In this document: positions 1-64,000 of the stretch, piece by piece
Layout: each line of letters begins with the position of its first letter
Numbering within the stretch: the first letter of the stretch is position 1
NCBI GenBank assembly: GCA_025558095.1
Contig: JAIVFI010000001.1
Coordinates: forward strand, 682,001 to 746,000
Reading direction: 5' to 3'
Origin: Hyaloraphidium curvatum SAG 235-1
Lineage: Eukaryota > Fungi > Monoblepharomycota
DNA: 64,000 nt
The notes under the pieces: generated by a model
Database searches by the model: none
What the model was told of the DNA's origin: nothing
What the model saw: the letters and a program-made list of their open reading frames with translations, nothing else
Program-made: the position numbers and the translations under genes

Positions 1-2494
<2,494 letters not shown>

Positions 2495-3349
2495 GATGGG
2501 GGTGGGCCGGATCTACATGTGCTCCAAGGGATCTTCATCTAGATGAGCTCTAGAGTGTACATCTTCATCTAGACGAGCCTCATGCCTGTTCGCGCCCTAC
2601 TCCTGAGCACCAAGTCCGCTGCTCCAGCCAGTGCAGCGCCGTTGATGATGGTCTTCGAAAACGTTGACTGAAAGTTGTCCTGCACCCACGGGAGGAAAGC
2701 ATGCAGTCCCGAATGAAAGATGGAGAAGGCGGAAAGTCCGGTGCACCATGTTTGCGGTGCGCGATGGAGTCCGTAAGCGATGCCCAGATAGAGCGGGACA
2801 TGAAGTAACGTGAACGTCTGGAACGCAAGCTCGTCGTCCTTGATGTTCCTGCGGTGTGCGAATCAGAAAGGTATCGCGCTGCTACGAGCCGTTGCAACTC
2901 ACCAGAGGAACGGAAGAAGCCGCCATTCGCGCTCTCGAACGGCGTCCATCTCGTGGACCACGAGCAAAGTCATCGAGAGAATCGATAGCGGGCGAGTGAC
3001 TAGGAGCATTGTTCTTGCACGAAGGTGATGGAGGTGCTTCCGTGTGCGTTTATATATCCGCTCTCTCGATACTCCGTCGAGGACCCGTCTGAGGTGGCGT
3101 TGCGCGGGGAATTTGCCGCCTACGAATTTCCCGCGCGGTCGGCGGCGTCCGCGGGCAGATACCGGCAGCCTAGGTACATCAAGATAGATTTCACTGTTTC
3201 CGCTATCTGATTCGTGGATTCCGGGGCGCTGGCGAATGGACCCTGACCGTTCGGGGCCCGGTGATGGGGGATGCTCCGAGACGCCGAAGAGTCACAACGG
3301 CGTCAATAATCGCTCCTCCATCTGGGGCCGGAGCACTGCGCTAAACACG

Positions 3350-4420
3350 ATGTCGGACAACGCGGCCGAAAAGCCGCTCCCGGTGCCGCAGGATGTCGGG
3401 CTGGCGACCGGGGTGGCGCCCGAGAATGGGTCCTCGAGCGCGATTCCCCTTCAGGAGCTCCCGAAGGGTTCCGCGGACGTCGAGGCGGCCGCGAGCACCA
3501 AGGCGGTCCACCCGTCAAAGTGCTGCGTTTGCGGGTGCTGCTTTCCTGCGTACAAGCGCTGGGGACCGGGGCTACGGACCCTGTTCATCTCGGCCATCGT
3601 GTTCGCGATCCTCGCCGTGGCCGCCGTTGCCTTCATACTCTACTGCGTCATTGGCGTGTACCCGGCCAACTCGCAGGCATATGCTTCCTTGGCGACGGTA
3701 CCGGGGGCGGTCTATTCCAACGAGTACGGCTGGCATGTGTTCCGGACGCCCACCCCAGCTCCTGGCCGCCAAGTTGGCCTGGTTTTCCTTCCCGGAGCGA
3801 AAGTCGACCCCGTCGCCTACGCTCCGATGTGCCAGAACTTGGTTCTCGCCGGCAACGGCACGGTCAACACCTGCGTTGTCGTGTACGCTCCTTTGAACCT
3901 CGCTTTCTTTGCCCTGGGGAAGCCGGGCGAAGTGGCCAACGCGAATCCTCAAATCGAGTCCTGGATCGTTGGCGGCCACTCTCTCGGAGGAGCCATGGCC
4001 TCACAAGTGTTTGCGAGCACCCATCCTGCCAACAGGAGCCTTTGGCAGGGCTTGCAGACACTGGCAGCGTATTCCACCATCAACATGAACTCGCCTACGT
4101 TTACAACACCGCCTGCCGCGAAAGTCGTTGCCTTCCAGGGCACTTTGGACGGTGTCCAAACGATGTCCGACTTCCAGGCGAAAGTCGGCAACTTCCCTCC
4201 AGCACCCGAAACAGAAATCATCTACATCGAAGGAGGAAACCATGCACAGATGGGCTATTGTTGGTTGATCACCTCGGTTCCTGTTCCTGCTCGCTAATTC
4301 TTCCCTTCCGCTAGATGGACCTCAAGCTGGAGACAATCCGGCGACGATCACGCTCGCCCAGCAGCAACAGATCATAGTAGACGGCACGCTGAGACTATTC
4401 CAACGTATTCGATCATTGTA
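3350..4420 (+). CDS. Membrane-anchored alpha/beta hydrolase (Abhydrolase_5-like), 1 intron
   Basis: N-terminal TM helix, FLPGAKV oxyanion loop, GHSLGG nucleophile elbow, GTLDG, GGNHAQMGY. Intron 4260-4314 joins to YGPQAGDNPATI...RSL*. Confidence 0.88.
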
Positions 4421-4471
4421 GAGGAGAAACGAAAGAGCATGGTATCATCAGAATACGTCACATTCTACGGT

Positions 4472-5314
4472 CTATGCAAGCTCGAATCCTGGCAGTTTGT
4501 GGTGTCCCACCACAGTGAAATCCACGTTGACGTATCTCTTGTAAAGCTGCTGCAGCAGCAGGCCATAGTCCAACTCGTAGTCCTCCAAAATGCGCTCGAT
4601 ATCAGACTCGGGTTTCGCGTCATTGTATGCCCGATAGAAGCGATAGACCCAGCTCTCCACGTCCAGTACGGTCACGGCGCGGCAAGCCTCCATCTGCACG
4701 TTGAAGCTCGACATGGCATCGGGGGTCCACGCCCGCTCGCCGGGGGAATCCGCGAGCTTGGAATCAATGTACGAGAGCATCCAGACGTAGCGCACAAAGC
4801 GAGTGAACTCTGCAAACTCGTCTTCCTCCTCGGAGCCCGAATGGAACCAGTCGTGAATCTCCCGCTCCTTGTCTGCGTGGTTGAGCATGAGCCTCCGGCG
4901 ACGCTCCCTTCGAGCAGACTCCTTCAATCCGGTCATGTCCAAAGACGCAGCGCGGGCCTGCTCGTGAAGGCGGCGTTCCTCTGCTTCCTTGTCGCGCTGC
5001 GGCAACGAGGCGAGGTACCGCAGCCGGAACTTCTTCGCCCGGCGCTGCAGCTTTTCGCGGGCCCGCTCCTCCGGATCCCGGTCCGAAGCCTGCCGCGGCG
5101 GTCCCCGTCGCGGAACAACTGAGCGACCCCGTTGTTCATCGTCATCCGATGGTCCCAGTGGCCCGGTTTGGCGCCCCTTGGGTTCGAGGACCCCGGCAGG
5201 GCGAGCGGGCAAAGATGGACGCTGCCTCTCTCCGGCCGCGATTGCGCCGCCCTTTGCCCCGCTCCACCCTCCAATCACTGTGTCCATATCGGGAGCAGCG
5301 CCGGATAGCGCCAT
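4472..5314 (-). CDS. Hypothetical protein (charged, helical)
   Basis: 280-aa ORF with protein-like composition filling the gap between flanking genes; no recognised motif. Confidence 0.55.
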   Translation of the reverse strand: MALSGAAPDMDTVIGGWSGAKGGAIAAGERQRPSLPARPAGVLEPKGRQTGPLGPSDDDEQRGRSVVPRRGPPRQASDRDPEERAREKLQRRAKKFRLRYLASLPQRDKEAEERRLHEQARAASLDMTGLKESARRERRRRLMLNHADKEREIHDWFHSGSEEEDEFAEFTRFVRYVWMLSYIDSKLADSPGERAWTPDAMSSFNVQMEACRAVTVLDVESWVYRFYRAYNDAKPESDIERILEDYELDYGLLLQQLYKRYVNVDFTVVGHHKLPGFELA

Positions 5315-5483
5315 TCCTCTGGAGATGGGGCCTTCCGGGGGTGCGAAAGCGCGGGAAAGATGGGAGAAAATCGCCGCGCCCCGCCGACCCTGGATTTGCG
5401 TCCCGCTTCCTCCCGAACCCGATTGAGTAACCCAAACCAGGGCTAGCGATGTGTGGTAGATGGATAGCCTTCTATCCGACAGC

Positions 5484-8042
<2,559 letters not shown>

Positions 8043-8528
8043 CGCGGCGGCCGGGATTCGGTCCCCGAGATGGTGGCCGCCCGTGGGAGGCTTCGATGCG
8101 GAGGAGTTGAAGCGAGTGGCTCGGGCGTCGCGGACACTCCAGATTGAACCGCCCCGTTGACCGTGCGCGAAGGTCTGATCGGCACCATCTGCAGCGGTTA
8201 CGGACTATGTTTCATAGAATGAATATAATGCGGAGCTCCGCAGCTTGTGATGGATACCAGGGAGGTCGACGTGGAGATCTGCAGGAGATCACAGGGCGGG
8301 TACGACTGGAAAAGCAAGGACGTCGCGCTGCCGGCTCTGCGAACCAATGTAGCTCGATTGCATGCAGTTAGCAATGGTGTCTGCCTCGCAATTCCGTGGC
8401 AGCGGGCCGGGAGATCGATGGCGATGTGATGCCGCCTGGAGGCGGCAGCCCCAGCGCCGTCGAATTGTGCCTGAACGCGCAAGCACCGGCCTCCCGCCCC
8501 TCCGTGCCCGTTAGCCCGCGTCGCCGCC

Positions 8529-10510
8529 ATGCCGTCGCGGCTCGCGACGCTCTCCCTTCTGCTGCTCGCGGCTGCGGGCGCGGCCGCCCGCCCCGCGCGC
8601 GACGCGCAGATCGCGCTCGGCGGTGCCGCGGCGCCGCTGGCCGGCCTCGCCGTCGAGCCCGCCGGCCCGTTCGAGCGCGTCACGCTCGCGGCGCTGCCCG
8701 GCTACGCCCTGCGCGTGATGGCGCCGGGCGCGCTGTCGCTGTGCGACACCAACACCACGCTGCAGGTGGGAGGCCACGCGACCTCGGCGGCCCCGCCCTG
8801 ACCCCCGGCTGGACGCCTCTCCGCCGCTCGTCCCGCCCGCCGCCATTTTCCTTGACGGGTTCCCTTGCCTGATTGGCGATTCCGGTTGCTTTTGTAGCGC
8901 ACCGGGTATCTGGACGTGGACGATGACAAGCAGTGAGTTCCCCTCCGCCCCGGCACTTTGTCGCCCCGTAACGCGGCTTTCGAACCATCCAGCTTCTTCT
9001 TCTGGTTCTTCGAGTCGCACCACCAGCCCGAGTCGGACCCCGTCTCGCTCTGGCTCAACGGCGGCCCCGGCTGCTCCTCCATGACCGGCCTGTTCATGGA
9101 GCTCGGCCCCTGCCGCCCGCGGAAGGGCGGCTCCAACACCCGCCACAACCGCTACGGCTGGAACAACAGGGCCAACATGATTTTCCTCGACCAGCCTGGT
9201 CGGTGACGGCCTTTCGCGCTCCGAATCCTTTCTGATCCCCACGGTGCTCGTCAGTCAACGTCGGTTTCTCCTACTCCGACTCGGGCAAGGACGTCCAGGA
9301 CACGCCCTCGTCGGCCAAGGACGTGGACGCCTTCATGCGCCTGTTCTTTGCCAAGTTCCCCAAGTACACCTCGTCCGACTTCCACGTCTTTGGCGAGTCG
9401 TACGCCGGGCACTACATCCCCGCCATCGGAAGCACCATCGTCGAGAACAACAAGAAGGCCGGCAAGGACAAGCCCAAGATCAACCTCAAGAGCCTGGGCA
9501 TCGGCAACGGTCTGGTGGACCCCCTGAACCAGTAGTGCGTACGCGTACTGGTCAAGGCGGCGTTCTCCGCTGACCGAGATTCCTTTGTGCAGCGAATTCT
9601 ACCCCGAGATGGCCTGCAACTCGCCCGACTACCCGCCGTCGCTCGACGAGGAGACCTGCGACCAGATGCGGTCCAAGGTCTCCACCTGCAAGTCGCTCAT
9701 CTCGGCTTGCTACAACTACCAGAACACCTTCAGCTGCGTCCCCGCCTCGATCTACTGCAACCAGGCTCTCATCGGCCCCTTCTCCAACGTGGGTCCTCCT
9801 TTTGATGCGCGGCGGTCCGCGCGCCTGATCCTTCTTTTGGCAGACGGGCAAGAACGTGTACGACGTCCGCAAGAAGTGCGAGGGCGGCAACCTGTGCTAC
9901 CCCATCCTGGGCGACATCGAAAAGTACCTCAACCAGCCGCAGGTCAAGAAGGCCCTCGGCGTGGACCCGGACCGCAAGTTCGTGTCGTGCAACATGCAGA
10001 TCAACCAGGAGTTCGTCATGAAGGGTGGGAACCGTGTTCTGTTGTTGTGGTTGCGGTGGTCGCTGACGGCTTCTGTTGCCCAGGCGACTGGATGAAGCCC
10101 TTCGTGCGCATGCTGCCCCCGCTCCTCAACGACGGCCTCCGCGTGCTCATCTACGCCGGCGACGCCGACTTTATCTGCAACTGGATCGGCAACAAGGCCT
10201 GGACCGGCGAGCTCGAGTGGAAGGGCAAGGACGGCTACCTGGCCGCCAAGGACCTGCCCTTCAACAACACGCTCGAGGAGGGGGCGGGCGAGTACCGCAC
10301 CTTCGAGAACTTCTCGTTCCTCAAGGTGTTCGGCGCCGGCCACATGGTGGGTCGCTCGGCCCCGGGATGAGGGATGCGGTCGCTGACGCGTTTGGGGGGC
10401 AGGTGCCGTACGACCAGCCGCTCAACTCGGTGGAGATGTTCGAGCGCTGGATCGAGGGCGTGGACTTTGGAGCCAAGTGGAAGTCGGTGCAGCCGCCGGC
10501 GAAGAAGTAG
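8529..10510 (+). CDS. Serine carboxypeptidase S10 (carboxypeptidase Y-like), secreted/vacuolar, multi-exon
   Basis: Signal peptide, [52 protein letters not shown]. Confidence 0.95.
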
Positions 10511-10619
10511 GCACCGGCGCGATCGCGGACCGGTGAGGGCGCGGATGTAATGCGGGTGCCATTGTCGAACGCGGCGTCGCCCCGATCTTCCACCGGCCCT
10601 GCCGTTCAACCACACGGCA

Positions 10620-11738
10620 TCACTTCGCATCTTCTACGACGTCCGCCACGGGCATGCCCAGCTTCCACCTGAACCGCCCTCGTCCGGATGCGGGGCCGAC
10701 CAAGGTCGCCCGGACCTCGGGGATCAGCTTGGCGTGCTCTTCCGGCTTCAGATCGATGGATACCTCGAGGAACTTGCCGGCGCGGAGGACGGCCAGGAGG
10801 TCCGATTGGTACTTCGGCTCCAGGAGGCACGGGAAGCGCAGCTTGACCGACGGCAAGGGGCGAGAAAGGTCCGCAAAGAGACGCAGATTCCGGTCACTAC
10901 CGTCCGCACCAAAACCAAGCTCGAAAGTTCGCGGCAAGTTAGTGAGCTGTCCGATGGCCAGAATGTCCTTTTGCGTTGGATGGGAAAGGGCCAGACGGTC
11001 GAGGTCGAAGGAATGCAACGCAGCTGGGCACAGTTTCACGATCCACGCAAAGACACTCCATGCTTCAGCAATAGTCAGCACTTTGACGAGCGGAGCTGCC
11101 CCGCCGACTTCGGACAACGATGTCTCGGTGGGGTTTGGGGTCCAGATCCAGAGATTCAGTCCGATCAGGCTTGGGGCCCAGCGCAAAAGGTTCGGAATGA
11201 GACCTTCGTACACGCCATAGCCATGCTTGATCAGCCACGGTCGCGAAGGCAAAGGTGGAATAGGATGAATGCCCCAGTTTTCCCCGAACTCGATGACGGT
11301 GATGTCCAGTAGCGCGGCTGGAGCCCGCGCAACTACAGTTGCAATCGCTTCCGCAGTTTCACGACCGACGAACTGCACTTCGAGTTTCCGGGCATCGACA
11401 CACGCAGTCACGAGCTTCTCAAGGAGGCGGAGCTGATTCGGATTCAGTTCCTCCCAAAACTCGCTGCTGCGGAAGCAGATCTCGTGCACGAAGCCCAGCT
11501 TTCCCGTCTTCAGATTGTCCTTGCACAGGTTGGATAGCCGCCTCCACGAACCACGGTGGTCGAGCTGGCGGTCCACGTACCGAAACCAGAGTTCCACGCG
11601 CCGGTATAGCAACGGGATCGAAGCCTCGTGCCACGCGCGCGAAACCAGACAGAGCGGCACCATGGCGCTTTGCTTGCCGCCCGAAGCACGTTCAACGATG
11701 AGCGCAAGCACTTCGGGAGGGAGGCGAACGCTCGACAT
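10620..11738 (-). CDS. F-box-like protein
   Basis: N-terminal LPPEVLALIV...LCLVSRAWHEASIPLLYRRV F-box pattern followed by a degenerate LRR-like region; intronless. Confidence 0.7.
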   Translation of the reverse strand: MSSVRLPPEVLALIVERASGGKQSAMVPLCLVSRAWHEASIPLLYRRVELWFRYVDRQLDHRGSWRRLSNLCKDNLKTGKLGFVHEICFRSSEFWEELNPNQLRLLEKLVTACVDARKLEVQFVGRETAEAIATVVARAPAALLDITVIEFGENWGIHPIPPLPSRPWLIKHGYGVYEGLIPNLLRWAPSLIGLNLWIWTPNPTETSLSEVGGAAPLVKVLTIAEAWSVFAWIVKLCPAALHSFDLDRLALSHPTQKDILAIGQLTNLPRTFELGFGADGSDRNLRLFADLSRPLPSVKLRFPCLLEPKYQSDLLAVLRAGKFLEVSIDLKPEEHAKLIPEVRATLVGPASGRGRFRWKLGMPVADVVEDAK

Positions 11739-11966
11739 GACGAAGTCCGATTGCGATGACGTGTGCCGGGAACGGCTTGCAAGCGACGTAGCGCGAGACC
11801 GCAGACCAGAGACGAACAAAATCAGCGGCGAGCGCGTGCAAGCTAGCGGTCTGCCGACGTGGAACGGCAGATCAGCAGACGACGACGCCTGCGTACGTTC
11901 GCGCGCCGATTATTGCGAAGCTCTCAAAACCCGGCGCTCTACCTGACTCTATCGCAACCTCCGGCG

Positions 11967-13271
11967 ATGCCTCCCATTCCCGAGCTGCGCATCGGATTCC
12001 TTGGCGCCGGCTTCATCGCGCGTTTCCACCTCCTGTCCCTGGTTTCGGTGCGGAAATGCCGGCTCTCGGCCGTCTTTTCTCCATCGGCCGCGTCTCGGGA
12101 CGCGATCGCCGCCGAGGCGAACGCATCGGACTTGGGCCCCTGCCGCGCGTTCTCCACTGTGGATGAGCTGCTGGACAGCGGCGAAGTGGACGCTGTCTGG
12201 ATTTTGGGGCCGAACCACGCGAGATTGGACGCCGTCAAGGCCATCGTCGCGGCTGTTGGGAGACAGAAGGCCGCACAGGGCAGCTCGACGATCTTTGCCG
12301 TGGCCTGCGAAAAGCCCCTGGCTCGGACCGTCCAGGAGGCGGAAGAGATGCTGAAGCTGGTCGAGGGAGCGGGCTTGCTCCACGGCTATCTCGAGAACCA
12401 GGTCTACGCGCCGTCTATTGCCCGTGGCCGGCACCTCATCTACTCGCAGCCGGCATTGCGCGATCCCGCTTCGCGGCCATACCTCGCACGGACGGCCGAA
12501 GAGCATTCGGGGCCGCACAACCCCTGGTTCTGGGATCCCGTCCAAGCAGGAGGCGGCGTACTTTTGGATATGCTCTGCCATTCATACGAGTGTGCACGCT
12601 GGATGCTGACGCCGCCCGGCAAGCCGCGCGAGTCGCTGAGGGTGGTCAAGGTGCAGGCGACCACGGAGACGCTGAAGTGGAACCGGCGTCCATTCGCGGA
12701 CAAGCTCCGCGGCGAGATGGGCGTCGACTATTCCAAGGCAGGCGGCGCGGCGCCTGCCGAAGACTATGCCCGGGCAACAGTCACTCTGGAGGACGTCGAG
12801 ACGGGCCAGCCGGTCGTTGTCGAGTGCACAACTTCGTGGGCATACGTCGGGGCGGGGCTCAGGCTTTCGGTTGAAATGCACGGGCCGAGCTATTCGATGG
12901 ATGTCAACACCCAACAGGCCGACCTCAGAATCTTCCTTTCGCCCGACGCCGTCGTCGAAACAGCTGTTCCCGTCGGAGGGAAGCAGGCCGGTGCGGAGCC
13001 CATCGAGAAAGCGAACGCATCTGTCGGGCTCCTTCCCACGATCGCGAGCGAGGCCTTTACTTACGGCTACGTTGCCGAGAACCAGGCGTTCGTCGAGGCT
13101 TTCCGGAACCGCAGGATGCCCGATGAGACCTGGAGTGACGGCGTGGACGTCATCAGGGTCCTAATGGCTATGTACCTAGCGGCCGAGGAGGACAGGACGG
13201 TTCAAGAAGAGGAGATCATTGGTAAGAAGCTGGAGAGCTTCGTCCCGCGATGCGCCAGGCCTGTAGCTTGA
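11967..13271 (+). CDS. Gfo/Idh/MocA family oxidoreductase
   Basis: GAGFIARFH Rossmann motif, CEKPLA, EEHSGPHNPWFWD, GGGVLLDMLCH; intronless. Confidence 0.92.
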   Translation: MPPIPELRIGFLGAGFIARFHLLSLVSVRKCRLSAVFSPSAASRDAIAAEANASDLGPCRAFSTVDELLDSGEVDAVWILGPNHARLDAVKAIVAAVGRQKAAQGSSTIFAVACEKPLARTVQEAEEMLKLVEGAGLLHGYLENQVYAPSIARGRHLIYSQPALRDPASRPYLARTAEEHSGPHNPWFWDPVQAGGGVLLDMLCHSYECARWMLTPPGKPRESLRVVKVQATTETLKWNRRPFADKLRGEMGVDYSKAGGAAPAEDYARATVTLEDVETGQPVVVECTTSWAYVGAGLRLSVEMHGPSYSMDVNTQQADLRIFLSPDAVVETAVPVGGKQAGAEPIEKANASVGLLPTIASEAFTYGYVAENQAFVEAFRNRRMPDETWSDGVDVIRVLMAMYLAAEEDRTVQEEEIIGKKLESFVPRCARPVA

Positions 13272-13594
13272 GAGCGTTGAATGGGATCGGAACGACAGCG
13301 AGTTAGGACGAGATAGACCTTGGGATACTCTGAGCGAGATCCAAAAGCTTGGCGCAGGATGGCGCCGGCGGGCGGGTTGCGGGTGATAGCGCTATGGCGT
13401 CCCATTGGGGATCGCGCGGCGGTTGAACCCGTGCGGGACCCACTACGGCAGATTGAAAAGCAGAGCGGTCGGCCACCATCTGTCCGATAGTAACCGCTTC
13501 ATCTGAGCCTGCATTTCGTTCTTTGCAAGGGCCCGCTTGCGCTCCGGCCTTCTGCCACCCACATCGCCCCTCTCGGTCTTCTCCATTGACCGCC

Positions 13595-14727
13595 ATGGGC
13601 AAGACGCGGTGGACCAACGCGGATATCCCGTCGCTCCGGGGCAAGAACGCGATCGTCACGGGCGCCAACATCGGTCTCGGCCTCGAAATCGCCGCGCAGC
13701 TGGCGCTCCACGGGGCGCATGTGATCTTGGCGTGCCGCAATCCGACCAAGGCCGCCGGGGCTCTCAAGGACATTGAGGAGCGGCTCGCCAAGGTCCCCGA
13801 GGGGGGCAGCGCCGAGACGATGCAGGTAGATTGCGCGTCGCTCAAGTCCGTCAAGGCCTTTTGCGAGGCCGTCAAGGCAAAGAAACTTCCGTCCTTGGAC
13901 ATTCTCGTCTGCAACGCCGGGATAATGTGCGTTGGCAACAATTTGCTGCCGACTTGAAGGTCTCGCTGATCTCCCATGCCCGCCGCGCAGGGCACCGGGG
14001 GAGTGGACCAAGACGGAGGACGGATTCGAGGTCCAGTTCGGCGTCAACGTGCTCTCTCACTTCGCCATGGTCGAGGGCCTGCTGCCCCAGTTGGAGGCGA
14101 CTCCGGGCTCCCGCGTCGTGCACCAGAGCTCGAGCGGCAACTACATCCCCTCGTCTGTCCCGTTCGACGACCTGAACTTTTCCAAATCGACGTGGACCTC
14201 GACCTTCAAGTACCAGGCGTACGGCATGTCCAAACTGGGCAACATCCTCTTCTCCAACGAGCTTGATCGTCGCCTTCGTGCCGCCGGCAAGGCCAACCCG
14301 ACCTCGATCGCGGTGCACCCCGGCCTCGTGATCGGCCAGCTGCAGGAGCAGGCGACGTCATCTTGGTGGGAACGGGTGACCTACCCCTTGATCAAGACGT
14401 TGGGGCTGTCGCAAACCTACGAGCTCGGAGCGCTGCCCGCCTTGTACGCCGCGACGTCGCCCGACGCCAAGGGCGGCAAGTTCTGTGGGTGGTTTGCTGC
14501 CGCTTTGGGACTACATTCTGATCCGACGCAGACGGACCGGACGGCATCAGCAACGGCAGCCTGGGAGGCTACCCGATCGAGCTCCAGCCCAACAAGCTGG
14601 CCCTTGATCCCGAGATCATCCGCAAATGTGAGTGTTCGAAGCAGTGTGCTGCCGGCAACCTTTTGACCCCAAGAAAACAGACTTCGACGAGTGTGAAAAG
14701 CTCACGGCTGTGAAATACAAGCTGTGA
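13595..14727 (+). CDS. Short-chain dehydrogenase/reductase (retinol DH/WWOX-like), 3 introns
   Basis: TGANIGLG, NAGIM, FGVNVLSHF, YGMSK, HPG; spliced end ...YFDECEKLTAVKYKL*. Confidence 0.92.
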
Positions 14728-14933
14728 ACGTCTGTGAGATGTAGATTGATGGCTCCTGTTTGATGTTTCTTGTATAGATTCGATTTGATTGGACGAGCGA
14801 CCCAACCACCTCCACTCTTGCGCAGGGGGTATACTGCAAATTGACACACTGAAACGAGCCCCTGCAGTCACACTGCCACGTTCTCCGCGCTGCCCCGCAG
14901 CCGAAGCCACCGTCTTCCGTCTTTGGCGAGCCT

Positions 14934-17013
14934 TCAGAGCCGGGCTCCCGCCCCCGCCGACGCGCCGGCGTCCTCCGGAGGATCCACGAACGCCTTGACC
15001 TTGTCGTAGCCTGCGCAAATCCGCCGTTAGCCCGCCCCTTTGTCCCCGCGTCGCGGATTGCGGACGCACCGAAAGGCCTCGGCGACCACCTGTACCGCAG
15101 CGGCGTCGTGCCGAGCTGCAGCGGCTGGTTCAGGTACTTGACCGTCCCGTACGGCGACTGGCGGTCCTCGGTGTAGAGCTTCTCGTCGTACAGCTCCGGC
15201 CTGACCTTGGGGAGATATTTGACCGCCAGCAGGGTGCCGTACACGGGGGTCTGCATGTAGTACGGCTGGCGAGGAGGGAGGGCCGAGAAGATCTTGCGGG
15301 TCACGTCGTCGGGGTACTTGCCGACGGCCTGGATGAACAGAGCCGCCTGCGTGAGCTGGAATCGCGAGGGGCCTCAGAGTTTGGCTCGCGAGTCGGGCGA
15401 TCGGACGAAACCAACCGACGTCTGCACGAGGTAGCTTCCGCCAACGGTCGCGCGGCGGAGAAGGGCCGTGAGCACGCCGAGCGCGCTGAACTGGGCGGTG
15501 GAGAGGTCGCACACGGGGAAGGCGATGGCTGGACGGAAACATCAGCTTGCGCCCTCCAGGCAGCGCCGACAAGCACCCACAGGTGGGCATGTGCTCCCCG
15601 AACGGCGGCTTCGGGTCGTAGAGCTGGAACTTGGCCATCTCGGCGTGGATCCCCGTGACCATCTGCGCCAGCGGGTCGAACCCGGGGTTCGGCGCCATCG
15701 GCCCGTGGAAGCCGAAGCAGTTGGACTGCACGTAGATGATGCCCCGGTCGCGGTCCTTGACCATCTCGGCGACCTGCTTGGGGCCGAAGCCGAGGCGGTC
15801 GAGGGCGCCGTATGCGTAGCTGGAAGAAAAGGCCGGATCAATAGGCTGTGCGTCGCGCGAGAAGGTAGTTACTCACTTCTGGATGACGACGTCGGCGTCC
15901 TTGATCATGGCCGTCAGCGTCGCGCGGTCCGTGTTGTCCTTCAGATCCAAGAAAATCGACCTCTTGCCAACCTGAGTGTCGTACCCGAGGGTCGGAATGT
16001 CCTGCGCGGCATCACGCCAAATCGTGAGTTGCAGCCTCCAACACGCCGAGAAGAACCCCACCTCGAGCACCGGGCTCTGCACCTTGACCACCTGCGCGCC
16101 CATGCTCGCCAGAAAAGTGCCCGCCTTCGGCCCCGCCAGGATCCGGGCAATCTCCACCACCTTGAGCCCCTCGAGCAGCTGCGGCGGGTTGGTCCTCGCC
16201 GTGTCGCGCGGGAGCGGCGTGGGCTTCCACGCGCCCGCGCTGCCCGACGGGTTGGGGATCGCGTCCACCTCGATGAACGGGTACGGCGCGATGGCCTTGC
16301 CCTGCTCGCTCGCGTCCCACTTGGCGCGGTCCATGTTGGCGACCGCGACGTGGTGGTTGGCGTTCATGCGCTCCTCGAGCGCGTGCGAGTCCCAGGAGCG
16401 GACCTTTTCCGTCATCATTTTGAAGAAGCGCGGGCGGTCCGTCTTGACGAGCTGGTGCATGAGGTCGTTCTCGGCCTGGGTGAAGCCGAGGTTGGTGAGG
16501 AGCTTCTTGGTGCTGTCGAACTTGGCGTTCAGGTAGATCCACGAGTTGTCCTTGGTTGGGTACACGTTGGCGTAGCTGTCGGCCGCAGCCCACGGTGAGC
16601 TCCACCTGAGGATCCTCGCCGGTGTCAACTCACAGGAACCGGAAGTCCTGCGCGGCGGGCGCCTCGGGCCCCTTTTCCCAGTCCACGGACACCTTGACGT
16701 AGTCCTCGCCGTTGACGTGCGTCAGGTACGGCGCCGCCATCGTCAAAGCCGCGTGGTCCGTCGACACTTTGGCGGACTGCGCCTTGCCGTACTTGAGCTT
16801 CGTGAGCTTGTTCATGACCGTCGCGACCGCGACCTGGATGCCCGTGGCCTCCTCCATGATCTTGAAGGGCGCCGGGACCCACGGGTCCGTGCGGCTGCCG
16901 GTGATTTCCACGGCATCGGCGTACGATTTGGCCTCGGCGTCGCCGGCAAAGCCCAGCTGGTTGAGGAGGATGGAGGCCGCCCCGCGGGCGCCGGCGTGAA
17001 TGTCGACCGCCAT
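14934..17013 (-). CDS. CoA-transferase family III (CaiB/BaiF), probably peroxisomal, multi-exon
   Basis: LEGLKVVEIARILAGP, GKRSIFLDLK, ADVVIQN, NCFGFHGP..PGFDPLAQ. Last intron ~15011-15069 gives C-terminus ...GAGARL* (PTS1-like). Confidence 0.9.
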
Positions 17014-17249
17014 TCCGGCGACGAAATCGGCTTCAGCTCTTTCGCCCGGAGGGGATGGGAGGCTCGCGGGGAGGCCGGGCCAGAGGATTGGTGGGGATGG
17101 GAGACAGGAGCCCGCGAACTTGCCGCCGCGGCCGATCGCGCGAGGCGAGTTCCCGTGCCCAATCTCGACAAAGTCGCTCTCATCTAGTTCAATCGAATGA
17201 AGGCCTAAACGGTTCATCTGCCATCTTCTAGAACGAGCTCTTTCGAACG

Positions 17250-18284
17250 ATGTCTTCTTCGGAGCGCCGGGGGCGCGCCGCCCTCGTCGCCGAGCTCGTC
17301 GCGCCCCACGCCGCGCGCTCCCTCGCGTCGATGCTCGCGCTGGACCGATTCGTCGCGTCCGCACGGCTCCCCGCGGACCTCGGCGGCATGTGGCGCGCCG
17401 CGGCCCGGCTCTGCCCCGCCAACATCGCCGACGCTCTGCCGGGCTACGTCGGCATCCCGCCGGGCGCGGAGGCGTTCGTGTCGGCGGCAGCGGGCGCCGA
17501 TTTCCGAGGGGGACGCACCGCGTTCGAGGGCTTCCTGCTCCGGGTGCGCGAGCGCCTCTTCCAGGCCAACCCCGGCTCGAACGCGACCGAAGGCGCCCTC
17601 GGCCTCCCACCCGAAACCGCGGACCTCATGGTTTCCATCCTCGGCTTCCACGAGTTCGACCGCTTCGTCTGGCACCGCGGCTGGGAAGCCAACCGCGACG
17701 CCGCACGCGTCGTCGACGCCGCGCTGCGCGTCCTCGCGGGGCAGGACCCCGTCCCGTTCCGCCGCGGGGAGCTGCTCGGCGCCACGGTGTGCGACCGGTG
17801 GGAGGCTCTGGCCCGGGAAGCTTCGCGGCGCGGGCTGGACCCGCCGGCGGCGCTGAAGGCGCTGAGCGAGCTGCACAGGGTTTCGGGGCACCAGGCCGGG
17901 CCGCTGCTCTTCACGCGGGCGACGCCGAAGGAGGACCTGGACTGGTTGATTGCCTACACACAGGACCGGCCGGGCTTCCACAAAGGGCCCGTCCACGAGC
18001 ACCGCTCGTTCAAGTTCGCCACCTACGCCTACATCAGATCCTTCGTCTCCGATCCCTCGGCCAAACTCGGCGGGCCGATCGTCTCGAGCCGGGGCTGGCA
18101 GCTGCGGCAGGCCCGGGACCAGGCGGAAGCGCTCGGGCTGGCGGCGTGCATCCTCGGCGAGGGCGAGGGCCGGGCGCAGTATATCGAGAAGCCGGAGGGG
18201 TATGTGGTGCCGGCGGTCGTGCCGGAGGAGCCACCAAAGGCGCGGAAGGAGAAGAAGCGCAAGGGGGACTCTGGGTCGGATTAG
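17250..18284 (+). CDS. Hypothetical protein with basic C-terminal NLS-like stretch
   Basis: 344-aa ORF, GC3-rich codons, KARKEKKRK near the end, A-rich 3' flank. Confidence 0.6.
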   Translation: MSSSERRGRAALVAELVAPHAARSLASMLALDRFVASARLPADLGGMWRAAARLCPANIADALPGYVGIPPGAEAFVSAAAGADFRGGRTAFEGFLLRVRERLFQANPGSNATEGALGLPPETADLMVSILGFHEFDRFVWHRGWEANRDAARVVDAALRVLAGQDPVPFRRGELLGATVCDRWEALAREASRRGLDPPAALKALSELHRVSGHQAGPLLFTRATPKEDLDWLIAYTQDRPGFHKGPVHEHRSFKFATYAYIRSFVSDPSAKLGGPIVSSRGWQLRQARDQAEALGLAACILGEGEGRAQYIEKPEGYVVPAVVPEEPPKARKEKKRKGDSGSD

Positions 18285-18419
18285 GCCCGCAGGCCGAGGA
18301 ATGTTCGGGTCGAGGCTACTCTCTTCCAATAAACAAAACGCAAACGCATCCCCGTACACAAAAAAACGAGCCATTCTTCTCCTTCCCTGACAGAGATGGC
18401 CATAGCTTCAACTGTCCAG

Positions 18420-20984
18420 CAGCTGGAATCGTGGTATAGTTCAGTGTGTCCGTTAGCCGTGTTTCGAGCCGAGTGATGTCTAGTCTACAGATGATCGGGG
18501 CATTGTCCATGAGGAAGCCGGGCAGGGCTAGACCGGCCCGTCTTGGAAGAGAATGCGGAGCAGCTCCAGGCGGGACACGACCATGAAGTCGGGCCACCGG
18601 CGCAGCGCTTCCGCCGCGACGGAGGGGAACGCGAGGTGGTACACGCGGTGCAGCTCCAGCGACGGGCAGGCCATGAGCACCTCGGCGACGCCGTCCCGGA
18701 CACGCCACTCGGCGATGGCGAGGAGCAGCTCGATCCTGTCGTCGTCGTCGAGGCACAGCGGGATCACCGAGCTGCAGAAAGCTTCCACGACGTCCGCATC
18801 GAAATGGTGCAGGTCCGCGACGAAGGAGCCGACCCGGAAGCGGAGGAGGCGGCGCATGTCGCGGTCCTGCATGAGGGAGGCGGCCGCGACCGCGCCGAGG
18901 ATGGCGAGGCAGCGGACGGACCGCCACTTGAGGGCGACCCCGATCTTGTCGGCGGTGAAGCGCTCGGGGATGTCGGGGCGCCGGGACTTGATGTAGTAGA
19001 GGAACTCGAGCGAGTCGGCCTTGACGCAGAAATCCTCGAGCATGTAGAAGAAGGACGGGTCGAGGTCGGGGTCGTCGAGGTGCCAGGAAAGGTTGTCGAT
19101 GTTGCCGCGGTGCGCGTCGTTCCAGATGGCGGCCGTCACGAGCAGGCGCTCGGCGGGACCAAAGTTGTACGTCGGGATGTCGTCCAAGAGGGCATAGGCG
19201 CGGGCTTCGTCAGTTTCCGGGGGCGGGAACTGCAGCGCCGTCAGCACGGCGTGCGTCATGAATGCCTGCTGGATGCGGTTAGCATAGCTCGGAACGGTCC
19301 GGGTAGGTCCTCACCGGAACGGTCTCTGCCGGGGGGCCTTGTACCACGGGCATTGCGGCCGGGTGTCAAAAGCAGCCGGAGATCCCGCCGCGACGCTGCG
19401 CCTTCGATGTGATGTGCGCTTCCGCGGGGGAGCTGAATGCACCGCCGAGGGACGCGTGGGGAAGCCGGTCCGCGGGCGCGGCAAAGCGGAAGGGCGAGCT
19501 CGAGGGGGGCCCGGTCCTGCGGGCCAAACTGCGGTCAGCCCCGCCCGCGACGCCCCCAATCGAGTAGCGCGCGCCGATCCGCACCGGAATGAGATCGCTG
19601 GGCGCGCCCGCGCGGCTGCCGGCGCGGGGGCGGCGTCGGTACCGGAGACCCGCGGTCCCGTCAGCGCCGGTCGGATCGCGCGCGGGCGGGGAGAACGGCC
19701 CGCGGATCGCCGAGGACGGCGTCGGTGAGTTGCAGGCAGCGCGGCGAGGTCGCTGGCGGGGGATTCCGGGGCGGGGTGCGGTCGGCTCCGGGGGGTGGGC
19801 CGGAGGCCTCTGTGCCTAAAGCTTGGTTCGCGCGCGTCCCACGCACGCTTAGCGGCCGAATAGCGAAAATGGTCGCGCCAAAAGCCCTGTACTCCTGGCA
19901 AACAGAGGCGGTCGGATCCCGAGAAACAAGTACGAAACCAAGATTCGATCGATGAGCATGAATCGGCGGGGTTTGGCCGCGCTTGCGATGCCGGGCACTC
20001 GGATACCGGCAAGACCGGCATCCCCGGCAGACGGAGACGTCCTAGCGCAGCGAAAAGAACAAAAATGGGAGCTTTCTTCGAACGATGCGCGCCGATACGG
20101 GGTGGGCCGTGCCGCATCGTCCGTGTGTGCGGTCCCTGGCCACCGAAGGCCCGGGCAACCGGCATCCCCGGCAACAAGGGGCATCCTTGCCCGACAAAAC
20201 CGCACGAAATTAAAGAACACTCGAATGATCAATGGAGGGCCAGAGGGGTTGCCGCAAAACATCGTCTGGGTCCGCGATATCCGCGATGCGGCGTCCGCCG
20301 CACTTCCCCATCGGGCGCCGTCCGATGCGCGCTGCAAAGCTATCCATGCCGTCCAGAGCCGAACAAGAAAAGGAATATCTCGTCGTCCGTGCAAGCGCGA
20401 GTCCGGGCTAGCGCCGGTCTGTGCGGAACAGGGCCGTATTCGAAAATCGCGGTGCCACGCTCGTACCAAGCTCGGGCCATCAAACGCCCGCTTCGAGCGT
20501 CCCACTTCGTTCGTCAAAAGAGCCCGATGAGTGTCAATCGAAACGCAGCTATGAGTTGATTGCCTCACCATCATCCTGCGGGATCATCTCCCTGTTTGCC
20601 TGCGCGCTCTCTGCGCGTTCGGGGCCCGAGAATCGCCTGGCCAGGGACCGCTCCAACGCCCGCCCGAATCCACCCCGGAACCACCCCGCGGTCGCCATCC
20701 TTCGCGCGGGCGAAGCATGAGCTGTAGAGTGCAGCCGAGGATGCCCGTTTCGGAACGCGATGCTGCCCGTCGACCGGTTGAGACCAGAGCCCAGCCAATG
20801 ACACAACTGTGAACTGCCCGGCGCCGGTTCCGCTTCCCGCGCAGAAAGCATCGGCAGCCCCCCGATCCGCCCCGAAAACCGCGGCCGGGGAGGCCATCCG
20901 CCGGGCCCCGTGGTCCCGGATCGGCACCCGTGCCGGCTGGTCGAGGCTCAGTTCGCAGGGGGAGGTCCCTACGGGTTGAGAGGC
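18420..20984 (-). repeat. Repeated module copy 1 (24-bp start motif + conserved non-coding DNA + family A gene)
   Basis: GCCTCTCAACCCGTAGGGACCTCC at 20961-20984 (minus). Blocks near 19490-19630, 20155-20175, 20385-20467 and 20810-20900 match the reverse complement of parts of 36766-38110. Confidence 0.75.
18528..19353 (-). CDS. Orphan helical (degenerate ankyrin-like) family 'A', copy 1
   Basis: Aligns with ORFs at 23567-24403 and 38645-39376 (TAAIxN, LD, xxRCLxxL, AFCxxxxxxC/F, DxxxxxLxL). Probable short first exon 19315-19353 plus GT-AG intron. Confidence 0.7.
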
Positions 20985-21028
20985 CCGCACTTTCTCAAAT
21001 CCAAGCGAAGCCAACCTCTGAGCTGTAT

Positions 21029-22709
21029 TCAGTAGCACACCGACTCCATCGTCAAGTAGATTCCGCTCCCTCTCGCCAGCCCCCACAGCGCGAACCCGAC
21101 CGTGAGCATCGTCGCCGCGACCGTCCTCACGGTGCCGTAGCCGACCGGGACGCCCCAGAACCGCATCTCGAGCCCGCGCACGTCCAAGAGGGAGGAAAGC
21201 ATGCGGTCGTGCCTGTCGAGCTCGGACGCGAGGGGGTTCGTGCGGTGCAGGAGCGCCATCCGGCGGAGGGTCTGGCGGGCGGTCATGTAGAGCGCGATTA
21301 CGGAGCGGATCTGCGAGTTTGAGGCGGCGATTGCCACGAAGTCGAGGAAGAAGGCGACGAAAACCCAGGCAGTGATAGGTACGAGCCATGCTGGGATGCA
21401 GAGCCCGCCGATCTTTAACGACGCCACGGCACCGGATTAGCCGAGGCAAATTCCTGGCACTCATAATCGCACCCACAAGGTTCAGAATAACGGCGATGGC
21501 TATTGCGGAGCACATCATGAAAAAGGAAGCCCGGTCTCCTGTGAACAGATGCGGAATCCTCCTCTCCCAGATCCTTGAGAGCAACAAGTGTAGCCGCACG
21601 TAAAGCTCTTCGGAGTTTCTTTCCCCATCCGTACGAGCTTTTCCCTCCTCTTCAGGCGCACGATCGGTGCTCCTGAGCTGGGAATCCAGGCGATCCAGTA
21701 GAGAATCAAGGGCGAGAGACATAGCCCTGAAATGAAGCTTCTCCGCCAGACCCATCGCCGGAAACGAGGCATTGAATCTGGCAGGTGTACCGGTCATGTA
21801 CGCGAAGGCATCCATCGCGTAGTAAAACGCGCCCAAGAGAGCCCACCACCAGGCAAACCAGAACGGACCAGCGAAGGTGACGGCGGCGGTGTACGGAAAC
21901 AGGCACATCCCGATCATGGGGAGCACCATGCGGGTGCATACCTCGGCGGCGCGAGACCACGCAGCACGCGCAGCTACGGCGCCCGAACACGATTGCAGGC
22001 CGCAAGGGCACATTTGATCCCCGTCTCGGTGGGCCACAAGCGCCGACGGGACGTGCCCGAGCTCGACCGCGTCCGCTCCAGCGGCGTCATCCGCGACGCC
22101 CGCACGACCTTGGAGGTCAAGGAGCTCCTTCCATCTGGCGATCGTAGCCAGGGGATGGGATCCGAGATCGGGATCTGCGGCGGCATGCGGTTGCGGGGTG
22201 GAGCGGTTGACTCCTAGCCGTGCGTTTCGTGACGATCCGAAGTAAGTGGCTTTGAACGTGGCCCGGATGAGGGCGAAGGTGAAACACAACAAGTACACGC
22301 AGCTTCCGGCGATGCCGCAGGCAACGGCGCGCGTTGAAAACCGGCCGTCGTTGAGGATCGCAGGCGCGGGGGTAATCGCAAAGGCGAGGCCGACAAAAGC
22401 CAAAAGCCGCAGGCCAGAACGCGCGCTGAGCGGCGACAGTAGCACCTGGATGTCGATCCACGCTGCAAGGTGCCCGCTGAGCGCGCCAATCTCGCGACGG
22501 AGGGCCCCCATGGTCAGTGGGCGCTCCGAACGCGCCAGGGCCGCCGGATCGGAGGGCGACATCAAAGGCCCCGAGCCGGGCGTGCGCCGCGGCGCAGCGA
22601 CCGCGGCGGGAAGGATGGCGAGCCATTCGTCGGGGGTGAAGTCCACGAGGTCTCCGGCGGGCATCTCAGGGGCTCCGGTCATGGCTCCGTGCGGCACACC
22701 GCCTTCCAT
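21029..22709 (-). CDS. Putative 7-TM receptor/ion-channel-like protein (GR/GRL/DUF3537-like), copy 1
   Basis: FTPDEWL, NDGRF, HRDGDQMCPCGLQSC, FWFAWW, EELYVRLH, phase-0 intron 21413-21476, ASNSQI, FWGVPVGYGTVRTVAATMLTVGFALW, MESVCY*. Confidence 0.8.
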
Positions 22710-22881
22710 GAGCAAGTTGCTTATTTGCGCGGTGGCGGAAAAAGAACAGGAAGATTCCTTCGGCCACGGAAGCGCGTGCGGTGGCTCGGCAAGGTCTGCG
22801 GTGAAACTGGCTGGCACCACGGAGAATTCCGAGTTCCTCCCCGTCGTGTTGGGCTCCAGTGCGTATACAAATCAAAGACCG

Positions 22882-23331
22882 CTACCGCCGCCTCGGCCGG
22901 GGCTTGCCCTCACGCAACGCCTGAAAAAGGATGTCATTGCCCATGGCCCGCGCTATTTGAATCCGTGCGCGAAGGCGAGCCGTGTACCGTGCCATCATCA
23001 AACCCCCCACGTCCCATTCCTTACCGTCTGATCCTTCCGGGGGGTGCGCGCGTCGGGCGATCCGTGGGATGAAGGCTGCTGCCGCGGGTCCGAGCCGACC
23101 GTGGGTCTCTTGGCCGAGATGAACATAGGCCACCGGAGCTGGGTCCGGGATCGCAAAGCGACCGTTGAAATATTCCACCTTCTTCGCCTCAGCGTTCGCG
23201 GCCGTCACCCCAGACTCGCGCGCCGCATCCAGAGACTGCGAAATAGACGGGAGGCACACCATGTGGTCAATGATGATCGGTCGCCGGCCCGGCTCGGTGA
23301 TCACGATGTCCGTCGCTGCTAACGCACTCAC
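22882..23331 (-). mobile_element. 3' remnant of an RLE-type non-LTR retrotransposon (CRE/R2-like restriction-like endonuclease domain)
   Basis: D..I.D..., AANAEAKKVEYF, ETHGRLGPAAAAF, RIQIARAMGN match the usual RLE C-terminus pattern (AE..K..KY / ET.G.LG / ..QRGN); no RT present. Confidence 0.7.
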
Positions 23332-23449
23332 GCGGTGTTGTTCGGCTGTGCAAGATTATCTCTTCCAATAATCACGACACAAGCCGCCTTTCTGTACAAG
23401 CGCGCCGTCTTCCCCTTCCGAACCAACATCGTCCATCACCAAGATAGCA

Positions 23450-26195
23450 TCAACCTTCCAACTCAGGCACCGTGGTGGTATAGCGATCAGAGTCCGTGAG
23501 CCGTCGCCAAACCGATTGATGTCCACTCCACAAATGGCGAGGCAAACCCGAGAGGCAGGCGCCAACCTAGCCCGGCCCGTTGTTGAGCATCGCATGCAGG
23601 ATCGCCATGCGGGCCTTGAGCACGGTGCCGAGCCCGGGGCTGCGCGCGGCCGCCGCGACCCTCTGGGGATAGCTCCGGAACACCTCCCGGAGCTTCAGCA
23701 CGGGCGACGCGAGCACGATCTCGCGGACGCCGGGCTCCACGTCCCTGTTGGCCAGCGCCAGCAGGACGCCGATGCGGTCGTCCACGGCGGGCCTGCAGTG
23801 CACCAGGATCGAGTCGCAAAAGGCGCGGGCGAAATCGGCGTCGTAATCGGGCAGGTTGGCGGCGAATGCGGAGATGCAGGAGCGGAGGGCGCAGCGCAAG
23901 TCAAGGCCCCGCTCCGTGGAGGCGATGGCGCTCAGGAGCTTGAGACACCGCGTCGAGCAGCGGTCCAAGGCGATGCCGATCATCTCGGGGGCGTAGATGC
24001 CCACTATCGTGGGGCGAACGAGCACAAAGCTGAACAGGCATTCGAGGGCATCGGCCTCCAGCAGGACGTCGAGCACCCTGCCGAGGACATTTTCGTCGAG
24101 GTCAGGGGCGGAGAGGAGGCCGGCATTGTGCTCCTCGCCGCCTCCTTCGTCGAAATCATTGTAGATAGCGGCCATGGTGAGGCCGGTCTCGGTGATGCCG
24201 ATGTCTTCGGCCTCGATGGCATTCATGCGGTCCTCGATCCACTGCTGTCCCCGCGTGGGCGCCGGGTACTGCAAAGCCGAGGCCAGGTCTTGCGTGTAGA
24301 AGGGCTGCGGCAGCGACGTCAGGGCCCGAGGCGCAGCAGCCGGCGCGCGGTCCCGAACCACGTAGTGCGCCGCCTGGTCGGCAGCCGCGTTGAGTGCGTC
24401 CATGGCGGGCGGGCTGCTGCCGCCGCCGGAGATTCCGCCGGGCCCCGCGTGGTCCGGGCCGGAGAAAGGAGAAGCGGGAAAGTCGTCGCACCACTGCAAA
24501 GGCGGTGAGCCCCGGCTGGGCGGCCCTTTCTGCGAATCGGGCTCGAACCAACCGGAACGAGGCGGCGCCGTGCGATTCCGCGGCGAAAGGGCGCGCGTGT
24601 CTGAGGTTTCCGGACCCGCGCCCGGTCAGGGCCGCCGGCGGCCGAGATACGGGGCGACGCGGCACGCCGCTTGCAATCCGTTACTCGGGGAAACACTCGA
24701 ATGCAATATAGCCGCGCGCTCGTGTCCGCCGCGAGCCGAGAACGTCGCTGAAATGCCGACCCAAAAGGGTGGGGCTGCCCCGGAGCGGCGGTGAGCCCCC
24801 GCCCCTCCGCCGGCGCGCAAAACACCCACCCGAATCCGACCCCGCGTCGCAGAGACGGTGCTGGGCTCCGAGCGGGGGTTCCGGGGGGCGCTGGGCCGGA
24901 ATCGCGGGGGAAACTTGCGCGCGCGGCGGAGGCGCGTCCGACGGCCTTCCGGCCCCTCCGGGGGCCCGAAACGCGCGGAAGGCTACCGATGCGCGCTCCG
25001 GCGGTGCCGAATGGCCCGGCGGAAGCCGATACGCGGCGGGGAACGCCGTCCGAATCCCCTATTTGCCCCGCTAGGCGCCGCGCGCTAGGCGCGGGCCAAA
25101 TAGGCCGTGGAAACGCGTGGAAAAAGGCATCCCCGCGCCCCCGGGGCAGCGGATGGAGCTTTCCCGCTCCCCGAGGCGTTAGCTCGGGTCATTGCGGCGG
25201 CGTTCCGGCCGCCGGGGGCGGGGCGGGCCGCACGGCGTTCGCGGGGCGTGCGCGCGGCAGAAGGGCGCCGCCCCGGCCCGCGCCGCGCGGCGCGCGTGCC
25301 CGGTAGACCCCATCGGCTGCACGGAAACGAAAGGCCGATGGAAGGAGGTCGAAGCGGGTGCGTGGCTCCACGCTGCTTCGCATGGATGGGCCGTTCAAGA
25401 TCGCTCTCAATCTGCTCTCAACTGGTGGCTGAAAACTTGGGCGGCTCTCAACGAGCTCTCAACTCGCCGGGCATCAGAGTTTCAGAGGAATCGGTCCGAT
25501 TTACTCCCTCGAAGCTTGGCAGATGCCGGCTTTAGTCCCTTGGCAACGGAGGAAGTTGGCCTTTCTCCGCGACGAATGCAAAAAGGCGCGAGTTTCCGAC
25601 CCACCGGCCGAATCCCGGGAGTACCTGCGGGAGGACGGACAACGAACACCGATGCTGCAAGCTGCAGCACACTTGAACCTATTGAAGTCCCGATCGCATC
25701 CTGCCGGCCACCGCGGCCTCAACCAAGCGGGTGACACCTCATACTGTCCCCAGAACCTTTCTGCGAGGCCCAATACGATTCTTTCCTTGCCGCTCCTTTC
25801 TGTGTGCTCTGAGAAAGTGCAAATGGAGCCCGGAGCTTGTCTGATTTTTCCGTCGCGAACCATGGGCCGAAGCAGCGGGACGGAACAGTTGTTGCGCTGC
25901 CCGGTGGGAAGTTCGACGCAACCGGGATCGACGTCCAAATGCCCTGGATGTTACCAAAGCTACGTATCGGCTCGAAGCATTGTAGATCCCGTTGTGCTCT
26001 TGCGACTAAAGTGTAGTGTGAATGGACCAAGACGCTCGTTCTGCGCGAGAGGTGATGGGCATCGGCAGTCCCCCGATCCGCCCCGAAAACCGCGGCCGGG
26101 GAGGCCATCCGCCGGGCCCCGTGGTCCCGGATCGGCACCCGTGCCGGCTGGTCGAGGCTCAGTTCGCAGGGGGAGGTCCCTACGGGTTGAGAGGC
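23450..26195 (-). repeat. Repeated module copy 2 (internally rearranged)
   Basis: Same 24-bp motif at 26172-26195; 26058-26240 nearly identical to 20848-21029; 24760-25105 resembles 37750-38105 (rc); downstream flank 23470-23540 resembles 18430-18500. Confidence 0.7.
23567..24403 (-). CDS. Orphan helical family 'A', copy 2
   Basis: LTMAAIYND, LDENVLGRVL, STRCLKLL, ARAFCDSIL, DDRIGVLLAL, SPVLKLR align with copies 1 and 3. Confidence 0.72.
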   Translation of the reverse strand: MDALNAAADQAAHYVVRDRAPAAAPRALTSLPQPFYTQDLASALQYPAPTRGQQWIEDRMNAIEAEDIGITETGLTMAAIYNDFDEGGGEEHNAGLLSAPDLDENVLGRVLDVLLEADALECLFSFVLVRPTIVGIYAPEMIGIALDRCSTRCLKLLSAIASTERGLDLRCALRSCISAFAANLPDYDADFARAFCDSILVHCRPAVDDRIGVLLALANRDVEPGVREIVLASPVLKLREVFRSYPQRVAAAARSPGLGTVLKARMAILHAMLNNGPG

Positions 26196-26239
26196 CCGCA
26201 CTTTCTCAAATCCAAGCGCAGCCAACCTCTGAGCTGTAT

Positions 26240-27918
26240 TCAGTAGCACACCGATTCCATCGTGAGGTAGATCCCGCTCCCCCTCGCCAGCCCCCACAGC
26301 GCAAACCCGACCGTGAGCATCGTCGCCGCCACCGTCCGCACGGTCCCGTAGCCGACCGGGACGCCCCAGAACCGCATCTCGAGCCCGCGCACGTCCAGGA
26401 GGGAGGAAAGCATGCGGTCGTGCCTGTCGATCTCGGACGCGAGGGGATGGGTGCGGTGCAGGAGCGCCATGCGGCGGAGGGCCTGGCGGGCTGTCACGTA
26501 GAGCGCGACGACGGAGCGGATCTGCGAGTTGGAGGCGGCGATCCCGATGAAGTCGATGAAAAAGATGGCGAGGAGCCATGAGACGTAGAGGACGAGCCAC
26601 ACGGGGATGCAGAGCCCGCCGATCTGCGGCGGACGCGCGGGCGGGGATCAGCCGGGGCCTGCCGGGGCTCGGCGATGACACTCACAAGGTTCAGGGCTGC
26701 GGCGATGGCTGCTGAAGCGCACAGCAGGAAAAAAGTGGTCCGGTCTCCCGTGAACAGGTACGGAATGCGCTTCTCCCAGATCCTCGAGAGCAGCAAGTGC
26801 AGCCGCACGTAAAGCTCTTCAGAGGCCGGTTCCTCGGCCATGGCCGGCTTCCTTTCCTCTGCAGACGCACGTTCGGTGCTCCTAAGCTGGCCGTCCAGGC
26901 GATCCAGCACGGAATCGAGAGCGAGCGACATCGCCCTGACGTGAAGCCTCTCGGCCAAACCCATCGCCGGGAAGGAGGCGATGAACCTGCCGGGTGCGCC
27001 GCCGAGGTACACCCACGCACAAATCGCGTAGAACAACGCGCCCAAAAGAGCCCACCACCATGCAGACCAGAACGAGCCTGCATAAGTGACCACGGCTGTA
27101 TAGGGTATGAGGGTCGCGGCAACCATCGAGGTCGCCCAGCGAAAGAAGAACTCGAAATCGCGGGACCATGCCGCACGTACGGCGACGGTACCGGAGCACG
27201 ATCGGAGGCCGCAGGGACACATGGGATCCCCCTCCCGATGGGCCACGAGCGCCGACGCGCCGTGCCCGAGCTCGATCGCGTCCGCGCAAACGTCCCCGTT
27301 TGCGGGCCCGCCGGGGCCCTGCAGGTCGAGAAGCTCTTTCCATCGGGCGATCGTGGCCAGGGCGTGGGATCCGAGGTCGGGATCGGGGGCGGCCGCGGAT
27401 GCCGGGGCTGCGCGGTCGGGTCCCTTTCGTGCGTCTTTCGACAATCGGAAGTAAGAGGACGAGTACGCCGCCCGAAAGAGGCCAACGGAAGCGAAAAGCC
27501 AGATTGCGCAGAATCCGGCGGTGCCGCAGGCCACGGCGCGCGCGGAGAACCGCCCGTCGTTGAGCACCGCGAGCGCGGGGCTGAGCGCGAGGCCGGCGGC
27601 GCTTTGAAGCACAGGACGCAGGCCAGGACGCGTGTTGAGCGGCGCCAGCAGCACCTGCAGGTCGATCCAAGCCGCGAGGTGTCCGCTGAGCGCGCCAATC
27701 TCGCGACGGAGGGCCCCCGTGGTCAGTGGGCGCTCCGAACGCGCCATAGCCGCGGGGTCCGCTGGCGACGTCAAGGGCCCCGAGCCGGGCGTGCGGCGCG
27801 GCGCGGCGACCGCGGCGGGAAGGATGGCGAGCCATTCGTCGGGCGTAAAGTCCACGAGGTCTCCGGCGAGCATCTCTGGCGCTCTGGTCGTGGCTCCGCG
27901 CGGCACACCGTCTTCCAT
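26240..27918 (-). CDS. Putative 7-TM receptor/ion-channel-like protein, copy 2
   Basis: Same motifs as copy 1; phase-0 intron 26624-26685; last exon almost identical to copies 1 and 3. Confidence 0.8.
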
Positions 27919-28484
27919 GGGCAAATCGCTTATTTGCACGACGGCGGAAAGAGAAGAGGAAGATTCCTTCGCCGCGGAAGCGCGGAAGCGCGTGCGGTCC
28001 GCGGCAAGTCCACAGTCTACGGTGAAGTCAACCTGGCTGGAGGAGAATTCCGGGTGCGAGGCTGCCAGTCGCGGGGTCGCGGGGTGCCTCATGTTTCTCA
28101 TCGCGCCACTTTTGCCTGCCGGCCCATCATATACGCTTCCTCAAGACCTTGATACCTCATCCTTGAACACATCGTGATATTGGCTAGCTTGCCTTATGCG
28201 GCACCGTCTTTTCGCTCGTCTCCATTCTCCCAAACTCTATCCATCAGAACCGAACGGATGCTCAGCTCTTTGTGACATGGTCCAGCAGCATCTGGATCTG
28301 GCGTCCTAGGGATTCGAGGCTGCTCGTTGGAAGCCGAACCCGCTCACGGTGCCGTGCCTGCTGTCTGCGGTCATGCCTTGGCCGGACTCGACCGTCGTCA
28401 CAATACCCAGCACACTCTCACTGGCTGCTTGTCGGCTCGAAGCATTAGAGATCCCCTTGAGTCCTTGTCTCTGGCGATCGAAAT

Positions 28485-30428
28485 GTGGTGCGAATGGAGC
28501 AAGACTTTGCTCGCGAGAGGCCTTGTGAGACTTGTGATGGGCCCGCGGTCCCGCGACCGTTCACACCACCTCCACCGATGGCCAAACCCGCGGGCGCCCC
28601 GAAGGGCGGGCGAGCGCCGCGCGCGGGGTCTTTTGCAAAGCGCGGGCGCGCGTCTGCGGGCGGCGGCGACGACACGACGGACGAGACGGTGTCGGCGGAC
28701 CACCGCGCCGCGCCGCCGGCCAAGCGCGCGCGCACCGCCGCGGCGGCCGAGGACGCCTCTCAGCCGCCGCCCGCCGCGCCGCCGCCCGCCGCGCCGCCGC
28801 TCGCCACGCCGGTGTCGAAGGCGCGCGCCGCCGCCGCCACGCCGTTCACCACCAAGTCGTCGCCCGCGCTGCGGCTGCCAACCTCGCCCGACGCCGCGCC
28901 GCCGGAATGGCAATACGTGGGCGGCGACCCCGCTTCGCACCCGCCGGGCTTCGTTCTGGCCGAGGACTCGGATCCCGAGGACGGCGACCCCGCGGAGCGC
29001 AGCGCACGCGTCGAAGCCCTCCGGACCGGCTTCGCGCGCGGCGACCTGCTCGCCCTCGTCTCGTGCTTCCCCGTGCGCGTGCAAGGCGGCGGCTGGCACA
29101 CCGAATTCGACAACGACGCCGACATCGCGGACTGGGAGGCCGTGGACCCGGCGCTGCTCCGCGGCAGGGCGTCGCCGGCCCCGAACGCGTCGCTGCTGCC
29201 CGAGATCGCCTCGCCGGAGCTCAGCTCGCAGCCCGTGCCCAAAATCGCGGCTTCCCAGCCTCAGGCGCAACCGCCGCCGCCCCCGAAGCTGCAGCCCGCC
29301 CCCATCCTGGACCGCTCCCCCCCGCCCTCGCGCCCGCACCCCACCGCCTTCGCCACGGGCTGGCGCACCGTCGAGAAGCCGAAACCGCGCGGGATCCCCG
29401 TCAGCCAGGCGGTCCAGCCTAAGGCCAAGGGGAAGCGCGTGCCTCCCCCGCCCCCGCCGGTGCTGGCGCCGAGGCCGGGCAGGCCCGCGGGGATCAAGGT
29501 CACCCCGAAGGCAACCTCGCGGCCGGCGGAGGAGCCCGAGCCGAGCTCCGCGGACCCTTTGGTGCTCTCGCCCGTGGTCGAGAAGCTCGGCAAGACGCTT
29601 GCCGAGGCTGCGAAAAAGGTCAAGTCCAAGGCGGGCACCAAGCCCAAGCAGCCGGAACCGGAACCGCCACGCCATGCCGCCGAACAACCCGCGCGCGCAT
29701 CCCCCGCCCCCGCGCACGCATCATCGCTCGGCGACACCGCCCGCGCCGTCTCCGATCCCCCCCGCGAGAGCGGGACCACCGGCACCCTCCCCCCGGCACC
29801 CCGCGCCGCAACGCCTCCCCCCCGCGAGGGCACCCCGTCCCGCCCCTCCTCTCCCCGCGCGAGGACCAGCACCCCCACCCGCCCCGTCGTGCGGCGCTTG
29901 TCGCCCACCAGCGCCTCCAAGCAGGCCAGCCGGGCCCCGCGCGGGACGAGGCGCGCGACGCTGGGCGGCGGCGTGCGCCCCGTCGCGGGGGCCAAGCGCG
30001 GCCGGCGCAGGACGGAACCCGTTCGCGGCCGCGCGGCGTTCGAGTTTTCCGAGCCCGATCACGACGAGGAGATGCCCGACGCGGACGAGATCGCGGACGA
30101 CGATCTGCCCCCGCCCGTTCCCGCGCCCGCACCGGCATCCCCGCGCAAGAAACCCCGCCCGGCGCCGCCGGACCACGGCTGGCCGCCGCTCTCGGACCCG
30201 TACTTCTTCCCCAACTACCCTTCCCCCGCCCCGACCCCCCTGCCGGACCCCTCCCTCGCGGCGGGCCTGCAAGCCGCGGCGGCGCTGCTGGCGCGCGAGG
30301 CCGGGTACGCCAAGGAGCTCGAGGATGCGGAGAGGAGGGAGAGGGAGCGCGAGGCGGAGAGGGTGAGGAGGCGGGCGGCGATGGAGGGCGACGAGGAGGA
30401 CGAGCTTGTGGCGGCGGGGCCGGCGTAG
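28485..30428 (+). CDS. Pro/Ala-rich, largely disordered hypothetical protein
   Basis: 647-aa ORF with GC3 bias, a small ordered segment (WQYVGG...GWHTEFD), and a charged C-terminal helix; start uncertain. Confidence 0.6.
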   Translation: MVRMEQDFARERPCETCDGPAVPRPFTPPPPMAKPAGAPKGGRAPRAGSFAKRGRASAGGGDDTTDETVSADHRAAPPAKRARTAAAAEDASQPPPAAPPPAAPPLATPVSKARAAAATPFTTKSSPALRLPTSPDAAPPEWQYVGGDPASHPPGFVLAEDSDPEDGDPAERSARVEALRTGFARGDLLALVSCFPVRVQGGGWHTEFDNDADIADWEAVDPALLRGRASPAPNASLLPEIASPELSSQPVPKIAASQPQAQPPPPPKLQPAPILDRSPPPSRPHPTAFATGWRTVEKPKPRGIPVSQAVQPKAKGKRVPPPPPPVLAPRPGRPAGIKVTPKATSRPAEEPEPSSADPLVLSPVVEKLGKTLAEAAKKVKSKAGTKPKQPEPEPPRHAAEQPARASPAPAHASSLGDTARAVSDPPRESGTTGTLPPAPRAATPPPREGTPSRPSSPRARTSTPTRPVVRRLSPTSASKQASRAPRGTRRATLGGGVRPVAGAKRGRRRTEPVRGRAAFEFSEPDHDEEMPDADEIADDDLPPPVPAPAPASPRKKPRPAPPDHGWPPLSDPYFFPNYPSPAPTPLPDPSLAAGLQAAAALLAREAGYAKELEDAERREREREAERVRRRAAMEGDEEDELVAAGPA

Positions 30429-30469
30429 CTTTCCTGGTTGGTTGGGCAAGTAGATTGATGCGCAGACAG

Positions 30470-31288
30470 TTACCGGTGCGGTTTGCCGCGGGGAGGGGAG
30501 AGGTCCGATAGCACCGCCTCCGGCACCCCCGCCCTCCTGAGCACGCGCACCAACCCCTCCCTGTCCCCCTCCTCCGAAACGATGAAACCGGCCTCCACGT
30601 CCCCGCCAGGCAAGGGCGGCCCGTCGTGCAGGACGTCCATCATCTTCTCCCTGCACTTCCTCCCCGCGCTGTCCACATCGACCGTCTCGGTCCGGTGCCT
30701 CCTCAGGTACTCCCCGCACCCCGCCGCGCTCCCGAGCAGCAGGATGAGTATCAGCCTCCCCCTGAAATACACCCCGCCGCGCAGCCCCAGCTCCGAAGCC
30801 CACCGCCGTATCAGCGCGCAGTAGGGCGCGGGGCGGCGCATGTGGTGCAGCCGGAGCAGGAGGAGCCGCGCCGCTTCCTGCCCGCCCGGTTGCGGTTGCG
30901 CGTCGGGTTCCGGAGGAGCAGGGGGTTCGAGGCGGAGGGAATCGCATGCCGCCGCGACGGCATCGGGGAACGCGTCCAAGTCGCCCCCCGCGGCGTCGAA
31001 CGCGAGGCGGGCGGCGTGCATCGCCCTCCCCGCCGCCCCGTTGTCCAACCCGTCGCGCTCGGTCCTGACTTCCTTCAGTTCGCACACCCCATCGGACGAG
31101 TACGCGGCGGAGAGGGTGCCGAGCAAGCCGCCCTCCCCGTCGTCGGAGAGGTCCCGGAGGTTCACGACCAGGAGCGAGCCGGAGCCGCGGGGGTGCACGC
31201 CGAGGTCGGAGGAGTAGATGGCGCGGAGGAGGGTGAGGGGGTCGGAGTCAAGGTCGGGAAGGGGATCCGGGGGAGATTGGGAGGGCAT
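30470..31288 (-). CDS. RWDD3: RWDD3/RSUME-like protein (RWD-like N-terminus + DUF1115)
   Basis: LHHMR...RWASELGLRG...GRLILILLLG...EYL...TETVDVDSAGRKCREKMMDVL closely follows the RWDD3 C-terminal domain. Confidence 0.8.
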   Translation of the reverse strand: MPSQSPPDPLPDLDSDPLTLLRAIYSSDLGVHPRGSGSLLVVNLRDLSDDGEGGLLGTLSAAYSSDGVCELKEVRTERDGLDNGAAGRAMHAARLAFDAAGGDLDAFPDAVAAACDSLRLEPPAPPEPDAQPQPGGQEAARLLLLRLHHMRRPAPYCALIRRWASELGLRGGVYFRGRLILILLLGSAAGCGEYLRRHRTETVDVDSAGRKCREKMMDVLHDGPPLPGGDVEAGFIVSEEGDREGLVRVLRRAGVPEAVLSDLSPPRGKPHR

Positions 31289-31416
31289 GCGATGCGGATT
31301 TGCGGTGGAGAAGGGATGTTTGGGCGGGCGTCTGTGTCGGCGGCGCATGGGACGGGATATCGGGGTGACAGACATCGACCAGGTAAGAAAAGATGATCAT
31401 TGCGCGTGCCAGATCG

Positions 31417-33150
31417 TCACGTGTCCCTATCATCTTCCCAGAGCTGCCTGTACGCCTCCTTGTGCAGCGTCAAGTGGCAGCACTCGGAGCACTGGCAGAT
31501 GCCATCCTCTTTGCAGGAGAACCTCCCATAGCCAGACTCGTGCCGTACGTACCTCGAAGGTTTGCCCGATGCGTTCACAAGCCATCCCCGGGGCAAGCCT
31601 CTGCGCTTCACGTCCAAATCCATGCAAGACTGACAGTTCAGAATGCTTCCACCGTTGCAGGTGCCAGACCGACAGCATGTATCACAACTGAAGCCCGTGT
31701 CTTTCCCACAGCAAAACTTGTTGCTGTTCCCCAGCAGAAAACGTCTGGTGCCATCGATGATAATGGGCACATGAGGCTCAGCTGCCCGAACAATTGCTGC
31801 AATACCGGGCTTGGTCTGCACTTCAGACTCTTCGCCGTCGGGAAGGACAAGCACGAGCTCCTTTCCGCTTGTGCTGGCCTTGAGTCGGATCTGACCCAGC
31901 TGAAGAGTGTTTGCATCCGGAAAGAACGCGGACAGATCCGGTGCTTTCTCCTTTAGCTCGCTCAGCTCCACGGTAAGGTTGTCCAATCGCTGTGCCAAAC
32001 GCTCGACACCGGCACTCTGCGAATCCACGCGCTCCTTCAGCTCCGAAAAGACGTCCGGGCCTTCAATGAGAGCGGCATCCGGATCGTCCTGCTGACAAGC
32101 ACCAATAACAAGCACCTCCTCGGGCACAACTGTCCCCAGGTGCGTCACCCATCGTGACCTATCCCTGTCTGATAGCTGCAGTTGGTCGAATGCGTGAGCC
32201 AATCCGTCTCCACTCCCGTAATCCGAGCTCATGTGGGCAAAATAAGCTGCCTTCTGTCCAGGAGTAAGCCCACGGAGAACCCGCGTCAGCCTCCGCTCGT
32301 CGCCTGTCCGCGTGATGCGCGCCACGTGCGCAACCCCAAGTGCGGGGTTGGAGGAAGCCCAGATGCGAATCAAGGAATCCCGAATGTCTCGACCATCGGA
32401 GAACTTCCATCGTTCGTCGTTTTCGGTGCCCCTGCCCTCTTCAATGCTGCCACCTTCCAGCACAATCCGCGCATCACCCAAGCTCTTCACCACGGTTCGA
32501 TGATTCTGCACGAACGGGTGCAATCCGGTCTCGGTGACCCAGGCCAGCGAGATGTAACGCGCGTTGCCGACGTAGGCAGCGTACGGCTGGAGCATGTGCC
32601 AACCATCAAGGCCGGGGACGTCCCGGAGGGCCTGCATTGCCAACTCAGCGCTTTCGTTGCGCCTGCTGTACCCGTTCTGCTGATCCTCGAGGCCCGAAGA
32701 CATCGCGCTGTATCCACTGTCATGGTCGGCACGGCTGTGGCTCCGTTCGCGGTTCTCGGCATTGCGGTCCCTCGCGGCGCTGGATCCCGAGGACGCCGAG
32801 CTGGCCCCGCCCCTTCCCGACGCTCCGAACATGCCGAATCGCGCTTTGCCTTCCGCAAACGCATCGTTGCGCTGGTGGTTTTCGCTCGAGCGCTGCGTAT
32901 CGCTCGTCGTCGTGTCCCTGCTCGTCCCTGTGTCCTCGTTGAAGCGCTCGCGCGCCGTCTCGGAATCGTGCCTAAAGGACCTTCCCTCCGACCGCCCCGA
33001 GGCTTCGGCACCGGCACGGTTGATCTTGACGCTGCCCGGGCGCAGGCCGTCGGCGTGCTGGCTCCAGAGCACCACGAGCGGGCGCGATGTGGCGTTGGCC
33101 ACCGACCACTGCGGGGGCTCGTCGAGCTGGCGCACCGCGGCCTGGGCCAT
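31417..33150 (-). CDS. Hypothetical protein with coiled coil and C-terminal Cys-rich (HECTD4-like repeat) domain
   Basis: 577-aa intronless ORF; FCCGK...GTCNGG...NCQSC...LPRGWLVNASG...FSC...CQCSEC; start uncertain. Confidence 0.65.
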   Translation of the reverse strand: MAQAAVRQLDEPPQWSVANATSRPLVVLWSQHADGLRPGSVKINRAGAEASGRSEGRSFRHDSETARERFNEDTGTSRDTTTSDTQRSSENHQRNDAFAEGKARFGMFGASGRGGASSASSGSSAARDRNAENRERSHSRADHDSGYSAMSSGLEDQQNGYSRRNESAELAMQALRDVPGLDGWHMLQPYAAYVGNARYISLAWVTETGLHPFVQNHRTVVKSLGDARIVLEGGSIEEGRGTENDERWKFSDGRDIRDSLIRIWASSNPALGVAHVARITRTGDERRLTRVLRGLTPGQKAAYFAHMSSDYGSGDGLAHAFDQLQLSDRDRSRWVTHLGTVVPEEVLVIGACQQDDPDAALIEGPDVFSELKERVDSQSAGVERLAQRLDNLTVELSELKEKAPDLSAFFPDANTLQLGQIRLKASTSGKELVLVLPDGEESEVQTKPGIAAIVRAAEPHVPIIIDGTRRFLLGNSNKFCCGKDTGFSCDTCCRSGTCNGGSILNCQSCMDLDVKRRGLPRGWLVNASGKPSRYVRHESGYGRFSCKEDGICQCSECCHLTLHKEAYRQLWEDDRDT

Positions 33151-33774
33151 TGCGAAGAAGTGGTAGAGTTGCGATGCCGGTGGTTAACGACGGCGGAATC
33201 TCTGGATTCGCTCGACGGAGCGGCGGGAATGTTGCGTAGCGCAAGGGACGAACTGACACAATCGGTCACGTGTTTCTGCTCCATCGATCGATCACTCGCT
33301 AACAAGAGCGCAAATTGCCAAACAAGCAGCTTATGCTTTGCAGGAAGCTGGACGCAAAGTGTGGCTCGGAAAACGGAGGACTTGCTTGGAACGTCCTTCC
33401 CTCAAAGGGTGCTGAATGAGAGAGCCCCATCCGGGCCAGATTTGGCGTCGCCGGCTGATATGGTCGTGTTGCTCCAGCCTGAGCAGCAGAAGGCTGCAAC
33501 AGGATGGAAACGCAGTGCCGGTCTGACGGCAGGCGCGGACAGTAGTCCATTCGAATTCTCCTTGCTAACCGGAGCCCGACGACGGTTCGCACGGTCCACT
33601 CGTGCCGGCGAGACCGGGAAGTTGCCCGGGTTAGACAGGGGCCCGCGGATCAATAGACGCGGAGGTCTATTGCAGCCGGCAGCGTGGGGGGTGTCTTCGC
33701 GCGCGCTCATTCGCCCCCACCCTCCCACCGTTCGGCGAATCAGCGCATCCAAGTCGCCAAGGCGGGCTGGCCTG

Positions 33775-33854
33775 CCGCCTGGGCGCATCGTGGCAGAACA
33801 CTGCCCACAGCCCCCCCGCCTGGGCGCATCGTGGCAGAACACTGCCCACAGCCC
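33775..33854. repeat. Tandem duplication, 41-bp period x2
   Basis: CCGCCTGGGCGCATCGTGGCAGAACACTGCCCACAGCCC at 33775 and 33816. Confidence 0.9.
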
Positions 33855-34039
33855 AACCGCGCTGGTTCGACCGATCGGGTCGACAGAGAGGACACGAGTG
33901 GACCGGAACGATCGACGCTGTTGATCACGCAGACGGACGCACTACGCCGCCGCGAATACTGCGAGTACCGCGCGAGGCCTCACTGGGAGACTTGTTCGCG
34001 AAGCCGCTGTTACGCGGAGCCACGACCCAAGCGCCCGAG

Positions 34040-35675
34040 ATGCCCGCCGGAGACCTCGTCGACTTCACCCCCGACGAATGGCTCGCCATCCTTCCCGCCG
34101 CCGTCGCCGCGCCGCGCCGCACGCCCGGCTCGGGGCCCTTGACGTCGCCTACCGATCCCGCTGCTCTGGCGCGCTCGGAGCGCCCGCTGACGCCCACGGC
34201 CCTCCGTCGCGAGGTCGGCGCGCTCAGTGGGCACCTCGCGGCTTGGATCGGCCTGCAGATGCTGCTGTCGCCGCTCAACGCGCGTTCCGGCCTGCGGTTT
34301 TTGGCCTTTACCGTCGCCGCCCTCGCGCTTACCCCCGCGCCTGCGATCCTCAACGACGGGCGGTTGTCCACTCGAGCTCTGGCCTGCGGCATTGCAGGAA
34401 GCTGGGTGGTCTTCCTTTTTTCCACTGTCGGCCTCATCCGAGCGACGTTCAGGGCAACGTACTTCGGATCGTCGCGAAACGCACGGCGAGGAGCCAACAG
34501 CCGCACCCCAGCACCGGTCGCCGCCCCGGATATCGATCTCGGATCCCATCCCCTGGCTACGATCGCCAGATGGAAGGAGCTCCTCGACCTCCAAGGCCCC
34601 GCGGGCGCTGCGGATGAAGCCGTTGGATCGGACGCAGTTCAACTCGGGCACATTCCCTCGGAGCTCGTGGCCCACCGGGACGGTGATCCGATGTGCCCTT
34701 GCGGCCTGCAATCGTGTTCGGGCGCCGTAGCTGCGCGTGCTGCGTGGTCTCGCGCCGCCGAGGTATGCACCCGCATGGTGCTCGCGATGACCGGGATGAG
34801 CCTCTTTCCGTACACTGCCGCCGTCACCTTCGCTGGCCCGTTCTGGTCTGCCTGGTGGTGGGCTCTTTTAGGCGCATTCTACTACGCAATGGATGCGTTC
34901 TTTTACCTCACCGGCACACCTGGCAGATTCAGTGCCTCGTTTCCAGCGATGGGTCTGGCAGAGAAGCTTCATTTCAGGGCGATGTCTCTCGCCCTCGATT
35001 CTCTACTGGATCGCTTGGATTCCCGGCTTACGAGCACCGACGGTGAGGCTGAGCAGGACGAAAAAGCTCGTACAGATGGGGAGGAAAACTCCGAAGAGCT
35101 TTACATACGGCTACATCTGCTGCTCTCGAGGATCTGGGAGAGGAGGATACCACACCTTTTTACGGGCGACCGCACGAGCTTTTCCCTGTTGTGCTCCGGA
35201 GTGGCTATCGCCGTTATTCTGAACCTTGTGAGTGCAATCATAAGTACCACAGTTTCGCCTCGGCTGATCCGCGGTCGTCGCCTCGTTGCAGATCGGCGGA
35301 CTCTGCATCCCGGCATGGCTCGTTCTCATCACCGCCTGGGTCTTCGTCATCTTCCTTCTCGACTTTGTGGCGATCGCCGCCTCCAACTCGCAGATCCGCT
35401 CCGTCGTCGCGCTCTACGTGACAGCCCGCCAGGCCCTCCGCCGCATGGCGCTCCTGCACCGCACGCACCCCCTCGCCTCCGAGCTCGACAGGCACGACCG
35501 CATGCTTTCATCCCTCTTGGACGTCCGCGGGCTCGAGATGCGGTTCTGGGGCGTCCCGGTCGGGTACGGCACCGTGAGGACGGTCGCGGCGACGATGCTG
35601 ACGGTCGGGTTCGCGCTGTGGGGGCTGGCGAGGGGGAGCGGGATCTATCTCACGATGGAGTCGGTCTGCTACTGA
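34040..35675 (+). CDS. Putative 7-TM receptor/ion-channel-like protein, copy 3
   Basis: Close paralogue of copy 1; phase-0 intron 35228-35291; the upstream ATG used by copies 1/2 is absent so start placed at MPAGDL. Confidence 0.8.
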
Positions 35676-35904
35676 CCGTCTTTCCAGATGGCGTTCTGCC
35701 TCCGGCACAATTGAACCCGCGGATGAGTTCTATAGTTAAAGCAGATGAGTGGAAGGCTTAGTCCAGCTTATTCAGGCACAAAAATTAGTTGCATGATGAA
35801 CTTGGCTGCCTGCCCAATCAAGCTGGGCACGCGCGGATTTCCACGTAGAAAGGTCGCCTTCGGCTCAGCCATTCGACGTTCCCCGCGCTCCGTGACCAAC
35901 GACC

Positions 35905-36606
35905 ATGTCCACCGCCACCCAAATCAGGCGCGAAGGACTGACCGCCGATGCCGTCCGGGGGTTCCAAGCCGTGCTGCGCGAAAAGCTCCCCGAATGGCAG
36001 TTTCCGAGCCCCGAGGACGTCGACGCGAACAGGTTGACCCTCCTCTCCGAGCTCCCCGTGGACTCGGACCTCTGGTTCTTCGCCTACGGGAGCATGATGT
36101 ACAACCCCGCCGCCGACATTGCCGAGTCACGGAAGGCGGCGCTGCGCGGGTACCGCCGGTCGTTCAACTGCGAAGCTCCCTTTGCGCGGGGCTCCCCCGA
36201 GTCTCCCGGGCTAATGCTGGCCATCGAGCCCGCTCAAGACGCCGTGTGCCAAGGGTTGGCGCTCAGGATTGAAGCCGCCAAGGTGGACGACGAGACGCGG
36301 GCGATCTTTTTCCGCGAGATGATCGCGGGTTTCTACAAGGCCGTCTGGGTGGATTGCACGCTGGATGGCGGGGAGACGGTGCGGTGCTTGACGGTGGTCG
36401 CCGATCCCACCCACGACGGCGTTGTTTTTCTGAGCCCCGACGAGAAGGCTGCGAGGATTGCAAAGGCAAAGGGGATGTTGGGTACGAACCGCGAGTACTT
36501 GTACAAGATCCGCGCAGAGCTGGCAAAGCTCGGCATCGCGGACGCGTACATGGATGATTTGTTCAAAAGGTGGTGGCCATCACGGGCGAAGCTGACGGGG
36601 TTGTGA
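35905..36606 (+). CDS. chaC: ChaC-family gamma-glutamylcyclotransferase
   Basis: LWFFAYGSMMYNP, GYRRSF, RGSPESPGLMLA, REM, AKGMLGTNREYL; intronless. Confidence 0.9.
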   Translation: MSTATQIRREGLTADAVRGFQAVLREKLPEWQFPSPEDVDANRLTLLSELPVDSDLWFFAYGSMMYNPAADIAESRKAALRGYRRSFNCEAPFARGSPESPGLMLAIEPAQDAVCQGLALRIEAAKVDDETRAIFFREMIAGFYKAVWVDCTLDGGETVRCLTVVADPTHDGVVFLSPDEKAARIAKAKGMLGTNREYLYKIRAELAKLGIADAYMDDLFKRWWPSRAKLTGL

Positions 36607-36765
36607 AGCCGGCCGACCTGTAGGCGCTGTACAACGCGATCTCAATCGGGCGCGGAGCGGTGAGGACGGTCGGTCGGGAGGGGCCACTGCATTTATTGTA
36701 AGACTGATATTGAGTATACTTCACGCCTATGAGCTTGGCAGCGCCCGATCCGACGAGATCGGCGA

Positions 36766-39469
36766 GCCTCTCAACCCGTAGGGACCTCCGCCCACCGAAC
36801 ACTTCCCCGCCAGCAACGGCGCGCTCGCGGGAGCGCAGGTCGGACGGATGTGCTTCCCGGCCGCTGTTTTTTGGGGCGGTTTTCGCGGGCGGCGATGCTT
36901 CCCGCGCGGGAAGCGGGGCCCGCGCCGGGGGAGTTGCGTCATCGGGGGAGCATCTCTCAACGGGTCGTGCCGGCATCAGCGGGTATCATTGGCGGAGTAC
37001 TTCAAACGTGCTAGGGGGGGCGATGGATGGCGTCTGCGGGTCAGATTAGGGATGAAGTCGGGCGGATGGACGAAGGTGGCGCTGGGCAGGTATTGGAAGG
37101 ACGGCCTAGCAAGCCAACGCTGCCCGCAGACGGCCAACGAAACGATCTTGCCGGACGATGGGAAGCCAATCATTGCATTTCCGCGTTTCAAGTATAGGAT
37201 ATCAAGGTCTTGAAGGAGCGACATGATCGCCCGGGGCGGTTGCTGGGTCGACGCCGCTGAGGTACCGCGTGGCACTCCGATTCCGGTGCCGCCCTGTTTC
37301 ACACAGACCTGGTACTGCCCGGGCACGTGCTTGCACGACCAAAGAAATCCTCCTTTTCTTTTTCGAATCGGCCGGGCATGGAGCCATTCGCGGGGCACTC
37401 CGAACCGCGTCGATGGAGACGCGCTTTCGGCACCGGATCGCCCATATCGCAGACCCGGACAGCACATCGCAGGGGCATCTCCGGCCCCTACATTGGTCAT
37501 TGGAGGATGCGCTAGTTTTGCGCGGCTTGCCGAGCACAGATGGCCCAAGTTGCCGGGGATGCCGGCTTCCCGCGTTTCAGAGCCGGCCTGATTGCAACTA
37601 CGCGGCAACCCGACGAGGCCAAGCCCCGGGCGACAGATGCCTCATCGGGATATCATCTCTGTTGGCGCGTTTCAGCAAGATCGGACTGCTTCTCTCCTCG
37701 GGGATGCCGTTTTCCAGGGCCCTGGACGAGTCGAGGTCGCGCTAGACGCGCGCGCCTATTTGGCCCAACAAATAGCCTTCACCGCTAGCCTCCTCTGGCC
37801 GACTTGCCCATTCTCCCGGGGGCGGATCCCGCGCACACTACCCGCGGAGGGCGCTCCGCCGCGCGCATCGGGTGCTCCGCGGACGCCCGGCGCGTCGCCC
37901 GCGCCGCCGACCGGGATCGGAGCGCGAGCGCGAGCGGCCGCCGTGGGTCGCGCGTACCCGCCCTCCCGCGCCGGCAGCCCCGCGGGGCGCGCGCCGCGGT
38001 CGCATTCGGTGGGTTTCGGCCGCGCTCCCTCGCCGGCAGTCGGCGCGCCCGGCGCTGACCGCGGTTCGCCAGCAGGACCGCCGACCCGCCCTGCCGCCCT
38101 TTTGCCGCCGCGCGCACGCACACCTCGCGGCCGCACGTGCCCCGCGGCGCCGCATTAATTGCCCCGCGCCAGAGGGGATCGCGCGGCACGCGGCGGATCC
38201 TGTGTCTCCGGAGCGGCGCGCGAATCTCTGGCTCCGGACACAAGGGTGTCAAGGTGACGGAGGAAACCCGCGCCGAAGGCACCGAGTCCCTTTTCCTGGT
38301 AAGTTGCCATCAGCTGATCATCGATCGCGTGCGGCGCGATGGCGGGCCGGACCTGGGCTGGGCTCACGACTGTTCTCGTCCGACCCAGTATTCGTCGCTG
38401 TCGATCCCGTCGGCCTTTCGCTTTGGGCACTTCGACTCCTCGGCCGCGTCTACGCTGAACGGCCGTCGAATTGCCAAGGCGCTTGGGGCAAATGGGTCCC
38501 AAGAAGCAGAGAAAGTTCGGCATCAGGAAGCGGAGGAGGGTAGGCATCCGACCAGCTTGTGCACAAGCTGTCGTTCCTGTGAGCTGCCCCGGCCTTTTGC
38601 GCCTTCTGTTCTGACACACGGTACAGAGCTGGTGGACCCCTGCGGTGGCAGCAGTTCAACGCAGCCACCCACCCGCGCCGTCCGAAGCCAAACTTCTGCC
38701 CATCATCGAGGCCCTCGGCGGGACCAGCCCTCGCGAGCAACGGCTCCGCACAGCCGCTCTCATTAACGAGTACTGTCGCGTGGGACTGCTCATGGCCCAG
38801 CAAGACCTCGATCCCGCGCTGCTGGGCAGGGTCTTGAAGGACGCTGTTTCAAACGACCACGTCGAGTTCCTCACCGGCGCCTTCACGCATCGCTGGCCGT
38901 ATCGTGACATTGTGCCCGCCGATCTGATTCCATGCGCCGTCGAGAATCGCTCCTGGCGCTGCCTTGTGGTCCTGGGCGCCGCCGCGGGCGCCGACCCAGA
39001 CCACTCGGCCCTCGTGCGCGGCAGCATCCGCGCCTCCCTCAACTCCTTCATCGAGCGTATCACCGGCGCCAAAGTCGAATACGTGCGCGCCTTCTGCGAT
39101 GCCGTGCTCCCGCTCTTCCACCCCCGCCAGATCAGCTACAGCGACAAGGTCGAGGTGATCCTCTCGCTCACGGACCCGCTCCTGGAGGACGTGGTTCGGG
39201 AACCCCTCCTCAGCTCGCCGATTCTGGGACTGAGGAACATCCTCCGTTCGCCTTCGGCTCGTGGCGAGATCCTGCAGGAAGCCATTAAGCGCTGGGACGC
39301 CCAAGCGCGGCCGGAGCTGCGGGCTTCTCTGGAGGCCATGCGCGACAGCGGGCCGCCGGAGCCCGCCTCTCTCTAGCTCTCGTTCGACCGCTCTGCTTCC
39401 CATTTACCTCTTTGTTCCGCGATACCCGACAGATCCGGCCGGCCCGGAGTACCGCACCAACAACCCGTA
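36766..39469 (+). repeat. Repeated module copy 3 (inverted relative to copies 1 and 2)
   Basis: 24-bp motif at 36766-36789; e.g. 37261-37340 is a reverse-complement homologue of 20385-20467 and 37549-37566 of 20157-20174; ends after family A copy 3. Confidence 0.75.
38492..39376 (+). CDS. Orphan helical family 'A', copy 3
   Basis: LRTAALINE, LDPALLGRVL, SWRCLVVLGA, RAFCDAVL, SPILGLR; probable basic first exon (MGPKKQRKFGIRKRRR) and intron 38540-38626. Confidence 0.72.
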
Positions 39470-39700
39470 AAGTAGCACGCACTTCAACAGATGGAAGGAT
39501 AACCTTGGACAACTTTGGCGCTTTGACGCTTTTGTCATTGTAAATATTGCTTCTCGGTTGGGAAGCTTTCGTGCTTCGTCGAGGACCGTGATTGGATTAG
39601 ATGAAACGATGCTCTTGCCTGCGGGCATGGGAGACAGGGGCGAGAGAGGCGCGTGTCCTCGAGTTTAGTCGCACACGTTCCACAGCTTCCTTCTGCCTCG

Positions 39701-41383
39701 ATGTTGCCTGCGGGCGACGACACCGAGTCCGGCGGACTTGAGCTTGGCAAATGGGCGGACGACCCGGGGACGGACGACCGGGCGGAAGGGCCCGGAGAAG
39801 CGCGGCGGAGGCGCGTTCTCGCGGGCTCCGCGGCAGCGGGACCTCCGTCGTCGGCCGAGCGCAGCGACTTCACGCCGGAGGAATGGCTCGTTCTTTTTCC
39901 ATCGCCGCTGCCTCCTTTGGACGCGTTTGGAGGCATTGGCTTCTCGCAGCACGCCGATCCGGCCGCGGCTCTGCGTGCAAGCGAGCCGCTCACTGCGGAC
40001 GCAATGCTACGCGAATTTGACCACGCGGTCCTGCATCTCGCGGCGATATTGGGACTCCGCTCGCCACTAGTATGGAACACATGGCTTGCCGCCGCGGCCT
40101 TCGCGCTGAACGGCGCCATGTCGCTCGCACTCCTGGGCACCGCGGCAGCATGGAACGACGGGCGCTTCACGCCGACGGCGATCGGCGTCGGGATTGCAGC
40201 CGTGGCCCTCTTGTTCGCGTCCTTGTTTACGATCTTTGCGAGTGCTGCCGTTAGTTGGCCACCGATCTCGAGTGTGATGGACTTCGTTGCGCCGGCTGGC
40301 ATGTTTCGGTGGCTTCGCGCAGTGCGGAGAACAGACAACCGGCAGTTGCAAGCCAAGGGCAATGCTTCCGCCGCCGTCGGTGGCAACCTCCTTCAGCACC
40401 TGCCGGACGATCCAGACTGCCCTTGTTCGAGCTGCTTGCCGAAAGTGCAGCTCTTTGCTGGGGTATTGGCCTTGCTCGACGAGATATCGAACGGTGCCTT
40501 CTTCATTACCATGCTCTTCATGATGGTCTTCACGCCCTACGTCACGTTTGGCGGTCGGATTTGGACCACCTGGTGGAGTGCGTGCATCGGGGTCTTGAAC
40601 GGTAACGTGCTTGCCGCATCTCAAATCCTTAACATTCACGCGTAGCCCTCTACAACAGCTCTTTTCGTGCTCTCGTTTGTTTTCAACACTTCCGGGCGCT
40701 TCTTAACGATCGCCAACTTGGCTTACGCGGCTCTCGAACGCCGCCTTCTGCGACGCGCAACGACACTTGCTATGCAAGACCTCATTGCGGCCTGTCACGA
40801 CGCCGCATCAGAGGCGGACAACTCGGACGGATTCCGCTTGCTTCGCGGCACTGGCTGGCTCTATGCGCACCTGCACTACCGGTTTGCGAGCGTCTGTCGC
40901 GTAAGGGACAAGCAGGACCAGGCCTTCGTTAGCAGGCTCGTGGCGATCACCGGTTTCCCCGCCGCCATCATTGGCATTCTGCTTTCGATCACGACGGGAC
41001 GATGCTTACCAGTCTGGCTGCTCATCTTTCTGCCCACACAAGTGCTTTACTTTACCGTGAACGCCGTCCACGTGGCGTCGCGAAACGCCCTCCTCGACAC
41101 GGTCGCCGGCGTCTACCGCGACGCGCAGCGCGAATTGCGCATGCTCGCCGTAGCCGCGGGCCCGGGCCCGCTTGCCGACGCGATCGGGCTGCACGACGCC
41201 GCGATCGCGTCGTTTCTGGAGGCTTCGAGGTACCGCGCCAAGATGTTCGGGTTCACGGTCGGATACGGGACCGTGCGAACGTTCCTGGTGACGCTGGTGA
41301 CGGTCGCGGTGGCCCTGTGGGGCGTGCTCAGGGGGTTTGGCGTGTTTGTGACTGTGGAGAGCTTCTGTCCGTCGGAACCGTGA
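39701..41383 (+). CDS. Putative 7-TM receptor/ion-channel-like protein, copy 4 (divergent)
   Basis: FTPEEWL, DPAAALRASEPLT, NDGRF, HLPDDPDCPCSSC, IWTTWW, LYAHLH, GRCLP, FGFTVGYGTVRTFLVTL, VESFC; intron 40602-40658. Confidence 0.8.
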
Positions 41384-41660
41384 AGTTGGAGCGGGCGGAG
41401 GTGGCTTCGAGAAGTTCTGCCCCTCGTGGGATTGCAATAGCCATAGAGGCCTCAAGCCCACCCAACTATGTACAGCTTCAAAGATGCGATCACTACTCCC
41501 AGCGTGCTGATGCGGGTGCCTGCACGACCTCGAACACACAAGCGTCCAACCGCAAGTTGTTGATTCGAAATGGGCCACCTTCAGCCGGCCATCAACAGCC
41601 TTCAGCAGCGAGTGCTTCAGCCGTTGCCCCAGACACGGTCGCGCCAGTACCCACCCCTTG

Positions 41661-41894
41661 CTACTTCTTTGTAAAGGCCCGCCCGAGCATCTTGCCCAGC
41701 TTGTTTGATTGATCCACCATGGCAAGGCCGTCGGCGACCTGCCCCGCGCCCTCCACGGCCTCGGCGGCGTCCAGCACGTCGGCGACCGCCCCGGCGCCTG
41801 GGACGGCGACGTCCAGCACCATCTTGCCGACGAACTTGGCGGCGATGAAGGCGCGCTTCTTGTTGCGGTCGTTGTCGGCGGCGTTCTGCTGCAT
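41661..41894 (-). CDS. Small hypothetical protein (77 aa)
   Basis: GC3-rich ORF with good ATG context (GCCATG); amphipathic Ala/Gly-rich sequence. Confidence 0.55.
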   Translation of the reverse strand: MQQNAADNDRNKKRAFIAAKFVGKMVLDVAVPGAGAVADVLDAAEAVEGAGQVADGLAMVDQSNKLGKMLGRAFTKK

Positions 41895-42315
41895 GGCGTT
41901 GCGCGGGGTTCTTGCGAGACGGTGGGTGGAAATCAGTCAGTCACGCGGCTCTCCGCGAAATCAGTCAGTCATGGAGCAGCGCGGGGCTGGTGCCGATGAA
42001 AGAGAACCAAGAAGGTATTCATCGCTGCACTGAACCATCACCCGATTTGCTTGCGATCAATCATTAATGGCAGAGAAGTTTGCACTCGGGGCGTGCGCCA
42101 GGATTGCACTTCTTTGTCGGCTGTGACGCCGCCCCTTTCTCAATCTTGTCCGGTCCACCTATTGTGCACGCAGAGACAACTCCGCGACTCGCGCTGTCTA
42201 TAGGCAGAGCGAACTGCTGCGGTCGACGCGCGTTCTGCCTTTGGAGCGAGTTTACCTTCCCGTAAGCGCGGCCGTGTCTCCCAAACAACATCAGACCCAG
42301 CAACACAGAAACGCG

Positions 42316-43470
42316 ATGGCCCCGAAACCGCTAGGCGTCGGCATCATCGGCGGGTCGCCCGACCGCGGGTGGGCCGTGGACGCGCACATCCCGGCGCTCG
42401 ACGCGCTCGGGGAGCTCTACAAGCTCACGGCCGTGGCGACGAGCCGGCCCGAGTCCGCCAAGGCCGCGGAGCAAAAGTTCGGAGTCAAAGCCTACTCGGA
42501 CCACCGCGAGCTCGTTGCTGATCCCGAGGTGGACGTGGTGGTGGTGTCGGTCAAGGTGCCGGAGCACTTCAAGCTCGTCTCGTCGGCGCTCGAGTCGGGG
42601 AAGCGCGTCATCTGCGAATGGCCGCTGGGCAACGGGGCTGCCGAGGCGGCCAAGCTCGCCGAGGAGGCCGCGAAGCGCGGGATCCCGAACCTGGTCGGGC
42701 TCCAGGCGCGTTCGGCGCCCGCCTTCAACTACATCCGCGATTTGATCAGGGAAGGCTTCGTCGGCGAGATCATGTCGACCTCGGTGATCGGCAGCGGCAA
42801 CTTCCCGGCCGAAGCCTCCGTGCCGAGCTTCTACTCGTACCTCCTGGACAGGAAGAACGGCGCCACGACCCTCACGATCCCGTTCTCGCACTTCACTGAC
42901 GCGATGCAGTACGCCCTGGGCAGGGAGTTCGTCGAGGTATCTGCGAACCTCGCCGTGCGGCGTCCCAAGGTGCCCGTGGTCGGCGGCGGCGAGCTGGAAG
43001 CCACCGCACACGACCAGATCTCCGTCTCGGGCGTGCTCGAGGGCGGCGCCCCCGCGACGGTCGCTTTCAAGTTTTACCGGTCGCCCGGGGCCAACTTTTT
43101 GTGGGAAATCAACGGGACCAAGGGGGACCTGAGCATCACCGGACCCTCGGGCCACGTTCAGATGTTTGACGTCGAGATCAAAGGCAGCCAGCACGGCAAA
43201 GCGCTGGAAGCCATGCCGGTGCCGGAAAAGTTCCACTGGGTTCCCGCGGGGGTGCCCAAGGGCTCGCCCTTCAACGTCGCGCAGGCGTACGTCCAGGTCG
43301 CGGACGACTGGGCGGGGAAGGAGGTGGCGGGAAGGTCGCCCGCGCCGACGTTTGCGGACGCGGTGAAGCAGCACCGGTTTGTGGAGGCGATCGAGGCGGC
43401 CGCCGAGACGGGGATCAAGCACGTCAGGGGCAGCGACGGGCTGTGGAAGCCGGCGGCGGCGAAGATATAG
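42316..43470 (+). CDS. Gfo/Idh/MocA (Gal80-like) oxidoreductase
   Basis: GWAVDAHIPAL, SVKVPEH, CEWPLG, GLQAR, TLTIPFSH, WEINGTKGDL, PTFADA; intronless; C-terminal AKI. Confidence 0.92.
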   Translation: MAPKPLGVGIIGGSPDRGWAVDAHIPALDALGELYKLTAVATSRPESAKAAEQKFGVKAYSDHRELVADPEVDVVVVSVKVPEHFKLVSSALESGKRVICEWPLGNGAAEAAKLAEEAAKRGIPNLVGLQARSAPAFNYIRDLIREGFVGEIMSTSVIGSGNFPAEASVPSFYSYLLDRKNGATTLTIPFSHFTDAMQYALGREFVEVSANLAVRRPKVPVVGGGELEATAHDQISVSGVLEGGAPATVAFKFYRSPGANFLWEINGTKGDLSITGPSGHVQMFDVEIKGSQHGKALEAMPVPEKFHWVPAGVPKGSPFNVAQAYVQVADDWAGKEVAGRSPAPTFADAVKQHRFVEAIEAAAETGIKHVRGSDGLWKPAAAKI

Positions 43471-43495
43471 GCGGCAATCGGGCGCATTCGATTTG

Positions 43496-45485
43496 TCACT
43501 CCGTTTTCGCCCGCTTGGCCTCCCGTTCACCCTCCTCGTTTTCCGTCCCGCTGCCCTCGGATGACTCTACCACGTCCACCGGCTCCGTCGCCGCCTCCCG
43601 CGGCACCTTCCCGCCCATATCCCTTTCGAACATGTCGATGTACGACTGCCGCCCGCCCGCGGCCATGGCCTCGCCCACTTTGCCCACGTACCGCGTCCGC
43701 GGGTCGATCCCCACCGAGGCGTCCGAGGGCACCGTGTCGGCCGTCGACGCCTTGAGCGCGCGGAAGAGCGCGGCGTGGTCCGCGAGCAGCTGCTCTTCGG
43801 CCTTTGCGAGGGAGGCGGGGTCGGCTCCAGCAGCGTGTGCCTTGAGCAGGGGCTGCAACCGATCACCGACGATCCACATGGCGTCCAGAGCGCTCAAGCA
43901 GGCATGTGCACAGCCCGTTCCGAGGGGCCAGAAGGGCTCAAGAAGACTGGGGAAGCGGGGGAAGGCAGTGGCGGCGGCGGGTGTGTGTGGCGGGTCGTGT
44001 CACGAGTTCACGGAAGCGAGGTCAGAACCAAAGCATAGAAAGGTGCAAGCTACCGACGAACCTATCGCCGAGCGGGCATGCCAGAACGATCCTGTCGTTG
44101 TACCTTACGAGCTTGCTCGGTTCCGTCGCGTTGCTCTTCTCGCTGAAGTCGAATATCGCAACGTCGTTCGACTTTCCGTCCACCCCCGTCATGAACTTTG
44201 CCTCCTCCGGAATGCCAACGGCCAGCGCGACCTTCCTCACGCACTCCTCGAGCTTTGCAGGGTCCACGTTCGAGGGCGCCAGTATCTTGTCCATGGTTGA
44301 AAAGTCCTCGCGAAGCACGCCCTGCCGGAGCAGGTTCGCCTCGCGGATGCACATGACGAGGTAGTGGGTCTCATCCTGATAATAGACGAGGTTCTCGAGC
44401 GCGACGCCGTGCTCGCGCTCGATCTCGCCGAACCACTGCTTATTCAGATAGGACACGTACCCGCCCTTCTTCTGGATCTTCTTGCACGCGAGCTCCACGC
44501 GCGGGTCCTCGCGCGAAAAGTTGCAGGTGATGCCGATCGCCTGCGTCGGGCGGAACCCGGCGCGGCCGAAACCCAGGGCGGCGGTGAGCTTGGAGTGCTC
44601 GCCCGTGCAGCAGAGGAGCACGTTGCAGGGGTACGGGTCCAGCGACGGGTCGGAGAACTTCGGGTCCAGCATGGCGGGCGGCTTGCTGTCCTCGTGGCCG
44701 GGCTCGGCGCCCGGTTCCGGTGCCGCCGCGGGCCATTCGAACGAGACCTCAGGGTGGACCTCGGCGCCGACCAGCAGGGCCAGCTTCAGGAGCGCCAGCT
44801 GGAGCCGCCGGATGGCGATGTGCTCGATCCCGCCGACGCCGAACTTGGCAAAGACGTGCTTGAGACCGATCTTCTTCAGGTCCGCCATGGTCCATGGCCA
44901 CAAATGCAATACGTTGTGCCTTGTAAAGGTGGCCCGCTTCTCGACAACCTTTACCTGCCTGCAGCGCAGGAAGCAGGCCTCGATTGCCGCGCGAAGTCCA
45001 GAGGGGCCGGCGCCGACGCAGAGCACGACGGCGTCGGGCGCGCGCTTGATCGCGTGCGCGTCGCGGAAGTTGGCCTCGAGCGTGTCAAAGAGCGCCTTTG
45101 CCGAGTAGCTCCCCGGCGCCGTCGCGACGAGCAGCTCGGCGAACCCGCGCGGGAGCGCGTCGTCCTTTGTCAGCTCCTCGACGCGGGATGCGAGGCCGTC
45201 GGAGGAGACAGCCGCGCGTGCAGCAGTCCGGTACGCGTCAAAAGCGCCCACGATCGATGCCACGGGGCCATCGTTGTTCAGAAACTCGCCAAAGAGCGCG
45301 ATCGGGTTGCCCGGCGGGCCGGACGCGTCTTCCGAAGGCGCCGGAGCGGGTGCGTCGGCCGGGCCAGGCGGGGGATCGGCGGGCGTCAGATGCGGCTTCG
45401 GGGGCACCGGCGGCGGCGACTTTGCCGCCAGCAGCGATACGGGCTTCGGAGGCACGGGCGGCGCGGCGGCCTGTCGGTCCTCCAT
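43496..45485 (-). CDS. MICAL-type FAD monooxygenase domain protein (stand-alone)
   Basis: GAGPSGLRAAIEA, VVEKRATFTRHNVLHLWPW, HIAIRRLQLALLK, LENLVYYQDETHYLVM, DVAIFDF; after intron 43947-44061, GDSLLEPFWPLGTGCAH. Confidence 0.88.
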
Positions 45486-45935
45486 GCCGCGTCCGGGAGA
45501 GCGGCGAGCGGAGCGGGCGGAGTCTTCGGCGGCGGCACACGCAAAACTGCGTTCTCCCAATGTCCCCAATGGGATTGGCGCCTCCTTCCCAGGTCCACAC
45601 GTGGGCCGCAACCACTATGAAATCCATGCGCAAGGCCGAACTAGGTATGTTCGCCGTTGCGTCGCCCAGCATGCGCGATCGAGGCGTCCGTGACCGAGAT
45701 TGCCGGCGGCCTTCGACAACCGGATCTGATCTTCTTCTGCGCAAATCAGCACGCCGGCAGCTCCTGCGATCGGCCTTCCATCCCAAACCGGGTTTGCTGG
45801 GCCTGCTGGCGCAATCTCGGGCTAGAGTCCGGACCGGGTGCTCCCAGAACACCCGGAAAGCCGCGCCGCGTCGGTAAACAAGCCGACGCCGGCACCTTTC
45901 GCGTCACAACGCGTTCGGGCCACGCGTCCACCGAC

Positions 45936-48900
45936 ATGGACCTCCACCGCCGGTCGCGCATCGGCGGCGGGTTCGCCGGCAACGGCGCCGTGAACGGCGA
46001 GTACGACGCCGACTCGGACGCGGAGCTCTCGACGGCCAAGACGCCGGCGCTCAAGCGGTCCAAGGCCGCAAAGCGCTACGTCGCCGAGCGCGCCGAGTCG
46101 GACGGCTGGGAGCGGCCGACGGCCGTGCTTTTGGCCGCCGTGTTCGCCACGTTCCTGTTCATCCACTGGCACTTTTGGAGGACGCCGGCGCCGGTGGCCG
46201 CCGCGGGAGCCTACGCGCGCGGCAACGTGCCCGTGTTCTCGGAGGAGATCGCCCGCGGGCACATCAGGCACCTGTCGGAGACAATCGGCTTCCGGCAGGT
46301 CGGCACGCGGGCCCACGAGGACGCGGTGCAGTGGACGGCCGCGGAGCTCGAGCGCATCCGTGCCGCCGCGCTGGAGCGCGCCAAAGAGGGCAGCTACGAG
46401 CCCCCCGTCTTCGAGGTCGAGGTCCTGCGGAGCACGGGCTCGCACCGCTTCGACATCGCGGGCAAGATGGTGCACAAGCTCTACCACGGCATCCCCTCGG
46501 TGCTCGTCCGGATCTCGTCGCAAAAGCTGGACGGCGCGCTGCCCCGCGAGGAGCGCTGGGGGCTGCCCTCGGTCATCCTCAACTCCCATTTGGACACCAA
46601 CTACGGTTCGGCCGGCGCCGCGGACGCCGCCTCGGGGATCGCCGTCCTTCTCGAAACCGCTCGGATCCTCTCGCACCGCCCCACCTCCTCGTGGCGCAAC
46701 CCCGCCGTTGTCCTGTTCAACGGCGCCGAAGAATCGCTGCAGGACGCGTCGCACGCCTTCATGCTCTCCTCGCCGCACAACCGCTCCGCGCGCGCGCTGA
46801 TCAACCTCGAGGCGTGCGGGCAGGGAGGCAGGGAGGCGCTGTTCCAGGTCAACTCGCGCGGCATGGCCGAGGCGTACAAGCGCGGGGGGAGGAACTTCCA
46901 CGGGTCGAGCCTGGCCAACGACGTCTTTGGCACGGGCTTGGTGCTCAGCGATACCGATTTCCGCCAGTTCATGGCCTACGGCGGGGACGAGGTCGTCGGG
47001 GTCGACCTGGCCTACTACACCAACTCGTTCGTCTACCACACCATGAAGGACGTGGAGCGGACCATGGGCGTCGGGTCGGTCCAACACATGGGCGAGAACG
47101 CGGCGGGGATGGCGGGGTACCTGGTCGGCGAGGACCTGTCGGATCCCAAGTTCAGGAGGAAGACCGACTTCCTGCACTTTGACTTTCTCGGTGGGCTTTT
47201 CTCGCCGTCGAGCTGCGCAACTTGCTGGCTGACGTCTCGTCGCCAATTCCAGGGAGCTTCATCCTCTATTCGTGGAGCTTCGCCGTCCCGTTCCACCTCA
47301 CCGTGGCCGCCGCCGGCGTCGCGATCTGGCACGCGCACTACCGCCGCGAGCTCGCCGCGCACCCCAAGCTCCGGCAGGGCGTCAAGGCCTCCCACTTTGC
47401 CGCCGCCGCCTCGCTCGTCCTCTCGATGGGCCTCGCGGCCGCCGGCGCCTCCTCGGCCAACCTGCTGCACAAGCTGCTGGGCGTCAGGAGCATGGTCTGG
47501 TTCTCGCGGGCGTGGCACCCGGCCATCCTGTTCGGCTCCGCGGCGCTGGCCGGGATCGCCGTGGGGCAGCACCTCGCGAGGATCTTTGTCGCCGCGCGGT
47601 GGGAGCCGCTGGCCAGGAGCGCGGCGATCGAAGCCCGGACCATACACGCGCTGCTGCTGGACTACTCGCTGCTGTTTGCGGTGGCGACGCTGGCGGGGGT
47701 CGGCAGCAGCTTCCTGCTCCTGGTGCAGGTGCTCGGCCTGATGGCCGCGTGCCTCGCCGCGCAGTTTGTCAGCCCCGGTCAGGCGCCCAAGACGGGTGCA
47801 TTGGTGCACCAGGAGCCCACATACCCGGCTCGCCCTCCCTTGGCCTCGTACCTGCTGCAGCTGGCCATCTCGGGGCCGCTCACCATGGGATACGCCATCT
47901 CGATGTCGGAGCTCTTTGTGCCACTCCTCGGCCGCATCGGCCACGCCGCCCCCGCGGACGCCATCGCCGCCGGTCTAGGCGTCGTCATCTCGGGCCTCGT
48001 TGCCGTCGTGCACGCCCCCTTCATCCACCGCTTCGGCGAGCGGCACGGGCGCAACACCGCCCTCGTGCTCACCGTCCTCGCCGGTTTCATCGCCCTCTAC
48101 TACTCCACCAAGTTCCCGTTCGACGACAAGGCGCCGAAGCGGCTGTACGTGCAGCACCGGCTCAACGTGACCTCGGGCGAGTCCTTCCTCGACATTGCCC
48201 ACGCGGACCGGGAGGCGAGGGCGCTGGACGAGGCCGTGGCGGCGGTCGAGGAGCGGATGGGGATCTGGAGCGGGCAGCCGGCGTCGGAGCGGATACAGGC
48301 GCAGACCGAGGCGGACCATGCGGCCAAGGTGCTCGAGTGGGAGGCGCTTTACCCGTTCAAGTGGGTTCGATGCAGATTGGGCGTCGCAGGAGCTTGACTG
48401 ATTGCGCGTCTTGCCAGCTACTTCCTCAACTCGATCAGGATCCCTGCCGCGACGGTGCTGGCGGCACTCGGGGAGCCGTACTTCGCCCCCGAATCGAGGC
48501 CCGCCGAGCCCTCGGTGCACCTCCTCTCCTCGACCTGGAACGCCGGGTCGGGCACACGGGACGTGCACCTCGAGTTCCGCCACAAGGGCCTCATCTCGTG
48601 CACCGCGTCCCTGGGCGGCGAGGTGATCGCGTGGGACCTGGACTCGCCGATACCCGAGGACGAGGACTCGGACCCGTGGAACCCCTCGGTGCGGTTCAAG
48701 CGCGTGCGGCACGTCATCCGCACCGTGGGCGGGCTGGACGAGGATACCTTCACGGTCCGCGCGACCGTGAAGCACGATTCGGAGGATGCCAAGCTGCGCG
48801 TGGACTTCTGGGGGCTGGACCGGAGGTCCTGGGGCGAGGGCTCGGGCGATTTCGGGCCGCACGGGGACAAGGGGACCGGGTGGGAGGGCGGCGAGGTGCT

Positions 48901-48979
48901 GCGCTTTGCGAGGACGGCGCTGCCCCAGTGGACGGCCCCGATGCTCGTTGCCAGCGTTGGCGGGGTGTGGTGGTTCTAG
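45936..48979 (+). CDS. M28 metallopeptidase, ERMP1/Pff1-like, multi-TM; 2 introns
   Basis: LNSHLDT, GAADAASG, FNGAEE, NLEACG, SDTDF, YHTMKD, TM block, FPFDDKAPKR. Confidence 0.93.
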
Positions 48980-49035
48980 CGACATGGTATGATCGCTAGA
49001 TTCGGAACTCACGAGAGATACACGCTTTCGGCTCG

Positions 49036-50837
49036 CTACATGTGCGTCGGACAGATCGATTCCATCGTGACGTAGATCCCTGAAATGCGGAAGATCGACC
49101 AGAGGCCGACCAACAATGTGAAAACTGTGATGAGCACGTTGCGCGCTACCATCGCATCCACGGCGAACCCGAGCAGCTTCCCCCTGAACCGTTCTACGCT
49201 CAGGAAAGATTCCAGGGCGAGGTCATGGCGCCGCGCCATTTGCAGAGCCACGCGCCGGGACGGATCCGAGCGCAGCGCCATCGTCCTCAGCTCCTTGCGC
49301 GCGGAGAGGTAGAGGTCCGTGATCACGGTGATCTGCGAATTGCTGACGGCGATGTTGACCACGTCGATCGTGAGGATCAGGATCGCAAAGCAGGTGATTC
49401 CCAGGAACCACCCGGTAACGCACATCCCAGCGATCTGTAGCAAGAATGGTCAAGATCGAGAGTCCACGACAGCCGGAATTGACGCGACAAAACTCACGAT
49501 GTTGAGGATCAAATTAATCGGGACCATGAAAAACGTCAGCACCAGTATGACTGCACCCGAGGCCAGGAGAGGTAGCCGCTCCTCCCACGACGCGGTGAGC
49601 GAGTCGTGCAGCTTGACGTACAGCTCCTCGCTCTGCTCCCCGTGCGCCGCATCCACCTCCGGCCCGAACAAGGCCTTTCGCTGCCGGTCCAGCATGGAGC
49701 TAAGCGCAATGCTCATCGCACGGTGATGCAAACGCATGGAGATGCGGAGCAGAGAAATGTTGCCGCTGAAGCGGGCGGTGAGGTTCACGACAAAGTACAA
49801 GGCGCATGTGGCGACTTCGACCGAGTTGGATCAGAACAGCGAGGTGCATTTTCGAGCTCGAACCTACCACTGAGGACTCCAAAAGTTGCAAAGTACCACG
49901 TGGTCCAGAATCTCGGTCCGAATGATACAAGGGAAGTGTACCCCAGAGCGATCGCGTATGTGAAAAAGCACAGTGAAAATCTGATGGCATACTCCATCAC
50001 CCTCAAGTGTCCGCTTTGCTTCAGTAAAGCGCCCGCGCAGCTCGGCAGGATGCACGGGCAGAGCGGATCCGTGTGATCGTGGCGGACGAGCTTCGAGGCT
50101 CCCTCGGCCTGCAGCTCCCCTTTCTCCTCTTTCGAAGGGGCGTTTTCCATTTCCACGTCCGCACCCGCTTCGATGAGCTGGACCCATCGAACTGCCGGCC
50201 CGAGTGGATGCCGGCTCAGGTCCCCAGCAGCGGCCGCTCGGCCCGGTTCAGGGCGGGTCACGGTTGCGCGCAGACCGATAAACAGCGGGCCAATGACCAG
50301 AGCCAACAGAAAGACGCTGATATTGATGGTCCCTGGAAACGGCAAGGGGCCCATTAGCGTAGGAGAGGGCCGCGGGTGCCTCAACCCACCAATGATGAGC
50401 TGGCTCGTCCCGAAGCGGCCGTCGTTGAGGACCCACATGGCCACCACCACTCCGATCGTGGGCACCAGATACAGAAGGTATCGCTCCAACATTTTGGCTG
50501 AGAAGGGCGCCAGCCACAGCTGGAAGGCGCAAATGAGCCGCTGGGGAGTGCTGCCCCGCAGTCCGCGCAGGAGCGCTTCCTCGTTCAGCGGGTCCGAGAG
50601 GCGCAGGTGCTCGGCAGGATCATAGGGCCGATATTCGCCGAGCGACGGTGGTCTCGGCGGCCGGGAGGGAAACAGGGTGAGCCATTCCCGGGGCGTGAAC
50701 GAGGCCGGCGCGGACGGGGGCGCGGAAGACAGGGTGTCCGCGCCGTTCAGTGCGTCGTCGTCGGGTGCGCTGCTGCGCCTGAAGGATAGCGTGCCCGACG
50801 TGCCGGGCATGGTCGCGGACTCGGAATGGCCGTCCAT
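49036..50837 (-). CDS. Putative 7-TM receptor/ion-channel-like protein, copy 5 (divergent); 3 introns
   Basis: FTPREWL, DPAEHLRLSDPL, LNDGRF, HPL...RW, HDHTDPLCPCILPSC, FWTTWY, LHHRAMSIAL, EELYVKLH, shared intron before IAGMC, AVSNSQI, LLGFAVD, MESIC. Confidence 0.8.
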
Positions 50838-50978
50838 TGTCTTGTGACTGGAGGCGGTTCTACGTGGAAGAGCGATTTCTATTTGGAACGCGGGGTCCCT
50901 GCGCAAAGCTGGCTGGCGCTGACATCATTTTGCCACGCTGAAGTCGACCAGCGTTGAATGCATGTTGCTTCGGCTCAA

Positions 50979-52032
50979 CTACATATCTCCCTTGGCGTGT
51001 TCCGCCGCGTCCATGTCACAGCTTCGGCAGACCTTGCATGCCGGGATCCTCGTCCGCACGGTTCCTGCCGTCTCTTTCGTCCAGTAGGCATCGCCTTCCC
51101 TCGGGAACCCCAGCAGCTCCCTCTGCCTCCCTCCATGCGCTCCAGCATCTCCTCGAACTTCCCCCGCTCTGGCGGATCGGGCGGTACCGCCGCCCAGGCG
51201 CTGTACGCGTTGGCCGCCCAGCCGACGTGCCAGGACGTGATCCTGAAGCCCGCGGCCTCGCTCTTGTACATCATGTTGACCACCGCGCGGGACCGCCCCG
51301 GCAGGAGCGGTGTGCCGGGGTGCCACAGGTCCAGGCGGTGGAAGAGGATGGTCCCCACGCGGAAGTCGAGGTACTCCTCGCGTGCGTACAGCGTCCGCCG
51401 CAGCTCGAATGCTTCGGGATCCCGCGTCTCCAGGTCCTTTTCTGCCAGAATCCGGTTGTTGATCCACGGGTTCAGGCCGAACCCTCGCATCAACTTGTAA
51501 TCCGGGTCATTGCCGCCCCTCCGTTTGACCAGCGCGGTCCGGCCCCCACAATCGGTCGCGTCGTCAAAGTAGGCGATCATGGCCACTGCTTCGGGCCGAT
51601 CCCACGGCGACGGGTGGACTAGGTGGTGATTGGGGAAGTCCATTGTATCCGCTGGTCATCGTTGTCGAACGGCGTAGGGGCAACCCCGGGATCGCGGCCG
51701 TGCTTGAGCCACGCCTCTCCCTGGGACAGTAGCAGACGCGGCGTGCCCAACAGCTCCGCGCACGCGCCGACGACGCGTCGGTGCATCACGAGGTCGTTTA
51801 GCGGGGCATAGCGCCGGTCCAGAAAGGGAAAACTGGCCCTGCCAAAGGTTGTCGAGTCGCCAGCTTTGCCGCCGCCGGGGTCGCCGAGCGCTCTCGTGGC
51901 AGCGCGGAACGCAGCGGCCTCTGCGACCGTGGGCACCTCGCCCGGCCCGGCGACCGCCGTCGCGCACGCGTGAACGGCGAAGAAGCCGTCACTTCTCCAC
52001 GACGCGATCTGCTCGGCTGTCAGGACGCCCAT
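50979..52032 (-). pseudogene. Phytanoyl-CoA dioxygenase (PhyH)-like 2OG-Fe(II) oxygenase, frameshifted (pseudogene or assembly errors)
   Basis: LTAEQIASWRSDGF start; DQRI[H]MDFPNH broken near 51645; distal HRLDLWH; second shift near 51130 before QRELLGFPREGDAYW. Confidence 0.7.
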
Positions 52033-52147
52033 TTCCAGGGGTCGCCGGCCCGAGTAGGTGCTGAATGAGAGCCGCTGCCGCGCTCCACTATTTGCCTCCC
52101 GCTTCGATCGTCCCGGTCAACTGTCCCCCAAGCTCCATCTCGTGGAC

Positions 52148-53537
52148 ATGACCGCCCGCGCTGTTCCCGCCGACGCGTCGGCAGCCGCCACCGATCCTGC
52201 CGTCCTGCAATGGATGGTCGGCTCCCCGCCTCCTCCCGAGAAAGTCATCAGGCACAGCGACGTGGAGGCCAACGGACTACCGCGCTTCTTTTCTTTCCCG
52301 TGGTGCCGATGGGGATTCGCTAGCCTCAGACAGCTGTACGTTGCTTGTTCAACGTGTCTTCCGTGAAGCTCGGGCTGAACCGCAGTTCTCGAAGTGTTCC
52401 CACGGTGAAGATCTCTCGTGGCGATGGCCCAGTTTCGGAGGTTCCGAGAGGCGAAAGAACGGACCTCGACGACGTCAAGTACACGCCACTGGGGTCGTCC
52501 GAGCAGCTCACCTGGAAAGACTCGCTGGACCGCAACTTCACGGACGCCATTGTGATCCTTCACAAAGGCACGATCGTCTACGAGAAGTACTTCGGGATCA
52601 TGGCTCCGGACCGTGAGCACATGGCTGCCAGCGTCACCAAATCCTTCACGGGGATGCTCGCCTCGGTGCTCGTTCACGAGGGCGTGATCGACGAGAATGC
52701 GCTCGTGACCAAGTATGTCCCCGAGCTCGAGGGGTGGGTCATCCGCTCGTGGTTAGCTTCACCGCCGCTCACCACGCTTTGTTCAGGTCGGCTTTCGGCG
52801 ACGCCACCGTACGAAACGTGATGGACATGAGAACCGGGGTTGCCTACACCGAGGACTACGCCGATCCCGATGCGGGCATCTGGGAGGCGCTGCGCGCCAC
52901 GAACTTCTTCCCCCGGCCGGCGGGCTACTCTGGCGCCAGGTCGACCTACGAGTTCCTCGTGAAGCTGAAGAAGAACGGTCCCCACGGCGCGGACTTCAAG
53001 TACAAGACCGTCAACACGGACGTCCTCGGCTGGATCATCCGCCGGGCGACCGGGAAACCCTACGTGCAGCTGCTCTCGGAGCGGTTCTGGGCGCCTCTCG
53101 GATGCGAACGCGACGCATCGATCTCGGTGGACGAGGAAGGCACCGAGTTTGCCGGGGGCGGCCTGATGCCCTGCCTCCGGGATCTGGCCAGGGCCGGCGA
53201 AATGCTCCGGCTGGGTGGCAAGTTCAACGGACGGCAGATCCTGCCCGCGGCCGTGGTCGAGGACATCCGGCACGGCGGCTCGCCCGAGGCGTTCAAGGCG
53301 TTCGGGGCGCCAACGATGCCCGGGGGCGCGTACCGCTCGCAGTTCTGGGTGACCAACAACGAGCACGGGTGCTACGCAGCTCGCGGCGTCCATGGGCAGG
53401 GCATCTGGGTGGACCCAAAGGCGGACGTGGTGATTGCCCGGTTTGCCTCGCACCCAATCTCGACCAACGCGCAGATTGATCCGCACACCCTTCCCGCCTA
53501 TGTGGCCGTAGCAAAGCACTTGGCGCTCAAGCATTGA
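52148..53537 (+). CDS. Beta-lactamase-fold serine hydrolase, 6-aminohexanoate-dimer hydrolase (NylB)-like; 2 introns
   Basis: WMVGSPPP, ASVTKS (SxxK), MDMRTG, FKYKTVNTDVLGW, YRSQFW, ARGVHGQ. Confidence 0.9.
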
Positions 53538-53591
53538 AGGGCTCACAACTGCATTGAATTCGAAACTTCGTAAACTCAGGCTTAAGGGCCG

Positions 53592-55210
53592 TCAGAGGCC
53601 CGTAGGGCAGAACGTTTCCATTGTGAATCTTACGCCCGCCCCTTTCGCGATCGAGAAAGCTGCGACGCCCAGGGTGACCAGTGTCGCACCGAACGCCCTC
53701 ACTGCGCCGAAATCCACTTCAAACCCGAGGACCCGTACCATGCTGGACCTTCCTTGGCCTACGAGCGCGTCCAGCCGTGCGTCATGTGCGGCAAGCTCCT
53801 TTGCCGCTGCTGCTTCAGTATCACCGTACCGCGCGATGGCGAGGAGACGGTCGCGGATTGGTAGCTGCGCAGTGCAGAGGAGGTCCGTGAGGATGTGGAT
53901 CCGGGAGTTGAACGCTGCTACACTGAGGAGGAGAACGGCGTAGTAGTTTAAGTACCATGCCACAACAAAGATCTGCCAAGCAGTGACGCAGCCAAAAGCA
54001 ATCTGCATCCCAGGAGGGTCGGGAAACGTCATCGGGGCTCAGACTCTGGAACAGCACTACCTACAGCCGTCACGGCAATGCCGGCCAGCACGATAAGCAT
54101 GGCCCCGGAAACCATCTTGTTCAGCGCCCTCAAGGGCCCAAAGAGGGACCCGTCTTTCCACGACGCTGCAAGGTGCAAAAAAATGACAGCGTAGGCGTCG
54201 CTCGCGGCAACGCCATCGGCAGAGGAAGTCTCCTCTGCTGCCGAGCTGGCCGAGCCGGATTCGTAAGCGTTGATCAGAGCGTTGAGTGCGTCCGAGAGAG
54301 CCCTCCGCTGCACGCGCATAGTGAGCTCGGTGACGGGAATGGCCGGGATAAGGTCAATATAGGTGCTTGTTCCGGTCACGGCGACTAAGAAAGCGAGTAT
54401 CACTGCAATTGGTCCAAACGCAATAGAGTCGGTCGTTTGAGCATTCAACCGCAGTCTCCGAAGGGCACTTACAGTAGATTGCGCCAAAAGACGCACCCCA
54501 CCAAGTGAACCAAAAGGTCTGAGCATGCGAAACAAATGCCGTCCACGCAAAGCAGAGGTAGAACGCCGCGCAAAGCCCAAAAATGGTGCACATAACACTG
54601 ACGTAGCTGATGCCGATCCAGACCGCGTTCTCGCGGACGCAGGCTGGGCATGGGCAAAGCGCGTCGCCTTCCACGTGGCGCACCAACGGGGACGCCTGCT
54701 TGCTCTCGCCGCTGCCATCTTCAAGCAACCTGGCCCACCTGTCGATCGAGGCAAGAGGAAGGGCGGAGTCGAGGTTTGGGTTGGGCAAGACCAACTTGAA
54801 AGGTACGCCGCGCAGATTGCGGAACCATATGGCAGCAACGAACGCGTTGGGGGCTAGTAGTACCAAGCTGCACACGGCAATCGAAGCCGGCGAAAAGACG
54901 CTCGGGGCCCACAACGCAGCGGCTGCGGCGGGCAGCGCGGCGAGAGCGCCGAACCAGCGACAGCGCCGCTAACGCGCGAGACCACAGGCCACGGCGCAAC
55001 CAACGCGTGCGCAGCGAGCGCGTAGCGACCAAAAAGCGGCGCGCCGATCGCCGCACAAGCCGCCCGGAACGTCTGCGGGCGGCACCGGGAAGAATCGCGG
55101 TGCGCGGACGCCGCCTCAGCGCTGGGGTCTGGCTTTGCGCGCCCGCCCGGCAGCGGCGCCGCCAGCGCGCGGATGTTGGGCAGCACTGCGAGCCACTCTT
55201 CCGGCGTCAT
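53592..55210 (-). CDS. Putative 7-TM receptor/ion-channel-like protein, copy 6 (most divergent; apparent frameshift near 54960)
   Basis: MTPEEWL, PLASIDRW, HVEGDALCPCPAC, FWFTWW, RRALSDAL, shared intron before IAFGC, AFNSRI, LGFEVDFGAVR, METFC. Confidence 0.72.
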
Positions 55211-55944
55211 TTTCCCAGCGGCTCAGATTCAACCTCGTCTGAGCGCAATGAGGAGCTGTGTAGCAGCCGCCAATCCCTCCGTACATGTAGAAACCCCCCT
55301 ATCCTGTGACATCCTGGGAGAGGTTAAACTCCATGGGTCCTACGGCGGGATCCTGCGGCTGGGCCCGTGCGCCCCCGCTCCGTAGATGAGGAGTAGCAGG
55401 ACGAAGCTGCCCTTTCCGAACAAAAGGTTTCCCGCATCGTTGATCGCCGCGAGCAGCGAGGCCAGATCGTGCGAGCCCGCTCCAGAGCCACCGCATGCAG
55501 CAGAGACACGTCCGAGCAGCAGATGCAGGGAGAGAAAGAATAGACTGAGTTGCACGAACCGCTCGCGTAATGAAGCGCCGGCGCTGCAGTGTCCAAGCAC
55601 GAAGGAACAACAGCCGGGTGCGCACGAATGACTTCCAGATCTAGCATCCACTTGAAGATCCCGGGATGCGTCCAGGAGCTCAGCGCATGGTCGCGGGGAT
55701 AGCACGCAAACTCGCGTTGGGTCGCCAAATCGAAATCGTCACCAAAGAAAGAAATCTTGGACCATCCGAAGAGCCTAGCGAGCCCCTAAGCCACGCATTT
55801 CATCCCACTGCTTCAGAGGCTCGAAGTAGGGGCGCCGAGAAGTCTTCGTTGGCCCATGTCCGTACTGCTTTAGCGTACAATACGTTTCCCACGGACCAGC
55901 TCCTAGGATGAAAGGTCAACACCGTTAAAATAAAACAGTCATAA

Positions 55945-56400
55945 TCACTCACTGAACTCCCCGTCCAGCTCGGCAAGGGTGGATATGAACTCCTTGGACT
56001 CCTCCCGGTCGCCCAAAGTATGGTGCCAAGAGCCTTCTTCATCACTGTCCTTCAGCGGGGAAGCATTAACGAGCATCCACTCCACGGACGTATCGGAGGG
56101 GAAGGTGAGAGCGCTGCCCAACGCTTTATTGAGATCGAAGTCGCCGCAGAGCTCCAACCACGCCTCGAGAAATCCGATATGATGACTAGCGGCCGCAATC
56201 TTTGTGGCGCTATGAGTTTTCATTCGGGCATCCTTGAGCGCTCGGACCCGTTCTTCCCGGTTGGAGGCTCCGAGAGGAGGGACGAGGGCGCGCAGCATTG
56301 TCGCGTCCCCAGCTGCGGCAGCCGCGATAACCGACGGAACGTCGTCCGAATCGAGAATCTCCCGAAGCCATTTCGCCGCGCGAGTCGCCGTTCTGTCCGA
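55945..56400 (-). CDS. Possible ankyrin-repeat protein exon or remnant
   Basis: AAAAGDATMLRAL and AAASHHIGFLEAWL resemble ankyrin repeats; gene limits unclear. Confidence 0.35.
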   Translation of the reverse strand, partial: SDRTATRAAKWLREILDSDDVPSVIAAAAAGDATMLRALVPPLGASNREERVRALKDARMKTHSATKIAAASHHIGFLEAWLELCGDFDLNKALGSALTFPSDTSVEWMLVNASPLKDSDEEGSWHHTLGDREESKEFISTLAELDGEFSE

Positions 56401-56459
56401 TGTGTCACGATTGATATTTCGCGGCGGGGCGACCGTCCCCGCGTCCCCGGAAGGAAGCA

Positions 56460-58732
56460 ATGGACGAAGACGAGGGCTCCGGGCCGGTGGAAAACGATGT
56501 TCTCGACGATGCCGCGGCCGAAGACGCGAAGCCCGCCGTGGGCAAGGCGGCCCGCCGCGGCGCGCGCGTTGTGCCGTGGCCGGACTTCCTGACGCCGGTC
56601 GCGCCGGGCCCGCACCGCACGCTCGACAACGAGCTGCTCTCGGAGCTGCGATCGCGCGTGCGGGATGCCGTCTATGCGCGCGACCCCGCGGCCGGCGACA
56701 TGGCGGACATTCTGCTCAGCACGCGGCGGACCGAGCCCGAGCTGGTCTGGAAGCTGGGCACCCAGGTGCTGCGCGTTTGCGGCCGATCGCGCGAGGACGG
56801 AGAACGGCGGGCGGCGCGGTGGTTACTGCACGTCATGTCGCTGCGGATGCAGCCGCAGATGAAGCAGGACGTACTGCTGGAACTCGCCGTGTCGCTGGCC
56901 GCGTCGGGCCAGGTCGAGGAGGCGCTGCGGCAGCTGCAGTCATACCTGGGCCAGGAACCGTACGCCAAGAACGCCATGCTGCACGGCCACGCCGGGTTGC
57001 TCTATTACAAGCTCTGGAGGCAGGAGCTGGCGGGATCGGGGGAGGAGTGGTCGCTGCAGCCCGAGTTCAGCCAGGCCGTCGCGCTGGAGGACGAGTCGCC
57101 GCGGGCACAGGAGCTACGGCAGAATGCCGTGGAAGCCTTCAAATCGTCGTTAGGCCTGGACGTGCGGAACGACTTGTTTGTTGCCCATTTGGTCCAGGTT
57201 GGACTCGCTCTCCTTGTCGTGGAGTTGTCCACTCACAGCCAATGACCACAGCTGCTCGAGCTCGAGAAACAGCATGCCGAAATCGTGGCTTTGCTCTGTC
57301 GCTTCATCGAGAAGGATCCAGCCAATATTCTAGCTTATAGGTTGGATCCGCGTGCTGCCTCAACATGCTGTCGCTGACCAACGATTCAAGGCACTACTTT
57401 TCCTTTCTTCACCGCCACCGCGACGAGGTTGGCTTCGATTCTCCCTCCGCGGTGGAATGGCGCCTCGCCTACTTCCACCTGGACCCCGCTGCTGACCTCC
57501 GTTTCACCCTCCTGCCGCTCTTTGAGCACTGGAACGCTCTGCTCTCGCAGCCGCGCGAGCACGTCCCCGATCCCGACCCCGACGATCCCATGGCGGCCCG
57601 CATCCTCCGTTTCCGCTCGGACCTGGACGCCCGGGCGGTCTTCGTGGAGAAGATGGCCAAGATCGAGCTGCTGCTGGAGCACCTTGATTTCGCCAATTCC
57701 CCTCCGCCACCGACCGCCTTCCTCCCTCCCGAGACGGACGGCGACCCCCTCCTGGCCCCCTTTTCCGACACCGTAGAATGGGCCTGGGCCAACCTGGCCG
57801 ACTGCATTCGCGTCATCCGCGCCTACGACCCCCGCACGCACTCGCGGATGTGGGAGGACAGGCGCGCCTGGTGGCCCGCCTTTCACCTCGGCCCAACCTC
57901 GCTGTGGGACCGCTCGGCATCGCTCGTGACGTACAAGTGCTGCGCGGCGTACATGGCTTTCCCGGACCTGTACCGCTCCTCGGAGATCCGCACCAGGCTG
58001 GCGGAGCTGGGCCCCGACGCGGGGATCTGCGCCCGGTACGGGATCGAGCCGGGCGAGCTGCTGGATCCCATCGCAACGGCCGAGCAGCTGCTCCAGAATC
58101 AGAAGCGGAAACGGAGGCGGCTCCTGACCCGGTACGTGGCCCTGGACTCGGACTCGGACGCCTCGGACGGTGGGCGGGACCGCCTCCCCGACGACCGCCC
58201 CAAGCTCTCCTCGGACGACCGCACCTGGGTCCTCGCCGCTCTCGAGGATGTCCGCCGCGTCCTGTCGGACTCGCTCAGCCTGGAGGAGCATCCGGGCGAG
58301 CACCCCGTCCTCTCGGAGCGCGCCTTTGTCCTCCTCCTCGCGCCGCACCTGCGGCAGTTCCGCAACGCGTTCCGGCTGTACGACCTCGGCCGCGCCTCGC
58401 TGCTGGAAAAGTGCGGAATCAATGTGCTCTACCTGGAGCACAAGTGGATCGAGCACTCGCATCCGGACCGGTGGGCGATCGTGGAACGGCTCAAGGAGGC
58501 GCAGGCGGACTACTTGAGGTGGAAAGAGACGCTGCAGCACCCGGATCTGGACTACACCACGCGCAACGCGACGGCGGCGGCGAGAAAAGAGGCCAAGGCG
58601 GCCCGCGCAGCCGCGGGCAGGGCGGTGTTGAAGCGGGTGGTGGACTACTTTGGCCTGGAAGCCAAGGCGTTCGAGGAGGAGATCGGGATCCGGCTGTCGA
58701 CGCTGCGGGACAAGGCAAAGGACGACAAATAG
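56460..58732 (+). CDS. TPR-like protein resembling RNA Pol I core factor Rrn11/TAF1A; 2 introns
   Basis: PELVWKLG, GQVEEALRQLQSYLGQEPYAKNAMLHGHAGLLYY, WWPAFH; KRKRRR NLS. Confidence 0.55.
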
Positions 58733-58762
58733 ATCGTACATGCCGATTCTTGCTTCTCTTGG

Positions 58763-61022
58763 CTACAGCCTCGTCGAGAACCTGCCAGACTCCCACTCCG
58801 TCGTCTGCAGGAACCCTTCCGCAAACTCGATGTCCGGGTCCCGGTACACGTCCGCAGCCGCCGCGTCGCCCGCGCGCCCCGCGATCTTCCGCATTGCCTC
58901 GAGTGTGTCTTCGGACGCCGCGGTGGGCATCTGCAGCCTGGGCTTGGGGCGGCGGACGGCCGCGATTGGCGGCATGTACGGCTGATTGGGGTACTCCGAG
59001 CCGTCTGGTGCCTTCGCTGCTCGCGCGCTACCTTCCCTTCCGCTGGCGGTCAGCGCCTGCACATGCACCGGAACAACGAAGCTCCCACCTGTGCGGCATT
59101 CCCCGTATCCCCTGCGACCCGGACCTCGATCCCCTCCCCCTTCCGCGCTGCGAGCCCCCACGCCAGCCGCCCCGTCCGCGCTGCGACCCTCGGAACGGGC
59201 GGCGGTATCCCCTCCCCCCGCCGCGCCCGCGCCAGCCGCCCCTCTGGCTCGCCGATCCGCCGCCGCCGCCGCCGGAGCTCCCCGATCCCGAGCCCGAGGC
59301 AGATCGGGAGCCCGCGCGGGCCCCGCGGCGCTGCGATCCTCCACCGCCGTCGAACGGCGCGGCGGGCGCGGCAGGCGGGCCCTGCGCGTCGTCGTCGAAC
59401 TGCTCCAGGTATCGCCCGGCCTCGCCCCGCTCGCGGAGCTGGCGGAGGTCGACGAAGCCCTGCAGCGGGGAGAGGGAAGGCGATCGGGCGGGGGAGCCGG
59501 GCTCGGCGCCGGGGTCCCAGTCGTCGAAGCCAAAGGTGGGATCGTCGCCGTACGGCTGGCCGTCGTCGACATGTCCGTTCGGATCGAAGCCCGCGTCGCC
59601 GCCGTAGTCGAACTCCTCGTCGAAGCCGTCTTCGTCCCCGCCGAATCCCTCGTTGTCTTGTGCACCCGGCCCGTGCAACGCTTCCATGCCATCGTCGTGC
59701 CCTTCGGCTTCCGCCCTCGCGAAAGGTACCTCGAGATCCGCGGGTGCAGCCTTCCTCTTCCCCTTGGGATCCTTCCGACCTCCCGCAGGCGCAGCCTCCG
59801 TATTCCCCGTCGTCTTCCTGCGCCTCGCCGGCGCCTCGTCCCCGTCGTCGTCTTCCAGCACGTGGATGACGGTCGGCCCCGGGGCCGACTTCCGCTTCGG
59901 CCTGCGCGGCGACAGCAGGCTCGTGGAGACGACGACCAGGTCCGGCCCCTCGTCCTGCTCTGCCTCCGCCTTCCTGCGCCTCTTGGTCGGCCGTTCCTCC
60001 GCCGACGGTGGCGTGGGGTCGATCGCCTCCCCCGCGATCCGGTAGACCACGTCGCGGGCAAACATCTTCGAGAAGCCGGTCACCGGCCTCGGCCCGCCGG
60101 GGGTGCAGGACGAGGCGTGGAGCTCGATTTCGTTCTGCGGGAAGCTCGCGCCGCAGATCGGGCAGGCGACAGCGGCCGTCGCGCGGCGCGGCTGGGCCGG
60201 CTCCGCGGTTCTCGAGTCCTCGGGGAAGATGGCCTTGGCGAGGTCAGCACGAGGCAGGCCGGAAGCGTCCTCCACGTCCTCTGGCGCCTCGTCCCGCGGC
60301 CGGCGATGGGCCATCGGTTTCACGGTCGGGATCATCTGCGTCTCCGCGATCGAGTCATCTTCCCCTGGCAACGCCTGGCGCGGGGCCAAGCTCCGTCCGG
60401 CCAGGTGCTGCGTTCCCGGCACAATCACCTGCGAGTCCTCCACAAAGACTCCACCGCGCGTGTGGGCAGGAATACGGGGCAGAGGCGCGGCGAAAGGCGG
60501 CGGCTTCCGAGGCGAGGCCAGCCGCGGGAGCGGCACGGTTCCCCCGGGCGAAATGGGGCCAGATCCCACGCCTTTGGCGTCGGCAGCCCGAGATCCGCGA
60601 CCCGGCGATGCCAAAGACGGGGATTCGACGGGTATTTGCTCTCCTTTCGGCCTGACGGGCGACGCTCTGGCCGGCCTCTCCGATGGCTGCCCGTTGCCGC
60701 CGCTCCTTGAAGTCCCTCCCGCCTTTGGCGCCGTTCGGGGCGACGAGCGGGCCGAGGGCGCCTCATTCTCGTCCGCGGAGCCCTCGGATTCGGCAACTCT
60801 CGCGGACGCGCGTCCGTCGGGCGCCCGCTTTGACACACCGCGCCGGCCGCCGTCCGCGCCCTCTCCGTCGCTGTCGCTGTCGATCACGACGACGCGTGCC
60901 GGGCCCGTCGCCTTCGGTACCGAGGCCGCGCCGGCGCCGCGCCCGCCGCGGCCGCCGCGCTTGGCCGTGAACGCGTCGAGCGTGCTCTGCTTCAGCTTCG
61001 ACGCCGGCTTCCCCCGCGTCAT
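58763..61022 (-). CDS. Disordered nuclear protein with UBZ4 (Rad18-type) zinc finger, N-terminal PIP-box-like motif and RGG tract
   Basis: KQSTLDAF, VACPICGASFPQNEIELHASSC, RGG repeats; intron 59043-59088 joins to the last exon ending at 58763. Confidence 0.7.
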
Positions 61023-61817
61023 CGCGCAGCCGCCGTTCGAATGCGCGTCTGGGAAACTATCCCGTCGGAAGCATTTTGCGGCCCGCGAGCCGGCCTCGCG
61101 GAGGAGATCTGGAAGTTGGGGAGGACTCGCAATTCGGGGCCGCGGGACCGAATCACCAAACCTTTCGCACGGCCACCGACTCAGATCGAGGCAAAGGTTG
61201 AAGATCGCAGGTAATGTAGCAGGGTGGACAACGACGGCATATCAGAACCATAGCAGGCTTTGTCAATCTCTTGCCATGGGTCCGCAGCACAGATGGCTCA
61301 TCCCCACCAGTCGCGGGTGGTTATGGTCTGCCGCGACGCCAAGCGCGGCGAGGCCGCGCACGAGCTCTGGGCGGCGTACCAGCTGGATGCCGGGTGCGGC
61401 AAACGGTCGGGCACAGGTGCGCGCCAGCTCTTCAAGCGCGCCTTGGCATTGCTGTCCGGGCGGCCCCGCGCCTCGATTTACTCGATTTTCATGTCGTCGT
61501 TGAAATTGAGGAACGCAACACTTCTGCCTCCTCCCTATACCTGGTCTGCATTTTCCCGCCCTCGATCTTCGATCTCAGGGAGAACCGATGGGATGGTTCA
61601 ATCCAGCAACCACCCGTCCGCATCGCGAGCGGACGATTTGCAACCAGGGTTTTTGGCCTACTACGACCGCTGGAATTCTTACTGGAAAAGTAGGGATCTC
61701 TGCGGGATACGGCCTTGGGAGACACCACAGTCGGCGAACTTTCTGTGTAGAAGCTTCCAAATCCTCCGCAATCCACGCACGCGCTCGCCCGTATCGTACC
61801 CTCCCACCGCGCATCAA

Positions 61818-63025
61818 ATGCCCGCGTCGAGCATCTCCGGCTGGTCCGCCCTCGTCACGGGCGGCTCCATGGGCCTCGGCCTCGAATCCGCGCGCGCGCT
61901 CGTCCGCGACGGCTGCACCGTGACCATTGCCGCACGCCGGGCAGAGCAGCTCGCAGAGGCTGTCGAGGGCCTCAAGGCGGACGCGGCGGAGGGAACGGGC
62001 GTTTTCTCTGTGCAGTGCGACGTGCTGGTCGAGGAGTCGGTGAACAATGCCGTCAAGGCGGCGTACAAGAACGGCGGGAGCAAGCTGAACATCGTAGTGC
62101 ACAGCGCAGGAGGGTTCCAGCCGGATGCGCACCTCATTTCGCTTGTCAACGTTCCCCTGGAGGGCTGGAAGGTGCGCAACTGTGCAGTTGACTTGCTTCC
62201 ACCCATTCAGTTCCCTTCTCCTCTTTTCATTCTTATTCCTCCACGACACCCAACCGGCGCCGATCGTCAGGCCAACTTGGACTTCAACCTCACGTCATTC
62301 TTTCTCGTTGTCAAGCACGCGGCCCCGTTCCTCGCCAAGACGGCCAAAGGCATGCCAACGGAAATGTCAGAGAGACCGCCTACGGCCTCCGTCGTCGCCA
62401 TCTCGAGCGTTTATGCAGTTCGGCATGCCGCCTTCGGCTCGCCATACTGTGTCTCTAAGGCCGGAGTCGATGCCACTGTCAGGGCCTTCGCCTGTGAATT
62501 GGGTTCGCAGGGGATACGAGTCAATGCGATTGATGTGAGTGCTGCCGCCTCCGGCGCCGGGACCTTCGGCAGCCTGACGGTCATGCCCGGGCTGTCGAAC
62601 CTCGTCCAGGTGGCCGCTGCACGGTGGAGCAACTTCCTGACGTCGAGCAACGTGGCACGTTCGCTGTTGGGGCGCGTTGTTTTCTTCGCGCGCGGACGTC
62701 GGCAACCTGCTCCTGACGTGATGCACGCCAGTCCGGACTTATCTTGACGCCTCTCACCAAAGTCTACGAAGGCTCCCCTCTCTTCACATCCTTTTTCGGG
62801 AACCAGATCCTCGAGCGCCACGGCAGCGTCGCCGACATCGGCAACATGGTGCGCTTCCTGGCCGGGCCTGAGAGCGCGTGGATCACGGCGGAGTCAATTT
62901 CCGTCGACGGCGGGCACCGCGTGTTTGGCGCCGGGAGCGACCCGGACAAAACGGAGGCAACGATCCGGATGATGTTTGGGGCCGCGGCGGACGAGAGGAT
63001 CCAGTTTCCCGAGGCCGAGGAATAA
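61818..63025 (+). CDS. Classical short-chain dehydrogenase/reductase; 2 introns
   Basis: TGGSMGLG, HSAGG, AISS, YCVSKAG, GIRVNAI, WITAESISVDGG. Confidence 0.9.
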
Positions 63026-63226
63026 GATCGCCTTGGCCTTGCTGTCCGCTTCGCCCCGCACCTCCATGTACTCGATCTCCATCTCCTCGAAGAGTCTCGC
63101 CCGATACCGAAACAGAAACGATTTCTCGTCCAATTCGGTTTGCGGGGGGAGGCGACGCGACGGACGATGGATTCTCGTGAATGAAAGCTCCGGCTACCTT
63201 TTCGCATCGATGATTATAAGAGATGC

Positions 63227-64000
63227 TCAACCACGCCACTTCAAGTCTACGTTCGGGAACGCACGCCACCAGTTGACCTCCGACTCGGCGTAGTTTAGGT
63301 GTCGATGCAAGCTCACAACGATGCGGAGGTCCGGTGCGCCTCGGATCCTTCGGGCAAGCGAGGCCAGATCGGGCGAGTCTGCCGCTGGCCAAGGCCGCAT
63401 CGCGCTCAGCCCGGACAGCGCAACCTCCTCGATCTTCGGGAAATGGCACAGCATCCACTCCATCTGCGCGGCGGAAGATAGCACCACGCTGGCCCGACGC
63501 ACGGAAGGCAGTATCCCGTCGGGCAGAGGAAACCTGTCGAGCGCGCCGAACACGATCCTCATTTCGCGGGGACGGATGCCCGGAGCACGGAATAGCCAGC
63601 CGAGATCGTCCGACAGGATCGAAAGCGCGACCATCTTGGACGCGAGCTCGGGTCCGATGCCGATCTCAGAGTCGATGTACCTCTCGAGGCAGAACCCGTC
63701 GAGCCGTGCGGCATGCTGCTCCAGATCGCTGAGAACGTCCCGCCTGGCGCCCCCAACAACGTGCACGGAATCGAGGGAGAAGCTCCGGACGGTTGGCGGT
63801 AGCCAGAACCCCGTGCCGCGCGGCCGGATGAAGTTGCGGGCCGCGAATCCGATCGATTCCAGGAGCGGAGCTTCGCAGAGCACGGTCCAGATTTCCGACG
63901 AGCGTTCCTCATTGTAGAAGAAATCTCCTTGTATCCGCACTTGGCGCACGCGGGGCACGCATCGGCGGAGCAGGTCGATCTGCCGACCGAACGTCTCGTT
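63227..64000 (-). CDS. Hypothetical LRR/F-box-like protein, 5' end outside window
   Basis: Open frame with repeated P.(V/L)..(L/F).(L/I) units, similar in style to 10620-11738. Confidence 0.5.
   Translation of the reverse strand, partial: NETFGRQIDLLRRCVPRVRQVRIQGDFFYNEERSSEIWTVLCEAPLLESIGFAARNFIRPRGTGFWLPPTVRSFSLDSVHVVGGARRDVLSDLEQHAARLDGFCLERYIDSEIGIGPELASKMVALSILSDDLGWLFRAPGIRPREMRIVFGALDRFPLPDGILPSVRRASVVLSSAAQMEWMLCHFPKIEEVALSGLSAMRPWPAADSPDLASLARRIRGAPDLRIVVSLHRHLNYAESEVNWWRAFPNVDLKWRG

What the first reader, a model, noticed from the sequence alone, without database searches (positions are those of the whole stretch)
21029..55210. Six-gene expansion of a putative gustatory-receptor-like 7TM ion channel family in a fungus-like genome
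Seen: six paralogues (21029-22709, 26240-27918, 34040-35675, 39701-41383, 49036-50837, 53592-55210) with about seven hydrophobic segments, no signal peptide, a long helical loop between TM4 and TM5, and a conserved C-terminal (F/L)xG(F/V)xV(D/G)xxxxRxxxxTxxTxxxxxW/F segment. Known: insect GR/OR, eukaryotic GRLs and plant DUF3537 proteins have an intracellular N-terminus, long TM4-6 helices and a split TM7 preceded by a G-F-x-hydrophobic-D turn, and small numbers of GRLs are reported in chytrids. Inference: this is a locally expanded, diversifying chemoreceptor-like channel repertoire and the best candidate for an undescribed system here.
Basis: partly seen in the sequence, partly recalled or inferred. 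Interest (0 to 1): 0.9.

Follow-up and report, generated by a model that had tools for sequence, protein, structure and literature searches.

The report
Huge fungal insect-chemoreceptor-fold channel family
These six genes are a small sample of roughly 420 unannotated membrane-protein genes in the non-swimming aquatic fungus Hyaloraphidium curvatum whose predicted shape best matches insect smell and taste receptor channels, whereas the chytrid fungi described so far have one such gene.

Summary
The six paralogues are real and at the stated coordinates. Five are intact. The sixth (53592-55210) has a frame change near 54947. The genome is Hyaloraphidium curvatum.

The expansion is genome-wide, not local. 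The six belong to four subfamilies; only three arose by local duplication.

TM7b is the most conserved helix and TM1-6 diverge, as in insect receptors. Best reading: a lineage-specific 7TM ion-channel repertoire, probably ligand-gated. Channel activity, ligands and expression are untested. I found no paper describing it. The scan already reported this family from other windows of this genome.

The parts
21029..22709 (-). g1, 538 aa, two exons (22709-21477, 21412-21029); His/Cys motif at 22002-22031
26240..27918 (-). g2, 538 aa, two exons (27918-26686, 26623-26240); His/Cys motif at 27211-27240
34040..35675 (+). g3, 523 aa, two exons (34040-35227, 35292-35675); inverted duplicate of g1 (86% aa identity)
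39701..41383 (+). g4, 541 aa, two exons (39701-40601, 40659-41383); separate subfamily, 44% identical to the folded paralogue P0094; His/Cys motif at 40397-40426
49036..50837 (-). g5, 561 aa, three exons (50837-49868, 49814-49498, 49434-49036); separate subfamily; His/Cys motif at 50052-50081
53592..55210 (-). g6, about 494 aa when read with X at the break; introns 54403-54472 and 54003-54064; frame change near 54945-54950 (pseudogene or assembly indel); His/Cys motif at 54648-54677
34673..34717 (+). His/Cys motif of the first cytosolic loop, shown for g3; candidate metal (zinc) site, inferred
35466..35636 (+). Split TM7, shown for g3: cytosolic TM7a, G-F/V-x-V hairpin, membrane TM7b (candidate pore helix); residues 479-523 are identical in g1, g2 and g3
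35228..35291 (+). Phase-0 intron at the TM5/TM6 junction, shared by five of the six genes

Best explanation
The six genes belong to a Hyaloraphidium-lineage family of about 420 seven-transmembrane ion-channel-fold (7TMIC) proteins, distant relatives of insect odorant and gustatory receptors. Shown by computation: seven helices, N-in topology, long TM4-6 anchor helices, split TM7 and best structural match to OR/GR. Inferred by analogy: subunits form tetramers through the conserved cytosolic anchor; four TM7b helices line a cation pore; and the variable TM1-TM6 bundle forms a different small-molecule pocket in each paralogue, so the repertoire reports many external chemicals. The near-invariant cytosolic His/Cys cluster probably binds zinc as a structural or regulatory site. 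The invariant Cys at the start of TM6 and the Cys at the C-terminus probably form an extracellular disulfide. I put 7TMIC fold membership at about 0.88 and ligand-gated sensory channel function at about 0.55.
Confidence: 0.55

Rival explanations
1. True 7TMIC homologues, but not environmental chemoreceptors. They could be non-self or contact receptors for parasites, bacteria or mates, or intracellular or non-conducting membrane proteins like the uncharacterised PHTF and DUF3537 members.
For: The long IL1 is the Class-B/PHTF-like form. The Y and Q of the GRL motif are absent. ESM features also score TMEM39 at 0.93-0.94. The organism is non-motile. Large clustered, fast-turnover families are also typical of non-self recognition (own knowledge).
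Against: The outer loops are only 4-8 aa, which leaves little surface for a macromolecular ligand. Divergence sits in the membrane helices that form the pocket in GRs (S2-S6; PMC12635824). TM7b keeps a conserved small/hydroxyl stripe (T454, T458, T461, G465, S468 in P0094 alignment numbering).
Confidence: 0.3
2. An unrelated seven-helix family (transporter, enzyme or scaffold) that resembles OR/GR only by convergent helical packing.
For: Sequence identity to OR/GR in the structural alignments is 6-13%, rmsd is 5-6 A, Foldseek TM is under 0.5, and there is no profile match.
Against: Two separate models both rank the OR/GR representatives first over nearly the full chain, while unrelated hits mostly cover 90-180 residues. 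All qualitative criteria of PMC9998090 are met, including the unusual split TM7.
Confidence: 0.1
3. A mostly non-functional amplification (retrocopies, element-borne copies, or haplotig double counting).
For: Many members lack introns. g6 is frame-shifted. Some hits have in-frame stops. A few small contigs repeat larger ones (C17/C47 and C30/C48 rows with identical scores).
Against: Purifying selection. Only 2 of the 150 best C-terminal matches and 2 of 85 full-length matches contain a stop. The profile hits 472 clusters at 50% identity. Environmental relatives at 48-50% identity sit inside individual subfamilies.
Confidence: 0.05

Closest known systems
Insect odorant and gustatory receptors (OR, Orco, GR; Pfam 7tm_6/7tm_7)
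   Different: 6-13% identity and no Pfam match. Very short EL2. Long IL1 with a His/Cys cluster. A conserved 60-80 aa N-terminal cytosolic part. TM7 motif lacks Y and Q. The chain extends past TM7 into a Cys-bearing tail.
Chytrid GRLs SpunGRL1 and SpalGRL1 (Spizellomyces; PMC7746228)
   Same: Early-diverging fungus, 7TMIC secondary structure, one of four TM7 motif positions kept.
   Different: Single copy against about 420. They were found by sequence similarity to GRs and inferred to be Class-A, whereas this family has no detectable similarity to GR profiles.
Class-B (PHTF-like) eukaryotic 7TMICs (bioRxiv 10.1101/2023.08.30.555482)
   Same: Core fold plus a long first intracellular loop; similar Z to insect receptors (PHTF1 12.9).
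   Different: No match to PF12129. I found no mention of such a His/Cys motif or of an expansion in the passages read. Phylogenetic placement was not tested.
Plant DUF3537 proteins (PF12056)
   Same: 7TMIC superfamily; ESM feature score 0.90-0.91.
   Different: No HMM match in 56 family members scanned. Families of 4-12 genes with a long IL3.

Membership tests
7TMIC superfamily (criteria of PMC9998090) | Seven predicted TM segments | tested here: met
   Seven hydropathy peaks in the 141-sequence profile and in the 53-sequence profile; DeepTMHMM not available
7TMIC superfamily | Intracellular N-terminus, no signal peptide | tested here: met
   Positive-inside proxy: 13.1 against 2.2 K+R, 141 of 141 sequences; N-terminal mean hydropathy 0.04
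7TMIC superfamily | Intracellular loops longer than extracellular loops | tested here: met
   68, 74, 60 aa against 7, 8, 4 aa
7TMIC superfamily | TM4, TM5, TM6 extended into a cytosolic anchor | tested here: met
   Helices 240-301, 314-360, 365-412 in model 2; same pattern in model 1
7TMIC superfamily | TM7 split into TM7a and TM7b | tested here: met
   Helix 417-433, two short strands, helix 449-472; 476-495 and 506-529
7TMIC superfamily | TM-score about 0.5 or more to Orco/OR | tested here: inconclusive
   Foldseek TM by target 0.45-0.46 at best; TM-align, the published measure, could not be run; accepted members go down to 0.47
7TMIC superfamily | Tetramer with TM7b-lined pore; ligand-gated cation conductance | not testable with these tools
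   No multimer prediction or assay available
Animal GR/GRL | TM7 motif (T/S)Yhhhhh(Q/K/E)(F/L/M) | tested here: not met
   Thr 97%, then V/L for Y, S/G/T for Q, V/I/L at the last position; register set from my memory of the GR hairpin spacing
Pfam 7tm_6, 7tm_7, Trehalose_recp, DUF3537, PHTF1-2_N | HMM match | tested here: not met
   No match in 56 members at E up to 0.1 or in window exons; genome searches were blank but had no positive control
Class-B (PHTF-like) 7TMIC | Long first intracellular loop | tested here: met
   IL1 68 aa in P0094, about 85-100 aa in L010 and g3
Class-B (PHTF-like) 7TMIC | Phylogenetic grouping with PHTF-like proteins | not testable with these tools
   No Class-A or Class-B sequences or models could be fetched
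GPCR / rhodopsin-type 7TM | N-out topology and rhodopsin fold | tested here: not met
   N-in bias; no GPCR or rhodopsin among the listed rows

The most novel reading that the evidence does not exclude
A non-flagellated fungus independently built an insect-scale repertoire of about 420 ligand-gated 7TM ion-channel chemoreceptors from a distinct 7TMIC lineage with a cytosolic zinc-type His/Cys module. This would be an ionotropic chemosensory system in fungi and a parallel to the insect OR/GR radiation.
Probability: 0.5. Interest if true: 0.9.

Novelty: new variant of a known kind. Interest (0 to 1): 0.74.

Why it matters
The function of 7TMICs outside animals is an open question. The reported non-animal families are small: one gene in each of two chytrids, up to six in the protists listed, and 4-12 in plants (PMC7746228). 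A repertoire of about 420 diverged genes, under purifying selection where tested, suggests that this fold was recruited a second time for broad chemical sensing. Many members are intronless, and close paralogue sets such as g1-g3 share an identical pore segment but differ in the pocket helices. That makes the question 'are non-animal 7TMICs ligand-gated channels?' directly testable. It would also be a first clue to the unknown lifestyle of Hyaloraphidium.

Tried and rejected
and protein 2 used the wrong frame (35291 instead of 35292) and were discarded; one search is the corrected search.

Pfam scans and the PDB sequence search (only KCNQ1 at E 0.1) gave nothing usable. The ESM Atlas structure search gave only TM 0.22 or less by query.

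The joined step was left out of every database search and fold. Joined models were used only inside local scripts (alignment, dN/dS, tree, comparison with proteins already fetched).

Rejected: an intron explanation for the g6 break; a GPCR reading; a purely local six-gene expansion.

Full report
OBSERVATION. I call them g1 (21029-22709, -), g2 (26240-27918, -), g3 (34040-35675, +), g4 (39701-41383, +), g5 (49036-50837, -) and g6 (53592-55210, -). With GT-AG introns of 53-70 nt, g1-g5 give stop-free proteins of 538, 538, 523, 541 and 561 aa. The introns fall in only two alignment columns: phase 1 within TM4 (g4, g5, g6) and phase 0 at the TM5/TM6 junction (g1, g2, g3, g5, g6). Paralogues lacking an intron read straight through the same column. 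This supports the splice models without RNA data. g6 changes frame near 54945-54950. The only GT-AG pairs that restore the frame would remove much of TM1, so g6 is a pseudogene or has an assembly indel; it was read with X at the break. A family profile finds these six and no others in the window. Identities are 73-86% among g1-g3 and 26-36% otherwise.

ORGANISM AND SCALE. The nearest database proteins are NCBI 'hypothetical protein DFJ74DRAFT' entries of Hyaloraphidium curvatum, on contigs whose lengths equal those of G000. This is a monoblepharid-related fungus without flagellum or rhizoid and of unclear lifestyle (PMC6899921; PMC8371127). The last exon of g3 matches 150 of 150 scored places in the genome at E below 3e-16, out of 523 candidates. 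A full-length profile matches 85 of 85 scored places, out of 883 candidates. All six genes carry H-x3-D-x2-C-P-C. As DNA, this motif occurs 312 times against 2 for the reversed control. The same spacing with another middle residue adds 96 against 27. Dividing by the share of known members that carry each form gives 421-427 genes. This probably errs low, because weaker members carry the exact motif less often, though a few haplotig duplicates inflate it slightly. Independently, the profile hits 472 clusters at 50% identity among 1.84 billion proteins. Of 20 high-ranking clusters looked up, 18 are H. curvatum. I could not see the tail of that list, so relatives in other fungi are not excluded. 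Three environmental proteins (a Logan contig, a JGI metagenome and an ENA metagenome) nest inside individual subfamilies; two of them are 48-50% identical to their nearest H. curvatum paralogue. A neighbour gene on the Logan contig has a 61-65% identical, intron-split counterpart in G000. The radiation is therefore shared with related organisms and is not recent.

LOCAL STRUCTURE. In a tree of 73 members, the six fall in four separate groups: g1-g3, g4, g5 and g6. g1 and g3 lie in an inverted duplication that extends into the 3' flank. Each of g1-g3 is followed on the same strand by a gene of a second, unknown family found only three times in the genome, so g1-g3 arose by triplication of a two-gene unit. 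Six genes in 64 kb exceeds the 0.85 expected (Poisson 0.0003; 0.011 for four lineages). The window is a cluster, but it holds only about 1.4% of the family.

ANATOMY. The 141-sequence profile has exactly seven hydrophobic peaks and none at the N-terminus. Loops on the N-terminal side are 60-74 aa and those on the other side 4-8 aa. Near-membrane Lys+Arg averages 13.1 against 2.2 and is higher on the N-terminal side in all 141 sequences. That is N-in, C-out, the reverse of GPCRs. Nearly invariant positions are the His and three Cys in the TM2-TM3 loop, Arg in the TM4 extension, a Cys at the start of TM6, Asn in the TM6 extension, the Gly of the pre-TM7b hairpin, Arg and Thr in TM7b, and a C-terminal Cys. 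On this topology the His/Cys cluster is cytosolic, which fits a zinc site. The other two Cys are outside, on short strands in both models, which fits a disulfide. Both are inferences; I had no coordinates to measure.

MECHANISM. TM7b is the most conserved helix in the family (entropy 1.8 bits against 2.8-3.1 for TM1-6). It has a small/hydroxyl stripe at i, i+4, i+7, i+11 and i+14. Among g1-g3 the last 45 residues are identical, with dN/dS 0.04 and 0.00 at dS 0.24-0.31. TM1-2 runs at 0.56-0.61, and whole genes at 0.24-0.30. Conversion may contribute for g1/g2, whose 3' flanks are 179/181 identical. Conserved anchor and pore with divergent pocket helices is the pattern described for ORs and for 7TMICs generally. 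In GRs the ligand sits among S2-S6 (PMC12635824). I therefore infer tetrameric, ligand-gated cation channels with a shared pore and paralogue-specific pockets (0.55). Tetramer, conductance, ligand, location and expression were not shown. The animal TM7 motif keeps only its Thr. If my remembered register is right, the gate position stays hydrophobic and the position one turn below is Gly/Ala, so gating would differ from Orco. The main rival (0.3) is a true 7TMIC family used for non-self recognition or an intracellular role.

COMPARISON AND NOVELTY. It works like insect OR/GR by fold. It is not a member of the GR/GRL, DUF3537 or PHTF sequence families. Its long IL1 is the Class-B form, but placement was not testable. 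Published fungal members are single genes in two Spizellomyces species (PMC7746228). The two structure-screen papers do not mention Hyaloraphidium in their text, and five literature searches found no description of this family; subscription journals are not covered. This scan has reported the same family from other windows of this genome, with similar counts. I recorded my reading before looking, and those notes are not independent support.

VERDICT. Observation confirmed. Fold interpretation supported. 'Local six-gene expansion' is replaced by a genome-wide family of about 420. New variant of a known kind; interest 0.74.

Noticed in passing
window 18531-19310 (-), 23570-24499 (-), 38615-39373 (+): A second, unknown, apparently soluble family (29-35% identity; no Pfam match for the two copies scanned) with only these three copies in the genome, each 1.7-3 kb downstream of g1, g2 or g3 on the same strand. 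It diverged far more than the channel genes beside it.
   Followed up: partly
window 20848-21028 and 26059-26239: 3' flanks of g1 and g2 are 179/181 identical although the genes are only 73% identical and g1 is closer to g3; suggests recent gene conversion.
   Followed up: partly
window 44025-45611 (-): ORF with a MICAL-type Rossmann (monooxygenase) domain, Pfam PF25413, E 6e-26; MICAL is best known from animals (own knowledge).
   Followed up: no
window 35905-36603 (+): ChaC-like gene lies between g3 and its downstream partner and is absent from the g1 and g2 units.
   Followed up: no
window 45657-48976 (+), 42241-43467 (+), 11847-13268 (+): Peptidase M28 membrane protein and two GFO/IDH/MocA-type oxidoreductases (the first two by Pfam, the third by eye).
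   Followed up: no
window 52324-53534 (+): By eye, a serine beta-lactamase-like hydrolase (SxxK motif), tail to tail with g6; not scanned.
   Followed up: no
G000 C17 vs C47, C30 vs C48: Identical match scores on large and small contigs suggest that some small contigs are haplotigs, which slightly inflates counts.
   Followed up: no
P0007 and P0094, Atlas feature search: TMEM39 (PF10271) scores 0.93-0.94 against this family, above DUF3537; whether TMEM39 has a 7TMIC-like fold is worth a check. Unnamed ciliate clusters score 0.95.
   Followed up: no
L010:259-1881: The apparently intronless paralogue carries an 18-codon in-frame insert at the shared TM5/TM6 intron position, probably an intron read through; other long 'intronless' ORFs may do the same.
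   Followed up: partly

Follow-up and report, generated by a model that had tools for sequence, protein, structure and literature searches.

MICALs have been described as multidomain proteins of animals, with a CH domain that "always follows" the monooxygenase (MO) domain (PMC4792234). The same source states that the animal MO can bind and oxidise F-actin in vitro without CH, though with lower efficiency than when CH is present, and that the active-site cavity of MICAL is larger than that of PHBH and could take a protein substrate. A basic patch in the MICAL N-terminal bundle was proposed to bind acidic actin (PMC3645671), and an autoinhibitory domain was reported to block the shallow cleft of MICAL1 (PMC11315924, PMC11557892). 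PxxP motifs of animal MICALs act as ligands of SH3 proteins, and MICAL1 acts on CaMKII too (PMC9982024). The origin of the MICAL class was placed on the animal stem by a survey that searched for LIM domains and found no MICAL in three unicellular relatives (PMC3305314).

Here, a MICAL-type gene was analysed in a window of 64,000 nucleotides (the whole stretch of DNA under study, to which all positions refer) from Hyaloraphidium curvatum, an early-diverging fungus without a flagellum that belongs in or beside the Monoblepharidomycetes (PMC6899921).

Gene structure and surroundings

The gene occupies positions 45485–43496 of the minus strand and consists of two exons, with an ATG at 45485, a TGA at 43498–43496 and a product of 624 aa (Table 1). 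Many candidate introns of the GT/GC..AG type keep the reading frame, and only the one at 44061–43947 (115 nt) restores the last MICAL motif, which the first-pass annotation had described as hidden by an intron of this length. Contig 1 of the run X1 skips exactly the same 115 bases (junction 43946/44062, CT..AC on the plus strand). On both sides of the skip the contig is colinear with the DNA, upstream as far as 45649 and downstream through the TGA, and no other differences were found over the gene. X1 was taken to be RNA by guess, its record bearing no RNA label, and this is backed by its intron skips: 14 skips of the canonical type were found in the 20 kb between 34000 and 53900, and the 13 besides that of the MICAL-type gene are 48–90 nt long. 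Coverage of the gene by the runs X2 and X3 is incomplete. An in-frame stop (45614–45612) lies upstream of the ATG and, together with the colinearity of the X1 contig through the TGA, supports both the start and the end of the gene. Thus, this is a real, well-formed gene.

Table 1. Features of the MICAL-type gene, in order along the minus strand of the window.
Feature	Position	Strand	Support
5' untranslated stretch covered by X1, containing the in-frame stop and one further upstream ATG	45486..45649	-	
Exon 1, coding, Met1 to part of Ser475	44062..45485	-	ORF and intron analysis; X1 contig cover from 45649
PPVPPKP motif 1, residues 9–15, in the low-confidence N-terminal arm	45441..45461	-	
PPVPPKP motif 2, residues 25–31	45393..45413	-	
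MICAL monooxygenase domain, residues ~58–576, including the N-terminal helical bundle	43643..45314	-	Predicted model and PF25413
GxGxxG FAD-binding motif, residues 158–163	44997..45014	-	Active-site mapping
Thr294 at the position of the DG-motif aspartate (Ala218 in MICAL1)	44604..44606	-	
GD..FWP..G motif with the flavin-stacking Trp481 (MICAL1 Trp400), split by the intron	43913..44069	-	
GT..AG intron, 115 nt, phase 2, in the Ser475 codon	43947..44061	-	Intron analysis; skipped in the X1 contig
Exon 2, coding, to Glu624 and TGA	43496..43946	-	ORF and intron analysis; X1 contig
Tail motif, residues 591–597; EAATEP shared with P0002	43580..43600	-	
REAKRAK, residues 616–622, predicted class-2 monopartite nuclear localisation signal	43505..43525	-	

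The database copy of the product (P0001, named a hypothetical protein of Hyaloraphidium curvatum) is identical over its 623 aa, with only the last Glu absent, and is flagged "partial" by NCBI. No CH, LIM or bMERB domain was found in the protein using Pfam, and a tblastn comparison of five MICAL tails with the whole window gave no match at E<0.1. Since the transcript also reaches the stop codon, the earlier description of a stand-alone protein without CH, LIM or coiled-coil domains holds. The NCBI flag would fit an animal-type MICAL that is truncated, inactive or derived from contamination, an explanation which we consider largely refuted and very improbable: the spliced contig reads through the stop, the gene lies on a 1.6-Mb contig, its GC content is similar to that found elsewhere in the window, the window encodes no MICAL tail and the catalytic residues are intact. 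In addition, one close relative, P0002 (62–63% identical), ends alike, and chytrid homologues are also devoid of CH.

The gene converges with an intronless-looking gene for a Gfo/Idh/MocA (Gal80-like) oxidoreductase (42316–43470, +), with 25 bases between the two stops. One X1 contig spans both genes, which may reflect overlapping 3' UTRs, and a second Gfo/Idh/MocA ORF was noted at 11847–13271. The divergent neighbour encodes an M28 peptidase with an ERMP1 transmembrane domain (45936–48979, +), with introns near 47189–47252 and 48360–48418. Two divergent sets of hydrophobic ORFs at 39605–41383 (+) and 49036–50924 (-) look by eye like paralogous membrane proteins; their N- and C-terminal stretches are similar, and no Pfam match was found in the parts scanned. 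A region of about 18 kb (17200–35760) contains many long overlapping ORFs, including ones of 766 aa (20571–22871, -) and 708 aa (33635–35761, +), with no Pfam match among those scanned. An ORF with a beta-lactamase fold (PF00144, 67.8 bits) at 52617–53537 (+) is part of an intron-containing gene and is probably a member of the esterase/peptidase-type family.

Monooxygenase fold and flavin site

Five hallmark MICAL motifs are encoded on the minus strand, namely GAGPSGLRAAIE, EKRATFTRHNVLHLWP, HIAIRRLQ, LENLVYYQDETHYLVM and, spanning the intron, GDSLLEPFWPLGTG; all five had been named in the first-pass annotation. The Pfam family PF25413 (MICAL MO family) matched residues 316–446 with 91.1 bits against a curated cut-off of 27. 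The phmmer search of PDB sequences returned five matches at E<=1, all of them MICAL1 or MICAL3, and the best value (3e-69, MICAL1) means that the motif match is not due to chance. The structure was predicted from a 93-row alignment (pLDDT 84.4, pTM 0.84; low confidence at residues 1–44 and 586–623), and a comparison of the model with the MICAL MO, which had been suggested earlier, gave Z scores of up to 40.3. This highest value was obtained for the alignment of residues 58–576 with residues 7–479 of 2BRY (449 residues at an rmsd of 2.4), which extends over the N-terminal bundle that is specific to MICAL and absent from PHBH. Eight MICAL entries gave Z scores of 34–40, versus 22.3 for the next flavin monooxygenase, and the Foldseek E value of the model was ~1e-36 for MICAL versus 1e-10 for the next family. 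The C-terminal tail could be aligned, with trimming off, to the autoinhibitory helix region of 8Y6K/9EWY, and this alignment was rejected with a tail pLDDT of <50. Phmmer, Foldseek and Z scores all favour MICAL over generic aromatic hydroxylases, so the protein belongs to the MICAL MO domain family; it lies outside the animal multidomain MICAL family.

It could be asked whether the enzyme is instead a PHBH-class hydroxylase of small molecules, related to MICAL by common descent only. The fold does lie within the PHBH superfamily (Z 20–22 to many members), the Atlas clusters next in similarity after the MICAL ones consist of generic FAD_binding_3 proteins, and the downstream neighbour encodes a Gfo/Idh/MocA oxidoreductase. 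However, structural identity is 33–35% to MICAL and 11–18% to aromatic hydroxylases, little can be concluded from gene adjacency when a fungal genome is compact, and the PxxPxK and NLS-like motifs of the protein and the signalling fusions of its homologues (see below) would be atypical of metabolic hydroxylases. We therefore regard this explanation as improbable. No PKS/NRPS-type cluster was found by Pfam among the 70 window ORFs scanned, which was counted in favour of a protein-methionine monooxygenase, the reading we prefer.

The active site was mapped using the MICAL1-like row P0072 as the numbering reference, which agrees with published MICAL1 numbers except for a swapped 404/405 in one review. 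Most of the positions checked were taken from section 2.5 of PMC3645671, F399 and P401 came from other MICAL sources and E114 was added by us. All 18 FAD and active-site positions match P0072 (18/18; GxGxxG, N123, H126, I157, N243, T291, Y293, D360, D393, F399 and W400 included), as do 5/7 positions of the NADPH patch. G150, V285, F399 and P401 of the shallow cleft are unchanged, as are 84 of the 116 positions that are >=95% conserved in 80 CH-bearing rows. The substrate lobe of the chytrid clade has residues of its own, for example Tyr at MICAL1 Ile264 in 12/12 rows.

The aspartate of the DG motif is replaced by Thr. This Asp is missing in 12/13 rows of the same clade and present in 68/81 CH-bearing rows; it is also absent from MICAL1 (Ala), so Thr294 is compatible with membership of the MICAL MO family. 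Basal NADPH use of MICAL1 with Ala at this position is ~12-fold higher than with restored Asp, and actin is still oxidised directly (PMC5772675). These data, together with the missing autoinhibitory domain, would suit a targeted NADPH oxidase that supplies local H2O2 for redox signalling and has no directly oxidised substrate. We find such a role quite unlikely, as MICAL1 without the DG Asp retains its direct action on actin, its effect on NADPH use is known for Ala and the residue here is Thr, and the four shallow-cleft residues are conserved.

Putative actin-facing surface and terminal motifs

The surface that would face actin was compared with that of CH-bearing proteins. Counted from sequence, the net charge of the N-terminal bundle is -4, versus a median of +6 in the CH-bearing rows (range -1 to +11; 0/75 at or below -3), and that of the whole MO is -7 versus a median of +6 (2/76 at or below -5). 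Only 1/10 basic-patch positions in residues 11–86 is basic here, in a region where the alignment is 21% identical. Three segments that are protected by F-actin in MICAL1 according to HDX (PMC11557892; the boundaries of the beta11–beta12 segment were set in this analysis) match the consensus of CH-bearing rows at 55%, 38% and 21%. The match to the same consensus is 37% over the whole domain of this protein, and CH-bearing rows reach 79–91% for the protected segments. The surface evidence, derived from sequence comparison, is thus against strong conservation of the actin interface. The MO of P0023, a CH-bearing row named mical2b, is also negative (-5), so the acidic charge weakens the case for actin and does not settle the matter. 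According to PMC9982024, every actin isoform retains Met44/47, and Met44 is essential in yeast; canonical MsrBs occur widely among fungi (10.1101/2021.02.26.433065). The checks of these residues and of MsrB that the first-pass annotation had proposed would therefore say little.

The same chemistry may accordingly serve a target other than actin, a methionine or cysteine of a possibly basic or nuclear protein, and specificity for actin may be a later gain of the animal line, accompanying the basic bundle and the CH domain. An intact core beneath a surface of reversed charge and diverged actin-facing segments, the clade's own substrate-lobe residues (the Tyr at MICAL1 Ile264) and the predicted nuclear import motif would all agree with this, and the action of MICAL1 on CaMKII as a second substrate means that actin is not the sole possible target. 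However, the proposal comes with no candidate substrate, and the mical2b row makes charge indecisive. We judge it unlikely, with some weight nevertheless.

Both ends of the protein carry short motifs outside the MO domain. PPVPPKP matches what we take to be the class II SH3-ligand consensus, and the two copies reported near the N-terminus by the first-pass annotation were found at residues 9–15 and 25–31. The pattern [PR]xxKR[^DE][KR], presumably the consensus of a class-2 monopartite NLS, is present at the C-terminus and is carried by the C-terminus of P0002 as well. P0002 also keeps both Px[VIL]PPKP motifs despite large flanking indels. Among 171 homologues, paired Px[VIL]PPKP motifs occur in 2/171 and the NLS pattern in the last 15 residues in 2/171, in both cases the Hyaloraphidium protein and P0002; anywhere in the sequence, the NLS pattern occurs in 14/171. 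When the tail was shuffled, the pattern appeared in the last 15 residues ~3 times in 10,000. The patterns were picked after the sequences had been seen and the two carriers are related, so these counts show conservation, not function. The kept PxxPxK motifs fit recruitment by SH3 proteins. The predicted C-terminal nuclear-import motif, the Thr at the DG-motif Asp and the acidic N-terminal bundle are features newly noted here. In P0038, a protein of the same clade, a basic KRRR stretch begins at residue 5 and could be another nuclear import signal.

We propose, tentatively and with a little less than even confidence, that the protein is an NADPH/FAD protein-methionine monooxygenase that probably acts on actin, is constitutively active and is targeted through SH3 domains and importin. 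The gene structure, the MICAL fold of the model, the intact flavin site and the absence of CH, LIM and bMERB were observed; the chemistry and the substrate are inferred from animal MICALs. As in these, NADPH would reduce FAD, the flavin would swing in past Trp481, and the C4a-hydroperoxide would oxidise a methionine on a flexible loop, such as Met44/47 of the actin D-loop, and thereby loosen filaments. The absence of a bMERB tail and the Thr in place of the DG-motif Asp could lead to constitutive activity with a raised leak of H2O2. SH3 adaptors may bind the two PxxPxK motifs and replace CH-based targeting, and importin may bind the C-terminal basic motif, so that control would be exerted by location.

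Distribution, phylogeny and comparison with known systems

The first-pass annotation had treated the stand-alone MO as singular. This part does not stand, as CH-less MO proteins are widespread in microbial eukaryotes. A search of representative sequences gave 293 clusters at E<=1e-30 and 848 at 1e-10, of which the best 150 were considered. The alignment of 171 MO-bearing proteins comprised 81 with a CH match and 90 without one, some of the latter being fragments or animal-like. Holders include the chytrids Gonapodya sp., Geranomyces, Phlyctochytrium and Nowakowskiella, the Amoebozoa Balamuthia, Planoprotostelium, Protostelium, Thecamoeba and a "Phypoly" transcript (read as Physarum), and also Thecamonas, Rigifila, Monosiga, Noctiluca, Yihiella and Cymbomonas. 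An MO without the CH-LIM-bMERB tail is thus found in dinoflagellates and a green alga too. Where a transcriptome comes from a predator, it may contain prey sequence. In an Atlas cluster of 97 members (99% PF25413), the commonest recorded phylum is Oomycota. A profile search with the chytrid alignment returned mostly animal proteins among the 120 of 629 matches listed.

No CH domain was detected by Pfam in any named non-animal protein scanned; other domains were. EF-hands are fused to the MICAL MO in P0003, P0028 and P0047 (Balamuthia and relatives), which suggests calcium-regulated versions of the enzyme. P0154 of Monosiga brevicollis (XP_001746374.1) has a PH domain and a C-terminal MICAL MO. 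It contains no LIM domain, so the LIM-based survey (PMC3305314), which covered this species, could not detect it. A LIM domain is present in P0157, and WW plus USP8-dimer domains in P0026. Such signalling-type modules were counted in favour of the preferred reading of a targeted protein-methionine monooxygenase.

Several of the non-animal CH-less proteins already bear the automatic name "mical" in NCBI and are in this sense on record. The literature matches listed included no paper on MICAL MO domains from outside animals, though gene-family tables in supplements of comparative-genomics studies could list such proteins, and no activity data for a non-animal MO were found in the literature searched. 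In the available excerpts, MICAL appears only in a reference of PMC12050087 and is not mentioned in 10.1101/211789.

Outside eukaryotic sequence collections, a narrow pattern scan of prokaryote genomes gave 22 matches, none confirmed, and a second one gave 3 matches, of which 1 passed tblastn to the query; this stretch could be contamination or a distant flavoprotein. Narrow pattern scans of viral contigs gave 8 and 46 matches, none confirmed, and BFVD gave only generic matches at flavoprotein level (TM <=0.33). In metagenomes, 185/438 matches were confirmed and 80 kept. None of the 50 near-complete metagenome domains placed on a tree fell in the chytrid clade, and no MO-bearing ORF of the metagenome loci had a terminal NLS-like or Px[VIL]PPKP motif.

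A FastTree phylogeny of all 171 rows resolved a clade of 13 rows (support 1.0) in which P0001 falls with chytrid, protosteloid and further proteins. The support of the chytrid and protosteloid clade was 87 in a quick mixture-model tree of 56 chosen rows and 98/95 in an LG+G4 tree of 32 rows, for which 24 of the 56 rows, including the long-branched P0155, were dropped for speed. In the latter tree, seven animal-type rows grouped with Thecamonas and Rigifila (97/97). In these trees, a check suggested in the first-pass annotation, the protein sits in the chytrid and protosteloid clade and not next to the animal MICALs. A constraint joining the chytrid clade with the animals was not rejected on the unrooted tree (p-AU 0.143), and one uniting six named amoebozoan proteins was rejected (p-AU 5e-25); both groupings were named after the trees had been seen, and the trees have no outgroup. 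The closest grouping of the Gonapodya protein is with the two protosteloid amoebae (100/99) and not with Hyaloraphidium. In this group (P0030, P0004, P0035), the MOs of Protostelium and Planoprotostelium nest with the Gonapodya protein, apart from other Amoebozoa, which points to hidden paralogy or fungus–amoeba transfer.

As the first-pass annotation had proposed, the results bear on MICAL origins: the MO domain is spread over several eukaryotic supergroups, and by its sequence distribution the enzyme domain likely predates animals. It could further be assumed that an ancient, pan-eukaryotic actin-oxidising MO acquired targeting modules lineage by lineage, which would be CH-LIM-bMERB in animals, EF-hands in amoebae and PH in the choanoflagellate. 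The Hyaloraphidium form would then be minimal, uninhibited and steered by SH3 proteins and nuclear import, and would disassemble nuclear and cortical actin convergently with MICAL2. We rate this scenario as a whole as rather unlikely. The MO is far more widespread than the animal-centred literature consulted indicates, and the importance of the result rests more on the pattern across the family than on this one gene. Natural MO-only enzymes make the origin of redox actin disassembly directly testable. If they act on actin, a new post-translational regulator of actin would be added for fungi and protists; if they do not, the ancestral substrate would be exposed and the automatic "[F-actin]-monooxygenase" labels would be wrong.

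A comparison with the PHBH class (PHBH, MHPCO, rifampicin monooxygenase and flavin halogenases) indicated that only the core fold and the GxGxxG and GD motifs are in common: Z is <=22.3 over ~300 aligned residues with 9–18% identity, the bundle lies outside the match and there is no sequence match at E<=1. The relatives in the same clade, namely the proteins of Gonapodya sp. JEL0774 (KAJ3344317.1), Geranomyces variabilis, Phlyctochytrium arcticum (KAI9105830.1), Nowakowskiella (KAJ3120734.1), Planoprotostelium and Protostelium, have no CH, LIM or bMERB either, and some are auto-named "mical". The chytrid and protosteloid relatives are 31–38% identical and are without the two Px[VIL]PPKP motifs and the terminal NLS-like motif, and the Nowakowskiella proteins have long C-terminal tails without a Pfam match.

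With MICAL2, which lacks a coiled-coil domain (PMC11557892) and for which a role in nuclear actin is given in a reference title in PMC9982024, the protein shares the absence of an autoinhibitory tail and a possible nuclear location, here predicted from the motif alone. However, CH and LIM are kept in MICAL2, and any likeness would be convergent. With animal MICAL1/2/3 and Drosophila Mical (2BRY, 4TXI, 6ICI, 9EWY, 8Y6K), it has in common the whole MO with its bundle, the FAD/NADPH-site residues, the loop equivalent to that of Trp400 and the PxxP ligands. Unlike the animal MICALs, which have more than 1000 residues, the ~624-aa Hyaloraphidium protein includes none of the CH, LIM and bMERB domains, its PxxP motifs are N-terminal and not C-terminal to the MO, its bundle is acidic, Thr occupies the DG motif and it belongs to a separate clade. 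The protein thus represents a known enzyme family in a new domain architecture, and a role of the protein in actin regulation is plausible.
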